From: Amoebophrya sp. A120 | Lineage: Eukaryota; Protista; Dinoflagellata | Assembly: GCA_905178155.1 (NCBI GenBank) | Contig: CAJINV010000004.1 | Location: 9,940,385 to 10,004,384, forward strand | DNA: 64,000 nt | Direction: 5' to 3' | In this document: piece after piece, positions 1-64,000 of the stretch | How positions within the stretch are numbered: the stretch's first letter is position 1 | How the letters are laid out: the number at the start of each line of letters is the position of its first letter | Notes under the pieces: generated by a model | Told to the model about the DNA's origin: nothing | Seen by the model: only the letters and a program-made list of their open reading frames with translations | Databases searched by the model: none | Translations under genes and position numbers: made by a program

Positions 1-209
1 ACGGCGCGTACCTTTCAGAGTTCTCGAAGCCCCCTTTTCGGGGCCTTGTTGACTTTGGAAGCTGAATGGGGTTCGCCGGGGCCGGGTTTTGGGCGCGTGT
101 TATAAGATTCGCAGAGGGTTTCGAAGTTTGCGAATTTTAAATTTTCAGAAATGGACTCTCACATGAATTTCCGAGAGCCTATAATCCAGGGTCTTCAGTC
201 GAAAAAGTA

Positions 210-2129
210 ATGGTCAACAAGCAAATGCAAATCACCCCTCCAGATCCACTGCAAACCGCCTTGGAATCGGTCGTGCAGCAAAATCCGGCCGCGAGCGCGT
301 TTCTGGTGTGTCGCATCAGCAGTTGTGCTTCTGTACTCCGGAATGAAGGCGACGACAGCGCTAGCACGACCGTCCAGATTGCAGACGGCATGGGCGTCCC
401 GACCGGCACACTGGCGTTTTTTGAAAAACACGAACATGCGGTGAGAAATTCGCGTGGTGGAGTCCTTGCCTCGGCGATCTGGATACCATATTGTCCTCCC
501 GAGGACTTGGCAGAAGTGTCGTCCCACCAAGGCGAAAGAGGGACACGCAAACAAGCGGAAGAACACATCGGCTATAGAAGCGCCTACAACCTTGTTCAGC
601 ACCAGTGCTGCCCCCTGCAAGAAGAGCTAACGCGACAATTTCACGAGGTGGCGATTCGCGGCTCTACGACCACCTCTTCGGCGAAAAACACTGCAGCTGT
701 CCAGAAAAACAAGAAGTTCTTTACTGTCTCACTTTGCGAAGCGTTTGATTTCCAGTCAAACCGCTGGGAGCGGAAGATGCTGGTCTTTTTCAACACAACA
801 GCTGCAACGAGTAAAACAACGCGAAATTCAAGAACCACTCAGGAACAAGATCAGCAGCAACTATCTGGTATTTTTCTCCGCGACTTCTGCGAAAACTTGG
901 TAACGGAGTGCGTCAAGTGCGCCAGCAGCGGACCCAGGAGGAGGCGGAACTGCTACGACAAGATCAAGATGGGTCCCTGCATAGCTGCACCAGGGAGGGG
1001 ACTTCTAGCGCAGCAACAGGGAAAACAGGAAGCTCCGAGACGAGTTGGGCATGTTGGAGTTGACAACATGATGCAAAAGAAGCTGCACCTCCAGAACATG
1101 AACAAAAAGAATAGGAAAAAGAAAATTTCTAACCGCGCCTCAGACCTTCGTGATGGTCATTTCTACAGCGACTTTCTGAACTACTTGTCGGATGCTGAAG
1201 AACAGCAGCAGCAGAACCTAGACGATGATCATGATGTTGATGTTCCCGCCCGCACGGCCGGTGGTCCGTTGCATCATGTTAATGAGTGCGAGGAGGAGGA
1301 CAGGACGAGAAATGCAAAGTCGCAGACCACTTTTGGTGACCCAACGCTGGTCACACCGTTATCCACACCGAAATTGATGTCGACGTGTAGTTCTGCGATT
1401 TCCTCGGAAGCGAGTACTTGCGTGCTCGTGCGTTCGGCGGATCTGGTTGACATTGAGAACGGGGTCGAGGCGGAAAAATTGGAGAAAACTACGCATGTGA
1501 AAAGGAAGGCGAACTACACGGCACCAAGCTTCGCAAATACACCTTCTACCCACGACTTGCCTGCTACCAAAAACTCAGGAGTCACGAAGGCTGCGTCGAC
1601 GAATGCGATGATCGTTCTCTTGAGCATGACCCACTTTGGCTCAACAGCGGGAGCACCGACTTCCTGTGCGCGGAAAATAAATCAAGCGGGCCCTGAGCAT
1701 GAACGCGATAATCAGCAAGTAGAAATGAATGAAGAGCCAATCTCAACAAAACCGTTTGAGATTATCACCGATCTTGAGGCGGTGTTCGCGGAAAAGGAGT
1801 CGATCGCGGTGCTGCACTGGCTGGCCAACCGTCGTGCGGCGGGAGAAGTGCAGCAGGGTACGTCGGACCCGGGGGAGGATGATGTCGATGAAGATTTGTC
1901 GAGATTACGAGATGTTGTGCTAAAATCTTCACTCTCATCAACATCCGATGAGGAGCTCGACCAGGCGGGTACGAGAGAAATAAACCAAAATCATCAAAAA
2001 TACTTGTACATGTTTCAGAAGGGTAAACAGTTGCCGTTTGCAATCCGGACGACGTCATCAGTTTTTGCTTGCAACAATTCGAATAGGAGGAGTTTGGTCA
2101 CAGCGGTCCGTATTGCTTTCAAATGCTGA
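210..2129 (+). CDS. Hypothetical low-complexity protein (639 aa)
   Basis: Single uninterrupted 639-codon ORF with Q/S/T/D-rich tracts; no recognisable domain. Confidence 0.6.
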   Translation: MVNKQMQITPPDPLQTALESVVQQNPAASAFLVCRISSCASVLRNEGDDSASTTVQIADGMGVPTGTLAFFEKHEHAVRNSRGGVLASAIWIPYCPPEDLAEVSSHQGERGTRKQAEEHIGYRSAYNLVQHQCCPLQEELTRQFHEVAIRGSTTTSSAKNTAAVQKNKKFFTVSLCEAFDFQSNRWERKMLVFFNTTAATSKTTRNSRTTQEQDQQQLSGIFLRDFCENLVTECVKCASSGPRRRRNCYDKIKMGPCIAAPGRGLLAQQQGKQEAPRRVGHVGVDNMMQKKLHLQNMNKKNRKKKISNRASDLRDGHFYSDFLNYLSDAEEQQQQNLDDDHDVDVPARTAGGPLHHVNECEEEDRTRNAKSQTTFGDPTLVTPLSTPKLMSTCSSAISSEASTCVLVRSADLVDIENGVEAEKLEKTTHVKRKANYTAPSFANTPSTHDLPATKNSGVTKAASTNAMIVLLSMTHFGSTAGAPTSCARKINQAGPEHERDNQQVEMNEEPISTKPFEIITDLEAVFAEKESIAVLHWLANRRAAGEVQQGTSDPGEDDVDEDLSRLRDVVLKSSLSSTSDEELDQAGTREINQNHQKYLYMFQKGKQLPFAIRTTSSVFACNNSNRRSLVTAVRIAFKC

Positions 2130-3513
2130 ATTGATATTAACTTCCTCCACGGGGCATTGAAATCAAGATTGTATCATGGTCGATTTATTTTATCGACGTG
2201 GACCGAACTAGCTAAGATTTTTCAAGAAATGAACAAACGGTTGTATTACTGAATTACTGAGAACAAGATGTGCATTTCTTCTTTATCTTCTCACGAGCCC
2301 CGTACCAGGAGCAGATAATATTCTAAATTTGTTTTTTTCAATAAAGAAGGTTTTTGCTGACATGATAACCATAAATCCATACCATTGACTTTGTCCTGCT
2401 CAATGGGGCAATTATTACGAGTCAGCTTTTTGTTTTTCTTTTCCATCGAAATCGTTGAAAGCGAACAGGAGCAGAATTGACATAAACAGCAGGAGCCATT
2501 TTGTCGTGTAGTACAAACCATTCGCTATGAATTTTTGAAAACCTGGAGGAACACCGAAGCCCCGGCATTGGTGCCTGTCGGTGCCGTAGTGGGACAGATG
2601 TCTGTCCGGCGCACGTCGCATGTCGTATTGCAGCTGTGAAGAATGATCTGGTTTTTAAAATCGGTTCGTATCATGCGCATGACGTTATAATGATCCGTAG
2701 TCCTGTATCTGTATTTCTTGCGCAAGGAATTCGTTTCCCATAAAATTGTCGTTGTCCTCTTGTTGTCGTTCCGCACTCTTGTTGTAATCGATATCAACAT
2801 CAAGTGTTTCGGTTTAATCTTTAGGAGCTTTCTTTTTCTAACTGAAAAATCGTGCAACGTACGACAAGAAAAGTAGTACAGCTGTTGGACTACCCACGTA
2901 CAGCTGTTGAAGGAACGTCCATCTACAACAAGAATCGTCGTACCATCGTGAAACAGAATAAATGTTGCAATTTCATCGTTTGCAAAAAGAAAAAGTCGGT
3001 TATAATTCTGTCATCGTCTCATGTTCGAAAGGCAGCAGCTTCACCGACATTCCAACAAAAACTCTGTCAGGCCCCATTTTGTACCCCATAGTGGTCAACT
3101 GTCTACCCATTTCTCGCTTCGCTCAAGAAGTTGTCGCATCAATATCAATTTGTTCAAAAGTAGAAATTAATATACACCCCTTTTTATTTCCCACAGCCAC
3201 ACCGACATCCGGCAACGTAAGTAGTAGCAGGAGTAGCTGGCATTCCAGTCTGCCCCCAAGAAAGTTCTTCTACTTACACCTTCCCCAGACTAGCTGCATT
3301 GGCTTTATTCTCGCTGGATTTTTGCAAATAACACACAGAACAACAGGAACAACAATGAATGTCTTCGCATTCATCAACATGATCGTTCGTCGTTGCCGCG
3401 ACGCCGGCACTACTGGGGCGGCTGGATGGTCGTAGTTGTTCTACTTCCTAGTCGTATTTGAGAGCGGCTTGTTCTTGCGTCGGGCAGTAGTCAGAACTAC
3501 CACATCATCAACC

Positions 3514-5792
3514 ATGGCCGACATCGTGGAAGCGGCTGAGCGGGAGGAGGTGACGCTCAAACTGCAGATGGTGGTCCGGCTGAAGCGCGCGCGTGCCGAG
3601 ATGAAGAAGCGCAAGGAGCAGCGGGAAGCGGCGACGAAGCTGCAGTCGATGCAGCGCGGGAAGCAGGCGCGGGCGGAGGTGAATAAACTGAAGGACGACA
3701 AAAAGCTCCACGAAGACATGACGCAAGCGGCCATCAAGATCCAATCCCACCGGCGCGCGCAGCTGGCCCGGAGAAAGTCGGGGGACTACCGGACGGATGC
3801 GAAGATAGACGCGGTGTTGTTCGCTTTAAACCCCTTGAATTTGTTTGCGAAAAAGAAGGAGCTGGCGCTCGCGTACTACGGCAAGACGAAACAGGACCAG
3901 GAAAACGCCGCACTGAAGATCCAATCCATACAACGCGGAAAGCAGGCTCGCGCGGAGGTAGACGCCCTGCGCGAGGCCAAGGAGCAGGACGCGGCCGCGA
4001 GCAAGATCCAGGCGGGCTACCGGCAGAAGCAGGCGAGAGAACAGGTGGACGCGATGCGCGCGGAGAAGGAGGAGCAGGAGGGCGCGGCGACGCTGATCCA
4101 GTCCAACTGGCGGGGGCGGCAGGACCGGGAGAGCCAGCGTATCGCGGCAGAGCAAGACGCAGCCGCCACCTCAATTCAGGCGGCCTACCGTGGAAAGCAG
4201 GCGCGGAAGAATAGAGGTGTGGCAGAGGGGGGGTTGGTGGAGGACGAGGATCTGACGCTGGCCTCCGGCATGTCCGGCGCGTCCACGGAATATTGGCTGG
4301 AAATGACGGACGACGGGGGCTCGCAGATCTACAGGCCCCGCGGGGAGGGCGAGGCCGACGAGCGAAACGAGTCCATGTTTGAGGCTATCGTCGCGCGCGC
4401 CAGCGAGTACGCGGTGTTCGCTCAGAGTTTATTTCCCGACGAACACGAGCTGGGTGTGCATATTCTGTATGCCATACAAATTTACTACCGTTCACTGACA
4501 GAAGGTTATGCATATATCGCTCGGACGAGGACATGGGCTGGAAGACAGCGGTTGTCATCGAGAATCAGGCAGAAAACAACGTTTACATGAGTCTTTGTCT
4601 TGTCATCCGAGGTCAGCATTTCCAGTTGTAGATACTCATACGTCGCGTACGGTATTAAATTTCGTCTTGATACGCAGATTGAAGAGAAGATGAAAGACGC
4701 CAACCCGCTGCTAATCAAGCCGACCGAGGAGCCGGAAGTCCCCGACGAGGAGAGGGTCGCGATCGAGAACCTCCGGCGAAACAAGAAAACCCAGCGCCGG
4801 GCGAGCACGGTCACCTTTGAGCAGGACGTGAAGAAGCCTCTGCGACGGTCCGTCACTTTTGCGGAGGATACCGAGTGGGGCTTGGAGTTAGCCAAAAAGA
4901 AAGAACCAGAACCCCAACCCGTCGGGGGTTTCACCATGTACACGATGTTTTTCATCCTGCGGCTGCAATACCGGTTCCGGCAGCGACAGAAGAGGCGCAC
5001 GGAGGCAATTTTGAAGTTGCAGCGAAATTTTCGCAAACTGCTGGAGACCAGGAACGCCCGGCGCAAGTGCGGGGGCTGTTGCTGGCGAAAGACGGACAAA
5101 GGGGTCTTCAAATGCTGTTGTGGCCGGTACTACTGCGGCTCTTGCCAGACCTGCTGCCCCCACTGCTGCAAGGGCGAAGCAATACCCCCGCCGCCGCCAA
5201 AGCGGAGGCGCGGCGTGTTTTGCTGTCTGCTGCAGTGCGCGTTTTGTCCCTGCACCACGGCGGCGTCCTGTTTCAAATGGTACTGCTGCTGCTGTTGCGG
5301 AACCACGTGCTTCAAGAAGAAGCGGAATTTGGCCTACGAAGACAAACAAGACGGAGAAAAATTCTTAAACGTAGCTCTCTCCGCATCCAGGCAGAAAGAG
5401 GATCCGGAAGGTTATGCCTTGCAAAAGTGTAATTATCAATATCTCGTCCTCGTACGTCGATTTGGATTTGCATGACATTGCAAAATTGGACTTCGTTGTC
5501 CCCCGTCCAACTCAGAATTGCAATTATCAAAAATTTATATAGCACTTGCCGACATCACTTCAACTTCGAGTAGGCACGAGCGTACGATTTCGATTACGAT
5601 TATGTTTTTGCAATGCATAAAGGTGGGAGCACGCTGATTTCGCGCTCCTTCATTCCCATGCAGCAGAGCTCGCTGGGCCGGGCCATCTTGGAAAACCGAA
5701 AAAAGCAAAAGTCGCCGCTATTGATAGACCAAATTTACCACCAGCCAGCACGGGGGTTAGAACCGGAGAAACCCCTGAAAAGAAACTACTAA
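3514..5792 (+). CDS. Multi-IQ-motif (calmodulin-binding) protein with Cys-rich segment; 3 exons
   Basis: At least 6 IQxxxRGxxxR-like motifs (IQSIQRGKQARAEV, IQAAYRGKQARKN etc.), RRSVTF (RVxF-type) and CC-rich stretches. ORFs 3436-4590 and 4600-5475 are in the same frame, joined by a probable 126-nt intron (~4515-4640, CATA repeat). Removing introner 5413-5619 plus 5 nt extends the frame to TAA at 5790-5792. Confidence 0.75.
5413..5619. mobile_element. TIR introner (non-canonical intron), B-related
   Basis: TATGCCTTGCAAAA...TTTTGCAATGCATA; DR AAGGT on both sides; removal plus 5 nt gives EG|GSTLISR. Confidence 0.85.
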
Positions 5793-6889
5793 GAGCAATA
5801 GATGTCTCTTCACAATTGCTGCTCACCGGCGTTGAAAGTAGTTTCCAACCACCAGTGGTGGTGGTGATAATCTCGTCGTCGCACATACTCAAGAAAGGCC
5901 AACAAGCGCGTGTGTTTCATAGGCCCAGCTGCGCCATTTGGAAATACGACCACTTACACGTATAGTTCGAAGTATTAGACGCATTCATCTGCTGACGAGA
6001 TGGCAAAAATAAACGCTTCGCGCGCGTTCTTATCTGGAACAAGATCCAAAGTGAAGTTTCTATAACTACAAACACTAAAATGCACAGCAGGTTGAGTTGA
6101 ATGTTTATTTTCAGAAAGTGAAGTTGCAGTACACTGCAACCACTTCGATTGCTGCACTGTTCTTGTTTTGGCTGGTTCAGCCTTGATTTGCTGTTCGTGC
6201 GGTCCCATCAGTATCTTCATCTTCACGACACCAGCCGGCAAATCAATGGCTGTCCCGGAGGTGTCTCCGACACTGACTCCATGTATGAAAAGCATCTGTG
6301 GTTCTGGTTGTGATTGAATTCTGTGGCTTTTCGGTTTTGAAAAGGCGGTGTCCCAACTGAAGGAAATAAACCCTAGAGCTTAAGTATTCAGGAAGATGAA
6401 AACCCCTTTGCTCCAGCTGATGCACATGAGAGCGAAGAGGACATCATCACCTTGATTGAGAGACAGGAGGGAGGTATACAGCTGTTTATCACTCATCAAG
6501 ATAACGGATACGATTTTCCATTCAACCAAAATGTTTGTAGCTGCAAGTGAGTGATGAAGATCCTCCGATTTAGTGATGCAAGTGTGCCGACGTCAAAGTC
6601 AAATACATTTTGTTCGAAAATAATGAGGTCGTTGCTCGTAATCTTCTTGTCTTGGTTTTGTTTCTTCTCGAGAACGAACTAGTACCCGTCTGTCGTTTTC
6701 CCGTCCGTGCCGGTCCAGACGCGTCAACTACGAACGTGGTGCCACAGCGCCGCCAAGAACGCCAAGAACACACAACAGTCGCTTATTTTCGGTCTAGCCT
6801 CGTACGTCCTGACGTCTCGGTCTACCTCCGGCGTGATTTCCTCTTCCTGAGAGTCTGGAGCAGGTGGCCGTCTACCATCCGCCCCCAAG

Positions 6890-9800
6890 ATGAACATCAC
6901 CCGCCCCGATAAAAACAACATGAAGAACGCCGGGGAGGAGCTGGACCTCTTCTACCAAAATGACTTTTATGAGGAAGACACTGGCGAAAAGAACGGCGCA
7001 GATAATCCTACCCAAACGCAGCGGGACGAAGACGTCCAGGCCAACCGCTTCGAGATTGGCACCCCGGCCCCGAGTGCACGGGTAGATCGAACGTCGGACG
7101 ATGTTCAGCGCGACCACTACACGCCGGGGAGCTATTTGCAGATGTCGGCAAACAGTGTTGCCACTTCGTCGGCAGAGTACTTCAGCATTGCTTCGGCCAG
7201 GGGCGAGGGGACACAAGGTCTGCCGGTGGAGTCCTTCGATTTGAGTAGTTCGCGCACAAACAAAGCCGCGGAGGTGCAGGCACGACAGAAGGCCGCGTTT
7301 TTCCAGGCTTTTGGTGCGAAAGCGGACGATGACGACGGGGGGGAAGTGGACGAGACGGCGAAAAAATCTTTTAGCGCGAAAGGACAAGGATTAATCGTCG
7401 ACAACAATTTGTTCCAAGCAGCTGAGCCAGACATCGAGATGGGAGTCTTCACACCCACCTCGGCTTCACACAACAACCATCAAGCCGGCAACCCCAGTAC
7501 TGCTAGGCCGAGAGACCCGTGGCACGGGTGGCGGGTGGGGACGCAGGACTCGCGGTTGTTTTTCTACAAAAAGGACTTCCGGCAATACGAGATGCCCACG
7601 GTGATGGAGAGCCGCGTGTTCGGGAAGTGGAGGTTGGTGTACCCCAACGACGGCACGAAACCGTTTTACTACAACCGCAAGCTGAACCTGTCCCTGCCGA
7701 ACCACCCGGTGAACACGTTGAACGTGTTTGACGCCTGCTTCAAAGGCGATCTGTTTTACCTGCACCTGTTTCTGGACGCCTTCTGGCTGGAACTGAGCCA
7801 GGGTGTGTACGACATAGTGGACGACACAACAGGGGGTGAGGGCTCCCGCTTCGGGGCTGCAAGTAGTTCCTCCTCCAGCATCGAACTATCGGGCGCGGAC
7901 GAGACCACAACTCAAGAACAGAAAGATAGCGAACAGCCAGTTACTTCGAAGAAGGCTACGAAATCATCGAGGACGAGATCTATGCATTGAAAAAGTATCG
8001 TACTTGTATAGGTAAATGCATTACAAATTTCCCCAGCATGAGAAAAAAAAAGGTTTGTCATGCGAATTTACCTTAAAAAGAAAATTTAAATTTGTATATG
8101 CATGAATGCAATTACTACGAACGAGTACGATACTTTTGCCCAGGATAAGATCCGCCGTGGTTCAATCCCTCGCGACCATCGCGGAGGAGGCTATGGATGT
8201 GTCCGGTTCGAAATCGACAAAGTTGAAATGATTTGTCATGCATAAAATGCAAGGCATGATGTGCCTGTCTTGCCGGGATGGCAAGTGAGGCCGATTGTGA
8301 GCTTGTTTAGGGTTTGAGATAAAGCTGCTAAAGTAGCATAACAAAAGACGCCTTCTGTCCCTAAACAGCATGACAAATTGGATTCCGGTGCTCGGAAAAT
8401 TTGTCATGCGCCACGGCGGGTGGCTCGCAGCAATAAGGAAACTGGCAAGGGTAAACATCTGTCTGTGCTTGCAATGCGCTGATGGACTGTGCTCTGCCAA
8501 ATAGTGAAGTAATTTGGACTACTCCAGTTCTGGTCCCGTTGCTGTATATTGTGCGCGGGTGCTGGGTGGAAAGGTCCAACAAATATGTTGGCGTGTGTGT
8601 GTGTGTGAGGAGGAAAGTTTGGAGTGCCAGGTCCGTTGGGCCCGGGGTGGCGGCGTCTTTGGGTTGATCAAATCACCCGAAACACAATGCCACCTCGTGT
8701 TGCACAGTCTGTTTATGTCATGCGCCACTTGGAAACTGCGCTTCCGACTGGTATCGGCTTTATGCATGACAAACTATAATTTCAACTTTGACGATTTCAA
8801 TCCTGACACTCCCATAGAGGCCGCGGCGGTGGAAGAGGTGCGGAAGCGAAAAATGGACAAGTTGCAGCGACTCGCGGAGAAGTTGCAGATCGGGGCCGCC
8901 GCGCCGGTCGGACCCTTTCCAGCGGTCGGCGGGGGGAAGCGCCCGGTCCTGTTTTTCGAAGGCGAGCACGCCATGACGCCCGGTGGAAATAACAACGGCA
9001 GCGACGTGTCCACACCCTCGGGGCGAACGCCGAAGTCGCCACTGTACCGCGGCGACCGGCTGATCACGTCGGGGTTTAGCTTGACGCAGCAGGACTCGAA
9101 GAATTCGAGTGTGGCTGGAGGGCCAACAGCTTCCGTTCTTTCTGGATATCGAATGCAAAAATGTCTGGGTCTGGAAGAATGCAAGATTTGTCATGCATAT
9201 TTCTCATGACCGATGATGCCTAGAATGCTTGGCCTAGCATCGCAGACTTTTAGAGGGCTTCCTGATGCATCTTCCGCATGAGAAATACCCTGTCCGTGTA
9301 GCAAATACTGTACCCCTCTTGCTGGTCATGCAATACAAATTTTTTTAGAGTCCAAAAGCAGCATGATAAGTCGCAATCTTCCAGACCCAGACACTTTTGC
9401 AGTTGATACTGGAGCAGGGGGTGCAAGAACTCCACTGGTGCCAGGCAGTCCTACGAGGGCCGCGGGCGCTGCGGCAACCGTTGGCGAAAAACCGGGCACC
9501 AACATGACAACGCCCGCACCTGAAATGAAACCCAAGATGACTGTGGACAAGGCCGCTGCGATCATGAAAAAAGCGGCTACTCTGGTACCGAAATTGTCCT
9601 TGACGCCACCGGGCAAGGACGTGAAGAACGCCCAACCGGCTTCTGGGGGGAAGATGATGATGCAGCACTTGCCGCAAGAAGGCCTCGCCAAAGCGAAACA
9701 GAGCGGGTTGGCGACCGCCACAGCGTTGCTGGCAAAAATCAAGCAGGGGCAGGCCTCGTCCTCTTCACCCGCAGGAGCTGCTTCGCCGAAGTCACTACTG

Positions 9801-12800
9801 CAAACAGGCCCTGTAGTACTGGGCGTGCCGTCGTTACGTGGAACAACACTTGCGTCGTCGCCTTTGGTGGGTGGGAGCAGCCGTGGAGGTGCAGCTGCAG
9901 GAGTCTCAAACTTTTCTCCTGTCGCACAACTACAGCGGCCACGAGTCGTCGAACCAAAGGAAATGTCCGTGTCAGTACAGACGCCACGACTGGCGCGAGG
10001 TGCCGTCAACGAGGAAGAGGACTCCGAATCCAACGCTTCCAGCCGCGAGGGTGCTGTCGTGGCAGGAGCAAGCCTCGGGGCGGGAAAGAACGTGGTCGCA
10101 CCTTCTTCTCGAGTCCTTGCGCCGGAGAGTAAAACGAGCGCCGTGGACGAAGAGGTGGAATTGTTCGTGGGCGCAAAGTATGCATTGCAAATATGTCTGG
10201 GTCTGGAAGGTTGCAAGTTGTGATGCTGTGTTTCCACACTAAAAAGATTTGTACTGCATGACCAGCAAGAGGATTCCAGTTTGTGCTACGTGGGGGGGCA
10301 TTTGTCATGCGGAATAGGCATCAGGAAGCATTCTAAAAATCTGTGATGCTAGGTTCCGCATTCCAGACCTCATGGGTCATGGGAAACCTGCATTACAACC
10401 TTGCACTCTTCCAGACCCAGACACTTTTGCAGTTGATACAAAGGAAATCCTGGTCACGGAAAGTCCCTCCCCCTCAGAATCTCCGTCGCCCCCGCTGACC
10501 GCGCGCTTCCCCGTATCATGAGGAAAAATGCCCCCTCCCCATATCGAAACAAAGTTTCTGATGCTGGATTTCCATACACAGATCAGATTTGTCTTGCAGT
10601 AGAGGAATGCACGCATATGTCAAGCCTCAGCCGAGAGGTTTGACGTAGGCGCCTAGCATGATAAACGTGTATGCTCTGAGCCAAACAGCATTACAAACCG
10701 CCTGAAAAATGCGGAACGCTTTCTGGACTTGCCTTCTTGCAAGACAGACAGGATTTGAGGTCACAAATGCGCATCACAAATTTTCAGACGGATACGCTTT
10801 CGATATGGGGAGGGGGGATTTTTCACTTCGATACCCCGCCTCGACGCCTCCGCTGACGTCTCGCGTACAGCCGGGAGCTTCGACATCGCCCCCACTGACC
10901 GCGAGAATGTTGGTACCGGCCTCGTCCTATGAAGATGAACTGCAAAAGTACCGTACTCCTACTCGTATAAATGCATTACAAATTTTTTCAGCATGAGAAA
11001 TAAAATTTCTAATGCGGATTTACCTTACAACAAAGATTTGTAATGCAAGACTTGCATTTCCATTTATACGAATACGTATAGATACGATACTTTTGCACAG
11101 GATACGTCCACGCCGCCCCTGACCGCCAGGATTGATCCGGACAAGCCACTGCAGCTGCAGACGGTGGTGGATGGAGTGCCCGCGAAATTGCATGTAGTTT
11201 CCGAGGGAGGAGGTCCTCGTGGCGGAACTAAAGGACGAGAAAGTGCTGGAATAAAGTCGTCTCCTGTGCAGCCTGCAAAAAAACCTACAAACTCTTGGAC
11301 ACCACAGAAAAAGTCCTCGACGCAACAAGAAACTATTCCGGCAACTACTAATACACCGACTGCCGCGAAGCAAGTGCAACAAGAGGGACAACTATCCGGC
11401 GCTTCCTCGCGAAAAAAGTCCTCGACCGCGACCCCTGGCGGAAGTACCATTGGTGGAAAGGCCCCGGCGCGAGAACTTCTAGTGGATGAACAAAAAGCGG
11501 CAGCTGTGAGCATGAGCAGCAGTGCCAAGAAAAATCAAACCCCTTCTGCTCCTGCAGCTAATGCTAGTGCAGCCGCTAAAGCACCTGCACCACCAAAAGC
11601 AAAAGCTGCTGGAGGTGGTCCTGATCCTGGTTCAGGAGCTGCCCAGGACGAGAAACCTCCGTCCCCGCAGCGTCTTATCCAGGCCGTTCCTCTGATCTCG
11701 CCAGCAACGGAACAGCTGCCCCCAAGTGGGGAACTGCAAGAAGGGCAATTACAAACGACGTACCCAAGTAGAACCAACGAGCCCTCCGCATCCACCGAGG
11801 AAGCGGCGAACGTGCGCGACGCGGTGCAGACTTATCCTTATCCTTGGAATGAGGGGAAGGATTTGCCGCCAGAGACCGCCTCACCGGTGCGCGGAAAAAT
11901 TCACGCGAAAGTCGAAAAGCGGAAACACCAGAGGAGGCTGTCCGCCCTGCGGCTCACGCAGATTGAGATAAGCAATCGCACACATCATCGATCATCCGGG
12001 TCTGGAACATTTTTGCAGCAGAGGGGCGGGGTGGTCATCGCCATGCCTTATTTCCTCAGAGGCCATTTCCATGCCATGCGTCATTGCCATGCCACAGAGT
12101 TTTGTGAGAGATTGTGTGAAGTTGAAGATCCAGAGCTAGCATGACTCATTCTCGAAACCACTTGAATTGAAATCGAGACTCGGAACTACGATATGTGCGC
12201 TGCATATGAGAATTACTTGAGCTATTCGGACCTGGATGTCGCGGCCACGCCGTCAGCGAGCAGTGTGGTGCAACAAGGGACACGACCAGCACCGGTGGTG
12301 CCAGAGTCCCCGGTTTTCAGCGAGCATTCCGGTGCGGGCACCCGCACCAGCCAGCAAAGCTCAGTTGCGGCGAGCTTCCACGAACTGCATGGTTTTAACA
12401 ACAGCAGCATGACCACGTCAGGGCGAAGCAATAAATTGGCTTCATCACAGACGAGCACGGGAACAAATAAGAGACAGCATGACTTGGAATCGGTCCTGGC
12501 AAAGCGGACGCTTCTGTACGATGATAAGGAGAACGTCATTTTCGAGAAAACCTCGCGTAAAACCCTCGTGCACTACGCCTGCATGGCAACCCAGGAGCGA
12601 ATCGTCCAGTACCTCGTGGAGTGCCACTCGTTCGGCATCCAAACGGTCGACGCCATGGGCTTCGCCCCGCTGCACATCGTGGTGCGAAACGGCGCACTGT
12701 CCCTGGCACGGTACCTCCTGCACGCGCGCGCGAACGTGAATGACAAAACGCGAAACGAGTTTGCGGACACCGCCCTGCACATGGTTTCCAGCCTGGCCAT

Positions 12801-14049
12801 ATGCAGTGCAAATATGTCTGGGTCTGGAAGCTTTCAACTTGTGATGCTATGCTTCGACTCCAAAAAAATCTGTATTGCATGACCAGCCAGAGGAGTTCAG
12901 TTTGTGCTACGCAGAGAGGGCATTTCTCATGCGGGTCAGGGATCAAGTTCAAGAAGGCCTCAGAAAACCTTTGATGCTAGAGCATACATCACAGATATGA
13001 TGGACTATGCAAAATGTGCATGACAAACTTGGCTTCTGCCAGACCCAGACATGTTTGCAATCCATAGGCCAACCCCTTTTCCATCACGTCCTTGCTGCTG
13101 GAGTACCAGGCCAACTGCTTCGAAACCAACAGCGACCACTGCACGCCCTTAGATGTGTATGAGAGTGCACAACTCCCCCTCCCCCTCATTTCAAGGGCAT
13201 AAACAGCAACACAAGTCCTGGCATCAACGCAGCTTTTGCATGACAAATTTTCGACCGATTCTACTGCTGTTTCGGCTTCTGGAATTTGCCATGCAAGCAG
13301 TGCCAAAGGGAAAAGGGTGGATTAGCATTTGCTGTTTTGCATGACAAATGAGGGGGAGGGGGAGTTGTGCACTGTCATAATGTGGTGCAGCGTTCCAAGA
13401 ACCACCCGGCGCGAGACGCCTTGCTCTTGATTCTGCAACGGGAGTCGGAGCGGCAACAGCACGCGGAGAAGCAGCGGCAGGCGAGTGGTGCGGAGGGCGG
13501 CTCTATGACAGTGCACAACCCCCCCGCCCCGTGATTTGTATAGCATGAACGGCAATACAAGCGCCAGCGAGAATGCAGGTTTTGCATGGCGAATTTGCAC
13601 AGGATTGTCGTGCTATTATTTGGGCTGCCAGAACTTGTCATGCAAACAGTGCCAAGATAGAGGCACAGCCTGGATTGGGCATTTCGCATGACAAATGAGG
13701 CGGAGGGGGAGTAGTGCACATTCATAGGCTCTTCCAGTGGCGAAGAGGTGGACATCACGATGTCGGAGCGGTCGGCAGAAAAACTACTGGGCCACGACAC
13801 GATCATATCGCAGGAAAAAAGTGGTACAGTGCAGGCAAAGCAAGACAGACAAGCTCTCTCATGCCGGATATGCATAGGAGCCTCGTTTCATAGGTGTTTT
13901 GCCGTAGGATTTCTGCATTACAAGTTTGCTCTCTCATGCAGAGAAATTTGTGTTGCTGAATTGACAACAAATGTGTAACTGTAACTTTTTTCGTGGGATA
14001 AATCACTCGGAGAATCTGGGCGAGCCTGGCGGCGTTCATTGGGAGGTAG
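6890..14049 (+). CDS. WW-domain and ankyrin-repeat protein, about 1382 aa, 12 exons separated by 11 introners
   Basis: Two WW-like motifs (WRVG..LFFY..P; WRLV...PFYYN..P) and ankyrin repeats (TLVHYAC, APLHIVV, TALHMVSSLA|NPFSITSLLLEYQAN..CTPLDV). Exons 6890-7980, 8153-8191, 8822-9146, 9414-10178, 10444-10513, 10839-10927, 11110-11968, 12212-12799, 13072-13157, 13385-13503, 13732-13805, 14006-14049 sum to 4149 nt, with one open frame ending TAG. Confidence 0.85.
7981..8147. mobile_element. TIR introner, family B
   Basis: TATGCATTGAAAAAGTATCGTAC...GTACGATACTTTTGCCCAGGATA; DR AGATC; frame restored. Confidence 0.9.
8192..8816. mobile_element. TIR introner, family D, carrying a nested insertion
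   Basis: About 38-bp imperfect TIR TATGGATGTGTCCGGTTCGAAATCGACAAAGTTGAAAT; DR GAGGC; sibling at 52392-52698. Confidence 0.9.
8415..8715. mobile_element. 301-bp insertion nested in an introner, flanked by a 13-bp duplication
   Basis: TGTCATGCGCCAC at 8402-8414 and 8716-8728; the motif is single-copy and the insert absent in sibling 52392-52698; internal (GT)n run. Confidence 0.7.
9147..9408. mobile_element. TIR introner, family A (inverted orientation)
   Basis: TATCGAATGCAAAAATGTCTGGGTCTGGAAG...CTTCCAGACCCAGACACTTTTGCAGTTGATA; DR CTGGA; 267-nt removal joins ORFs 8514 and 9363. Confidence 0.95.
10179..10438. mobile_element. TIR introner, family A
   Basis: Same TGTCTGGGTCTGGAAG TIR; DR CAAAG. 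Confidence 0.95.
10514..10833. mobile_element. TIR introner, singleton TIR type
   Basis: TATCATGAGGAAAAATGCCCCCTCCCCATATCGAAA...TTTCGATATGGGGAGGGGGGATTTTTCACTTCGATA; DR CCCCG. Confidence 0.9.
10928..11104. mobile_element. TIR introner, family B
   Basis: TATGAAGATGAACTGCAAAAGTACCGTAC...GATACTTTTGCACAGGATA; DR CGTCC. Confidence 0.9.
11969..12206. mobile_element. Degenerate TIR introner
   Basis: TAAGCAATCGCACACATC...GATATGTGCGCTGCATA; DR TGAGA; 243-nt removal joins ORFs 11164 and 12193. Confidence 0.8.
12800..13066. mobile_element. TIR introner, family A
   Basis: Family A TIR; DR GGCCA; removal rebuilds an ankyrin repeat. Confidence 0.95.
13158..13379. mobile_element. TIR introner, family C
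   Basis: TATGAGAGTGCACAACTCCCCCTCCCCCTCATT...AATGAGGGGGAGGGGGAGTTGTGCACTGTCATA; DR ATGTG. Confidence 0.95.
13504..13726. mobile_element. TIR introner, family C
   Basis: TATGACAGTGCACAA...GTAGTGCACATTCATA; DR GGCTC. Confidence 0.9.
13806..14000. mobile_element. TIR introner, A-tract type
   Basis: TATCGCAGGAAAAAAGT...ACTTTTTTCGTGGGATA; DR GATCA/AATCA. Confidence 0.8.
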
Positions 14050-14770
14050 AAGTTGGTCGCGAGGGCGGAATTGGCAGTTTGAAGAACTTTATCTTTTTTA
14101 GCAACAGCATGTGATTTTTACGACTCAAGTCCGGAAAAGCAAAACCGGGAAAGAGGCTGGAACAGTTCGTAGCAAAAACAGTCCATGCCAAAAACAGTTC
14201 ATGAATCTCTGCCATGCTTGGAAGCCTTCAACAAGTTCTATGGCGAGCAGCAACGAACCGAAGAAAGTCATCCTAACCCCAAAGTACTTAAACTCCACCC
14301 GCCTAGCAAGTGTACTGAAGTCACGAGTGTTCTCTTGGCCTGGCAGTTTTCTTGACAGACAGCAAACCAAACAGCAAAATGATCTACCTCCGGAATTTTC
14401 TACGCAGCAGCTACAGCGGTTGTTTATGTGAAAGAGTTCAGCCTGCAAATAAGTCTGTTTGCCTTTGTTGTTTCAAGAAACAGGAGCCACGACCGCGAGG
14501 GAGCTCCATCGAAAACCGCTTTTATACAGGAAACGACCTGGATTCAAAAGCGACGCAGCGCAACATTTGGAGGAGCGCAGATATTTCGCTGAATAGAATT
14601 TGTCCGCGTTTTGGCTATGTTCTTGCAAAGCTTTGCTCTTTCAGGATTGCACGAGACCACTGTAGTTACAACAACATAGATCATGCACCGAAACACGGCT
14701 TCGCCGGATCGCGGCGCGTTAGGCTCAGGATCGCACCCACCTCCACCAGTACCTTAGGTATTACAGCAAA

Positions 14771-15895
14771 ATGAGGCTAACATCAACCGTTTCATCTGAA
14801 AATGAACCCCGACCACACGATTCGCATGTAGTCGCTGATGCTCGGTCAGCTACAGAATCGGTGGCGCGCGGACGCGGACCCGGGACAACATCCCCACCAC
14901 CAAGAGCACCGGCGCAACCCCCGCCCCGGCGCCACCTCAACGTGTGGGTGCTGTGGTTTCTGGTCACGACCCTGCTGTCTATCGGTGTGTTTGCGATTCT
15001 GATTTTTTTCGTCGCAGACCAACTGGAGCCGCACGACTTCGTTTTTGTGGTTTTCGTCTCTTGTGTGGATCTGGTGATGATGGGAATCATGTTCTACAAA
15101 TTCTTCTTCGAGAAGGGGTCCGTGAAAGAAGGGGCTTTGTACGAACAGGATGCTAGAGACGTCCTACCTGGCCAAGCTCAAGACCACACAGCTGCTTCTC
15201 ACGACCTTTATCCCGGAATGAGGTCAGCAAGCACTGTTCATGATGATGCAGAATCACCAGAAGTAGACCAGGGAAACAAGAACAGCACGACAGCTGCCGG
15301 CGCAGGAGGATCTTTCCTGGAAGCAGAAACAGCTATGGATATGGTGCGTAGAAATAGCGACGCGCACAAGCGGATGAATTCCGAGCAGCTAGTGCAAGCA
15401 GATCATACGGGCCAGCAGCCGTCTGGGTCTGCGGAGGTCGTAACAGCCGGCGAAGAAGATCATGCCCATGATGAAAAACCCTCCTGGCGAGAGAAGTACC
15501 TGATTTTTTGCCATTTGCTCCTACCGCTGGAGCTGTTCTACGTCTGCGTGTTTTCCTCTTCGTTGGCGCTGATCGCTTTAGCGGTTTTTCTCCTGGTTGG
15601 CATACACGCGCAATGGTTTCATCGTTCCAGGACAAAAAACATTCCGTATTTCCGGTTGGGCGATAAACAGGATGAGAATATTATGCACCCGAGCCCGAGG
15701 AGCCAAGACCAATCGCCAGATAATCCATCTAGATCCACATCCACGAAGAGAGGTCCCTGTGTCATGGACGATTTTGGTGCGGCTATCCCGGCGTGCATGC
15801 GAGGGCCGGTTTTCGACCTCACGTCGTTTTTCGGATCGATTACCTTGCTTGGGATTGGGGCCTACCGGATCCTGGTGTATGCAAAGGTCGTTTGA
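14771..15895 (+). CDS. Hypothetical multi-pass membrane protein (374 aa), intronless
   Basis: About 5 hydrophobic helices (VWVLWFLVTTLLSIGVFAILIFFV; FVFVVFVSCVDLVMMGIMFY; LALIALAVFLLVGI; C-terminal helix). Confidence 0.7.
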   Translation: MRLTSTVSSENEPRPHDSHVVADARSATESVARGRGPGTTSPPPRAPAQPPPRRHLNVWVLWFLVTTLLSIGVFAILIFFVADQLEPHDFVFVVFVSCVDLVMMGIMFYKFFFEKGSVKEGALYEQDARDVLPGQAQDHTAASHDLYPGMRSASTVHDDAESPEVDQGNKNSTTAAGAGGSFLEAETAMDMVRRNSDAHKRMNSEQLVQADHTGQQPSGSAEVVTAGEEDHAHDEKPSWREKYLIFCHLLLPLELFYVCVFSSSLALIALAVFLLVGIHAQWFHRSRTKNIPYFRLGDKQDENIMHPSPRSQDQSPDNPSRSTSTKRGPCVMDDFGAAIPACMRGPVFDLTSFFGSITLLGIGAYRILVYAKVV

Positions 15896-17242
15896 CGATG
15901 CTGGCATATCGGAATCGCAAAGGCGTGTTTCCCTTGATCTTGTGGTCTGCGACGTAAATAGGCAGCAAAGTAGTATCTCCATCCATTAGCGCCGTTCTAG
16001 TATACTTAGTTCCAGTTGTAATTTCGAGCTGTGCTTCTGATGTGGCAATTAAAATTATGTTTCAGTTGTGTACTATGTTGAAAGTGTCACCTGCTGGGAA
16101 GTTTGTATTCGCCGATCACAGCAAAGTGTGCTGCAGCAGTTTCTACAAATCGTGCTGTGGGTGCTTGTACTCAGCAGCGAACATCCTACAGCGACGTATT
16201 CACACAACGTCGGAAACACTACCCGAGCTATTTACTTAAGTATTGTGGACGTTTTGATTGCAAAAGCGATCGGAGTATGCTTTTCTGCTCACTAAAGCGA
16301 TACGCTGACATCAATATCTTCAGGATCAGCGAGCAGCATGTGGTCGTCCTCGGGACGCGCAAAGCAACCTCGATGTTCGCTTTCTGAAATCGGTAATAGT
16401 GAAAGAGGAACAGCCTGTCGCATTAGGAAAAGAATATCTCGTCTGTACCTGCAAGAGCTACCACTACAGGCTGCCCACGCAGCACTATCAATCTGTTGCA
16501 CAGGAGACGGTTGCAGCTTGAACTTGAATGCACCTGCTGCGGAAAAGTCGGTCTACAAGCAAGTCTGTCAGTTCTTTTCAAGAAGTTGTAGCGAGGACTT
16601 CTGCGAGGTGCTGCTCCGCTACTTATTTCCCTCGGACTACACCGAAGACGGTAATATCAGACACTTGTCCTCTAGCTGCGCATGCTCTTCGGCATATCAG
16701 GTAAATCTACAAAAAGCAAGTCGGTTTATTGCGCGGTGTGTCCATTTCTACGTGTGTTTTTTTGAAGAAGTGAAGTGAGGAAATTGATATTGTACACATA
16801 CTATGTTGACCTTGACCAACCCAAGGAATAGGAATAACAGCTTCATCTCTTGAACCATGGCAGCACATTGACATTGTGTGTCATGCATTGTCTGTTGGTA
16901 CCTACTACCATGAATATCGCGATATGTTGTTTGGTCGAGCTTAAAGACCGGTGGTAGTTCCCGGATTTATTTTACTTGCTTATGCGGGGTAAATCGAATA
17001 AATCTAAATGTAAATGCAAATTGCCATTTCTGTCCCAGACTAGCGGCCTACGACATTTGTGTACGATAGACGTTTCCTTTGATTTTAGAATTTTCGTATA
17101 GCCGACGTTTACTCGGATCCCGCCGCGCCCGCGGCAGCGATTCTCGATTCCTGCAGGAGCCCAAGAAGGTGTACTTCTAGGACCTGTGTGCTCAACATCT
17201 TCACGACCCGCCCAGACAAAACCAGACCCCGTGCAGCGGACG

Positions 17243-20200
17243 ATGAGTGCTGGCACAGCTCCGGGACCACCCTACATCGCCCTCCCTGGTGGAGCTGGGG
17301 GCCTAGCACCCTCCAATATGGCAAACGCGAACAATGAAAAAAAGACCAACTCGCCTCCACCCCCGATATTGAAGGAGAACAAAATGCGTTTTAGCGACGA
17401 AAACAAACGAAAGCTGAGCTGTGTGATGGAGTCCATGACGGCGGAAAAGGTAATGCTTTTATGAAGGGCGTGAATTTATTTTGCATGCGTATTCTGCGTA
17501 CTTATCAAAAACAAAATCTTCGAATCTACAGGGATTGTACTTCCTTGCACCTTATTTCGTAAATTGCAAGATTTCATCGTCAATAAATACGACAGATCTC
17601 GGCACTCAAGACGTCCTTTCAGAACAAAAGCGCGCTGGGTAAGAACCTCATACCGGGTGCTATGAGAGTGCAGAGGATGAACTCCTCCTTCATTCGGCTT
17701 CTTGTCGCTGGAAGATCTGCAAAGAGTGCGCAACTACTTACGCTAGGCATTGCCTTTTGCTTCTAGCTGCGGTACCGCAATGGTGCGTAACAAGTTCTAT
17801 ACAGAAGTAGCAGAGCGAGAACTTCACTTCTAGCACCCCAAACTACGAAGAAGTTGCTGTTGCGATAGTAAGATTTATAGGCCGCGGACTTGTCAATGTC
17901 ATGCAGCAGAAAGTACAGACCTTGTTCTTCCGAGCGGCCCTTTTGACTGCTGGTCTTGCCTTCCGAATGGCCTACAACTGAAGGAGGAGTACTTGTGCAC
18001 TTCCATACCTGGCTCAGGTGCACAAGACGAGGCAACCAAGCAGGAAAAATCCTATGCCCAGAAAGTTGCAGAATGCGTCTCCGGGCTGGTCTCCTCGAAA
18101 AACGGCACCTTGATCGGACCGAGCAAGGGGGATGTGATCGGAGGGTTCACCCTCGGGCTGATACTCATGGCGCAGTCCGTTGCCCACGCGGGTCTTTGCG
18201 GTTTGAGTGGGGCGGACTTGATTCACGGGCCCTACAGCTGCATATTACCGCCGCTGATCTATGCGTGTCTCGGCTCCAGTCGCCACGGTTCGGTCGGGAC
18301 CGGGAGTCTGGTGGCGTTGCTGACGGGACAGTTCATCAAGAACGCGGAGATCAACAATCACCCAATAGCGGCACAGGTGAGTAGAACATGATGTGACATT
18401 TTTGCGACAGACGGCTAAGCTTCTTCTCCGCACAGAAGTGGTTGGCACTGTGATCTTCGAACAAAAATTATCGTTTGGTTCTTTTCTCATTCTTTATGCA
18501 AAAAGATGTTTTTTTATCAAATTCAAACATCACTGCAGGTCGTGTGCATGACCACCATAGTGGGGATCGTTTTGATCCTGATGCGGCTTCTCCAGCTCCA
18601 AGCGCTCGTGAAATTTCTCTCCCGCGCGGCCCTCGTCGGTTTCGTGTATGCGGTGCAAAAGTATCGTACTAGTATAAATTGCATGACAAATTTGCTCAGC
18701 ATTACAAATGAAATTTCTCATGCTGATTTACCTTGAGAAAGAGATTTGTCATGCATAATTGCAATTACTACGAGTGCGATACTTTTGCACTCCATATCGC
18801 GAACGCCTCCGCGATTCTGATCATCGAGTCCCAGTTCCGCGCCGTGATCGGGTTGAGAAAAGACCCCAACCAACCACAAGGGTTCCCGGGAAAAGTGTTT
18901 GATTTGGTGAAGCAGCTGATCAACCTGGACTTCGTGAACTGGCAGATCGGGGCCTTGGGTTTGGCGCAGTTGCTGCTGTTGTTCGCGGCGAAAAAGATCA
19001 GTAAGTCCAAGTGGATGAAAGACGCGGCGGAGCAGAAAAAGGGTTGGGTTCCGTTTCTGAAATTCATCTTCAAAATGAAAGATATCGTCGCGGTCTGCTT
19101 CGCATTCGCGGTCTCCTACGTGGTCACGGAAAACTACCCGGCTGTGGACCTGAACAACGTAGGTGCGTTGCAGTCCGGGCTCCCAGCAATGATCTTTCCA
19201 CCATCGCCAATAGCGGTAAAGATCGCGCCACCCGTTGTATTACCGTCAGACACGACCCCGCCGTCACGACCTGTTGACCCCTGCGACCCGAGTAACACCC
19301 CAGACACGGTTCTTTTCTACTTCGGTAGCGAAAACGCGGACGGCCACACCTCGTGCGTCCGCGTGTCCGGGTTGTGGCAACAGCTGCTTCCCGGCGGCGC
19401 GGTGGTTGCCTTTATCGCATTCCTGTCGTCATTTGCCGGCGCGAAGAAATTTGCCTTGCAGGACGGGACGTATCAGGTCGACGCGTCGAAGTATCTCAGA
19501 GAAAAAAGCCAGCATGTCATGCAGTGAGGATGCAAGAAGCAAGAGACGCGACGAGATAAGTATGTAGTTTTGTGTACTTCATTCATCGAGACGTATCTGT
19601 TTTTGCATTAATACAGTCGCTAGCTTTTTCTCTTCGATACGAAAGAATTGAACGCGCTTGGGACCGCGAATCTTCTCGGCTCGTTTTTCGGCGCCATCCC
19701 GGTGCAGGTCGGCTTGAGCAGAGTATGACATTGCACAAGAACTCCTGCTTCCCCTGCGACCCCTCATTGGTCTTGCCAAAATTATAAATCGAAAGTAACT
19801 TCTAATAATTTCCTTCTGAGGAGCATTACAGCATTCATAAAATTCAAAATCCAGGCGCTGCCGTGGTGGCGGTTCTTGCGGATTTACTGTCATGCGATGA
19901 AAGCTACATGTTTATTTCTAGTTGTGGCTGCAACTGAAGGTGAAGGGCAAGGAACATGGAGGGGAACTAGTCCTGGTTCTGCACCTTCATACCGCACCGC
20001 GATCGGCTACGAGGCCGGCGTGCAGTCCCAGTGGGGCGGGAACGTCGTGGTGGCCGTGATGGTGATTTTTCTCTCCCTTCTCTTCACCCCGATCTTCCAC
20101 TACGTCCCGCAGTCCACGCTCGCCGCGATTATCATTTCCGGTGCCTCGGGGCTGTTCGATTTCCAGATCGTGCGATACCTGTACAACATGGAGCCCGAAC

Positions 20201-22507
20201 TGTACAAGAAGCGCGGCTTTTGGATCAACATTGTGGCTTTCGTCGGAACGCTTCTTGTCGGCGTCGCGCAGGGCATTTTGGTCCCGGGGTTTCTCTTATG
20301 AAATGCAAAAGCATCGTACTAGTAGAAATCGCGTGACAAATTCCGTCAGCATAAAAAATGAAATTTGTAATGCGGCTTGAGGTTAAGAAGGAGATTTGTA
20401 ATGCATGACTGCGATTAGTACGAATGCGATACTTTTTTCAGAGGATTTCTCTCCGTCTTTTTGCTCATCAAGGACGCGACAAAACTGCGCGTGCGGGAAA
20501 TGGGAAAGCTACCGCAGTCGAATATGACAGTGCACAATTAGTCTCCTCTTTTCTTATTATTTTATTTTGGAAGGACAACTGCAACTGGAAAGAAGTGGCT
20601 GTTGAGTTTTGCATCACAGTTACAACCAGAACCATCTTAATTCACCAGAGTGGGGGACCACGAGTTGTGCACTAGCATATGGGAATCTTGGAGAACGAAA
20701 GACACTTGGAAAACAGCAAGATCTGTGCCGGACATTTTGGCGTTGCGGCTCGAGGGCAATCTATGCAATGCAAAAGCATCGTACGAAGTATAAATTGCAT
20801 TACAAATTATAATTGACTTAGCATTACATAATGCTGATTTACGTTGAGAAAGAGATTTGTAATGCATAAATACAATTACTACGCGTGCGATGCTTTTGCA
20901 GAGGATACAGTCTGACCTTTAGCAACGCGGATGCGCTGTTTGATGAGATAACGAAGCACGTTGGTATAATATGTTTTTTTGAAGATTTGATGAAAGAAAA
21001 GAAACAAATTTTAAACCCGGATAAACACGTAATGAGTGAATGAGTGAATGAATTTTTTAAGGAGGTAGGTTTTTTTTGCGTAGTTCTTCGAAGATGTTTC
21101 AAATTCATTCATTAGCGTCATGGAGCAAAGACCCTAGAGTTTCTATCGCATGAACAACAACAGAGGGCAACGGCGGGCTCGAGGGTGATGCCATCAAGGC
21201 TCTGGTTCTGGACATGGGCAACGTTGCGATCTGCGACTTCTCTGCCCTCGCGGTCTTGGAGGAGATGGCAGCAGCCTGGCGGAGGAAGAAGAAATTCCTG
21301 ATCATAGTGGCCACACGGGACAACATCCGCGAAAGATTGGAACGGTTACTCATGCCGCTGATACCCAACCCGTCACTGCTACTGAACACAGACGACGGGG
21401 TCACGCTCGCGAAATTTCTCATCACCGGGGAGGCGGCGACCCGACCAAGCTCGCCCGTAAGGAAAAGCTCGAAGGACCAAAGTATGGAAGCGCCAGGAGG
21501 TGGGAAATTTCGTCAAAATCGGAAAAGACTGCGATTTATTTGCATGCGCGCGGGCCCGCAACTTTGAAGGTGCGCAGGAAAAACAAGAAGCCCAAATCCA
21601 ATACACGATAGCAATACGGTTTGATGTATCTCCTGCTCCGAAATAACGCACTTCTTTTGCCATGCTCTTTCGCAATATCTCTGGCTACCATTGGCTGTGA
21701 CAGGCAACTGTACATTGTGTTCTGCAATGCAGACATTTCTTGGAAGCATATCATGTCATGCATCACAAACCAATCCATCGGGATTTTCGTTTTGCAACCT
21801 TTTCACGACCTGGCACTTCCATAGACGGCCAGCAGGGTTCCTTACAGAAAGTGGTGATAGAATACGACGAGAAGACGTCCGTAGGATCCGCATCGGTACC
21901 ACGGATTTTCATTTTTTTGTAGTTTTAAGTTTAGCATAAGCTATCACATTCACCGTCGATCTTCTTGCACATCCGGCTTATCATAGGTACATCGTAATCC
22001 CGAGGGATCCACCTCCGACATGTTGATGCAAAACACTCTACACAGATTCCACCGTCCCTGAAGTCTTTCGTCTGGGCAAAATTCAACGCGGACGAGCTTG
22101 ACGAGATGCACAGTGAGTTGCACAGTCGCTACGACGCCGTGGCCCACCGGTCTTCTAGCCGAGACAATGGCCCTTCGTCCACTAGTAGGGACACCGGTCC
22201 ACTAAATCAGCCTTTGCTCAGCACGAATGATAGATCGCAGTCCGCAGACAGTCCGCAGCGTGGTAACGCCCCCTTCTACCAGCCCACGCAGCGGCTGTCC
22301 GGTGCAAGTGTCGGGTCCGACGCGAGTCGATCGCCGGGGCAGGAAAGATGGACGAAACTCGGAACCTCAACCTTTTTTCAAAGTCGAAAGCTGAACGTGC
22401 TGGAATCGACGCGGTTAAACCGGGAATTTTCGGAAGTCGCGTTAACCCCGATAGCAGCGACGGCGAGCAACCCGGCTAATCCGAGCAGAGACAACCTGCT
22501 GCAGTAG
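17243..22507 (+). CDS. SLC26/SulP-family anion (sulfate) transporter with C-terminal STAS domain; multi-exon
   Basis: GDVIGGFTLGLILMAQSVAHA, LIYACLGSSRHGSVG, DASK|ELNALGTANLLGSFFG..GLSR, PQSTLAAIII, LRLEG.LTFSNA, LVLDMGNVAICDFSAL. Seven introners plus GT-AG introns (18377-18538, 20964-21163, 21896-22045). The 5' exon structure (17243-18016) is uncertain. Confidence 0.9.
18647..18796. mobile_element. TIR introner, family B
   Basis: TATGCGGTGCAAAAGTATCG...CGATACTTTTGCACTCCATA; DR TCGTG/TCGCG; restores GF(V/A)NASA. Confidence 0.9.
19492..19639. mobile_element. TIR introner, A-tract type
   Basis: TATCTCAGAGAAAAAAGC...GCTTTTTCTCTTCGATA; DR CGAAG/CGAAA; restores DASKELNALG. Confidence 0.85.
19724..19991. 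mobile_element. TIR introner with decayed DR
   Basis: TATGACATTGCACAA...TTCTGCACCTTCATA; flanks CAGAG/CCGCA; 5-nt rule restores GLSR(T/A)AIG. Confidence 0.75.
20297..20447. mobile_element. TIR introner, family B
   Basis: TATGAAATGCAAAAGCATCGTAC...CGATACTTTTTTCAGAGGATT; DR TCTCT; restores PGFLSVFLLI. Confidence 0.9.
20523..20679. mobile_element. TIR introner, family C-like
   Basis: TATGACAGTGCACAA...TTGTGCACTAGCATA; flanks TCGAA/TGGGA. Confidence 0.8.
20762..20907. mobile_element. TIR introner, family B
   Basis: TATGCAATGCAAAAGCATCG...CGATGCTTTTGCAGAGGATA; DR CAATC/CAGTC; restores the STAS motif G(N/S)LTFSNA. Confidence 0.9.
21483..21823. mobile_element. TIR introner with decayed DR, D-related
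   Basis: TATGGAAGCGCCAGG...CCTGGCACTTCCATA (14/15 match); flanks CAAAG/GACGG; 5-nt rule restores the frame. Confidence 0.8.
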
Positions 22508-23525
22508 CACTTGCTGCTCTTGTCATTGCATCCTCGGTTGCAATTTTGATTTTCCGGGAGAAGCGAAGTGGAAGGGTGGAGCAACTGCGGGGAGAAGCTC
22601 CTTCTGTCGTCGGTTTCTTCTGCTGTTGTGCTGCCACGCGTTTGTTCCTCTTCCCAAGCCGAAATTTAAATGAAAATCATGAGCATGTTTCAGTTTCGTA
22701 TGTACCACTTGATTTCCATTTCTATCCCCGCCCTTCGCGGACCAACATCGGCGGCGCGCGACGTGTACAAAACTCTTTGAGACGTGGGCGTTTCTTTTTA
22801 CCACGAACATCATCTACGTATTTACGAATCAAACAAGTAGAAGTACTACAACGCAATAAACATCAACGCAGAGATACCAAAAAAAAGGCGCAGCACCAAC
22901 TACCTGCTGGTAGTACGAGAAGCTGAATGAACGCAGACATACGTCTGTAGTTGGTGATCGAGTTTGTCTTTGTTCCTGCTCGTGTTTCGCTCTTTCCCGC
23001 CGCCCTTGATCGGACAGATTGCTATCGTCGGTAGGAAAAGGGAGAGCCACAGCCAACCCAAATCTTACATAGGCAATTAACGTAAGTGGACATCAAGAAA
23101 ACAAAATGAAAAACTCGTCGACCTCTATTGTGATCGTTCGAAGAGAGACGCGTCGTTTTGAGGGACCGATGGATGTTGCTTTTATTCAGAGAGTCGTCGT
23201 GCTACTTGTACTTCCGCTGCCTTCGCGTATCATTCGCTTCCTTGTGACAGGAGTTGGAGTATTTACGAGTCGTTTATCGTCCGGTGCTGCGTGTTACAAC
23301 TCTGCTTCAATCAGATCGATGCGTGACTAGAAGCGCTATGCTTCATAGCCCTGAAGATATTAAGCGAATACCAATTATAGCGAGGGGGGCGAACGCGAAA
23401 CAAGTACAACTTCTTTCGGAAGAACCAGAATCGTTTACCTCGTGACTGACAGACTGAGCAAGTTGACGCCCAAAACTCTTTTCTTTGACGGACAAAAAAG
23501 AACCTTGAATTTAAAGGCAACTAAC

Positions 23526-25648
23526 ATGGAGCATTCCCAGCACGGGGCCTCCGTGTCCTCCACGAGGCCTTCGCATGGAGGTGGCAGCCCGAGCGGGGAC
23601 AAGAAGAGAACGCAGCTGTTGTTCGATATGAGTCTCAAGCAGGGCGACCATGCCGCCGTGTTTCTGCATGGCGAGAGCTACAAAGGCGAGTGGCTGAACG
23701 ACAGAAAGCACGGCTACGGGGTGTTCACATACAAGGACGGTAGGAAAGTTTTTGTCATGCAGGAACAGATGACATATTCGCATGGTCTGAGTTGAAACTA
23801 CAACCCTACATTGTCTCTATTTGCACACATTTTCACCACAGGCGGCAGCAAATATGAAGGGCAGTTTGCACACAACAAGAGAGAAGGCGAAGGAGTCCTG
23901 TGGATGGCAGAGGGAAAACTAAAGATGCGAAAGGAATACATCGGCGTATGGAAAAACGACAAGAGGCACGGGAAAGGTATTTTTATTCTAGTGGATTCGA
24001 TGAGACAGAGAAAGTAGAACATTACTTGTCATGCAGAAGACGATGAAAGCCAGCAACTGCAATAGCAATACTACTGGTAGTACCAAGACGAGGTCAATTT
24101 GGTTTTGGTTTGTGCTGCAACAACACACTGACAATTTGAATTTTCCACTCGAAACCATTGAAAAAAAGGCACCGCCTTTTACCCGCATGGCGAGTGTTAC
24201 CAAGGCGAGTGGCAAGACAACAAGAGACATGGAGAAGGGCAAATGAAGTACAAGGACGGGTCACTTTATGTAGGGCAGTGGTTCGACGACGTCAGGACAG
24301 GCTACGGTACATTTTCATTTTGTTTAGCCGTGTTATTCAGGATTTGCATGACAGAGTCGGCCTGTAAAAACAAAAAGTCATCACACCAACACAACAATAA
24401 AAACAGGTCACCTAACAAAGGGAAACGGCGACGTATACGAGGGCTATTGGGTGAAGGACGCGAGGGAAGGCGGGGGCAGTTACTTCTACAAGTCCACCGG
24501 AAAAGTGTATGTGGGCGAGTGGGCAGCAGACCAACCCATCGCAGGGTCCTTCCAGCAGGCTTTAAAAAATCCAGCGGAGCCAGGTACAACAAAAATAATC
24601 TTTCGTAGACGTACAAATGGATGCTGAATCTCTGTCATGGGAATGCGAAAGGCACAGTGAGTTATTTCTCATGCAAGTTACTCCAACAAAGATAAACACA
24701 AACTTGAAAATAAACCGAGGTGTCCTCCCCGTGACCAACATCGTCCCGAACCTCCAGCTCCAGGATTCGGAAGAGGTGCTCGAGACCGCCCTCCAGCACG
24801 TTCGTGCCAGCAGGCTGCTTTTCCGCGCCGCGCACACCCCACTGGAAAAACTGTACCCGAACACCGCAGATTTGCAACAACTGAAGCAAGCGTTTGCGGC
24901 TTTATCCCCGGACCAACTGGCGAACCAATTTCACGCGGTGGTCACTACGCACCTGGAAATCCTCCCACCGACAAGTTCGAAGACAAAGTTAGACGCCGTC
25001 GTCGCCTATCAAATGTAAAAATGTCTGGGTCTGGAAGGTTGGAACTTGTGATGCTAACTTTGGACTCTCAAAAAAACTGCATTGCATGACCACCAAGAGG
25101 AGTCTAGTTTGTGCTACGCAGGGAGGGCATTTGTCATGCGGAGTAGACATCAGGAAGCGAAGCCCTCTAAAAATCTGTGATGCTAGGTTGCGCATTACAG
25201 ATATCCTGGGTTATGCGAAATATGCATGACAAACCCGGAAACATTCCAGACCCAGACATTTTTGCATTTGATATCGCGAAAATGTTTTTGTTGCTCGGGC
25301 AGGTGGACACGGACCGGTGGGAATTTCCGGTTTTCGCTAAAATCGTCGCTGATATGCTTTGTAATATTGCCATGATCTTTTTATTTATTCGGGAGTACAA
25401 TTTTGTATGTAGTGCGCAAGTTCTTGTGCGCCTACAAGGGCGACTGTGCAACATTTTGCATGCTTATGCATGTACACGTTGAGCGACTTCATGGTGATTT
25501 TGCAAAGGATAGCGCTTCTAGTGGACCAGGCGCCGACGTTTTGAGCATAGGAATCGGACTTCTTGAACAACTATTTGGAGAGGAAGAAAACCAAAAAGAA
25601 AGACGAGAGTCGTGTTACTGTCCTACAAAGACAGTTGTGATTGTCTAA
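23526..25648 (+). CDS. MORN-repeat protein (MORN3-like)
   Basis: Repeated YxGxWxxxxRHGxG units (YKGEWLNDRKHGYG, YEGQFAHNKREGEG, YIGVWKNDKRHGKG, YQGEWQDNKRHGEG, YVGQWFDDVRTGYG). GT-AG introns 23740-23841, 23977-24168, 24307-24406, 24584-24719; introner 25007-25273; 3' end uncertain (25482 or 25648). Confidence 0.85.
25007..25273. mobile_element. TIR introner, family A
   Basis: TATCAAATGTAAAAATGTCTGGGTCTGGAA...TTCCAGACCCAGACATTTTTGCATTTGATA; DR TCGCC/TCGCG. Confidence 0.95.
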
Positions 25649-26457
25649 TATCGTGAGAAAACTACTACACCAATTTTGAGGAATCCATTCGAGAAAACAT
25701 CATTCTAGCAGATGAAAGCAATTTCGATTGCGAGAGCAGATATTGTTTGAGTTTATACACTTTAGCAGGTCGCGCAGGGGCTCCGACGGACGTGGAGTAT
25801 GTGGAGTTGTCGGGGTTGTATTAGTATTTGCGACGAGAATATGGTTGTGGAAGAATAAGAAATGTTTTGTACAATAGCAAAATGATACACGCGACGAACT
25901 ACTTGCGTAATTCTTGTGCACTGAAAGATTTGGAATTGAAATAAGATTTGAAGAAAAATTCAAGCATGGCAAATACCATTAAGGAGGCTCGTGGTTTTGG
26001 CCTGTTGCCATTTGTCGCACGTGGTTCTGTCGTCTTCTGGGAGAAATTCGGATTTTCGTTAGCGCGAGGGTCGTGCAGTTCTAGCACTTCTGTCGGGAAC
26101 AGTCACGGAGCGAGCTCGCACGAGTGTACTCTTGTTGTTGACCACGTCGACGAGGAGACGAGTTTTGACAAGACTTCGCATCGGCGACCTCCTGCCAGCT
26201 TCGCGGATTTCCGGCACCGGTAATTCGTGGGTCGTGAAAGTAGCAACAATGACCACGTACAATTTCACTTTGCTCGCACATTCACTACCAGTAGCTCCAA
26301 ATCGCACTTTCAGCATGTGTTGCTTGCAAATCGCACCAAAGTTAATAAAGTAACCGGACTCGTCAGTTTTGCAAGCAACGACTCATCCTAGCTTTCCGAA
26401 GTTCGAAACACAAAAACCCCGCGGTAGGAAGTAAGTACTACTACCAAAAGAGGAAAA

Positions 26458-28121
26458 ATGAAGGGTCAAATGAAGGGAGGCGCCAGGCCGGAAACGGCGG
26501 CGAACAAGGGCGGTGTGCATCCCGCGGTGCAAGCAGCCGCCGCGGTTGCCGAGAAGGTCGCGGAGAAGGTTGCCGTCCCTCCGTCTGTGCCGAGCAAGCC
26601 CTCGGCCGTGATCGACGCTGCTGCTGCGGTTGGGCCGCAGAACTGGTTTGACACAATCACATCGGATCCGCTGTCTATGAGAGTGCACAACTCCCCCTCC
26701 CTCTCATTTCTCATGCAAAATACCAAATCAGGGCTGTCACTCTCACTGTGGCTGTGCCTCTTGGCACTGTTAGCATGACAAACTCCGGAAGCCCAGACTA
26801 CAGTACTACAATCCAGTGTAAACTTGTCATGCAGAACCGGCATTCTTGCTGATGCTTGTATTGCCGCTCATGCTACACAAACGAGCGAGGGGGAGGGGGA
26901 GGTGTGCACTGTCATACTGTCCCGGGTTTTCGATCTCGCGGTGATTTTCATCGTGTTCGGGTTCTGCGTCCATATGCAAATGTAAATTCACATACACCTG
27001 GTGACATCATGAGGTGCACATCTACAGCTGCACATCTACAGTCGCATAGACAAAACTCGATAGCAGGAACGCTCGCTGACAAGCATGAGAAATTGTAATT
27101 GTCTTTCTAGAGTTCATCTTTGTCTACTTAGGCTAGAAGTGGTGAACAGATTTATCTTTTATGTAGTTTTTGTACGTGTACGTCGTCGGTCGTGAATTTG
27201 TATTGCATACCTCACACGTATATCGAGTACAGTATGGACAAGGAAAAGGGGGAGCTGCCGGAAGAAGCGGAGCGGGACGTGGAGAAAGAAGACAAGGGAA
27301 CGACGAAATCTGGGTATAAATGTTTCTTTCGAATTCAAATGCAATGCTCGCATGACAACTATGGATTCTATTCGATGCTTTCGCATGACAAAGAAATCCA
27401 AAACGAGATGTTGTAAAAAAAATTATCAGTTGGATGAAAGTTTTCGGGCTCGTGCTTTTCGCAGTGATCGGGTGGGAATACCGCGGTTGCTTCTCCTGCG
27501 CCATCCAGGAATACTCGAGTATTTCTTTACTTACTTAGATAGGTTACGAAGAAGTTTTTCCGATTTCACCGCAGATGTGATTAAAGGTCGGTCCGCATGA
27601 GGACAACGACAATTTTCACTTTGTTCTACACATGCACATCAATGGACGTTCATTGCATGTTGACACTGGCATCGTATTCATCAAATTCAAATCAGCCGTG
27701 TGCAAGCTGTGGTTCCAGACGTTTTTTTCCATGGTGGGGCCGGTGTTTGAAAACTTTGTATGGCGTTCTCAAACGTTACATTCTCAACTGTTACCCGATT
27801 TGTCATGCAAAAGGAACATCAAGCCCCACATACATTCACATTGTGAAGCTACTTCGCATGACAAATTTCGGAAAAGCTAAACAGCATGGGTGTCTGTGCC
27901 GCATTTGTAATGCAGCAAGAGTTGCAAGCTCCGGCCTTTCCCTTTTGCCATTCTTGCATCACAAATCCATGTAACTACAGTTGAGAGTGTAACAGTTGAG
28001 AGCGCCATACTTTGTCTCTGAAGCGTCGAAGAAAAATCCGTATGAAGTGGCGACTGCGGTCTCGGTGATTGCGGGCGGGGCCGTCTTGCTCTGGGCATTC
28101 AAGACGCGGAAGGGCAAGTAA
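26458..28121 (+). CDS. Small hypothetical membrane protein, multi-exon
   Basis: Removing introners gives DPLSRVFDLAVIFIVFGFCVHTYIEY... and ...FENFVSEASKKNPYEVATAVSVIAGGAVLLWAFKTRKGK*; the middle exons (27430-27700) are ambiguous. Confidence 0.6.
26676..26916. mobile_element. TIR introner, family C
   Basis: TATGAGAGTGCACAACTCCCCCTCCC...GGGAGGGGGAGGTGTGCACTGTCATA; DR CTGTC. Confidence 0.95.
26973..27209. mobile_element. TIR introner with decayed DR
   Basis: TATGCAAATGTAAATTCAC...GTGAATTTGTATTGCATA; flanks GTCCA/CCTCA; frame restored. Confidence 0.75.
27759..28009. mobile_element. TIR introner, singleton TIR type
   Basis: TATGGCGTTCTCAAACGTTACATTCTCAACTG...CAGTTGAGAGTGTAACAGTTGAGAGCGCCATA; DR CTTTG. 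Confidence 0.9.
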
Positions 28122-29340
28122 GTGCGAAAGCGATTGTGGTGCTCGTCGGCTCGTCGCCATGTACTCGAAGCGAAGCATCAAAAGCTGGCTTCACATGCAA
28201 AAAGCTAAAACTAATGAGAAAGATGTGAAAATTTCTCTGCCGCCCAAAGGACTGACAAGTTTCAAAAATGCAGTTGCAGTTTCCAGGATAGTACTGTCTT
28301 AGATGAATTTACAATAGAATACAGCAGATTTGAACTCGTCCTCCAACCTACTACTTGTTTGAGTTTGTAAATATACCAGCCTCCAATGAACTCAAAGTTG
28401 AATTAGGCGCCACGACCTGTTACCCGACCCGCCGCGTACAGTACACAGTAAGTGCCTGGATAATCCGTTCCTCACCTATTTGAACTAACCTTTGACGCAA
28501 CTACAGCTTGCCACTAGAAGTAGAAGATCCAGAACAAATTATGAGAACAGCAGGAAGATCAAGATAGTGGCGCCAGCACCCGAATCATGCTTTTAATTTA
28601 AGCATGATGGGGTCAAGACAAAGTCAGAGAAGAGTATTTGTCTACAACCGTTGCCGACAGAAGATACGTTGTGGTTTTTCTTACTTCTATTGCCGCTCCG
28701 AAGATGAAGGCTCTACCAATTTCAATTTGAAAATAACTCGACAGAAAAGGTGCGGTTGTAGCTTCTTGTTATGTTCGTGAGTGTGCACTTAGATGAGCAG
28801 CTGATGCACAATGCCGGCGAAGGTGGAGAAAGGTCACAGTCACACAGAAAACACGTCAATGAGACGCTGCCTCTTCCGAAGAAGACGAGGCGGGCGAAGA
28901 TCTTCTAGTTGCTAATATCGTGGCCAGTACCCAGCGTGCTTAACGACTACGAAAGTCAGTAGCAAGCTAAAAAAGGCAAAGGAGCAGATCAACTACATCA
29001 TGGCCCTGAACTCGAGCTAAGCAGTTGGTTGTTTATTTTTTATCTGTATTGGTATTTCTATTTCGACGACCGCAATGCGTTGTTCATCTTTATTCGGTGT
29101 TTGTTAACACCACGTTGACGCTCTAATTTCTCGTCATGCCTTTTTTTCTTCCAGTTCCACTGATTTTCTGCGATTCACGTAGCGAGGCTGAAAGTAAAGG
29201 CTCATTTGTTTCGAACAAACAAACAGCATACGAGTCATCAACTTCAACCTCGTACTACAACTAAAAGTATGTCCTAGAGCAAAATCTGCCACACAAGTGC
29301 CTCAATATCAATAAACAAGTATATAAAAGAGTTGTCTACG

Positions 29341-32300
29341 ATGGTGAATCGGAATCGCGCAGCAAAAGACCAGAAGAAGGCGAGGGCACTGGGACAGCAG
29401 TTGGATTCGTCGGTGGCGAAGGACTTGCAGCACCAACTGCTATCTAGTCAGCTAGAATTTCCGTGGCAAGTAGCACTTGCCCTTGTGCACTTTGTGGTAG
29501 CTGTGGACGACCCGAGGTTCGGCCGAGAAGGAGATCGGGAAGCGCTGCGGGCACTCCTGCGCAGATACAAGGAGATATGCGGAAAGCTTCCTACTTTTTG
29601 CGACTACTTCTGGATCGGTTTCCTGGAGGATAAGTTTTCTATTTTCAGCACGCACTGGTGCAACGGTCACGTGGGCTTCCTCACGAACTATCTGGAGGAC
29701 CCCGCGTTTCTCGACACGCTGCGCGCCGAGTTCGATTGGCAGCCACAACCGCAAAAATATCACGAAGGCGGGGACAGTAAGAATAGTTGTTGGTGGGCCA
29801 CGGGGCTCTCCCTTCGGTGGACCCTGATTGCTATTGCGTGTTCGCAATACGAGTTTGGGTTCAGTCCGGGTTTGGTCCATTGGCTGCTCACAGATGGAGG
29901 TGAGGGTACGGACATCACGCACGAGTGTGATGCGACATATTTGGATGCTGCCCGAAACTGCACCTTGCTGCACATCTTGCCCCGTCTCCATCATATCGGC
30001 GGGGTTTCCGATTTCGCGTCATTTTCAGGGATGATGGTTACTCATGGGCGTGACTCCGCAGGAAGTGTTGTGCAAGAAAGTGCTGCGCTAAGACTGCCTG
30101 GCACTTCTACAGCAGCGACACCATCTCGCGCAGCAGCTTCAGGGGGCAGTGACACAGGGCACGCGGCATCGTCGGACGTTGCAGGAGAAGGAGTCGAAGC
30201 TGCTACCACGATGATTGATACCGCGTTGGGGCTCCTAGAGTTTCTTCTGAAAAAGCACCCGGCGCCCCGGGGGTGTGTCGATGTCCGTGGCTGCGGAGAT
30301 CGCCGCACCCCGATGCACCACGCCGGATTTTTGAATAATGCAGCGGCGACGCGAATGTTGTTGGAGCACGGGGCCTCCATCGCCGCCCGAGATGCGGGGG
30401 GCTTCCTCCCGCATCATTACATGGAGCACGCTGATGTCGTTGGAAGAATGGTGGAGCGAAAACTAGGAGCCAAGACCAAGCCATCTGCCCCTGCTGAAAT
30501 GCAGCGCGTGCTTGTTGGTTCACAGCAGGCGCAGGCATTCCTTGCGCTGAAGCGCGAGGAGACTGGTGAGGCGCAAGGCGGGCGTGGCGAGGATGCAATG
30601 CCTCCTGCAGTGAGGCTGGCGTGTAGCATATTCGAGGGCATCAGCATGTCTAGCAAAAATTCCCAAGGCTCTGAAGAGCACAAGAGCGTCAGCAAAGGCG
30701 GAGCGACTGCGCAACTTCCTGCTATTTCGGTCTCTGCGTTGCTTTTTGGCTGCTCGCAAAAAAAAGTTGAGGAGGATGGCAAGGGAACGTTCGTTCGCGC
30801 TCTCTTTCATGTGACCACGCAGCCTGAGTACGCGGCCCAGCTTCTTGGAAGCCTCATCACCAAGCTGCAGAAGGACCTGGATTCGGCGTGTGGCTCGAGA
30901 AGGGCGGGGCAGAATGAAAAAAGCACTGGAAGCCACAGCCTTTCAGAGGATATATTCCTCGGCTCCTCGTCCGATGGTGGTGCCGAGGACTCGAGCCGGT
31001 TCACTTGTGCAACGGTTGGTGTGGTGCAACGTGCTTTTTGCTGATCGAGAACAGCGATTAGAGCAGATTCTGAAACGGTACCACGATTCCGACATTCGCC
31101 ACGGCGAGCTGCTGGCGGCGGTGGTTGACGCTTTGTTGTCTTGCCAACTTCTCGATGTTGCATTCACAGAACGATGGGTTCAGGGCCTGATCGAGGAGTC
31201 GAAGCGGCATTTGCTGCGCGAGCGCAAGACGAGGAAACGTGTGGGGAGCGCCACGTCCTCACGCACGCACGCTACGTCGTTCGTGCCCCGTTTAGAAGAC
31301 GGAGATGAAGAACCGCAAAGTCGAGCATCGCAATTGTGCGCCGTAGCCTGTATGGCCAACTCCACCTTCGCATTCTGGATAAAAAACGACAAAATCGATT
31401 GTCTTCGGTCCCTGGAGCAAGGCGTGCAGTACTCCGGTGGCAGTATCGACGCGTCGAATCTGCCCGACAGTGTGATCCAATTTCTGAAGTCACTGGTTGC
31501 GGATCCCCATGTGCATCCCCACGAACGAAAACGCGCTGAGAAGTTACTCGGCAGTGAAAAGAAATGTAATTTGCTGGACCGAACGTCTGTCGCATTCGGC
31601 GGGTATAACTTTAGCGACCTCGAGCGGCGCTGCAGTGAGAAGGTCGGAGTTTCTTTCCAGGAGCTGGTCGACGACAACGCTGGCTCGACCCATGCTGCGC
31701 TCGTGAAAATAATGGACCTCGATCTGCGGGCGAAACCGAAAACCGGGACGAAGTGGTCGTCTGGTGCCAGCGTGAACACTGCGCAAACACCATCTTCGTC
31801 AACCGCACCTGCGGGCGGGGACCAGCTCGCCGCTGGTATGCGGGAGAGTCTCCGCGAGGTCAGCAAATTGGCGGAGTTCGCCTCGCGACACGGACACCAG
31901 GCATTTCGGACCAAAAGTCTGTCGCAACAACACGACGAGCTGGCAGGAAGAATGCGCGCGATCAACCTGTTTCGCTTTCACCCTGGTGGCCGCGTCGTCG
32001 ACCTTACTGGCGAGGAAATTGACACCTACCATCGTTTGAAGGAGCAGCGATGGGAAGTGATTGAAAAGCTTTACGCGGAACAGTTGCAGGCTTTGCGCAC
32101 CGAAGAACATCGCGGCACGTCGGTGGCAGCATCTCAAACTACGTCTGCTGGGGCAGCTGCACTTCCACTCTCTCACAGCGATCGCGAACCGACAGACCCT
32201 CAGGTTGAGATTGGATTGAAAGAGCGAGGTCAAGAAAGGGCTAGCACGACTTGCAAAGAAACTAGTACCTCCCCAACATTCTGCACGCGCACGACATGCA

Positions 32301-34225
32301 CGAAAGGGCGAAAAGCGAAGAAAAAGCGAAGCTCCGTCGACGAAACTGAAACTGGCAGAAAACGCGTCGATGCTGTAATGCTTGTCGCTGACACCATCAA
32401 GGCGAAGCAGGAACACAGATATCGCATCAAATGTATGCTCTACGATACGTTGCATTTCTACAAGCGCACTTTCATGCTTCCATCCGTCGAAACACTGATG
32501 GTGGGAGAGGGAGTTACTTCGAACGCGGCCGACACATTGGATCACGGCAAGACCCAGATCAGCTTCTGTCTGGATAAATGGGTCGACTTTATCGTAGACT
32601 GCGAAAACGATTCCTTTTTCCGCATCTGCCTGTTGTGGTTCTGGCCATGTAGTCCGAAGACGGACTTAGCTTGGAGCAGATTTGTTGAGGCAGCGCGTCA
32701 TGATCGCTCGAAAGGTGGAGCCCGTCGTGGCACCACGACCAGCGTAGATGCATCTGAAGATGACATCAGAGTCCGCCCCTGTGCGTTCGTGGACAGCACC
32801 AGAAATGATGAAGCTTTGCGCGAGCGACTGGATTCGGAATTGGCCTCCTGTATGTACGCGTGGCGGAACTTGCTGGCTGGGCGATTCCGTGCTGCAGCTT
32901 CGGTGTGCCGCGACATCACGAAACACCTCAGACTGACGTGCCCGTCGGTGTTTCTCTGCGAGTGCTTTGCCTTGCTGATACTGCGCTGCCAGGTGCAGAC
33001 CGAGGAGGAGTTTGACGCAATCTCCCCGGGGAGAACCTGGTCCGACGCGGCAGCGGATTTGCGGGGGACAAAGGTCGGGAAAGCGGTCATTGTCCAACAA
33101 TTTTCCGAGACGCTCCGAACGCTCGACAGATACGCAGCTGCGGTGTGCCTGCTGCTCTACCGAAGTTCCAAAAGAAAGGCCATCTTGCACTTCGTCACGT
33201 CGGGAGACGAGATGTCGGCGGGCCCCGGTCGCTATCTCATCCAGCAAACGTTGTTCGCTGTTTGGGCGGTCGCCATGAAAGAACACTTCTGGGGAGACGC
33301 AGATAAGGGAATGGCCGAAGCAATGGCGCCGGCCGTTGAATCGTTTGAAGAACAGGTGGAACAACAAGGCAAGGACGAAATAAAAGGCACGAAAGCTACT
33401 GCAAAGTCGAAAGCGCAACGCGATTTCGAGAAGAAGAATGCCCTCGAGATTGCAACCCTTACGCGGCACGATGGCGTGTGGAACATCACGCCCGACCTGG
33501 TCGTGTATTCGCAAGATCCCCGAGTCAAGCGCATCTCGGATGACACCTTCGCAGCGATCCACCCGGATTTGGAGCTCTCCGATGAGCTGCGAGCCGAGTT
33601 TTCCGCTGCATTGGAGAAGGGTATGTGCGCGAAGCAACATAAGGCGAACGGAGTCAAGTTCCTTTCCAATGGCGTCGCGGAGCTGAAGATCAACGGAGAT
33701 ACCCGGCTCTGGACATCCACGAAGTACAAAGAACACAAGCAGGAAAGGTATGCTGTGCAGAAATCTCTATACCCCGCGACCAGACCTTTGAAAATGTCCA
33801 TGCACCTCTACATAGCAAAGAATGTTTTGTTTTTTTGCTGATTTCCATGGCACAATGAATTTGCATCTTTGTCTTTGAATTTTCCCGGGGTAGTTTTGAA
33901 CGTTTTTGCACAGGATATTTTTAAGGACGTCGATGACCCCCTGCAGGAAGCGAAAGTCCGCAAGACACTCTTGCTTTTCGATCATGAGGACAACCATGGT
34001 GGAGTGCGGCGGGCGGTAGAGCTTCAGAAGAGCGGTAATATGAAAGAGGTGCTGTGTGACCAACCGCAGCAGACCGACGAGGTGCGGTGTGGCGACATCA
34101 ACCGGAAAAAGGCAGAAGTTCGCAGCATTTTCAACAGCGTGATGACTGGGCGCCCGCGCTTTGTTCGGGATGCGCTAGGGATCGAGCCAGATGCGACGGT
34201 TGAAGAAGCGTGCCCGATTCAGTAA
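29341..34225 (+). CDS. Large ankyrin-repeat protein, paralog 1, with an apparent frame change near 31020 and a possible RelE-like C-terminal domain
   Basis: TLLHIL and RTPMHHAGFLNNAAATRMLLEHGASIAARDAGGFLPHHY ankyrin motifs; ORFs 29332-31044, 30845-33841 and 33869-34225 are colinear with the paralog at 35030-40199. Confidence 0.7.
33749..33917. mobile_element. TIR introner with fully decayed DR
   Basis: TATGCTGTGCAGAAA...TTTTTGCACAGGATA; flanks AAAGG/TTTTT; removing element plus 5 nt (174 nt) keeps the frame, whereas the two nearby GT-AG choices (166 and 178 nt) do not. Confidence 0.7.
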
Positions 34226-35029
34226 ATATTTTCGTAAACATAAAAAAAGCTTTCGCTGTCGTTCCCACCTTCTACTGTCTTCGCAGTTCCTAGCTACGGA
34301 ATCCAAGCAATATTCACATCAATACAACCTCGAGCTACAACTGCAGTATTCACACTCGATACTCATGTCAAGCTCAAGTTACAACTGGTGCGCAATTTTA
34401 TATTCCGTCGTTTCGTCTGACAACCTCGTCAGCGAGAATCTTCTACTTTTAGCGAAAACGACAAAAGATCTGAGCAGAGTCGCACTCTCCGTCTCCAAAG
34501 AGGACAGTGCGTAGTCCCACTTTCATTGACAGCGAAGGGTAGTTGTTTAATGAACAAGTACTCAAACGTCCGCCTCCGCGTCCCCTAGAATTTTCCCATT
34601 GGTACTATAATTTCGAGGTCGACTTTCAGTTCGAGCTTCATACTACCCCAAGCAGCAGCAGCCGCACGCTCGCGCAGCGTGTTCGACGTCTTCATCACAA
34701 AGCGGTAATGTCCTCTGACTGAAGATGAAAAAGAAGAAGATCATCATCAGATGCAAGAGCCCCATACAGATCCCTAGTGTCAGTCACAACATGATGGAGG
34801 GATGCAAAAAAAAATCCTGGTTGATCCGAAGTTCTCATACCGCGTTTTTTCCCTCAACGATTTGGCGTGCTGGTGTCGGTTTGGAGCACCACGACGTTTT
34901 GATTTACAGTGAGGAAGTAAAGAAGATCATGACGACTTCTCTTTTGTGCTGTGATGAATTTGCTTATGAATTTGTGCGTGCGTTTCGTGTCCGTCTTCTG
35001 CTTCTCCCTTTGTTGACATAAAGCTAAAG

Positions 35030-38000
35030 ATGTCGGGAAGTAGAAAACGTAAAAAGGGAACCCAAACGGCCGACGGGAAAGTTGGTTTGTTCTCCGCTTC
35101 AATTCTCGACCACGCGTTGACTAGCCGCGCTTTGAAGGACTGGATATCGGACCTAACTACCCTCGCTGCTTGGGACCTTGCTTTCGAATTGTTTCATTTT
35201 GTTAAGGCCGTTGACGACCCCACCTTCCAACACTCAGAAGACCAGCGTGCCCTCGCGATGCTGATCCAGGCCTACGACGAGGTCGCGGGGCCGCTTCCGA
35301 CGTTTCAGGATTACTTTTTCGTGGGGTCCATGGAAAGTTTTGGCCGCTCAATCCTGCAGTCGGGGAGCGAAATGGCGTCAACGTCAGACGCCGAGTACAG
35401 TGACTGGCACCTGCACCAGAAACTTTCTCGCCCCGACGGACTTGCCGCGTTGAGAAAGAAGTGGAGGATACAGGATGACAACCACGCGAGGAAAGTCCAT
35501 TTGCCGTGGTGTGAGGATCTGTCGATGCGTTGGAGTCTGGTGGCGATCGCGTGCTCAAGATACGAAACTACCTTTTGCCCAGGTCTTGTCCATTGGCTGT
35601 TGACGTCGCCAGCTGCAGAGTGCTTCGACACGACGAAAGAGGCGAGCACCGGCGAGCACCATTGTATTCAAACCACTTTTCTTGATGCAGACAAAAATCA
35701 CACACTCCTGCACGTTCTCGCGGGAGTTGCTGCAGCCGCGGGGGATGCTCAAGAGAACAAGAAAGGTGCGGGTACTGGTGCTACGACGGGGACCTCCGCG
35801 GAGCAGCAACACGTATCAGCACCAGCAGAGAAAATTCGTGTACAAACTGCAGCTGACCTGCTGGAGTTTCTCTTCCGGAAATATCCGCAGCTCGACCCCA
35901 ACGTGAGGGGGCAGCAGGACGGGCGAACGCCCCTCCACCACGCATTGTTGAAGGGTGGGAACGTCCAGGCCGCACGAATCTTGCTGAAGAACGGCGCTAT
36001 GACCAACTATCAAATGGAAATGAAGAAGTAACCCTATTGTACACATGATCAGCATATGGACTAACCGATTCCTCGGAAACAGGTAAGTACATTGGAACTC
36101 CTTACTCGTGGTAGTATATGATGTTTGCTCGACATACGCGCTCGCGATGCTAACATCGTGAAGTCTGATGTTCCCATGTCTGGTGCGCGGCAGTGTAGTA
36201 CGGTTTACAAACTTGTATTGCATATCACCGTTCCTGATGCCGCAAACTTCTATCCTCATCACTACCTGATGCTGGGCAAGGAGCTTGAAGAAATGAACGT
36301 GGCTACGCGCACGGGTAGTAATACGCATTGGGAAATACCTGTGTCGTCGACCGCGGAAACTCCAGTGGGCGTTGTGCAGACGGATGGAACAGCCGGGGAT
36401 CTGCAGCGCGCCATCCTTGAGGCGGGAGGACAACAGGCGCGAGACTTCCTAGCCCTGTTGCGCGCCGAGCGTGAAAACCATGAGAACGCGACGGGCTCTG
36501 CGAGAGGGCAAGGCACGTCGTCGCGGGTGTATGCGCTACTCCAAGCAATGACGGAGAACATCCTGCGAGGCGGGCGGGCGAAGAGCGAGCGGGCTCCACT
36601 TTTGCCGCCCGTCGGGGCATTTTATGCGTCGGCGCCGAGCCGCACAGCCGCAACGCTGACTGGTCCCCACGAGTCCGCTCGTGGGCAGTACGTTCGTGCT
36701 CTGTTCTTCTACGCGTCGAAACCTGTTCTCGCCGCGCGCTGCCTGGATGTGTCTATTGAAACACTGTGGAACGCGTTGCTGCGAGAGCTAGAAAAAGAAC
36801 CGGAGGGGGGCGTCGGCGCGCGCCGGTGCGTGACGGAACTCGGAAAAAAAAATGCACTCTGTGTCGACCGCGACCAGCGGTTTGAAAAAATTCTGGATTC
36901 GCTGGGCCCGGAACAGGACCTCCGCCGCGCGATATTTCTAGAAGCTCTTGTTTATGCTCTGCAAAAGTGTCGCTGCCCCGAAGAATAGCACTGGTTGCAA
37001 ATCTACTTACGTCACTCACTTACTTTTTTGTATTAGTAAGTTGTCTTAGATGAATGAGATGATCAAATAGAGAGACTAGAAATGCAACTCGTACGCAGTG
37101 GCAGTGGGAACGACTCTTTTGTAAAACAAGTATATTTTTCATTCTGCAGCATATCACGAGCTCGCGGACACAGTCGCACGGCTCAATGCCAGTCAGCTCA
37201 CCCTGACTGAACACCTTGCCAAAGAAGAGCGCAAGACGAAGGCGTCAGTAAAGCAGTGCGGCGCCGGGAAGGGCACGAACACGACGAAAGATAAAGCATA
37301 TGAGAAAAAGAAAAATTTTGCGCCGTCTAACGATAAGCTGTCAACAACAACAAATGACAAGGTCGATTCCAGTTGTATCAGAGAGAGCCATGTATTTCGC
37401 AATCGCGCTGCAGTACTTTATCGGCGTGCATGCTTGATGCAGTTTGGCCTTTTTGATGCAAATGAAGTGCAGATGCAGAAGGAAAAGGACGACAACAAGA
37501 GGAACGACAACAAGAAAAACGCCCTTCACTGCCTCGACTGCTTCGTCAACAGCTGCCACGATGAGACGACCGGCGCCACAGGAGCTGCCCCTGAAGAGAT
37601 TCGCCAGCAGCTACCTTCGAACGCAGTGAATTTTTTGAAAGCAACGGCCCTGGACCCCACACTCCCGGCGCACATGAGAAGCAAAGCAGAACGTCTGCTG
37701 GGTGAGGGGGGATGCAGTTTGCTGGATCGAACTTTTTTGTCGTTTCATGCCGAAGACAAACGAGACGCCGACCGTGCCGACTTCGCGATTCTACGCGAGG
37801 AAACAACCTCCAAGGGGTCGTCTTCCCCGGATGACGAGTTCGCTTCAACAGTTGCGGCATCGTCCTTGACGATGAACACCAAGGAAAGTACAAGTAGCAG
37901 CACCAGTGAGCAGCTGACATCGGCAGCTCCAGATTATTCCCCTGCGTGGCGCGACGCCATTTTTTCGGGAGCCGAAGTAGACGAACGAGCAGACGCCCAC

Positions 38001-40199
38001 GATCCCTTGAAGATGACGGGCGCGCTATTGCAAATGCACACGCGCTGGGAACGGGCGCGTGCAGCGGCAGGGAAGAAGCGTGATTTCACAGACATCAAGC
38101 AGCAACTCAAAGGGCTCTCCGAGGCTATTGTGGTGGATGCTCGACACGGCCATCAACAGTTGAAAAAGAAGAACTGGGACGAACAGCTGGCCGACCTGCG
38201 GGGCAAGACGCGCGCCATTCTGTTCGAGCGGGGTAAATCAGTGATGGAGGGAGAAGGTGGAGTGACCGTTCTGTCCGAGCAGAAACTAGACGAGTACGTT
38301 TCCCTGAAAGCTCAGTCGTTCGGGGTACTCCATCGGGCGTACGAAGACAGTGCAGCGAAAACCTCCGGGCCGCAGGCCGGGAAACTCGGCGAAGGTGAGA
38401 ACGGGGAAGGGGCTGTAGCAGGCGAGGCTGGTCCGGCAGTTGGTGCGGGTGAAAAGAAGAAGAAAAGGAGCCGCGCGAACAAGAAGAGAAAAGGCAAAAC
38501 TAAGACCGCCGGAGGTAAAAAGGCTAGTAGCACCGAAGATACTAGTAAAATGAACGAAGCCACTCTTCAAGCGAACCATGATAGTCGCGCGGATGACGAA
38601 GACGCTGTGTTGAGGTCCATTGACGCAAAGCTGCAGCAAGAATCGCGGATCAAAGGTTACCTGCAAGACAGTGCGTTGTTCACCGCCAGTTTCTTCATCA
38701 TGCCAGAAGACGACCATTCTCCCGATCGTGTGGTGGACGCGCACCAACTTCTGCTCCTAACAGGTTACGACATGAGTCTGTGTGAACGAGCCTGGCCTGA
38801 GTGCATCGACCTTGACAACGACCCTTTCTATACCCTTTTCGTTCTGATGTACGCGCAGCCCCCGGGACCTCGAACGGACGCAGTCTGGGGACGATATCTG
38901 CAGGAAATGCAGGACGGAAAACAAACGTCCCAGCGCTCTTACTACGCTTCCGGCCAAAAAGATCACTTTTTGCGGTCGACCGTACTTGATCCAGGAACTG
39001 TGTGCAGTATCTACGCCTGGCGCAATCTGTTGACCGGTCCACACCGCCTTGCGGCCACCTCAGCGATTTGCCGGGACATTGCTACGTGCTTGCGGCTTCG
39101 AACCAGTTCCGTGTTTTTCTGCGAGTTTCTCGCACTACTTCTTGCAGTCGATGAGCAGCGCAATGAAGAGAACCCGCCCCCCTTGTCCTCGAGAACGCCT
39201 TCCGACGCCGCGGACGACCTGCGACGCTCCTTGTGGGGAAGAAAGGTGATGACAGAGAGTGATGCACAGACGCTGCGCGCGCTGGAATTAGACTCGACGC
39301 CAGCACGGATCTTCGTCATCCGGGCCATCAAATCGAAAGACATTTTGTTTTACGTATTACCGGAGATGGACAGCAGCAGGGCCAGCTACAGAACGCACTT
39401 TATCACATGCAGTTTGCATGCTATGCGCCTCATCGCCCTACAGCTTCGAACGTTCGGGGACCCTGACTACGGAAGAACTCCGGACAACGAACCTGCTCCC
39501 ATTCTGGAGGGCTGCGGAGGTAAAAAGGCTCTGGAGACGAAAGAGGCCCAGGCCCTTTATGCGGAGGTGCAAAGACGCGCGCAACAGGATAGCGAGTGGT
39601 ACATTCCGGAGTACGATCTCATACTGTATTCCCAAGACAGTAGGATGGTATTTCGCGTCGACGAGGGCGTCTACGCGACCCTCGGGCCGAACCTGAAGCT
39701 CTCCGCCGAGCTGCAGGAAGAGTTTTCGAATGCATTGAAGAAGGGTTTGGCCTCGCGGGAGAAAAAGGCGAACGGCGTCAAGTTCATCGGCGGTATTGCG
39801 GAATTGAAAATCAATGGCGACGACCGGCTCTGGACGGACACCCGGTATTTTGAGTGCAAACAGACTGCCGAAAAGCAAAGAAAATCCTTCGCCGGCTGTG
39901 GCGCAGCGGCCAGCAGTTCCGCGTCTTCGACGGGACAAAACAAGCCAAAGATCCTCCTTGTTTTTGACCACGACGACAACCACATCGGGGTCAAGCGTGT
40001 TGCAGAGCAGAGTCGGGAAATGAGGGATGTCGAGTGCCCGCCCGCTCCGAAGCGGCAGATGCTGGCCAGCATTAATGAAAAGCGCGCAGCGATGGAAACC
40101 TGCTTCAACCGAGTGAAAGCCTATCCGACTTTCGTCGGAGAGGCCCTGGGCCTGCGTGAAGATCAAAAAACTTTTGAAGATGCTTGCTGCCACCAGTAA
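35030..40199 (+). CDS. Large ankyrin-repeat protein, paralog 2, with a possible RelE-like C-terminal domain
   Basis: Shares motifs with paralog 1 (HFVxAVDDPxF, LPTFxDYF, LSxRWxLxAIACSxYE, YAWRNLL, ICRDI, KANGVKF..G.AELKINGDxRLWT, LLxFDHxDNHxGVxR). Introns near 35998-36140 and 36950-37130; frame is open from 37131 to 40199. Confidence 0.8.
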
Positions 40200-41923
40200 G
40201 AAAGAAGGGCAGTTGCATGCGTCTAAACAAAAAAAGACCTCCTCCAGCTCGTGGAACGGCCTGGCTTTGAGCTACTTTTGGCATTTCGACGTAGTCCTTC
40301 TGTTCTGCTGTCAACGTGTATTACAAGATATCCTTCTGTTGAGATGCGGCCCGCTGTTCGTTTCCGCGTGTACTACACTTAGGTCGGTTTTCTTCTCGCC
40401 TCAAAGTGTCTTTTCTACATTTTGATTCTGTCTTCATCAAAGTCCGTTGTTTATCGTGATCTGCTTGTCCACAATCCGTGCGAGGAGGAGGTGGAGCAAC
40501 GGGGAGAGAGAAAGAGAGAGGGAGAAAGAGAGCAGAATGTGGACGAAGAGTAGTGAGAGAGGGGGAGCGAGGACGACAAACTGCGGCGGGCGCATAATGA
40601 CGTTTGCAAAAGAGTTTCTCTTCTGGTAGTATACAAATGTGTTTGCTTGTGGGCAGTTACAGGACGCTCACGTGCGAGGTGAATCATGGCAAGGCTCGGC
40701 CGCGATATCGGGACCACGCCCGAAACCCTGAGGACAAGAGCTATCCCTTCTGTGGGTCGGCTCAGTTCGACGGGTTGACGATGCGAAGCGAGGCCATCGA
40801 GAAGCGGCGGAGTGGCCTCCGGTCCCGACCACTGCCCGGAATTACGACGGTGGTGCTGCGTGGGGCAGCGGTCTCGTGGCGAACGTCCAAGGGGCCACTT
40901 CACGACGCGGTATCTAAACTGTATCCGCCGACTGGGTGTAGGATTGATTGATTGTGTTTTTGGCGCATTTTTTCCTCGTGTAGGACGAGTAAGTGACTCA
41001 GGCTTATTGAAGCTTCGTTGATCATGTGCAAATCCAAAGTCGGCGGTTGGCATCATGATGTTGTAGATGTACTTTTATACTTTACTTTACTAAACTATAT
41101 TTTTGCAGGTACTGATGCCCCTCGTCGACTCTATGGCGTCTATAGAAGTGACGAGCAGGGAGGTTCGGTCGGCTGCGAGAGACCACCTGGAGTGGTATAT
41201 CCTGGCGAGCAGACTCCTCCAGCTGCTGCAGATTGCGCTGGAGGATGTCGCACTGCCAGGGCAGGTTATGGCAATGGAGCTGGGCCCGGTATTGATCCAT
41301 CCTCATCCTTTTGCCAGGACGACTGCGCCGCGCTGCGGCGGTTCGTCCTGGCGGGGCGCGAGACTTCCCGCGCAGACTTCCGCAGCCTGTGACGGCGAAG
41401 TGGCTGAGCCGCATGACGGCGCGGAAGCAAGGCGGCGGGGCTACGCGACCGGTATGGGCCCCCCCAGCTGTCGCCCGGGTGGCGCAGGCTTTGCGGCGCG
41501 GGCGCGCGGTGTGTCTTTCTTGTCTGCCGTGCCCGTGGGGCCCCGCCCGCCCCGCCCGGGGCCGGCAAGGAAGTGGCCCCAGGGCTGCTTCCCGCATTTG
41601 GAAGCTTGCAAAACCCCACGGCGCCGAGGCCAGCCGGGGCGGGCGCGGCGCATTCATTCCGCCCTTAGGCCCGTTGCCAGGACTACAGCCTCCACCACTG
41701 TAGCCGGGCCGGGGGTGTGTTTGCTCTTTGTTCCAAACATATCCGGTGGCCCGGGCGCCTCCCAATTCTGTACTCAGATACACATCGAATTCTCGTCTCA
41801 GGACGAGGCGTGTGCGCGTGTAGTTTGTTCAGCGATGGGTTACGAGTTCTGAAGGTGAGGCCGCAAAATTCTTCCTTCTGCTGAGCGTTGGCGCATTGAG
41901 GGCAGGGGCGTGACGAGGGATGA

Positions 41924-44761
41924 TTGAGTAAGAGAATGGCGAAAGAGATTCTATTGCAGCGTCACCAGGCCGAACTAGTGGCTGCAATGTGTTTCACGAG
42001 GGAGGTCTCGAAAACGAGATTCTTGTGTCCATCCCCGCACAGCACACAACATCGAAGTAAATGCAGGCTGTGGCTGTCGTCGGTCTGCATTGAAATGAAA
42101 TTGATACCACGAATCTCTCCCTCTGTTATGATGGCGCCAGCCTCAGTTGGTAGCGAGTCCGAGAGCGCCAACTCTCCCGCAGAGGACCGGCCGATTTCGC
42201 TGACCGCGAAGCGTAGCACTATCGCACTCGCAACTGAGGCTCCGTTACAACCGGCGAAGCCAAGACCGACCGAGCGCGAGAAAAGTCTCTCACTTGAGCA
42301 ACCGGGCTTGCGCACTAGTAGTTCCTGTTCGGTCGCCGTCGCGGGGCCGCGGACCCGAAATACCACTCCTGCTGGTGCGTCTCTCTTTCCGCGTTCCACG
42401 TGGGCTGCAATCACAACTCCTGCCTCTGCGCAAGCGGACGGGAATTCTAGCGGAACAGGAAAAGGTAGGCAACAGCCACGCGTCTCGGCACCTGCGTTTT
42501 CATCCTCCGGACGACCAGGTTCTTCTCAGGATGCATATGCAAAGAAGTACGCTACAAACGACGTCACGACGACAAATCGCAGCACCACCGCGTCGACTTC
42601 TACTACACAACCAGTAGAACATCAACAGCATGAGAAAGAGAATGCAGAAGCGGCTGGGATAGGGATGAACCGCATAACGTCCACTCTCACTCCCGAGTTC
42701 GTCCGCCCGTCGCCTGTTTTGGACGAAGACGAGCTTGATGAAGTTGTTGCGGCTGCAGTCGATGTACAGAGCCCTCAGGAAGAATTTTCTGAACTACGCG
42801 CTCAGGAGTTTCTTGACAGAGCTGAGGACGACGATGCGGAGCATGTTCTTGCCGTCGAAGTCGTCGAACAAGGTGGGTTCATCGCACTTGAGGATGATGG
42901 TGACGCTATCGTCGCTGCGATTCCGCCTTCGGAGGTGTCCTCTTCAGAGGAGGAGGGCGGAATCATCGATGGTGTTGAGCCGTTTGACGGTGAAACAGGA
43001 ACGGTAGATTCGACTAAGGAAGGGAGCGAGGTGCGGCTCCTCGTGCAGAACCAGATTGCAAGCGGTGAGGGATTGTTCGAAAAAGGGGACGGCGCTACAA
43101 GATCTCCTATCCTTGGTGACAAGGGTGATGAAGTAGCTGCTGCTCCTGAAGCTGCACTTCCACTTCGAACGAACAACATGATGCAGGAACAGGATCAACA
43201 GCACGAGAGCCTACCCCTCAACGAGGCGGACTGCTCTCTCGTCCCGGCGGTAAAACAAACCCGGTATTTCTCGCTCGACGGGAGTTTGCTGTTCGAGGGT
43301 CACGCACACACGGAGGTTTTTCGCCATCAGGGAGTGGGTTTGAGCACGAGGAATGCGAATAAGAAAACGAGAGCAAGTGTGGTACGCAACGAACATGCGA
43401 TACAGTACGATGAAGGGGAGGAGGTGGAGGATATGGTGGCTGATGCGATCCATGTCCGACGAGAAGAGGTCGCCGAGGAGGAGAGCGCCGTTGCAGCTGG
43501 GAACAGCGGTACAGAATTCAGCGAGGACGAAGATCACGATCATGCACTCATGAAGCGACGCGAACCTTCGAAAGAAGTTATTCTGCAAGGTCGTGCCCTT
43601 GCTGCAGCTGACGGCGTAGTTGCTGAACATATCGAAGATCGCAAAGAAGACCATGTCGCCTCTTTGCACCACCGCCAGACCCGAGTTGCCGCCGCGCCTT
43701 CGGTGTTTGGCCGAGGAGAAGGGTCGAAGCTCTGCGCAGAATTGTCGCCTCGAGAACAAAAAACCAGCCCGCCGCACCAGCAGCAAGGCCGCGTTAAAAC
43801 ACAATATTCATCTTCCCGACTTAGTAAAGACGCAAAGGTGTTCCTCGCTCAATTTGCTGAGCCCAGCCAGAACTACGGAGCACACGCAGATGCTGGAGAT
43901 GAACATGAACGGCAGCTCCCGCCATCCCGTGCTAGCCCGCCTCCTGCGAATCACGCTCGCCTGAGTTCCACCGAGAGCTCCATTGCAGCGCAGTCGAACA
44001 GTTGTTCCAGTGTGCCATCAGAAGAGTTGTTCCGGCGAGGGACAATGTGTCATGAAGAAGGAGATCAGCGCCGCCTCTCGAAAAGACAAGACGGGGAAAC
44101 CCGGGAGGCCTGGTTGCTGCGGCAACGGAGTATGATGCTAGTGAAGAACGAAGAGGAGCAGCAAAATTCCCGATACAGTCCGGGAGATAACGATGCTGGC
44201 AGGAGGGGACAGGATTTGAATGCCAGTTCTCCACTCGGTCAAGTTGCTGGTCAGGAAGGTTGTCATCATGACCAAGACGGCCACGAGGACCTAGAGCAGC
44301 CGCTTCTCGATTTCAACGACTACTCTTTACTCTCATCGCATATCGATGTGGCGTCCGCTCGCTCGGGGAAATCTTCTTTTCTCGAGCTGGAAAACGAAAA
44401 TGATTGCGGTCTGGAGGAAGTGGTAACGCGGTCGACGCGGCGCGTGGCGCCTATGGTGGTGGATGCAAGGAAGACACAAAAGACGACTACTACTCGTGGT
44501 TCAACTGCAAGAGCTGGGCGGAAAATCCCTGTGCACAAAAGAAGCACGAGCGAGGGTGTTGATGCTGATGCCATTGGACCACCACTAATCTCCGAAGGCT
44601 TGCAGAAGAAAGTGCTGCATCACGTCCACATTCATCACCACTATGGGACGCGCGACAAAGATAAGATGCGGGCTGTGATGGCACAAAGCAAGTTGAATGA
44701 CCGCAGTGATGTTTTGTTTCACGAACACCATCACCAACAGGTAAAGATGAAAGGCACTTAA
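41924..44761 (+). CDS. Hypothetical acidic, low-complexity protein (about 880-945 aa); true start probably ATG 42095 or 42128
   Basis: Uninterrupted 945-codon frame; E/D/S-rich; His-rich C-terminus (HHVHIHHH, HEHHH). Confidence 0.65.
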   Translation: MSKRMAKEILLQRHQAELVAAMCFTREVSKTRFLCPSPHSTQHRSKCRLWLSSVCIEMKLIPRISPSVMMAPASVGSESESANSPAEDRPISLTAKRSTIALATEAPLQPAKPRPTEREKSLSLEQPGLRTSSSCSVAVAGPRTRNTTPAGASLFPRSTWAAITTPASAQADGNSSGTGKGRQQPRVSAPAFSSSGRPGSSQDAYAKKYATNDVTTTNRSTTASTSTTQPVEHQQHEKENAEAAGIGMNRITSTLTPEFVRPSPVLDEDELDEVVAAAVDVQSPQEEFSELRAQEFLDRAEDDDAEHVLAVEVVEQGGFIALEDDGDAIVAAIPPSEVSSSEEEGGIIDGVEPFDGETGTVDSTKEGSEVRLLVQNQIASGEGLFEKGDGATRSPILGDKGDEVAAAPEAALPLRTNNMMQEQDQQHESLPLNEADCSLVPAVKQTRYFSLDGSLLFEGHAHTEVFRHQGVGLSTRNANKKTRASVVRNEHAIQYDEGEEVEDMVADAIHVRREEVAEEESAVAAGNSGTEFSEDEDHDHALMKRREPSKEVILQGRALAAADGVVAEHIEDRKEDHVASLHHRQTRVAAAPSVFGRGEGSKLCAELSPREQKTSPPHQQQGRVKTQYSSSRLSKDAKVFLAQFAEPSQNYGAHADAGDEHERQLPPSRASPPPANHARLSSTESSIAAQSNSCSSVPSEELFRRGTMCHEEGDQRRLSKRQDGETREAWLLRQRSMMLVKNEEEQQNSRYSPGDNDAGRRGQDLNASSPLGQVAGQEGCHHDQDGHEDLEQPLLDFNDYSLLSSHIDVASARSGKSSFLELENENDCGLEEVVTRSTRRVAPMVVDARKTQKTTTTRGSTARAGRKIPVHKRSTSEGVDADAIGPPLISEGLQKKVLHHVHIHHHYGTRDKDKMRAVMAQSKLNDRSDVLFHEHHHQQVKMKGT

Positions 44762-46552
44762 AACTGTGACGGACAACGTCGAATAAATACAGAAACAGGA
44801 CCAGCAAAGAAAAAGGGCAAAGGTCGATGGTCGTCTCGCTGCTGACCAGGGAACAAGCTGTTCATGCTGTTCACTGAGTTGAAAACTTGCGTGCGATTGA
44901 GGAAGTGAGTGTGAGACGAGAGGCGGCTAGAGGTTACGGTTGTTGTGCTACTGCCGTGTTTCTTTTGTTCGCTTGTGAGCGGAGTTGCAACGCAGGAATT
45001 CGTGGGGAAAAAGTAGAGACCGACGCGACGAAGTCGGCTGCGGTGGCGCTAGTTGCTCGGCGCGTTGGCCCCTGAATGAGGGCGGGCGGCGCCGTCGGAG
45101 GTTGCGGCCTTGGAGCATGCGCCCGGCGCCGCGACCTGGCTATGGTAGGCTCGGTCGCCGTCCCGCTTTGATGTGGAGAAAAGCGCGGGCAGCCTCCCAC
45201 CCTGCGGCCGGGCGCATGCTCGCAGGCAGGCCGGGGGAACGCCATGAACGTTCAACGGCGACGCCCCCTCGGCCAAGCGAGCTGGTACGTACGTAGCGCC
45301 CGGGCCCCTCTTTCCTCTGCAAGGAAGAACAGACTCCCGCTTCGTGGAACGCCTACGCCGGGAAGGATCCTTTCATCGGGAGCGGCGCCGAGGAGATGGC
45401 TCTCCCGGAGAAAGAGATCGAGAGGGCTTGGCGCGACGCAACGCGCGTGGCGTCGGAGAGCGCGCAAATGCGCGCAAGGTTCCGACTCTTGCATCTCACG
45501 CGGCAGGTCGACAAAACGGCCCCGCCCGCGCCAGATATGCCGCGCGCCCTGTTTCCCACGCGCGCCGCGGCCATTCCCGGCCCGCCGCCCCAAGAACAGG
45601 GCCGGCGGGGCGCGCGCCCCATTTTGGGCAAGGGGATGCACGTTGCCGCCGCCCCGTCCGTATGGCAGGCTGGGCTGTGCCCCAGTTGCCGCGGCGTGTG
45701 CCGTGGATGGAACGAAGGGCGGGCGGGGCAAGCAGCGAGCGGGCAAAGCGCAGTGGCAGGCGCGGCTGCAGTCGTTCGCCCGGTCGGCGTTCTTTTGGGG
45801 CCCCCCTGCCTGTGTCGGTCACGAGAGGCGATAGTGGCCCCCCGCATTTGAAGGCCTATTTGTTTTGGCGCCCGGGCGCGTGGGGCACGCGCGCTCGCGC
45901 TGCGGCTCGTCTGATCCTTCGACCAATCTTCTCTGGCCGCCGCTCTTGAGAATTGAATATCGGTTCTCACGTTGGTGCGCCATGTATGGACAAGGCCGAC
46001 GTGAGGCGCACGCGCACTCAGTTTTGCCGATGAGGAAAAGGGTATGACACTCAGGTAAACCAATGTTGCCGCTCGGTGTTCTTGGCATTGCTAAAGGCTG
46101 AGCTTGCATATTGCCCGTGGTGAGATGACGAGGGAATGCCTGCTAAGGAGTGCCACGACACATTTGGGAAGAAATCTTAAGAGGCGCAATGAGTTATGGA
46201 GCTGATCAGCGTAAGCCCAAACAGCACAAACAGCAGGGCCAGGTGCTGCCCCGGGACAGGAATGACGTTTCTCCAGACCAGTGTTGAGCGATGCAAAAGC
46301 AAAGGAGCTGTTTTCGCTTGTCGGGCTCCTTTTGGCTTACGACCTTTGAATGAAAGGGTTGGCGGGTGGCGGACTTTATTATTGCAACTTCATCTTGTGT
46401 GATAGGGCCTGGACCTGGGGCGAGTAGGTGGGTCTCTTTAATCGGTCCGCATCCGGAAGATCCAAGTATGTCGCAAAACCAGTAGCATACGTACTTGCAA
46501 CATTCTCGTAAATTACGATCGCACGACCCTGCGTAGCGCAGACATCTGTGAG

Positions 46553-49500
46553 ATGATGCCGGAGCCAAGTGGAAGCTCGAGCTCCAGCAGTGGGCCAGCA
46601 CCACCCGTCAGGCCCGCCGGGACCTCCGCAACTTCTTCGCACGCGCCAATCATGCACAACCAGAAGAACATCTTGAAATCCCCCCACTACCAACGTAACA
46701 AACAAAACGCGAGCGCGCAGATAGCACCGAGCCTTGCACCAGCTGGTGTTCTTGACCACCAGCGGACAACAACGCGGCCCAGGCAAACAACGGCACGCGG
46801 CTCCTCTGCTGGTGGTTCCCCTGTTTTAGATGCAGTGCTCTCCACGACCGCGTCCACGAGACCAGCTGCTGGCGCGGCCAAACGCAGCACGCCTGTGATA
46901 TCGCCTCCCAAGTCAGCAATGGCTTCCTCGCGACAGAACAAAACCACATCAACCGGAAGAGGACAGCACAACAACACTACATCAGGAGGGGGTCCTCGTA
47001 TTGGCCCAACTACTACGACCTCCGCGTCTGGCAGCAGCCACCACCGCCAGTCCTCAGCACTCTCCGAGGCCAACCGCCGCGTTGCGTTTTTCCAGGGGAA
47101 GCTGGTGAGACTGGGGAAGGCCTTCGCGGACATGGTGCGGAAAGCGGACCAGGAAACGTGTCGGAACGCGCATCTGGAAGCCAAGGTGCAGTTCCAAGCC
47201 ATGCAGCTCGAGTACCTGTTTGAGCAGAGATTCGGCACTAGTAGCGGAGATGACCAGGGAGGCGGTGGAAGTAATAAGAGTGACCCGATGAACAGCGGGC
47301 AGGGGCAGACAAAAGCAGTGGAGGAACTGAAAGACTTGATGAAAAACTACATGAAGCAGTTTCAGGAGGTAAAAACTTCAATTCGTCTTGTAGATCTCAA
47401 AGAAACACTGACCATTGAAATTGATGCCTTTTGAACGTCCAGCGCAATCTGACGCACAGGCACTTCACCTCCACCCTCGCAATGTTTTTTCTCCGTATGA
47501 GCACTGCCATCATAATTTACTGTCAACACTTCATCAGGCCGAAGACGCCCGGCTCGATGCCTGTCGACAAGACGCTGCGAGCGCGCAAAGGACCTTTTCC
47601 CAGTGCTGGATGGACCGCGTGGAATCCTCTTCTCCGAGCAAGCGGGCCCGCGGCGGTTGTGCCTCGGAAATGAGTCATCCGTTCGCGAGCTTAACGGTTG
47701 GTGAGTATCTGCAGCCGCGGTGGAAGCGACTTTCGAAACCAAGTGCTCCGGGGCCGCTGGATCAGCAGCTATTTCATCTCGCAGGTCGTGGCGGAGATTT
47801 TTATGGCTCTTCTGGTATGATGCAACAAGGTCAAGGAGGTAGCGTGCCCAGTTCTAAAGTCAACTTGAACAGCGCTGCACACCATGAACGACCAGGGGGG
47901 CGGAGTGCTAAAACTGCTGGCAGTAATACAAGCACCTTTATTCCCGCGCGATCAGGCACGACGGGCGCGTTGTTGCCGTCGAGGAAGCTTTCAGTCTCCG
48001 CAATTAGCGAAGAGGATGAAATGGAGATGATGCAAGAAGCTAATCCGGGGAGTTCGAGTTCTTCTTCTTGTGCATTTCGGGATGCCTCACCGCCAAAAGA
48101 TAAAGCAGGTGGTGTACTAAAGGCAAAGCCTGCAGATGCAACAGCGATGAAAACTGAACCTTCAAACAGTTCCTCTTCGGCACCAGCGGCTCCGCCCTAT
48201 CCTGGAAGTGGTGGAAGTGCACGGACCACAGAGGAAGCAAAGCCAGCACGTGAAGTTGTAGATCCGGGGTCCGTCGACAGCAGGCTTTTCGTCTCGAATG
48301 AGAAACGGCCGGGCACTGCGGGTGATCTTCGGAATTCCGCTAATTCCTCCCCAGTTTCCGCGATCAAACGCATGGACTTGCGGGATGCGGATGAAATAAT
48401 AACCGGACTCTCTCCAGATAAAGATGAACATCATCAGAAGGATTTCCCGCAGCCGAAGCGGCGGGCATCGGACCTGGCGCCGCCGTCCTTGCCGGTGGTC
48501 GTGGGGAGCTGTGTGGTCAACAAGGGAGATGATGAGAGCTCTTCTTGCTTGTTAGAATCCGGCGACGGTGTAGCAACATCTGCAAAAGAAGAAGTCATGG
48601 GCCACCCGCCCCACACTACTGTCACAGTAGAGTCTGGTACAAGCACAACTTCTTCTTCGTCCTCAAGTTCATCGATCTCGCCAGCCGCAAAATTTTCAGC
48701 GGCGATGACGACGGGGTACAAAGCACTTTTCGGGGCGATGTTTTCCTCTGGAGCTACAGGGTCCGCATCTTCTGCTGAAGGGGCAGCTAGTGAAGACCAT
48801 GTGACAGCACAGGAGGATGACGTACACGTAGATGAAAAGGAGCCGAAGCCACGAAGTTCCGACTCGTCGAACAGCAGTAAAGGTGCGCAAGAGCCGATGT
48901 CCTCGAGTACGACGTTGGAGCAGGATGGAGGAGAAGACGAAGACAATTTCACTTCCACTTCCGGTGTCCCTTCCTCCAGTGAGATGAAAAGCGAGACAAG
49001 GACAGAGAATGATGGGAATGCAGCCCCACGACCTCCTCCAGGAGAGCAAGCACGAGCACCTGGCAACATTCCTCCAGCTCCGAAGACGAGAACCTCCAAC
49101 GGCCCTCGCCCGCCGCCGACGCCCGGACTGGCGATCAGCTGCTCGCCAATGGAAGAAGTTCTTGTGGATGGGAGTCATCTTCAAGAACTTAATGCTATTC
49201 CTGCATTAAACAGCACAACTATTTCGGACAGTGCCCGCTCCTCCGCACTCAGTGCCGCATCCTCTTCCACGCACACCCGAGATCCCTCGCCCTCCAAAAT
49301 CTCCCAGCAGTTGAGCGGCTACTTGCACAAACTCCCGGTATCTGCCGCGAAGACGATGAATTCTCCAGAAGTTGTGTCAAAACAGGCGCGGGACTCTTTG
49401 AATTCGAATCTTTCTGGTCTCTCGCCGGACAAGGAACTGCAGGAGTTGCATCTTCAAAACCAAGAACCTCTGAAGAGCGCGAGACAAACGCCGATGCACG

Positions 49501-50213
49501 TGAAGGAGCAGTTGAAGGGTTTGTTGATCAATCCAAAGAACCGGAGTTCGAAAAATTCCGTCGTGAATTCCCAAAGCAACTCGAAAGAAACGACCCCGCG
49601 AGAGGTTGAAACTACAACAAGCAGTAAAAATGTAGATCCTGGTGTAGAAGCAGCAGCAGCAGATGTCAAAAAAGGCGTAGAGAGAACGCTCTTTGCAACC
49701 GCGGTGGCGGGACCTGGGGTCACGATAGCGCCGGGAAGTGGAGGAACCGGAGCACGTACAGCAGGTGGTGCTCCTGCTGAAAGTCAACATCTGTACATCA
49801 ACGCAGAGCAGCAGTCCGTCTCCTCGCTCGCCAGCTCTGCGATGTCTTTGTCACGCCCCGGGTCAGATCGGGAAACCTCTTCTCTTCAAACCGGCGGCGC
49901 GGTAGTGCAACAACTAGGTCGTGGTGCTCCACCACGCGAAGAAGATTCATCGCCGGTGGATGTTGATCCACCAGATGTTGCTGGTACAGTTGATCACGAA
50001 GATGATGATTTTGGCATACCGAAACAGGCGGGATTTTCAGCTTCAAGCCCCCTTGCGGAAGATCTTGATCACGATCACGTTCTCATGTCCGCACGCCGAG
50101 CCATCGCACGAAGCGAAGAGATCGAAACCAGGAGAAAGGCGGAAGAGCAGGGAGACGCTGAAGCTGCCTTGGGGCAGCTGAAAGAGGTCGCAAAGGTGGA
50201 ATTTAACCACTGA
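46553..50213 (+). CDS. Hypothetical Ser/Pro-rich protein with a coiled-coil segment (about 1189 aa), 2 exons
   Basis: ORFs 46553-47434 and 47415-50213 are joined in frame by GT-AG intron 47369-47459, which has a CTGAC branch-like site. Confidence 0.75.
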
Positions 50214-51157
50214 CCTGAAGCTGCTGCGAGCAACTGCTTTGTAGAATTTCAATTTTTCGTTTCGGAGCTATTCGTCCTTTGTCGCATTCAGTCACACTCA
50301 CACATAGCATCATGCGTCTCTCTTCCGGAGTCAGTTTTTCAAAGCGGCATACGTAAACGCAAAAAAAAATCTTTGGGATAAACTGGTGAGACTTCTACTA
50401 CAGACATTTTGCGTGGAAGATCAAAATCAAATCTGCTCGTGCTCCGAAAATTCAAATGCAGAAAGTTAAGAAGCTCGTGTTTTGTTCGTTCGGTGAGAAA
50501 ATGGATCCAGTCGACGTCTACTCGCTGTCTAAACATAACTCTAGCAAAGCTGTCACAGATCAAAATCAGAAGCAGAAGGATCGTACAACTAGAGGAAATG
50601 CATAGAAGGATCTTCAAAGCAAGTGCGAGCTCTCACACTTCGCCCTCCCTCGTCAACATAATGTCTTCATCTCTCTTATCATTATCTATCAGGTTAGGTC
50701 CTCATGGTCGTGTAGAAGTAGAGGATCTGTTACAACCTTGCGGTCACAATTAAACCCTACCTGCCTGTCACGGTGCAAGACAAAAAACGATCCGTAAAGA
50801 AAGTTTAATATACAGAAATAAGTACATACTTAGAACCGCCGAGTAGAAGTAGAGAAACTTGAAGTAGGACTTTAATACATCCATCCTATTCTAATTTTTC
50901 GAGAAGACCACTCCTTCTAGTACCTTGCGCTACAACCAAAACCAATCACCACAAATCTTTCCACTTTACATCGAACCATTATAGGGCTGCGGGACACGAC
51001 AAAGGTGGATTTTGGACACATAAGTACGCGCTACTTGAGCACATCACCGTTTGTTTCCACGGTATTTACATTGTGCTGTGTCCATACACCGAATCTATCT
51101 TCTTGAGGCCAGGTGGTCTATCTTCACTGTGCTTTCAAAAAAACTGCTGCTGCAAAA

Positions 51158-54100
51158 ATGTCGTGGCGTGCGGAGTCGCAATTTGTCACTCAGCAGCAGG
51201 TATCAAATGCAAAAATGTCTGGGTCTGGAAGGTTGGAACTTGTGATGCAAACTCTGGAACACACAAAAACTTGTGTTGCATGAGCGCCAAAAGCTGTCCA
51301 TTTCTTGGCACGCAAGTAGGAAGCTTCTCATGCGGGACAGGCATCACGAGGCGTGCTCAAAACCTGTGATGCTCTTGCATGCATCAGACGCCATTTGCGT
51401 GATCCGAAATATGCATGACAAGTCTCAGAATCTTCCAGACCCAGACATTTTTACATTTGATAGCAGGAGAATGAGAAAAATTTCATGAAAATCGCAAAGA
51501 AGATCCGCGACATTGGGAAATTGGAACTGCATATCAAAAGAAAAAAGTTCGTCACGATCACTCATGGGCATTTTTGCAATACAAAATTGTCTGTCATGCG
51601 TAAAAATGCATCACAGCCACACTTCATAAGGGATTTCTCTAGTGTTTCTGTTCTGCAATACAAGGAGAAGTTGTGATGCTAAAAAAATTTGTAATGCAAA
51701 GCCTGCAACTAAGTGACTGTGACAAACTTTTTTCTCTCAATACTGCAAGCGCATGTCGAGGCAAACCAGCAACAGAAATTGCAGCAGAAGGCAGAGTTGT
51801 TGAACGAAATCGCCGAAGTGAAAGTCGATCGGAGTTTTTGGAGCAAATTCGACGACGTATTGGTTTTTTCGTGTTTGATATGCATATGATGACGATGTAT
51901 TGATGCACCATTATTTGTAGTTTTTGCTTTTGGCATGATCAAGATCACGTCTGGCTGTCGCTTAGTCTCAATCCAACCTTTAAATCCGTTAAAATTAAAT
52001 AAAAACAGATCTGGGCCCTCCTTCCACCAAAAGCGCAGCAGCGGATCGAGTTTCGCAAGGCACAGGCCGACGCCGAGGAGAGAAGGAAACAAGAGGAGAA
52101 AGAAGAACGAAAACAGCGCAGCCTGAACCACGTTGAAGAAGATGTCAGGAGAGCACCAGTACAGTTCATAATTTTGGTTCTTGCATATCAACATGATGAG
52201 GAGAACACATCACTAGTACTTGCATCAACATTTCAACAGAATGTTGACATGTCGCACCTCTGGTCGTGCTAGTTCGACTTTGACCCCAACATGCTATAAT
52301 CTTCATACACAATTACTTGACCAACTACAGGAACTCAACTTCGTGGTTCGTCACGAGCGGCCGGTGACCGACATGTGCTACGACGAGCAGATATGGAAGC
52401 GTCAGGTTTGAAATCGTCAAAGTCGAAATAGTTTGCCATGCATAGAATGCAGCCCTCAAAGTGCCTGTCGTGCAGAGTAGGCAAGTAAGGCAGGTTGTAA
52501 GCCTCTTGAGGGGTAGAAACTGAGCTGCTAAAGTAGCATGACAAAAGGCGTCTTTCTTACCCAAACAGCATGACAAACTGGATTCCGGCTCTACCTAAAT
52601 TTGTCATGCGCCACTTAGAAACTGGTTCACAACTTTCATCCATTTTGTGCATTACAAGTTTTTTCAACTTTGTCGATTTCAATCCTGACACATCCATAGC
52701 AAACCGGCTTTCTCTATTCCAGTTCCAAGGACAAGGCGGTCGTCCGGTGGGACGTGCATATCCAAGAAAAAAACGTTGTTAGTGTAAGTTTGTGATGCGG
52801 AACATGCAAGATGATTGCCTCTGTCATGCTTGGCATGCGTTGTAGGGTCCACTAGAGGGCGTTTTCACGTGCTATCTGCGCATGACAGGTTTTTGCTGTC
52901 ATTCCAGAGAGATTTGTAATGTTGTTCCTCCAAAAAACTTACACCTACAATTTTTTTTTCTTGGATAGTGCAGGGGCACAAGATAGTAGCGCACACGACC
53001 CTGTGTGGGCACGAGGGCGCGGTCTGGTGCGTCGACGTGCACCGGGGGGAGGTGGTAACCGGTGGCGCGGACGGGCTCTTGATCTTCTGGTCCGCAGACC
53101 CAAATGCCGGCCGGGGAAAGAAGGAGAAGGTACCTACATACTTCGTGAAAAGTAGATTTTTCGTAACATATTACGCGGTGCGAAAGCGCTTGCTTACCTT
53201 GACGTACGCAAACACTTTTTGAATTTGCCATGTAGATGTACAAGAAATATGTTATTATACACGGTTTTACATCAAGCGACAACCAACCTCAAATGAAAAC
53301 AGATCCAGCAGCCGCACAAGGTCCAGAACTATGGCGGGATTATCAAAGGGCTCCGGGTGCATGACGCGGGGATTTGCCTTTACACCGACAAATTCGGCCC
53401 GAAAAACCCGGCGCACATCGCCTGCCTTTCCCGTGACGACCCCACGCAGGTGATCTGGAAGACCACGGACATTATCAAATGCAAATATGTCTGGGTCTTG
53501 AACGTCACAACTTGTGATGCTGTCTGTGGATTCTAAAAAAATTTGTATTGCATGACCAGCAAGAGGGGTCGGGTTTGTCCTACGTCGAGAGGGCATTTCT
53601 CATGCGGTAGAGGTATCACAAAGCCCCCTAAAAATCTGTGATGCTACGGCATGCATCACAGAAATCATGGCTCATGGAAAATATGCATGACAAATCGAGA
53701 AATCTTGCACCAGACCCAGACACTTTTGCATTTGATAGACATCCACTGCAAGATTAACCAGCTGATCTGGGGTCCGGTGGGGCAGCCAAAAATCTTTACC
53801 GCGCACGACGACGGTAATTTGAACATCTGGGCCGGAGCGGGCGACGGCGAGGGCGGCGGAAAGTTGATGAAGAGCGTGACGACGCTGCATGACAAGGCGA
53901 TCATATCGATGAACACGCACAAGAACTTCATCTTAACAGCCTCCAGCGACATGACGGTGAAGGCAATAAATTCCGGATCCAAGGACCTCCCGGTTTGCTT
54001 TCACGCCAAGGCGAATAGGCCACTCAGAGCAGTAGCGGCATGGGACTTCCCAGAGGAGAAATGTGAAAAAATTTTTCAAAATGCTTATGCATTGCAAAAG

Positions 54101-54894
54101 TGCCGCTCTTATCGTAAGCGGACTATGAGTAGAAATCGCAATACAAACTTTCCCAAAAAGAGTAAGAGATGAAGAAATGCATATTTTCCATGCTTTTTTC
54201 CTTCAGATCATCGATCTGTTATGCATGAAAAGCACACGAATCCAAAACCACCAGGTTTCGCCTTCGTCTACGGGGGTGGCCGGGATCCGAAGGACGTGAC
54301 AACTTCCTACCTTCTACCGGATGAGTTCGACTTTTACCAGTCCTACCTCGGCGAGTCGCAGTCCACCATTATGACCAAAAACGGGTCGGCCGGGCCGCTG
54401 CACCGGCTGATTTGGGTGATATGGATTGCAAAAATGTCTGGGTCTGGAAGATTGCAACTTGTAATGCTGTCTTTGGATTCCACCAAAAAAATCTGTATTG
54501 CATGACCAGCAACAGGACTCCAGTTTGTGTTACGCGGACGAGAGGGCATTTCTCATGCGGAATAGGCATTAGGAAGCCCTCTAAAAATCTGTGTTGCTAG
54601 ATCATGAATTAGAGGCATCAATCATCATACAAAATATGCATGACAAGTTTGCATTCTTTCAGACCCAGAAATTCAAATTTTTGCATTTGATAGGTGAACC
54701 CGCTGAACAAGGTTTTTGCGGCTAGCGAAGATGGTGAAGTGAAGATGTGGGATATCCACAGAAAAAAACCCATCCACATCCAATTTGTCGTGCAAAACAC
54801 GTATCAAATCATGTGTTTGTCATGCAAAAACTGGATGTGGATGGGTTTTTTTCTGTGGATATGGGACGCAGAAACGCTACACCAGATGAGATGA
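51158..54894 (+). CDS. EIF3I: eIF3 subunit i (TIF34)-like WD40 protein with an N-terminal coiled-coil extension
   Basis: After splicing: RHERPVTDMCYDEQTGFLYSSSKDK, TLCGHEGAVWCVDV..VVTGGADG, FTAHDDG, ILTASSDMT, RPLRAVA, YGGGRDPKDVTTS, GPLHRL, ASEDGEVKMWD, matching the eIF3i motif order. Seven introners plus GT-AG introns 51857-52008, 52144-52330, 53130-53302, 54063-54254. Confidence 0.75.
51201..51462. mobile_element. TIR introner, family A
   Basis: Family A TIR; DR GCAGG. Confidence 0.95.
51532..51742. mobile_element. TIR introner, A-tract type
   Basis: TATCAAAAGAAAAAAGTTCGTCAC...GTGACAAACTTTTTTCTCTCAATA; DR CTGCA. Confidence 0.9.
52392..52698. mobile_element. TIR introner, family D
   Basis: TATGGAAGCGTCAGGTTTGAAATCGTCAAAGT...ACTTTGTCGATTTCAATCCTGACACATCCATA; DR GCAGA/GCAAA. 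Confidence 0.9.
52759..52967. mobile_element. TIR introner, A-tract type
   Basis: TATCCAAGAAAAAAA...TTTTTTTCTTGGATA; DR GTGCA. Confidence 0.9.
53473..53737. mobile_element. TIR introner, family A
   Basis: Family A TIR; DR GACAT. Confidence 0.95.
54420..54692. mobile_element. TIR introner, family A
   Basis: Family A TIR; DR GGTGA. Confidence 0.95.
54753..54861. mobile_element. TIR introner, family E (minimal, 109 bp)
   Basis: About 30-bp perfect TIR TATCCACAGAAAAAAACCCATCCACATCCA; DR TGGGA. Confidence 0.95.
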
Positions 54895-56043
54895 TAGGAG
54901 AACCCGAGATGAATCTGATGTTCTTCCAAGTTCTGTGCCGCGCCGATGTAGTTCTTGCCGACGGGCGATTGGGTGGGTTGCTATGCAGTTTTTACGTACT
55001 CAAGCAGCCTGCTGACCTTCATTTTCCGCCTTCTGGAGTTTAGTGAATGACGGTTCATACTGCGCATTCGTGTGGTAACAGGGACGAGGCTATGAAGATG
55101 CAAGAAGACAAACGCTGCTGACATAAGCAGGATGGCAATGGATCCAATATCGGCCAACTACATCGAGTAGACTTGTTCCTTTTCAAAACTTTTTCAAGAT
55201 ACATGACAGCGCCCGTCATGTATTTCAAAGGCTTTTCTAAGTTGAGCCGATTCATCATCGGCTTCAAGTAGTTTGGTTTCCATCATCGACTACTGATATG
55301 GAAGAAGTTGCACACATGCAATCGCGCCGCGCGCCCGCGCGTCACCTTTTTCATCAAGGACAAGTTTTTATACGCAGAACAAAAATCGACACTTCTTTAT
55401 CAACTGTTCAACATTCCACTTCATCTGAAAAGGAGAAACCTCCGCCTCCGTGGGAGACCGCGAGGCAGGGAACTTTTACACAGATTAAAATGACAACAGA
55501 AATCTTCGATGAAAGCAAGCAAGCGGGGAAGCAAACGCATAGTAAAATCGTGGCGTTGATACGTCACAAAAGCCAAAGCACTCAAATCCAAATGCGCAGA
55601 ATGAAGAAGATTCTGCATTTCGTTCGCGAAGATGCGGGGGCACTTGTGTTGCGCCGTTGTTCTCTCTGGAAAGAAGATTAAGTTTTTTTTTCAGTGTTCC
55701 GCCCGCGGATGAAGATCAAGATGCCACTTGTTGTCCCAGACCGCAGAAGAGTTGCGACCGGACACAGGCGACGCGCCTCGCACCTGGAAGGGTGGGGCCG
55801 CGCAAGCAAGAGGCACCCGCCCCGCCCTTCGCCGGCTGTGAGGTGATGGCCTTGCCCAACGTAGCGCGCCGCCCGGAATAATGAACGGAACGCGCGGCGC
55901 CATAGCGCCTGCCGCGATTTCTCCCCCGGGCCGGGCGGAGCGGCGGCCCCCCTGGCGTCGCCGCCGCGCGCTCTGTGCTGCTTGTCGCGCGCTTGCGCCC
56001 GTAGGGGGGCCGAACAAGGGGGGGCGCCTGGTCTTTGGCAGGA

Positions 56044-56098
56044 CCGGTCTCGCGTCGCCTTGCCGCCGGCGGCCGGCGGCAAGGCGACGCCAGACCGG
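56044..56098. repeat. Near-perfect 55-bp GC-rich palindrome
   Basis: CCGGTCT-C-GCGTCGCCTTGCCGCCGGC-G-GCCGGCGGCAAGGCGACGC-C-AGACCGG: 27-bp arms, one mismatch, 1-nt centre. Confidence 0.9.
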
Positions 56099-58079
56099 AA
56101 GGCCGGCGGCCTTCCCCCGGGCGCGCGCCACCGCCCGGCGCGAGGGAGGTGGGGGGTGGGGGAAGGCAGGGGGCCCGCAATTATGCAGGCCGGCGCCCGG
56201 GGCTTTGAGGAAGGTAGAAAGGGGGAAAGTATCGGCCCGGTGTTTTGTTCGCGCAGTATTGCGCAAGCACAAGCGCAACAGGGCCACCGGGCGCGCCCCC
56301 AAGGACGTCAGCAAGCGTCGCCCTGCCTCCAGGCATTGGCCCCCCCCCCGTGGGTGGCCCATGTTGGTCTCGCCGAGAAACGCGAACGGCCAGCCCCCGG
56401 GAGAAGGCAAAGGCGTTCGCCGCGCTCCTGTTCAAGCTAGGCGGGGCCTTGGGTGTTTGTTCGGTGTTTTGGTGGGTGGCTCTCTGTAACAGGCAGGGGC
56501 GCATTTGGGCTCCGCCCGGGACCGGGGCCCCGGGCTCTTCAAGAGCCTTGGTCTTGGTCTTGTGGGCAGACCACCACCGGCCCGAGGAGCCCACTGGGCA
56601 GGGGGGCAGCCGAGGTCGGGCATGTTGCCCGACTTCCACAGGGCCGCCAACGACGAGAACAAGGGCAGCAAGCCACCGCCCGGCGCGAGGGGACGGAGGC
56701 AGCAAGTGGCAGGCGGGGGACGGCAGGAGGCCCGCAGCCATGGAAGTGGCTGCCTGAATGTGTGTGGCCGCTCGGCTTGCCGGGTGCCTTCCCTACCTGC
56801 AAGCAGGAAGGCTAGCGGGCCCAGGTCGCCCGCGTAGGATTTCCGCCAAGATCAGGGGGCGGGGGCTCCCTTTCAGCAAGGAACCGCCGCGCGGCGGCAG
56901 TTCGCTTCGGGCGGCCCAGCCGCTGTGGCCCGAGACATTCTTTGAGGGGGTGCCGCATGTGGTCGCCAGGGATCCATCAGCGGCGCAAGGTCCCGCGTGG
57001 TTTTCGTCTGGGGCTTCGGTGTCAGCGGCAATGTTCTGGGCAGCAACTCGGTCACGCGCACGGACTCCCGGCGAGCATCTCGGGCGGGCATCTCGGTGAT
57101 GGCAGCCGGGCTCCCTTGTTCCGATGTGGACTTGGCTCAGCGGCACGACCGCACGACAGTGACAGAATTTCTGGCGAAGTGCCTGAAGGAAGCGCGCGAA
57201 GAGTGCCCGGCGTGGAAGAGCTCACACCATTACACCAAGGCCGGCAAAGCGGAGCGGGCGGGGCAGGGAGGGGGGCGCGGGCGTATCTGCGACGCGTACA
57301 CTGCGCGCGCCCGTGTCCGTCGCCGGTCCGGAAAGCCATGGACGCACCCCCTCGAGCGGCGGCCCTGGTGAAAGTGCCAAATCGGCGCGCCGGGGGTGGG
57401 CTTACACGCATGGAGAGGCCCTCTGTGCGCCCGGTCCGGTGTGGGCCTGTGGATTGTGTGGCCGCGGCGCGCGTGTGTTTGTTTGCCCGCCGGCCTCCTC
57501 TGTTGCATGCATGCGCTTGCGCCCTTTCGGGCCGCGGGACCGCCGGGCGCCTGCGTGGCTGGGTGTGTGCGCCGGCGCGAAAAGGGGCACTCAGACGAAA
57601 CGGAGCCAAGAAAAAAACCGAAGCGCCCCCAGTCCTATTGCCCGTGGCCGCCTTCCTTGCCAGCCAACCATAGTCGGTTGCTCTGTGTTGGGAAAATTGG
57701 GCACGCAGCTGCTGTTGTTGGGGATGTTGAGTTCGTTTTTTTCTTTTTCCCAAGTACAAACAGAGAAACAATGTTTGAACCTGCGACCAATGGATCATAA
57801 TCTGAAGAGCGAGAAATTCTACGTGGACTACGCCCGATGTCGGGAATGCAAAATAGAGAGCTCGAATCAAAAGAAAGTGTTAGTTTGTGTTGACAATACA
57901 AATGATGAAGCACATCACACCGCCATAATTGGTGCTGGTGCTGTCGTTTTTGGTCTTAATTTTTTTCAACAACACCTCATCCGTGTTTGCAGGCACAGGC
58001 ACGACACAGGAATGATTTCGGGACATCTGTATATTTGTTCGAAACAAGTTGTGTAGTTGGAAGGAGTCCAAAAACAACG

Positions 58080-59540
58080 ATGATGTCCGCCACCGTGAAC
58101 AAAGCTGCTGCACCCAACAAGCTCGAGCACGAGGCCTTGGAGGACCACCGACCTGCGGCCAAAGTACTACTAATTTCATCCCCGCAACAAGAGAAATATC
58201 ACGAAGTCGAAGTCCGCCGTTCTCTTTGGGAAAGCAGTCTCGTGAAAGACGCCGGCGCGGCTTCGTCTGAGGTGAAAACCCAGTTCCGCCGGCCAGGCCA
58301 CGAGGACTTCGTGATCCGGCAACTGCGAAGTGGCAGAACCGGAATTCGGGTGTGGCCGTCAGCAATACAGCTCCTGAACCACAGCGAGGAGTTGTTGCAC
58401 GTTCATCTTCCTTCGAGGACATCTTCCGACGCTGACGCAACATTCGGCCAGAATTTGAAAGATCATCACCGAGGAATAAAGCGCGTCGCCCTGGAGCTCG
58501 GTTCTGGAGTCGGTGTTGTTGCCGTCGGCCTCAGTCGCCAGAGCTGGAACGTCATCGCGACAGACCACGATTCCGCGACACTGAAGAATCTCCGGTACAA
58601 CATTCAGACGAACCGCTGCCGTGGCGGCGCGAACGCAGTGGAGGTCCGGAAACTCGACTGGTGGGCGATCGAAAAGGCGAGAAGTGCAGTGCTACAACTT
58701 TCTTCAGGCTCTCCTGATTGCGTACCCAATTGTAGTGCTGAGGCGGATCATGCAGGAAGTACGCCGGATGGGGCAGTCGCAGTCTCAGTCACTGTGAAAT
58801 CCAGTTCCAGTCTCGGCGCAGCAGAAAAATCTTTTCCGCAACAGCAAAAGGACCACGACGGCAAAGCTATTGCGCATCTCGAGGACGATTTTCTGGTTGC
58901 GAATTGGCTCCGCGACGACTTGTCGGAGTGTTCTTCGGAGGACACTGCTGAAAACACGACAGAGAAATCATCTCCCACGAATGACGCGCGCTCAACAGTA
59001 GAACGGACAATCAGCGCGAGAAGTTTGCTGACGACCTGTGCGTCTCTGTCGAGCATCGACGACTCCGCGTTGAATACAATCAGAAATGCCGACTTCAGTG
59101 TCGGTGGTCCGTCACCCTCTACAAAAACCACATCCATGGCAATTATTAAACCACTGCTGGTGGATCATCCGGAAATAAACGACAAGACCCTACAGGACCT
59201 CGAAAAACTCGCGAACGAGGTCGATTGCGTTGTGGGGTCAGATTTGCTCTACGAGGACACTTGCAAACCGCTACGAGCGGTGATCCACAGCCTGCTGGAT
59301 TTCAAGGAGAATTTGTCCATGTTTTTCGTTTTCCAGGAACGAACGGAGGGCCGGGTTTTGGAATTTGCGGAAAGCTTGAAACGATGGACAAGTACAAGAA
59401 CGCGGGAGAAGAGCCTGTGTGATGTGGAGGTCGAGCCTGCAGCCGGGATTGTCCTGGAGGAGAAAGAAGTGGAGGTTTTGTGCGGACCGATAACGGAGGG
59501 CAGTGACTGCTGGAAGATTCTTGTGAACCCTAAAATGTGA
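58080..59540 (+). CDS. Class I SAM-dependent methyltransferase, METTL21/EEF2KMT (family 16)-like; intronless
   Basis: TGIRVWPSAIQL, VALELGSGVGVVA (motif I), VIATDH, LRYNI, RKLDW and VVGSDLLYE (DxxY), with a long low-complexity insert between LDW and DxxY. Confidence 0.85.
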   Translation: MMSATVNKAAAPNKLEHEALEDHRPAAKVLLISSPQQEKYHEVEVRRSLWESSLVKDAGAASSEVKTQFRRPGHEDFVIRQLRSGRTGIRVWPSAIQLLNHSEELLHVHLPSRTSSDADATFGQNLKDHHRGIKRVALELGSGVGVVAVGLSRQSWNVIATDHDSATLKNLRYNIQTNRCRGGANAVEVRKLDWWAIEKARSAVLQLSSGSPDCVPNCSAEADHAGSTPDGAVAVSVTVKSSSSLGAAEKSFPQQQKDHDGKAIAHLEDDFLVANWLRDDLSECSSEDTAENTTEKSSPTNDARSTVERTISARSLLTTCASLSSIDDSALNTIRNADFSVGGPSPSTKTTSMAIIKPLLVDHPEINDKTLQDLEKLANEVDCVVGSDLLYEDTCKPLRAVIHSLLDFKENLSMFFVFQERTEGRVLEFAESLKRWTSTRTREKSLCDVEVEPAAGIVLEEKEVEVLCGPITEGSDCWKILVNPKM

Positions 59541-60596
59541 TAGTTTTTCTTCTGATGAAAATCATGGAGGCAGCTACTCAAAAAAGAAAAAGCCTGACGA
59601 GCTGCTTTTTTTGTGACGAGCGAAGATGAACCTGCTTCTCGAGTTTGTGATTGTGTAGAATTCTATAGCTGTGTACAGTTTGCATCTGTTGATGAAAATG
59701 TTTAGCACATATTTGATACCAGCTGGTCGTGTTTCGAGTTGTTGAATATTGCTATGTTTCTGTCAATTTTTACGAATTGCTATACACACATAGTTTCTTC
59801 CAGCTACTTACTAAGTTTCAGTTTGCATGATAAAAAGCGAAAACACTTTGAAACCGAGATGGCAAACGAATTTGGTTGTGCTGTTTCAGGAAAAAAATAC
59901 GGAATACAACAAGGAGCGAAAGATTGACTCTTCTTGCTCTTGGGGGTACGTACGATTGATTTCAGCGACTACTAGAAAAATGCGACAAATAAAAAAAGCG
60001 AAACCGCAACCACCTATACTGTGTTTTAATCAAAAGTGAAAAAGTTCTCATTTGGTGAGGATGACGTGAATCCGAAATCACGAGCTACTCCTTCGTCCGC
60101 CTGGGGATAGTTGCAGTTTTCAGAGTGTGTTGCGCAAAAAAAGTAATTCTCATTCTCCAAAGCTCACAGACAGGGTCGTGCGTCGTAGACGTTATTTCCG
60201 ATATTGATCATAGTCCATAACTCAAGAAAAAGCGAAGAAAAACGCCCTCGAATATACTTATTAATTTTCTTTTCGTCAGACAGAGTACTAACACTAAGGG
60301 TCACGGTGGTATTAAGCCTGCTGACATATCAGGCATAGAGACCTCAAGGAGATCATTCTGCGTAGCTAGTACAACCGGATGAACCACCTAAACGACCTTG
60401 ACGTCCAAGCAAAGCCAAGAAGACTCGTCAAAAATGATTCTAGTTCTCAACAAAGATGTCCGCGGCCAACTAGAAACTCATGCTCAATTATCCTCTGTAC
60501 CTGTAGCGACCGTAACTACAACGACGTTTTTTTCATCGGTAGGTTTCAACTTGTTTCTCAGAACCGAAAAACAGCATAAAAAACGACCCTTAAAAC

Positions 60597-63500
60597 ATGA
60601 GCGGCCACATCGTACGCGCACAGCATTCGAAGGAGTCCTCGCACAGCGCCCGTGAGGAGCGCCGCCGGCAGCTGGAGTTGGTGCGGCAGGCGAAGGTATC
60701 AAATGTAAAAATGTCTGGGTCTGGAAGATTGCCAGGTTTGTCATGCACGTTTTGCATGACTCCTGATGTCTGTGATGCATGCCCTAGCATCACAGATTTT
60801 GTGAGGGCCTCCTGATGCCTATACCGCATGACAAATGCTCTTTCCGTGTAGCAAAACTTGGACTCTCTTTGCTGCTCATGCAATACAGATTTTTTTACAA
60901 TCCTAAATCAGCATGACAAGTTGGATTCTTCCAGACCCAGACACTTTTACAGTTGATACAAGGGCATTTTGGAAGCCAGGGAGAACGAATTGATGTTATC
61001 TTCGTCTGAAGACAGTTCCGTATCCTGTGCAAAAGTCTCGTACTCGTAGTAATCCTAATCGCAGTCATGCATTACAAATTTCTTGCTCAAGTGAAATCCG
61101 CATTACAAATTTTATTTCTCATGCCGAGGAAATTTGTCATGCGATTTATACTAGTACGATGCTTTTGCATTTCATATTCCGGTGGAAACAACAAAAATAT
61201 TAAAACAAATAGCAGCAGCAGGAACAGGAACAAAGAGCCGCCCACATCCAAATCCAAGTCCCCGAAAGCACGCCCAGCCGCGCCGCCCGACACCTGGGGC
61301 CCGGTGCGCAGTCGCGTTTCGGGCAGGATGGGGAGCAAGGAGCGGGTCGGTCTGCGGGATCGTGATCGAGGACCACGTGATGCAGGTCCGCCAACTGCTT
61401 TGACGTCGCGGGGTGCAGCTGCCGGAAGACGGCGATCGCGCTCGCGGTCCAGGGGCGACCGGAATGTTGACACGAGACGGAGTAGAAACTACCTTTCGAC
61501 GCGGCCTGCAGAGGTTCCTAGAAGAGGAGGTCCAGCACGTGGTCCACCTGAGCGGACGACCAGGACCAGCCGCGAGCGGGGGAGAAATAAAGACTCCGGT
61601 CGCGGAGCTGCTCCACCGCCGGCGAAGAATGCCCCGCGGAGGTCGAGGTCCCGGTCGAAGAGAGGGCGGGATGGCCAAAATGGCCAAGATGACCGTCGTG
61701 ATGAACCACGACGCGCAGCAGGTGGAACGGAAAAAAGAGACCCGGCCAAAAAGAAAGACCTACCGGAGATAGAAAGACCGGGTACAACAACGACCGTCGA
61801 CGGACGGAGGAAGGGAGGGAGAAAGAGGAGCTCCAGTTCCGAGCAACGGGCAGTGAATAAAGTTAAAGACTCCCGGAAGCAGGACGAGAATAAAGTTGTG
61901 AGGAACCGTGGTAAAGGTGAACAAGAGCCACCGCTCTCTCCTCCTCGCCGACCAGATACAACAACACGAGCTGGCGACCACCTATCCTTTGCAAAAGTAC
62001 CGTACAACTCGTATAAATGCAAGTCTTGCATTACAAATATTTTTCTTAAAGTAAATCAGCATGACAAATTTCATTTCTACTCATGCTGAGAAAATTTGAA
62101 TTTCTAATGCTTTTCAACGAGTACGATACTTTTGCAGTTCATACCACCGGGACGAGCAGCGCAAAACCCAGAAGGAAGCTACCCGACGACAAGTCGTGTC
62201 GTCTCGCGATCGGGCACAACAAACTCGAGGCAAACAAGACAGCAAGCGGGATATAATTACTGGGCGAAATAAGCCTGATGGTGTGCAACGGGACGAACGC
62301 GCCAGGACGGAAAAAGATAGAGGCAAGGAGAAGGGCACAATCGAAAGAGCAAGTGGGCGAGTAGATCACGGAGCAGAAGATGTTGTCAGGCGTGCTGCCC
62401 GGTCCCGTAGTCCCATTTCCCGTCGTGATGTTGCAAAAGGGAAAGACACCAGAGCATCTCAGCGTCGACGTGCAGATGATGAAAACAACAACAACAAGGC
62501 TCGTGTTGACAACAAGACAGCCACGACTGAAAATGAAAATCGAGATCCACCGCAGCGAAATAGAAGAAGCCCAGTGAAACCATCACCAGAGGAGGAACAA
62601 CTTGACAACAAGAAAAACTATGAATTGCAAAAGTATCGTACTCGTATACATGCATTACAAATTTCCTCAGCATGAGAAATAAAATTTGTAAATGCTGATT
62701 TACTCTAAGAAAAAGATTTGTGATGCATGACTGCAATTACTACGAGTACGATACTTTTGCGCAGGATAAAAACAAAACCACTACGACCGGGAGCCGTCGC
62801 ATGGACGACAAGATCGCTGCGAAAATTGCGATATGCATTGCAAAAGTATCGTACTCGTAGTTGTAATTGCAGTCATGCATCATGACAAATCTGGTTCCTT
62901 AGCTCATTCAGAATAGCAAATTCCATTTTGCCTTCTGGCAAAATTTGTAATGCTATCTCTACTAGTACGATAGTTTTGCAATGCAAATGCGACCAAGAAG
63001 CAGCAAGAGAGCAGCTCTTCCTCAGATGAATCGTCGTCGTCGGACTCGGAGGATAATTCCTCATATCCACAGAAAAAAAACCATCCACATCAAATTTGTC
63101 ATGCCAAACACGCATAAAGTCCACTATTTGTCATGCAAAAAATGGATGGGGGTGCGATGGATGTTTTTTCGTGGATTCCCTAAGCTCCTCCTCTCCAAGC
63201 GCACGGAGGACCAAGCAGAAGAAAGAACCAGCTAGCGTAGACGAGCAGAACGGGAACAAGAAGGATGCCAAGATGAGGGCCGCTGACGGGTCAGCGAGGA
63301 ACAACAACAGTAGAAACAACAGGGAACAACGGCAAGTTGCTGGTGCAAAGACGACTGTCCGGCGCGAGAATTTATCCGAAAATAAGCCAAGACCGAGAAA
63401 AGACGAAACGCGAGAGGACGAAAACAATGCTCTTTACAGCCGAGGACGTCGTGGTCGACGTTCCAGCAGCCGTGACCGCAAGAACACAAGAAATAAAGTT

Positions 63501-64000
63501 CTTGCGCCGACGTCCTCTCTGCAAATCAAGGCGAATCATGATGATCCACCGCGCGAGGAGGTGGGTGACGCACCACGTCAAAACGACACCGTTCTTAACC
63601 AGCAGAATATCAAGAAGGCCGACCTTCGACGTCCACGCCGAAGTAGGAATCAGTCACGCTCCCGCAGCCGCGAGCGACAAAGCGACAAGGTTGATGTTGT
63701 GCTAGCGAAAAGGACAACAACTGCTGGAGCTACGATTAGCCTGAAACCAGCTGCAGCTGCGGGAAAAGACGAGGTCGTCCATCAGCAGCGCCGGAGAATT
63801 TCGAATTCTAGGGCTCGGAGGAGCGTGGATTGGCGTTTCGCGGAGGAGGATCATGCTAGTAACAGGATAGTTGTAGCAGGGGACGACGATCGCAGGAACT
63901 ACAACCGCAGAACAAGTGACAGGGAAGTAGAGCGTGCAGGACTCCAACATGTCGAATTGAAAAGACCTGGCTCCACTACCGGAGCCGTTGATCTTCGAAA
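60597..64000 (+). CDS. Arg/Ser-rich low-complexity protein, runs off the window end; at least 6 introners
   Basis: RSRSRSR tracts; removing the 6 elements plus 5 nt each gives one frame that is still open at 64000. Confidence 0.75.
60697..60958. mobile_element. TIR introner, family A (inverted orientation)
   Basis: Family A TIR; DR GAAGG/CAAGG. Confidence 0.95.
61021..61176. mobile_element. TIR introner, family B (inverted orientation)
   Basis: TATCCTGTGCAAAAG...GTACGATGCTTTTGCATTTCATA; DR TTCCG; reverse complement of the 20297-type element. Confidence 0.95.
61983..62143. mobile_element. TIR introner, family B
   Basis: TATCCTTTGCAAAAGTACCGTAC...GTACGATACTTTTGCAGTTCATA; DR CCACC. Confidence 0.9.
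62619..62768. mobile_element. TIR introner, family B
   Basis: TATGAATTGCAAAAGTATCGTAC...GTACGATACTTTTGCGCAGGATA; DR AAAAC. Confidence 0.95.
62832..62987. mobile_element. TIR introner, family B
   Basis: TATGCATTGCAAAAGTATCGTAC...GTACGATAGTTTTGCAATGCAAA; DR TGCGA. Confidence 0.9.
63064..63177. mobile_element. TIR introner, family E
   Basis: TATCCACAGAAAAAAAACCATCCACATC...TTTTTTCGTGGATT; flanks CCTCA/CCCTA; sibling of 54753-54861. Confidence 0.85.

Follow-up and report, generated by a model that had tools for sequence, protein, structure and literature searches.

Short inverted-repeat elements in exons of Amoebophrya sp. A120 are removed from transcripts at a single fixed register

We analyzed a 64,000-nt stretch of the Amoebophrya sp. 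A120 genome (contig CAJINV010000004.1, positions 9,940,385 to 10,004,384, forward strand), referred to as the window. Its host genes are interrupted within their exons by 37 elements bounded by TAT and ATA, located between 5413 and 63177 and measuring 109-625 bp. This set was curated by hand from scans and sequence reading, without the list behind the initial annotation, and arrives at the same figures, including 24 perfect and 13 decayed flanking repeats and four elements with a single terminal mismatch. Two to three further elements are present: one confirmed (33749-33917), one likely (26973-27209) and one ambiguous (4468-4672). The eight host genes first claimed are reduced to seven, because 51158-54900 holds a single gene that is colinear with ortholog P0009. 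We refer to this gene as eIF3i-like because its Pfam identity is weak (E 0.0012, one exon).

The features are listed below in window coordinates with their strand. Here, n/5 gives the matches in the 5-bp direct repeat, L is the element length, and L+5 denotes removal of the element plus 5 nt; registers and contig classes are described further on.

5413-5619 (+): element in IQ-motif gene; 5/5; frame and repeat only
7981-8147 (+): element of the 9-member family, WW/ankyrin gene; 5/5
8192-8816 (+): 625-bp element, no long ORF; 5/5
9147-9408 (+): element of the 8-member family, reverse orientation; 5/5; RNA-like contig piece begins at 9409
10179-10438 (+): element; 5/5; RNA-like contig shorter by 772 nt, equal to this and the next two elements plus 5 nt each
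10514-10833 (+): element; 5/5; part of the 772-nt sum
10928-11104 (+): element; 5/5; part of the 772-nt sum
11969-12206 (+): element with TAA start; 5/5; RNA-like join 11963/12207, equal to L+5; retained in DNA-like contig
12800-13066 (+): element in ankyrin region; 5/5; RNA-like piece stops at 12794
13158-13379 (+): element; 5/5; repeat only
13504-13726 (+): element; 5/5; repeat only
13806-14000 (+): element; 4/5; ORF longer if retained
17243-22507 (+): SLC26/STAS host gene, containing 8 elements besides 4 GT-AG introns; model and deposited P0002 are identical
17661-18007 (+): element in SLC26 gene; 2/5; registers 2-4 permitted
18647-18796 (+): element; 4/5; registers 4-5 permitted; RNA-like piece begins at 18801; P0002
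19492-19639 (+): element; 4/5; registers 0-4 permitted; RNA-like piece stops at 19486
19724-19991 (+): element; 2/5; registers 0, 1 and 4 permitted; P0002
20297-20447 (+): element with ATT end; 5/5
20523-20679 (+): element; 3/5; registers 4-5; P0002
20762-20907 (+): element; 4/5; registers 3-5; P0002
21483-21823 (+): element; 2/5; registers 4-5; P0002
25007-25273 (+): element in MORN gene; 4/5; P0007 shorter by 272 nt, equal to L+5
25353-25511 (+): element retained in deposited P0007 model; 2/5; also in DNA-like contig
26676-26916 (+): element in small membrane-protein gene; 5/5; RNA-like piece stops at 26670
26973-27209 (+): likely extra element whose inverted repeat is gapped; 2/5; frame kept with L+5; an alternative GT-AG reading fits too
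27759-28009 (+): element; 5/5; loose end of RNA-like contig matches 28016-28045, i.e. L+5
33749-33917 (+): extra element; 0/5; P0008 shorter by 174 nt, equal to L+5; register 4 alone yields the deposited residue
51201-51462 (+): element in eIF3i-like WD40 gene, GT-AG by chance; 5/5; ortholog P0009, loosely aligned region
51532-51742 (+): element; 5/5; ortholog colinearity
52392-52698 (+): element; 4/5; ortholog colinearity
52759-52967 (+): element; 5/5; ortholog colinearity
53473-53737 (+): element; 5/5; ortholog colinearity
54420-54692 (+): element; 5/5; ortholog colinearity
54753-54861 (+): 109-bp near-perfect palindromic element; 5/5; ortholog colinearity
60697-60958 (+): element in RS-rich gene, GT-AG by chance; 4/5; frame
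61021-61176 (+): element; 5/5; frame
61983-62143 (+): element; 5/5; frame
62619-62768 (+): element; 5/5; frame
62832-62987 (+): element with AAA end; 5/5; frame
63064-63177 (+): element with ATT end; 3/5; frame
4468-4672 (+): candidate old element; GT-AG readings fit equally

Using a scan that disregards the direct repeat (TAT..ATA pairs with at least 18 of 25 inverted-repeat matches), we found 39 pairs, 25 of which are flanked by a 5-bp repeat with four or more matches. In five shuffled controls the scan gave 0, 0, 2, 0 and 3 pairs, none with such a repeat. Flank identity across the 37 elements is 0.876 at 5 bp, compared with 0.23-0.30 at 1-4 and 6-10 bp, and the target duplication is 5 bp only. 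The loci of a second assembly share no genes with the window; there, 294 scan hits yielded 246 scorable and 130 oriented elements, and 124 after six with a repeat of 0-1/5, mostly inner TAT..ATA mispairings, were dropped. Arm positions 1-3 are T, A and T in 536, 540 and 543 of 546 arms, and positions 11-13 are A in 479, 505 and 508. Five families (9, 8, 3, 2 and 2 members) were distinguished among 38 elements; the multi-copy families occur in both orientations and share little beyond their termini and an internal, strand-symmetric 8-bp motif, GCAT(G/T/C)ACA. Coding capacity is absent, the longest stop-free stretch being 109 codons in the 625-bp element. This anatomy, with inverted termini, a 5-bp target duplication of free sequence, families inserted both ways and no long ORF, agrees with the MITE-like character initially proposed, and the elements presumably spread as non-autonomous DNA transposons. 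No autonomous partner was found in 162 loci, where long pairs proved to be mispairings and no long element had a good duplication. Viral contigs gave no match. In keeping with repeated families, a single run has some 30,000 contigs that match 20 kb.

Exon-encoded proteins from three queries are 100% identical to deposited A120 proteins, and because of these matches we equate the elements with the introners that Farhat et al. 2021 (PMC7789003) described. Transposon-like introns are thus already described for this marine parasite, and the phenomenon itself is not new. The initial annotation cited that paper correctly, and the correspondence is closer than it stated, since the paper deals with the A120 genome itself and reports both direct repeats of 5 bp and repeats that start with TAT. 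It describes repeats that begin with TAT, followed by about seven bases and then AAA, direct repeats of 3-5 nt with one 5-bp example, RNA-seq support and a likeness to MITEs; for the introns it reports no clear dinucleotide signature, variable splice sites and undefined borders. In contrast, our elements have a duplication of strictly 5 bp, a fixed register and a +2T/+3A signature, and the repeat is dispensable. The A120 and A25 families of Gozashti et al. 2025 (PMC12130899) are likewise mostly DNA elements with terminal inverted repeats, many of which "co-opt both" splice sites, whereas automated duplication calls for A120 range there from 2 to 5 bp, with one manual call of 5, and a single register is absent among the 22 of 58 A120 and 28 of 60 A25 rows listed. 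What we add is that the cut lies at one fixed position even at decayed flanking repeats, which are what pin it. The literature searched holds no published register for these introns; the sequence logos and Figures S19-S25 in Farhat et al., as well as Roy et al. 2023, may bear on the point.

Contig results were drawn from the 16 of 20,551 matching pieces listed, and runs were labeled RNA-like by a guess that the loss of GT-AG introns supports. A joint table was set aside, since the 15 of its 1484 rows listed all reflected repeat fragments. RNA-like contigs lack the element plus 5 nt at at least 13 sites. Contigs without GT-AG introns also lack the element plus 5 nt, while flat-depth, DNA-like contigs retain both. 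The DNA-like contigs, which come from one run, continue unbroken through at least seven of the 37 elements, and at least six of these seven are missing from RNA-like contigs. Exact L+5 removal was established at 14 of the 37 elements, from deposited proteins or the lengths of the RNA-like contigs listed, and at one extra element; ortholog colinearity supports it at seven more, and at 16, including 25353, it is read from frame and repeat alone. Transcripts underlie the deposited proteins and may be the same RNA as the contigs, in which minor isoforms are invisible. Raw RNA runs X8 and X9 contain 124 and 2 reads matching the window, all of them element fragments that leave the host genes uncovered. 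The initial statement that removal always restores the frame holds modulo 3, but frame cannot separate +5 from +2 or +8, and the ORF is longer with L+5 than with L+4 and L+6 at only 30 of the 37 elements. Retention of element 25353 in the deposited P0007 model counts against general removal.

The position of the cut was described by registers, where in register 4 the intron comprises the last repeat base, TAT...ATA and the first four repeat bases. All eight informative sites, located in two plus-strand genes, fit register 4, the only register common to all of them. Deposited P0002 shows no mismatches to register 4, compared with 7, 7, 6, 4 and 2 to registers 0, 1, 2, 3 and 5. The RNA-like pieces beginning at 18801 and stopping at 19486, recorded before the protein search, bracket register 4, and the P0008 residue at the 0/5 repeat (33749-33917), given by register 4 alone, was predicted beforehand. 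The joint chance of such agreement is 0.0006, or 0.004 for any register. The 5′ cut falls one base before TAT and the 3′ cut four bases after ATA, in a single fixed register. Because register 4 holds at a 0/5 repeat, the direct repeat is not the signal. Of the earlier proposal that the target duplication is canceled at the RNA level, removal at that level is supported, but it operates by a fixed 1+4 geometry and not by repeat matching. Since 1+4 equals the duplication length, any exon site would be restored scar-free and either orientation would work. This geometry accounts for a transposon being able to occupy about 13% of the window (8609 nt) inside exons at no coding cost.

As the initial annotation had noted, most elements offer no GT-AG pair: when all six registers are considered for an intron of length L+5, GT-AG is available in 4/37 and GC-AG in 3/37. 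At register 4 GT-AG is found in two of the 37, so the GT/GC donor and AG acceptor of U2-type introns do not characterize the set. The elements do have T at +2 and A at +3 in 37/37 cases in the window, and U at +2 is invariant across these and 128/128 oriented elements. Among GT-AG introns, +3A occurs in 9/10 in the window and in 70/83 predicted in the second assembly by a model that carried a +3A bonus. One gene finder, which recovered 5/12 known introns, was discarded; another recovered 12/12 but was partly trained on these introns. Table S4 of Farhat et al. 2021 (PMC7789003) gives T at +2 in 18/18 predominant non-canonical types, the A25 types all being TT, and the A25 repeat starts with TTA. 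Terminal mutations, in transcript sense, number 0 at +2 and 5 at the partner position -5 (p 0.03), and stand at 1/10 for +2/+3/-7; the 14 terminal-mismatch rows comprise two inner false pairs and six of unsure strand, inclusion of the unsure rows giving 3 versus 13 (p 0.011). No preference for G was seen at +1 (37/124, p 0.63). AG at -2/-1 occurs in 16/124 elements against a 6.7% background, a weak excess given 3/37 in the window and a similar rise of CT at repeat positions 4-5 (14/124). Decayed repeats among the 124 elements showed no drift toward G or AG.

Given these properties, we favor, with moderate confidence, a relaxed U2-type spliceosome as the most likely agent of fixed-register removal, one that is U1-less, relaxed at +1 and AG, and measures its 3′ cut from the element end. 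The 5′ cut would be set by the sequence N-U-A, a version of the canonical GUA donor in which +1 is free. For the 3′ cut, AG would be unnecessary; its position would be measured from the 3′ terminus of the element, which pairing of the inverted repeat would place beside the donor. The reported loss of U1 snRNA may be part of this relaxation; in strain Kv both U1 and GT-AG introns are present, and U1 was not detected in A25 and A120. A branch adenosine at -7 common to canonical introns was suggested by 9/10 window introns and rejected by the 83 predicted GT-AG introns (-7A in 30/83, no peak). Because the elements' -7A is not common to GT-AG introns, no branch site was identified.

The same register could instead arise if a nuclease read the paired or protein-bound termini and cut 1 and 4 nt outside them, an RtcB-type ligase then joining the exons, a route put forward for Euglena nonconventional introns and demonstrated, in imprecise form, for SOS splicing; we consider this rather unlikely. 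It would suit the almost unconstrained +1, -2 and -1 positions and the predicted structures, with a median in-register pair probability of 0.83 at the termini and a median z of -6.7 for elements against -0.4 for GT-AG introns, as well as an inverted-repeat identity of 83% where the direct repeat has decayed and 81.5% where it is intact. The cut register is, however, the one of six that places TA at +2/+3, as in canonical donors; the 5′ overhang would be 0 nt in A25 and 1 nt in A120, apparently tied to TA and not to the stem; mutations are one-sided across terminal pairs; and a wobble signal is absent. Selection on the RNA stem gave a null result (G.U versus A.C in the inverted repeat, 87 versus 97).

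Euglena nonconventional introns (PMC12501133), whose cut positions were solved by excluding slidable introns, offer a parallel for nuclease-ligase processing in their inverted terminal triplets and fixed, unequal cut distances, longer on the 3′ side. They differ in having CAG/CTG with 3- and 5-nt spacers, where A120 has TAT/ATA with 1+4; our elements read N1-TAT...ATA-N4 and not N3-CAG...CTG-N5, with a fixed spacing from the cuts and predicted pairing of the ends without wobble selection. That report describes no canonical-donor match, and circular products. Fixed spacers thus also describe introns thought to be non-spliceosomal, which counts against the spliceosome reading. In SOS splicing by AKAP17A-CAAP1-RTCB (PMC12779559), paired inverted repeats likewise trigger removal of DNA transposons from mRNA without GU-AG, but imprecisely, at many sites and with indels, whereas in A120 exact L+5 is seen in contigs and deposited proteins as part of routine gene expression.

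An improbable reading is that the register is variable or dictated by local cryptic signals, its apparent uniformity being an artefact of few sites and gene-model building. According to a figure legend in Farhat et al. (PMC7789003), splice-site position varies with respect to the hairpin, donors and acceptors are scattered in the family tables of Gozashti et al. 2025 (PMC12130899), and our register test covers two genes, with minor isoforms hidden in contigs; yet such scatter is expected, because perfect repeats let aligners slide, and the eight sites intersect at 4 alone, two of them as predicted in advance. Self-splicing or another element-encoded route, to which the strong predicted structure would be suited, is very improbable given elements as short as 109 nt, the little that families share and the lack of an Rfam match in the window. 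Least probable is IES-like DNA excision at some life stage, with transcripts copying rearranged genes: symmetric termini and the strand-symmetric motif would suit a DNA-binding enzyme and the intact-DNA evidence comes from one DNA-like run, but that run retains elements missing from GT-AG-intron-free RNA-like contigs, and a 4+1 split in transcript sense would be unlike a dyad-symmetric DNA cut.

Returning to the relaxed spliceosome, introners of Micromonas, Aureococcus and Polarella are also MITE-derived introns that exploit target duplications, and the non-canonical introns of Fritillaria indicate that a spliceosome is able to adapt (reviewed in PMC11282704); these systems use canonical or few fixed dinucleotides, whereas only +2T/+3A are fixed here. 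We tentatively suggest that the U1-less machine of A120 and A25 may need only an N-U-A donor and a ruler from the far terminus, without G+1/AG. TAT with 1+4 and TTA with a predicted 0+5 could then be two independent transposon solutions, and the internal GCAT(G/T/C)ACA a mark for one protein binding all families. A spliceosome, if responsible, would be operating in the absence of the G+1/AG pair by which the second step is normally fixed.

The fixed register replaces "no clear signature" with a rule, N-T-A...A-T-A-N4, which may be used to re-annotate tens of thousands of introns and tells where lariat or circle ends should lie. The rule also yields point mutations by which spliceosome and nuclease-ligase models can be told apart, making an unsolved mechanism testable. 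One exception was observed at +3, where the confidently oriented element L041 carries T.

We scanned the window for TAT...ATA pairs whose arms match as inverted repeats at 18 or more of 25 positions, leaving the flanking direct repeat out of the selection. The scan returned 39 pairs, 25 of which carry a flanking 5-bp repeat matching at four or five positions; the same scan of five shuffled windows gave 0–3 pairs each and none with such a repeat. A list that we curated by hand gave the figures of the initial annotation: 37 inverted-repeat introns within exons (hereafter elements), 109–625 bp in length, 24 with perfect and 13 with decayed repeats, and four with terminal mismatches. Two or three further elements also lie in the window. 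The repeat is strictly 5 bp long (identity 0.876 versus 0.23–0.30 at other lengths across the 37 elements). Most elements indeed lack a GT-AG pair: when the element plus 5 nt (L+5) is removed, GT-AG is possible in 4/37 and GC-AG in 3/37 at any register, that is, any cut position (0–5) in the repeat. Seven host genes were counted rather than the eight originally annotated, namely IQ-motif, WW/ankyrin, SLC26, MORN, small membrane protein, eIF3i-like WD40 and RS-rich genes; the IQ, ankyrin, SLC26, MORN and WD40 labels come from domain searches, the others from reading the translations.

Two older candidate elements, at 26973–27209 and 4468–4672, have gapped inverted repeats; their L+5 is in frame, and GT-AG readings fit too. 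Positions 28100–51100 (~23 kb) hold one element only, and two adjacent long genes there (~29.3–34.2 and 35.0–40.2 kb) look alike and may be paralogs, the former being split near 31010 by a frameshift or short intron. GC-rich stretches at 40700–41800, 45000–46000 and 55700–57600 are unlike the exons and introns around them and possibly represent another repeat class.

For three genes, the exon-encoded sequence is 100% identical to proteins deposited under the name Amoebophrya sp. A120. As the initial annotation stated, introners (transposon-like introns) have been described in Amoebophrya: Farhat et al. 2021 (PMC7789003) report A120 introners whose inverted repeat begins with TAT, with direct repeats of 3–5 nt and a 5-bp example, and count 1954 families holding 29,850 repeated introns. 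Both the system and the elements themselves are therefore already known. The same text gives no clear dinucleotide signature, leaves the border positions unknown and reports U1 snRNA as undetected.

At decayed repeats, whose two copies are not identical, the register can be read, as the transcript reveals the cut position. Contigs of run X1, taken as RNA by guess, skip GT-AG introns as well as elements. At repeat position 4, the X1 piece beginning at 18801 retains the base of the upstream copy; at position 5, that ending at 19486 retains the base of the downstream copy. Register 4, one base before TAT and four after ATA, was read from these contigs before any protein search, with joints placed leftmost by the alignment tool and checked on perfect repeats and the GT-AG introns at 17447 and 22045. 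Against the deposited SLC26 protein, register 4 gives 0 mismatches and each other uniform register 2–7. At 33749–33917, where the repeat matches at 0/5 positions, each of the six registers predicts a peptide of its own; the deposited protein carries the register-4 peptide, and the 174 nt missing equal L+5. The donor at this site is GT by chance, and the acceptor is TT. Register 4 fits eight sites (probability of joint agreement by chance 0.0006, or 0.004 if any register is allowed), on evidence from two genes on one strand and from deposited models whose source transcripts may coincide with the RNA of X1. From these eight sites it follows that the borders are fixed: the intron starts with the final base of the upstream repeat copy, continues through TAT...ATA and ends after four bases of the downstream copy, and the direct repeat itself is dispensable for removal.

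Contig evidence was drawn from the 16 pieces listed out of 20,551; the 15 joints listed out of 1484 all stemmed from repeat fragments. The raw RNA runs X8 and X9 yielded 124 and 2 reads, all from element fragments, and left the genes uncovered. Among the listed pieces, one X1 contig joins 11963 to 12207, a loss of exactly L+5, and a loose end at 27759 matches 28016–28045, giving L+5 again. X1 gaps of 772, 815 and 1591 nt correspond to three elements, two elements with two GT-AG introns, and six elements with two GT-AG introns, respectively, at 5 nt extra per element, sums in which compensating 3-nt shifts could be masked. Counting single joins and gap sums, at least 13 elements are absent from X1 contigs. 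The SLC26 protein confirms L+5 singly at its eight elements, and the deposited MORN protein (P0007) adds a fourteenth. Removal as L+5 is thus borne out at 14 elements across contigs and deposited proteins; against the word 'always' in the initial annotation, 25353–25511 is retained in P0007. Retention there yields 384 residues and removal 350; since the deposition pipeline selects the longest ORF, this case does not count as a refutation.

In a second assembly, the terminus of one family matched 163 loci, 162 of them on file (L001–L162). Paired by inverted repeat alone, 111/144 elements there carry a perfect 5-bp duplication, and L+5 is frame-consistent for 114/130 oriented elements of all families (other classes modulo 3: 7–9). 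After seven L+5 removals, the eIF3i-like model is colinear with its ortholog P0009, the first junction falling in a loosely aligned stretch. This gene (51158–54900) has an additional N-terminal charged region of ~120 residues, common to P0009.

At register 4 the donor reads N-T-A in every element, and this is the sole register of six that aligns with the genome's GTA donors, present in 9/10 GT-AG introns of the window and in 70/83 predicted in the second assembly by a model that favoured them. In the available part of Table S4 of PMC7789003, T occupies +2 in 18/18 predominant types (TT in strain A25; GT, CT, AT and TT in A120), which together account for no more than 31% and 20% of introns and may be biased by aligner placement. 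According to the same paper, A25 repeats begin with TTA; in A25, TA would thus again fall at +2/+3, this time without an overhang. Read in the direction of the transcript, terminal mutations fall on one side (0 at +2 versus 5 at the partner −5), and 1/10 falls at +2, +3 or −7. The only element with an altered −7 base, L003 2872–3123, has a target duplication offering a canonical GT-AG at L+5, its strand call being unsure. AG at −2/−1 shows a slight excess (16/124 versus 6.7%) but stands in only 3/37 elements of the window, and the same 124 elements have an equal excess of an unrelated dinucleotide. We found no G preference at +1 in oriented elements, no drift toward G or AG in decayed repeats, no −7A in the 83 predicted canonical introns, and no G·U excess in the predicted stem. 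Because the inverted repeat is equally kept in old and young elements (83 versus 81.5% identity), the termini, whether as sequence or as a stem, still matter once an element has inserted. A lone intact element end at 54086 lies inside the GT-AG intron 54063–54254, its partner end decayed, which suggests that element termini erode where splicing does not need them.

A relaxed U2-type spliceosome would remove the elements, a reading to which we give slightly better than even chances. In spliceosome structures, G+1 and G−1 pair together in the second step, and a joint loss of both requirements is therefore coherent. GT-AG donors hold little information past GTA (G at +5 in 16/83 second-assembly predictions), and acceptors in the window and L001–L162 are A/C-rich without a pyrimidine tract; these weak signals are consistent with U1 being absent or altered. 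The accessible part of a report on strain Kv describes U1 as present, together with GT-AG introns (10.1101/2024.09.05.611473). Removal by a Euglena- or SOS-like nuclease–ligase is possible but less likely: Euglena introns show fixed spacers of 3 and 5 nt (PMC12501133), circular products are reported for them (PMC12621601), and SOS splicing is triggered by repeats but is imprecise (PMC12779559). Excision at the DNA level is unlikely, as contigs of X5, a DNA-like run (type not on record) with flat depth across intergenic DNA, pass intact through at least 7/37 elements, six of which are gone from X1. Since the assembly may itself derive from X5 and rare forms drop out of contigs, such excision is graded as unlikely and no lower. 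In the literature text searched and the supplement rows of Farhat et al. and Gozashti et al., we found no earlier report of the fixed register, N-T-A signature, dispensable repeat or shared internal motif. Their value lies not in a new system but in making the open splicing mechanism directly testable.

Of 38 elements, some group into five multi-copy families, with members in either orientation; for the eight-member family, orientation with respect to transcription is skewed 33 to 14 across the window and L001–L162 (p 0.008). An internal motif, GCAT(G/T/C)ACA, appears in 35/38 elements, with 86 strand-neutral copies in 8.6 kb (42 forward, 44 reverse). Outside introns its density is 0.11 per kb, a value exceeded ~90-fold in elements, and GT-AG introns have 1.4 copies per kb. 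It is also carried by 24/83 predicted GT-AG introns in L001–L162, and some canonical introns may therefore be old elements. A strand-neutral motif common to unrelated families suggests a single DNA-binding protein, which we infer is likely a transposase; a search of the second-assembly loci found none. Gozashti et al. 2025 (PMC12130899) describe, for A120, a family in which inverted repeats accompany integrase-like ORFs, a lead toward an enzyme making 5-bp duplications.

Follow-up and report, generated by a model that had tools for sequence, protein, structure and literature searches.

The window, meaning the whole 64,000-nt stretch of DNA analysed, contains host genes for an ankyrin-repeat protein, a SulP/STAS transporter and an RRM protein, together with families of elements that carry TAT...ATA ends (Table 1). 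The host proteins match entries named Amoebophrya sp. A120. Thus, the elements are members of the published TAT...ATA introner elements of this organism. Amoebophrya is a marine parasite of algae. More than 60% of the Amoebophrya introns lack GT-AG, and their mode of removal is stated as open in the accessible text of Farhat et al. (2021; PMC7789003). According to the earlier note, made from the sequence of the window, all host genes lie on the + strand. Annotated proteins confirm this for the genes holding 7981–13504, 17661–21483 and 60697–63064, and GT-AG joints confirm it for the host of 25007, whereas for the host of 51201, 53473 and 54420 a weak codon score (29 versus 14) is the one indication.

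Table 1. Host genes and elements in the window. For elements, the strand column gives the orientation of the copy; runs are those whose contigs skip the element.
Feature	Position	Strand	Remarks
Ankyrin-repeat gene P0002	6890–13804	+	1382 aa, mapped to residue 1368; ten elements including 9147 and 10179
SulP/STAS transporter gene P0003	17243–22504	+	952 aa; 8 element introns beside 4 of GT-AG type
RRM protein gene P0001	60597–64000	+	1249 aa, extends beyond window; six elements, mixed orientation
Family A	9147–9408	-	TAT...ATA ends; 5-bp duplication CTGGA on both sides; inferred intron 9146–9412; absent from P0002
Family A	10179–10438	+	same gene as 9147; duplication CAAAG; inferred intron 10178–10442; majority orientation
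Family A	12800–13066	+	duplication GGCCA; host is P0002 gene
Family A	25007–25273	+	imperfect duplication TCGCC / TCGCG
Family A	51201–51462	+	alignment
Family A	53473–53737	+	alignment
Family A	54420–54692	+	alignment
Family A	60697–60958	-	skipped as 267 nt; joint 60692>60960, 3/4 runs
Family B	7981–8147	+	majority orientation
Family B	10928–11104	+	majority orientation; 6-nt duplication within 5' arm
Family B	18647–18796	+	duplication mismatch at position 4, register 4 or 5
Family B	20297–20447	+	3' end ATT
Family B	20762–20907	+	duplication mismatch at position 3, register at least 3
Family B	61021–61176	-	skipped as 161 nt, 3/4 runs
Family B	61983–62143	-	skipped as 166 nt, 3/4 runs
Family B	62619–62768	+	majority orientation, flanked by two reversed copies; skipped as 155 nt, 4/4 runs
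Family B	62832–62987	-	3' end AAA, not ATA; skipped as 161 nt, 4/4 runs
Family C	13158–13379	+	13504–13726 co-oriented
Family C	26676–26916	-	reversed versus 13158 and 13504
Singleton element	25353–25511		duplication decayed to 2/5
Near-palindromic element	63064–63177		decayed duplication CCTCA / CCCTA; 3' end ATT

The earlier note had listed eight copies of family A, two of them internally reversed, and all eight were found where it placed them. According to alignments of both strands in the window, family A has six copies one way and two the opposite way, and family B has six and three; the copies are not co-oriented. The copies 9147–9408 and 60697–60958 form a same-strand alignment of 81% over 262 nt, whereas both align with 10179, 12800, 25007, 51201, 53473 and 54420 on the opposite strand (71–80% over 255–267 aligned nt, E values from 1e-31 to 1e-63). 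The split survives trimming of 30 nt from both ends of each copy. Therefore, the terminal repeats are not its cause. The copies 9147 and 10179 are indeed neighbours in one gene, as both are missing from the annotated ankyrin protein. In family B, the final 28 nt of 61021–61176 are the exact reverse complement of the initial 28 nt of 20297, as had been noticed before, and the whole body aligns in reverse to 20297 at 81% over 156 nt. An end match of 28 nt alone is weak evidence of orientation in an element bearing terminal inverted repeats (TIRs). The copies 61983 and 62832 are further reversed members of family B beyond the earlier list, and family C (13158 and 13504 versus 26676) is the third mixed-orientation family in the window.

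For a wider set of 239 elements, 208 elements from one metagenome assembly were added to those of the window; 92 of the 166 metagenome loci had no strand call and were dropped, and 74 were kept. Alignment of the copies on both strands, which the earlier note had proposed for the whole genome, gave in this set mixed orientations near 50:50 in 13 of the 14 families (for example 41:31, 16:16, 11:16, 12:5 and 6:6), and no significant orientation bias was detected in this set. Among 101 elements with frame-specific exon support, the ratios are 19:16 in family A and 8:6 in family B. The orientation graph has 64 inconsistent edges out of 1477 in family A and none in the other families. The end profiles of the 239 elements, for which the detector required near-TAT/ATA ends, consist of inverted repeats at both ends that start with TAT and contain an A-run. 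The direct repeat at the exon–intron boundaries matches at 5/5 positions in 184 elements and at 4/5 in 40. The elements are short and form repeated dispersed families with TIRs, a fixed-length 5-bp target duplication and random orientation, which are the features of MITEs. No match was found in a viral sequence collection.

The joints over the elements were taken from unstranded contigs of one sample, the RNA status of which is a guess of the tool, and none of the listed runs is registered as RNA; mapping of a single raw-read RNA run gave two partial reads. One 4063-nt contig of run X1 skips all six elements of the 60.6–64 kb gene, each by the element plus 5 nt. Four of these are reversed, one is forward, and one is a further element, so that removal in both orientations, as claimed in the earlier note, is observed in one contig. 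When the element plus 5 nt is cut out, the + strand reads without stops for 1092 and 792 codons, whereas cutting the element plus 0, 3, 4 or 6 nt leaves frames of at most 500 codons. In the ankyrin gene, a contig piece of run X1 begins at 9409, and the 229 letters preceding it do not run into the element 9147. This piece stops at 10173, and by hand arithmetic the 191 letters left over coincide with the three exon parts that follow. X1 and X4 contigs leave out 272 nt at the element 25007 (joint 25001>25274), and the fifth letter comes from the right copy of the duplication. Either way round, the elements are skipped in these contigs, which are likely RNA.

At sites with unequal 5-bp target copies, the junction agrees with a cut that lies 1 nt ahead of TAT and 4 nt past ATA, read along the transcript (the -1/+4 register, or register 4). 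All 24 of the annotated junctions agree with register 4, and no other value is allowed by every one of them. The joint 25351>25516, over the element 25353, gives exactly register 4 with zero sliding letters, and the element 63064, skipped as 119 nt in 4/4 runs, gives register 4 or 5. The mirror register 1 is excluded by seven elements in six sequence groups, whereas register 4 is excluded by none; six of these seven rely on annotated proteins, and only three of the six have a contig check as well, namely 18647, 63064 and, by their summed length, the SulP introns. Several elements of the SulP gene carry decayed duplications that inform the register. Most duplications are perfect (184/239), so most junctions are compatible with any register. 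The polarity was judged from a count across families, with p of about 0.03 if orientation is random; within families A and B, the duplications of the reversed copies do not discriminate between registers 4 and 1. At the -1/+4 register, all 24 annotated element introns begin N-T-A, and 7 of the 8 GT-AG introns seen begin GTA. A fixed -1/+4 register that follows the transcript and not the element is supported by these few informative sites. The element is blind to orientation, and the cut is polar. Of the strand-symmetric removal proposed earlier, one part holds, as both orientations are removed and the ends mirror each other, but the cut itself runs with the transcript.

In the transcript direction, the element ends are mirror images without a GT/AG rule. 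GT-AG is present in 10 of the 239 elements when the best register is taken and in no more than 18 when all registers are summed, and the canonical U2 donor and acceptor are not a feature of the set. Neither an AG acceptor (23/239) nor G at +1 (74/239) is a rule, and the comparison of G5 with the mirror C1 gives 41:41. An excess of AG at duplication positions 3–4 (20 versus 5 of 184 in the mirror) was rejected as a candidate signal, as the base frequencies multiplied together give the same value and the excess is one of four comparisons. The search for a branch point, suggested in the earlier note, yielded no one-sided word: after 225–355 tests, none was enriched at the 3' end over the mirror, although such tests are blind to a TIR-internal motif. 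The terminal hairpin, which that note took as part of the signal, is predicted as a stem in both orientations (z of -6.4 and -8.1), and the predicted inner stem probability is above 0.5 in 94–100% of the copies of three families. A role of pairing rather than of the TIR sequence is, however, unsupported: no selection for pairing was detected (G.U 207 versus A.C 204), and arm pairing within families shows no excess (456 versus 453 ± 10). The hint of 5'-arm conservation is weak, with 2 versus 10 at positions 1–2, and 10 versus 15 (p = 0.42) at positions 1–3 of a looser set. Damage to the terminal TA is seen in three annotated elements, in each case at the 3' end, and two of the three are still skipped.

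We presume, with a probability of about 0.5, that TAT...ATA TIR elements lying in exons either way round are cut by a remodelled spliceosome, 1 nt ahead of the 5' arm and 4 nt beyond the 3' arm. The elements would be non-autonomous DNA transposons, moved by a transposase, that insert with a 5-bp target duplication. The intron 5' end N-U-A may be read like positions +2/+3 of an ordinary GUA donor, and the 3' cut would be positioned by the distance from a paired or protein-bound arm, not by AG. As 1 + 4 equals the 5-bp duplication, any insertion, in any direction or target, would restore the original coding sequence, and because of this restoration at every insertion a family could spread through exons. 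The machine is likely a remodelled spliceosome: the N-T-A starts resemble GTA donors, and the element 60697 reads GT..AG exactly at the -1/+4 register. The 3' position of the terminal TA damage and the spliceosome components described for A120 also speak for it. Elements without AG, G+1 or branch-point asymmetry are hard for any known spliceosome. The earlier note had held two-way insertion against a directional spliceosome. By itself, it is no such argument, because the TIR offers the same ends either way and two-way GY/GA-AG introners are published. Somewhat more doubtfully than the remodelled spliceosome, a second splicing code without dinucleotides may operate, in which the machine docks on the TAT/ATA ends and cuts 1 and 4 bases off; it would be a spliceosome without U1, G+1 and AG, or an undescribed enzyme. 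If such a code is true, the two offsets sum to a value matched to the 5-bp duplication of the transposase, and every insertion disappears from the mRNA whatever its direction or site.

The main rival retains the orientation-blind -1/+4 ruler but assigns it to a separate non-spliceosomal pathway, either a structure-guided endonuclease with a ligase or a circularising excision. The missing G+1, AG and branch-point signals and the strong terminal stems predicted in both orientations agree with such a pathway, as do the fixed spacers around a paired motif in Euglena (PMC12501133) and the failure to detect U1 in A120 (PMC7789003), as far as the accessible texts report. We regard it as rather unlikely, as this register gives +2/+3 the U and A of GUA donors and lets chance targets become GT-AG introns, and as no selection on pairing was detected. 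Removal could also be truly symmetric or follow the element, if the cut slides in the direct repeat or the 1/4 offset flips with the element. The perfect duplications fit any register, the copies allow no within-family flip comparison, and sites are called variable relative to the hairpin in the Fig. 3 legend of Farhat et al. (PMC7789003). This explanation is improbable, since all seven discriminating elements exclude register 1 and register 4 alone is allowed everywhere.

Two further explanations are very improbable. Reverse-transcriptase template switching at a hairpin with a short direct repeat is a known artefact, for which such elements are the classic setting, and only cDNA-type contigs lie behind the joints; against it, in-frame and stop-free retention is possible for only 11 of the 239 elements, elements with repeats decayed to 2/5 are skipped at the same register, and a SulP homologue aligns gap-free across the 18647 site. 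Excision from the DNA before transcription, like that of ciliate IESs or of transposons, would suit TA-bearing inverted ends and orientation blindness, but X5 contigs read without gaps through the elements 19492, 19724 and 21483 as well as four GT-AG introns and pass from exon into 9147 and 10179, X1 and X4 skip elements and GT-AG introns within one contig, and a transcript-linked register is unexpected for a DNA reaction.

Given orientation blindness, directional signals cannot be carried by the element interior. With the -1/+4 register, 'variable boundaries' reduce to a single rule, which is checkable on public RNA-seq and usable for re-annotating tens of thousands of introns; the register also explains the low cost of the invasion to the host. 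Both these elements and, in general, introners of two orientations have been described before, whereas the -1/+4 rule seems to be unpublished.

The window elements share with the A120 introner elements (Farhat et al., 2021, PMC7789003; Gozashti et al., 2025, PMC12130899) the TAT-start inverted repeats, the A-run, the predicted hairpin, the direct repeats at the boundaries (3–5 nt there, 5 bp here), the lack of a dinucleotide signature, the dispersed families and the non-canonical removal, the last seen here in putative RNA of one sample. In the accessible parts of these publications, orientation is unreported and the sites are called variable relative to the hairpin, whereas here orientation is near 50:50 with one -1/+4 register; the phrase 'four nucleotides upstream', used of the direct repeats, may partly anticipate this register. 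Farhat et al. describe U2, U4, U5, U6 and nearly all spliceosome proteins in A120, without a U1, and find this layout of repeats also in 15% of the canonical introns (PMC7789003). The accessible text of PMC13326754 and PMC12621601 holds nothing on orientation, and a keyword search for two-orientation elements, including euglenids, found no papers. The introners of Polarella glacialis and Aureococcus anophagefferens (bioRxiv 10.1101/2020.10.14.339549) also make introns either way with target duplications. Their GT/GC/GA donors and AG acceptors come from the element or from the duplication, they depend on particular targets, and their orientation is biased to one side, whereas the elements here have no GT/AG rule, accept any target and show no significant bias. 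The IS3EU/GingerRoot and IS481EU transposons, as far as described in the accessible text of PMC10045372, share TIRs and TA..TA or TNT..AYA termini. The TA..TA termini of IS3EU/GingerRoot are present here, but the duplication is 5 bp and not the usual 6 bp, or about 4, 15 or 25 bp, of these groups. This likeness is a mere lead to a candidate mobiliser.

The nonconventional introns of Euglena (Nomura et al., 2025; PMC12501133) share the non-GT-AG ends, the paired termini, the direct repeats at the junctions and a proposed MITE origin. The word 'orientation' is absent from the main text of that paper, the authors of which favour non-spliceosomal factors in its accessible part. The Euglena signature 5'-N3CDG...CH'GN5-6|R is not that of the window elements, which read N-TAT...ATA-N4; the Euglena spacers are 3 and 5-6 with a purine at exon +1, whereas the spacers here are 1 and 4 and sum to the duplication length. 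Both have fixed asymmetric spacers around a paired terminal motif, as judged here from few informative sites. Beside Euglena, the Amoebophrya elements give a second, independent case of a ruler-type code around transposon ends.

At least 30 elements of 109–625 nt are present in the window, with a TAT start, an ATA end, complementary arms and a flanking 5-bp direct repeat. Elements are designated by their start positions. Family A is represented by eight copies. According to the alignments, families A and B lie in both orientations, as the earlier note had described for 9147 and 60697 and for 61021 relative to 20297, and the splits are unchanged after the arms are trimmed off. The family C split is 2 versus 1. 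Elements 9147 and 10179 are indeed neighbours in one gene, encoding the ankyrin protein P0002. A family-B-like 5' arm is located at 54086, and no matching 3' arm was found for it. Within the block of long ORFs at ~30–50 kb, a single TAT...ATA element was found, at 33749–33917, and it lacks a recognisable duplication.

Orientation of families A and B in the window, and lengths skipped by contigs over 60300–64000
Feature	Elements or length	Basis or relation
Family A, orientation 1	10179, 12800, 25007, 51201, 53473, 54420	alignment
Family A, opposite orientation	9147, 60697	71–80% identity to the other six, full length
Family B, orientation 1	7981, 10928, 18647, 20297, 20762, 62619	alignment
Family B, opposite orientation	61021, 61983, 62832	alignment
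Skip, family A reversed	267 nt	element + 5
Skip, family B reversed	161, 166, 161 nt	each element + 5
Skip, family B forward	155 nt	element + 5
Skip, sixth element 63064	119 nt	element + 5

Removal over 60300–64000 was read from contigs of four runs of one sample (X1–X4), unstranded and with RNA status guessed. A single 4063-nt contig bridges all six elements of this region, and each of the six joints was found in 3 or 4 of the four runs. Another contig piece starts at 9409, its 229 preceding letters not running on into 9147; the same piece stops at 10173, and the 191 following letters equal parts of the next exons (70 + 89 + 32, by hand arithmetic). Over the SulP gene, the DNA is 1591 nt longer than two of the contigs, a difference equal to the summed length of the eight annotated introns there. 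The putative-RNA runs skip four GT-AG introns in one contig together with two elements, whereas contigs of a further run, X5, pass through elements and GT-AG introns with no gaps. Thus, X1–X4 behave as cDNA and X5 as DNA. At 60672–60795, short putative-RNA contigs stack up in large numbers over the family A arm, with a summed depth of 700–1700 versus 0–67 on exons. They come from other copies and may represent RNA that is still unspliced, excised elements that are stable, or DNA.

When each element is deleted together with 5 further nt, stop-free frames of 1092 codons (6851–11963) and 792 codons (60580–64000) open on the + strand. Deletion of +0, +3, +4 or +6 gives frames of at most 500 codons, and retention of 9147 reduces the first frame to 638 codons. 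The gene models agree with the database proteins P0001 (RRM), P0002 (ankyrin) and P0003 (SulP/STAS), the latter two carrying the organism name Amoebophrya sp. A120. Irregular elements were also observed. Element 8192–8816 (625 nt) matches 52392–52698 in its first 223 and last 100 nt, and carries ~300 additional nt between these parts, a GT repeat among them. As it is missing from P0002 as one block, this element, whether nested or expanded, is still removed via its outer ends. In 10928–11104, a 6-nt internal duplication in the 5' arm shifts the stem; both the junction in the annotation and the length of the contig agree with removal at the outer TAT. Element 11969–12206 starts with TAA instead of TAT (duplication TGAGA), and a contig of run X4 links 11963 with 12207 across it. 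Therefore, position 3 of the 5' arm is dispensable.

Beyond the window, a family A motif search of the metagenome collection yielded 167 stretches at 166 loci. All of them belong to a single assembly, JACKZZ01, and long matches to the window are absent. The host strand was called by a codon model for 74 loci, and 92 were dropped. The 74 loci hold 208 elements, assessed from DNA sequence alone, and 31 from the window bring the set to 239. Both orientations occur in 13 of 14 families (205 elements), with counts of 41:31, 16:16, 11:16, 12:5, 6:6, 3:7, 3:5, 5:2 and others further. None of the families departs from 50:50 when the metagenome elements are counted on their own. Removal of the element plus 5 nt opens at least 150 nt on both sides in 116 of the 181 elements with enough flank, against 64 for +4, 62 for +6 and 61 antisense. 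Among 101 elements with frame-specific support, family A is split 19:16 and family B 8:6.

The cut register can be read where the two duplication copies differ, as the transcript then shows the number of letters kept from the left copy (k). The joint 25351>25516 fixes k = 4 exactly, 25007 allows 4 or less, and 63064 allows 4 or 5. In the three annotated proteins, k = 4 is the sole value permitted at all 24 element junctions, most of which are individually uninformative (19724 permits 0, 1 or 4). The mirror value, k = 1, is excluded by seven elements in six sequence groups (17661, 18647, 20523, 20762, 21483, 25353 and 63064), none of which excludes k = 4; this gives an intron of the form N-TAT...ATA-NNNN. 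Were the offset to turn round with the element, and were orientation random, agreement among six groups would be expected with a probability of ~0.03, a count taken across families, as no reversed family A or B copy discriminates k. The strand-symmetric removal proposed in the earlier note is thus not supported, and the cut is probably polar with the transcript. Removal is accurate even where the duplication has decayed to 2/5, indicating that the repeat is not the guide. Mismatches between the two copies of the duplication, counted in the transcript direction over the window and metagenome elements, fall less often at position 5 than at position 1 (3 versus 15 of 40 single mismatches; 6 versus 18 with double mismatches included, p = 0.02), possibly reflecting a constraint that ties intron +1 to the base with which the following exon opens.

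In the end profiles of the 239 elements, the two ends mirror each other in the transcript direction, and long terminal stems are predicted in both orientations (z −6.4 for 9147, −8.1 for 10179). To this extent the symmetric signal proposed earlier stands. Pairing as the signal found no support: no selection on RNA pairing was detected from G.U versus A.C (207 versus 204), and matches at arm positions 4–7 equal those of permuted arms (456 versus 453 ± 10). Transposition by itself would also be expected to conserve the TIRs.

A putative non-autonomous TIR transposon would insert in either direction, making the 5-bp duplication. A directional RNA machine would then meet identical TAT and ATA ends in both orientations of the element, and cutting at −1 and +4 (1 nt before TAT, 4 nt after ATA) would restore the original target. 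We favour a remodelled spliceosome as the remover, with a probability of about 0.5, because U and A occupy +2/+3 in 24/24 annotated cases at this register and in 7 of 8 observed GT-AG introns, the register turns 60697 into a GT..AG intron, and terminal TA damage is concentrated at the 3' end (3 versus 0 among the 24 annotated, 10 versus 2 among 239, weaker in a looser set). Removal by a separate, Euglena-like pathway is the less probable reading and stays a serious rival, since the lack of G+1, AG and a branch signal counts against a spliceosome. At most 10 of the 239 elements follow the GT-AG rule at any register, G at the last duplication letter shows no excess over the mirror (41:41), and no word near the 3' end is enriched over the mirror (225–355 tests), a comparison blind to any motif inside the TIR.

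The same elements were described by Farhat et al. (2021, PMC7789003), with the TAT start, 5-bp direct repeats, hairpins and missing U1; in the portions available, splice sites are called variable relative to the hairpin and 'orientation' is used of genes only. In Gozashti et al. (2025, PMC12130899), the A120 families compared (21 of 58 rows of one table) are mostly classed as TIR DNA elements, and their splice sites are mixed; the method of Gozashti et al. (2022, PMC9860276) allowed for opposite-orientation copies. Two-way introners with GT/GC/GA donors are reported for Polarella and Aureococcus (10.1101/2020.10.14.339549), and a fixed-spacer code is defined in Euglena (Nomura et al., 2025, PMC12501133), again from partial texts. 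In literature searches and in the compared parts of these papers and of PMC11282704, PMC8469720, PMC13326754 and PMC12621601, neither orientation blindness nor the −1/+4 register was found described for Amoebophrya; either may appear in figures or supplements, or in Huff 2016, Henriet 2019 or Roy 2023 (journal version). The termini resemble the TA..TA ends of IS3EU/GingerRoot and the TNT..AYA ends of IS481EU in the excerpted PMC10045372, the duplication here being 5 bp, and this likeness is a lead to the transposase. The elements themselves are already known, and two-way insertion has precedent. What seems new is a removal indifferent to orientation and target sequence that yet keeps one polar register, by which the way these introns are removed becomes directly testable.

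Follow-up and report, generated by a model that had tools for sequence, protein, structure and literature searches.

Why should a stretch of DNA from the marine parasite Amoebophrya sp. A120 carry one short internal word in transposon-like families that do not share their terminal inverted repeats? The window (the whole 64,000 nucleotides analysed) includes an exon 100% identical to a protein of this strain, compared with only 73% for the A25 protein. Its TAT...ATA elements are members of the known A120 introners, for which the text of Farhat et al. 2021 (PMC7789003) describes TAT-N7-AAA ends, direct repeats and non-canonical splicing; as presented there, A120 introners number tens of thousands in nearly 2,000 families without matching transposases, and the mechanism of their spread is left open. 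Hand curation of the window gave 37 such elements, totalling 8,355 bp (13% of the window). The first base is T at 72 of their 74 ends, the second is A at 73, and the third is T at all 74, a count that was seeded in that TAT was the search seed for ends; A dominates positions 11-14, and the ends are TAT-N7-AAA-like. A 5-bp target duplication, matching in at least four of five bases, accompanies 30 of the 37 elements, and TA..TA termini, a defining feature of IS3EU/GingerRoot, are present. A120 is a genome in which most introns are non-canonical.

Exact matches to GCATNACAAA number 53 in the window (29 on the plus strand, 24 on the minus), against 0.77 expected and a highest count of 3 in 100 shuffles. 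Fifty-one lie inside the 37 elements (Table 1), and the remaining two, at 23751 and 27383, are within GT-AG introns. Site density by region was then taken from a weight-matrix scan with a cut-off of at least 10 bits. Intact elements carry 17.8 sites per kb (55 plus and 66 minus, though window genes all run on the plus strand), a density that is partly circular because the matrix was trained on window elements, and the enrichment is backed independently by the exact-match count and by sister-strain loci, where element DNA accounts for 580 sites and the remaining 106 kb for 21. By the same scan decayed elements have 3.2 sites per kb, and 14 introns without terminal repeats have 4.7 (11 sites versus 0.9 expected). 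Exons (0.17 per kb; 5 sites versus 5.1 expected) and intergenic or UTR DNA (0.28 per kb; 3 versus 2.2) are at chance level. The initial annotation, made from the sequence by eye, had called the motif common in elements and rare in exons and had proposed intergenic DNA as the comparison; both contrasts are borne out, and all 16 positions that it listed are matches, with a one-base offset in two (18745 and 61133).

Table 1. Introners, decayed elements and motif-bearing introns of the window, with motif sites by position and strand
Feature	Position	Strand	Remarks
Family B (F0) introner	7981..8147		Copies 8018+, 8036+, 8054-
Family E (F3) element with internal insertion	8192..8816		Pair 8336+/8368+ (32 bp); 8232-, 8400-, 8764+
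Family A (F1) introner, reverse orientation	9147..9408		Site 9187-
Family A introner	10179..10438		
Family F8 introner	10514..10833		Three pairs at 32-33 bp
Family B introner	10928..11104		
Family A introner	12800..13066		
Family C (F4) introner	13158..13379		Sites 13238+, 13339+
Family C introner	13504..13726		
Introner grouped with F2	13806..14000		
Decayed family-C-like element	17661..18007		Zero motif sites; still spliced, CT..TG
Family B introner	18647..18796		Sites 18681+, 18699+, 18745-
Two decayed elements, 19492-19639 and 19724-19991	19492..19991		No site of at least 10 bits; spliced
Family B copies 20297-20447 (pair 20364-/20395-, 31 bp) and 20762-20907	20297..20907		Decayed element 20523-20679 between
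Decayed family E copy	21483..21823		
Four GT-AG introns, MORN-repeat gene	23740..24719	+	Strong motif copy in each; without terminal repeats
Family A introner	25007..25273		Five strict sites
Decayed element	25353..25511		Without motif; still spliced, AT..GC
Family C introner, reverse orientation	26676..26916		
GT-AG intron (inferred)	27314..27429	+	Pair 27350+/27383+, 33 bp; without terminal repeats
Family F7 introner	27759..28009		Four sites; only family without 31-33 bp pair
Family A copy 51201-51462 and family F11 copy 51532-51742	51201..51742		Both spliced
Family E copy 52392-52698 (pair 52536+/52568+) and F2 copy 52759-52967	52392..52967		Spliced
Family A copies 53473-53737 and 54420-54692	53473..54692		GT-AG intron 54063-54254 holds decayed family B copy
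Family F (F5) introner	54753..54861		Antisense sites only; spliced
Family A copy 60697-60958 and family B copy 61021-61176 (pair 61069+/61100+)	60697..61176		Both reversed
Family B copies 61983-62143 (pair 62028+/62059+), 62619-62768 and 62832-62987	61983..62987		Spliced in both orientations
Family F introner	63064..63177		Pair 63095-/63127-, 32 bp; antisense only; spliced

In viral contigs there were 0 matches to a family A end and 35 to the pair pattern, with enrichment in a single tandem array; the single match in prokaryote genomes was taken as chance, and the 15 motif-rich loci inspected among other metagenome loci are tandem repeats or near-single matches. The open literature and the supplement text of PMC7789003 yielded no earlier report of the motif, prior mention being possible in figures (the logos of Fig. 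S25), subscription journals or Roy et al. 2023, which lie outside that scope; the sections of PMC7789003, as distinct from its figures, describe no internal motif, and its supplement text contains neither 10-mer.

Families were defined by terminal repeat and duplication alone, with no use of the motif, over the window plus the sister strain. The 11-base word GCAW[G/T/C]ASARRT occurs in 12/12 multi-copy families. Conservation is 0.92-0.97 at its core positions, 0.84-0.94 over the terminal 14 bases and 0.73-0.85 in other columns, and the core is the most conserved part in 10/10 families. Once the motif and 16 terminal bases are masked, zero pairs of family consensuses align at E<0.01; weak longer similarity links some families (F2/F11, F4/F7, F8/F9), which are not fully independent of one another. 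The terminal repeats, described earlier as unrelated, do differ between families, but all are TAT-N7-AAA-like with a 5-bp duplication, and a C-rich inner box is common to families 4, 5, 6, 8 and 9. The notion that terminal repeats are motif copies themselves was considered and rejected, being true of only 2 of the 12 families: the resemblance (at least 8 bits) is seen at 37 of 184 ends of families 0 and 1 and at no end of the other ten. Old elements show decay of the motif and are spliced all the same; comparing motif loss with mismatches in the duplication gave no information (core divergence 0.055 versus 0.066).

The copies are also regularly spaced. In 11 of 12 families, family 7 being the exception, they lie 31-33 bp apart, or about three DNA turns, and the spacers between paired sites are dissimilar from family to family. 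This spacing is found in 8.1 of 14 groups in the window versus 2.0 by chance (1/3000 permutations) and, among sister-strain elements without a match to the search seed, in 9.3 of 14 versus 2.4 (0/5000). A cross-family GCAW[G/T/C]ASARRT with this spacing is new within the literature searched, and the suspicion of a common cis-element is supported, the word being conserved above the terminal repeat and fixed in its spacing. A general 10.5-bp lattice among all sites was rejected, as the periodicity is non-significant and the 31-33 step alone stands out. First sites lie 35-58 bases from element ends; in several families each end has, 43-49 bases in, a site that points outward. The distances of such outward-facing first sites bunch at 35-37 and 43-49 bases (Rayleigh P ~5e-4), which is suggestive only, the test having used 15 hand-picked values from non-independent families with the period poorly resolved.

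These features are probably best read as putative sites on double-stranded DNA at which one shared protein would bind, a protein that the elements would require for transposition; the likely candidate is a Ginger/IS3EU-like transposase of the integrase type or its host cofactor. Among the options first offered, a site shared by all families fits best as a DNA site, and a transposase as its binder stays putative. Paired sites three helical turns apart would present the same DNA face, so that a multimer could wrap the short element and place both its ends, TAT and ATA, in the catalytic site, with the 5-bp duplication as the outcome. Family-specific terminal repeats would be free to diverge, provided that the RNA stem fixing the splice cut still forms. 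If this reading is true, a single mobilising protein would account for the movement of many introner families without transposases of their own. None of 31 window ORFs, and none of 70 sister-strain ORFs (of 139), matches a transposase or integrase family, and the text of Farhat et al. (PMC7789003) reports no putative transposase in A120 and concludes that transposases do not generally mobilise introners there. If the motif acted purely before insertion, the 11 strong sites in the 14 introns without terminal repeats would not be predicted, unless these introns are truncated elements; the sole one shown to be so is intron 54063-54254, with its family B remnant (E=5e-11).

Known transposons offer partial likenesses to such a site. 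Mu, Tn7 and Tn402 combine arrays of transposase sites with a 5-bp duplication and integrase-type catalysis; A120 introners share the duplication and, on this reading, the arrays and the catalysis, and differ from these prokaryotic elements in their ends (TG..CA in Mu, Tn7 and Tn402), in site length, which is greater there, and in being introns. Closer to hand, supplement file 8 (row 580) of Gozashti et al. 2025 (PMC12130899) lists A120 family 38, which has integrase-like ORFs, as Ginger with "5-bp TSD, TA/TA Termini"; the window elements share the termini and the duplication but encode nothing. IS3EU/GingerRoot, as treated in PMC10045372, likewise has TA..TA termini, with a usual duplication of 6 bp rather than 5 bp. 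Transposase binding to MITE subterminal repeats is reported for Lemi1/Emigrant in PMC1636448, and the systems considered there (Emigrant/Lemi1, Sleeping Beauty, hAT and CACTA) similarly have short repeated words in both orientations and a defined arrangement on a non-autonomous element. Emigrant-type repeats, by that account, are family-specific and copy part of the terminal repeat, and in Emigrant and Sleeping Beauty the internal repeat resembles the terminal one, a likeness seen among the A120 introners only in families 0 and 1. The window word, in contrast, spans families with different terminal boxes and the whole element length, has the 31-33 bp step, and its binding is putative.

All 11 of the 11 element joints shown skip the element length plus 5, lengths that sum exactly and an open frame of 952 aa agree, and the cut has a fixed register, preceding TAT by 1 base and following ATA by 4. 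The contigs used here, guessed to be RNA, leave out introns precisely; run X9 of raw RNA, which matched only 50 bases of one terminal repeat, was not used. Thirteen of 34 spliced introns are without any motif site, and six of these have non-GT-AG ends.

It is unlikely, but deserves weight, that after insertion the motif DNA is bound by a host protein, either of chromatin or coupled to transcription, which would mark the intron and aid non-canonical splicing in a non-essential way. Such a mark would suit a motif that is strand-blind and spaced like a DNA site, and one retained in strong copies by GT-AG introns that have no terminal repeats; it would also suit a strain in which, according to the text of PMC7789003, U1 snRNA was not detected. 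Against it stand the motif-free spliced introns, the lack of any motif excess in intergenic DNA, and the old elements, which lose the motif and keep their terminal repeats (though it was by terminal repeats that they were found).

Quite improbable is that the motif acts in the transcript, where it would be a U-N-A-C signal akin to a branch point or a target for a protein or small RNA, with copies on both strands serving splicing either way. The branch-point consensus is yUnAy, which the U-N-A-C core resembles, and the outward sites 43-49 bases from each end would put a sense copy near the 3' end in either orientation. However, 18 of the 34 spliced introns have no sense-strand copy at 10 bits or more, splicing removes the elements at 54753 and 63064, whose only copies are antisense, and at 13 of 134 sites the supposed branch A is replaced by G. 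In families 5 and 6 the sites are confined to one strand, yet the elements lie in both orientations without bias (4:2 and 2:3). An Rfam search of the window returned zero RNA families. Taken together, the equal use of both strands, the one-strand families inserted both ways round and the motif-free introns point away from a splicing mark, and the suggestion that the motif is an obligatory one on RNA does not fit the missing sense copies and the one-strand families.

There is a similarly slim chance that the motif is a functionless relic of a repeat unit of ~32 bp in one ancestral element. The ends and duplication length shared by all families, together with the weak similarities noted above, would fit such descent, but the core tops conservation while the spacers have lost all similarity between families. 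Least probable of all, and largely refuted as a main role, is that opposite copies merely pair to lengthen the RNA stem, as 178 of 415 sites are predicted to do in register: 0 of 34 sites are paired in families 5 and 6, among symmetric pairs the variable base is complementary in 14 of 43 (family A: 3 of 21) and is uncompensated, and pairing would fix neither one cross-family sequence nor same-direction pairs 32 bp apart. Stem extension, which the initial annotation had raised, is possible but not required.

With a shared binding site preferred, we would tentatively entertain that the roughly 30,000 introners of A120 form one transposon system with a split code, in which a single enzyme reads the array of 11-bp sites at three-turn spacing together with the TAT ends, and the terminal repeats, ordinarily the part that a transposase recognises, serve as the RNA stem that sets the fixed splice register and are thereby free to diverge into hundreds of families. 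The copying signal, carried by the motif, would then be separated from the splicing signals, carried by the terminal stem and the fixed cut register. A short family-independent word with fixed spacing could serve as bait for the mobilising protein, as a filter for autonomous partners and as an age marker for introns. The motif also resembles the Oct4-Sox2 composite site, which we take to be coincidence.

One short word recurs throughout the introners of this window: GCATNACAAA is present in 53 copies where 0.77 are expected, 51 of them in elements and 2 in GT-AG introns. Its single-base variants almost always keep the G, C, A and the A of positions 6 and 8, with G, T or C at position 5; the refined word is GCAW[G/T/C]ASARRT (134 sites). 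At a threshold of at least 10 bits the motif is indeed rare in exons, as the initial annotation held (0.17 sites per kb), and in intergenic DNA (0.28), both at chance level, against 17.8 in intact elements, 3.2 in decayed elements and 4.7 in introns without terminal repeats. The 37 hand-curated elements (109-625 bp) run from TAT to ATA, or to a close variant of it, between the two copies of a 5-bp duplication, which agree at 4 or more of 5 bases in 30 of the 37. These ends and duplications match the A120 introner signature of PMC7789003, and the elements themselves are already known A120 introners; one exon of the window has 100% identity to a protein named Amoebophrya sp. A120. No earlier mention of the motif, its cross-family presence or its spacing was found in the A120 introner papers, supplement text and literature searches covered; subterminal binding repeats as such are already known.

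Metagenome contigs were scanned for pairs of motif copies 31-33 bp apart; this gave 122 stretches, found in 8 of the 64 parts of the collection, many of them in one assembly. Since a protein from that assembly shares 95% identity with one from A120, it represents a sister strain and not the genome of the window. Searching 45 of its loci (165 kb) by terminal repeat and duplication alone yielded 141 candidate elements; these and the 37 from the window fall into 12 multi-copy families plus 15 singletons. The motif, proposed earlier to be common to the element families, is carried by all 12, including three not in the window. In 29 longer loci, 580 sites of at least 12 bits fall in element DNA and 21 outside, a ratio inflated by the choice of loci holding a pair and by mask profiles that include the motif.

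In all 10 families having at least four copies, the motif core is the best conserved class of columns (0.92-0.97, against 0.84-0.94 for the terminal 14 bases and 0.73-0.85 elsewhere). Once motif sites and 16 terminal bases are masked, the family consensuses do not align with one another at E<0.01; without masking, weak longer similarity links a few pairs, and the families are therefore not fully independent.

No general 10.5-bp lattice was found among all motif sites, but one step is conspicuous: a centre-to-centre pair at 31-33 bp occurs in 9 of 14 eligible window groups (mean 8.1 versus 2.0 by chance; 1 of 3000 permutations), and among sister-strain elements not matching the search seed in a mean of 9.3 of 14 groups versus 2.4 (0 of 5000). 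Three turns of B-DNA measure 31.5 bp. The maps of 11 of the 12 families hold 20 such pairs, of which 16 have both copies facing one way and 4 are convergent; the nearly palindromic centre, TG-W-CA, may be the reason either direction fits. Spacers are unlike across families, short A or T runs excepted. On these maps the upstream copy of same-direction pairs often reads GCAA in place of GCAT; in families 0 and 11 the 32-bp step also contains a third site, at 14 or 18 bp.

The simplest reading makes the motif a site in double-stranded DNA, under selection during the copying of the elements. It probably serves DNA binding for mobilisation, with about two thirds of that confidence placed on the transposase itself. 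The paired sites would be bound by a transposase common to the families or by a host cofactor, and the family-specific terminal repeat would mainly supply an RNA stem. The end chemistry common to all families is that expected of one enzyme class. According to PMC12130899, one A120 family has integrase-like ORFs between its terminal repeats, and the supplement lists it as Ginger, "5-bp TSD, TA/TA Termini". IS3EU/GingerRoot elements share TA..TA ends but usually have a 6-bp duplication, in contrast to 5 bp here (PMC10045372), and a transposase has been shown to bind the subterminal repeats of Emigrant cooperatively (PMC1636448). Two observations count against mobilisation: no transposase was found among 31 window ORFs and 70 of 139 sister-strain ORFs, and strong sites persist within introns without terminal repeats. 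Intron 54063-54254 aside, these sites may reflect a host role of the motif after insertion; within that GT-AG intron lies a family B (family 0) element that has decayed, which demonstrates how an introner can turn into a canonical intron.

The initial annotation suggested a splicing mark; a required RNA mark is contradicted by the introns themselves, read from contigs of runs presumed to be RNA. The contigs skip elements exactly, all 11 element joints shown removing element length plus 5; for other introns the predicted exon sums equal contig offsets exactly (811, 967 and 538 bases), and removal of 12 introns leaves a single open frame of 952 residues. Among the 34 introns supported by joints, exon sums or open frame, 18 have no site of at least 10 bits on the sense strand, and in 13 the antisense strand has none either (intron 23740 counted as site-bearing for an antisense site inside its trimmed end); 6 of the 13 lack GT-AG ends. 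The elements at 54753 and 63064 are spliced although their copies are antisense only. Elements of families 5 and 6, whose sites are essentially on one strand, occur in both orientations when set against the inferred gene strand (4:2 and 2:3, counts that include sister-strain elements, the spliced introns being from the window only). Nor do oppositely oriented copies form a required stem: predicted folds of 104 elements pair 178 of 415 sites with an opposite copy; in families 5 and 6 none of the 34 sites is paired in this way, and of 43 symmetric pairs just 14 have complementary variable bases. Given splicing without sites, antisense-only splicing, and the orientation and pairing counts, the motif is required neither as an RNA signal nor as a stem.

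Modest covariation links the two terminal-repeat arms at positions 9-30 in 3 of 5 families, subfamily descent being uncontrolled. Decayed duplications allow the splice cut to be placed: it falls 1 base ahead of TAT and 4 bases past ATA (fixed exactly by two joints, three allowing the same cut or a one-base shift). Under this cut the second intron base is always U, whatever the end dinucleotides, and the terminal stem therefore seems to set the splice register.

Features of the window and of one sister-strain locus
Feature	Coordinates	Strand	Observation
Window genes identified		+	IQ protein; ankyrin proteins; sulfate permease; MORN protein; WD40/eIF3i-like protein; methyltransferase
Intron used to place splice cut	17660-18011
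Intron used to place splice cut	18646-18800
Intron used to place splice cut	25352-25515
Intron used to place splice cut	52391-52702
Intron used to place splice cut	63063-63181
Intron skipped in contigs	11964-12206		No GT-AG ends, clear terminal repeats or motif
Six GT-AG introns	23740-24719; 26982-27429		Near-perfect motif copies; no detectable terminal repeats or family similarity
Family E (family 3) copy	8192-8816		About 310 extra bases inside interior
Long-exon region (23 kb)	28010-51200		Strict motif 0; one decayed element only (33749-33917); two similar ankyrin-containing genes
GC-rich stretches (up to 70%)	45000-45950; 55700-57700; 41300-41750		0 Pfam matches
Stretch without cover	55869-57938		Cover absent in four RNA-like runs
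Family-B-like element, 1,209 bp	L027:433-1641		Perfect 5-bp duplication; GC-rich interior; 0 Pfam matches

The long sister-strain element may derive by deletion from an autonomous partner, and the GC-rich stretches of the window are possibly remnants of other mobile DNA.
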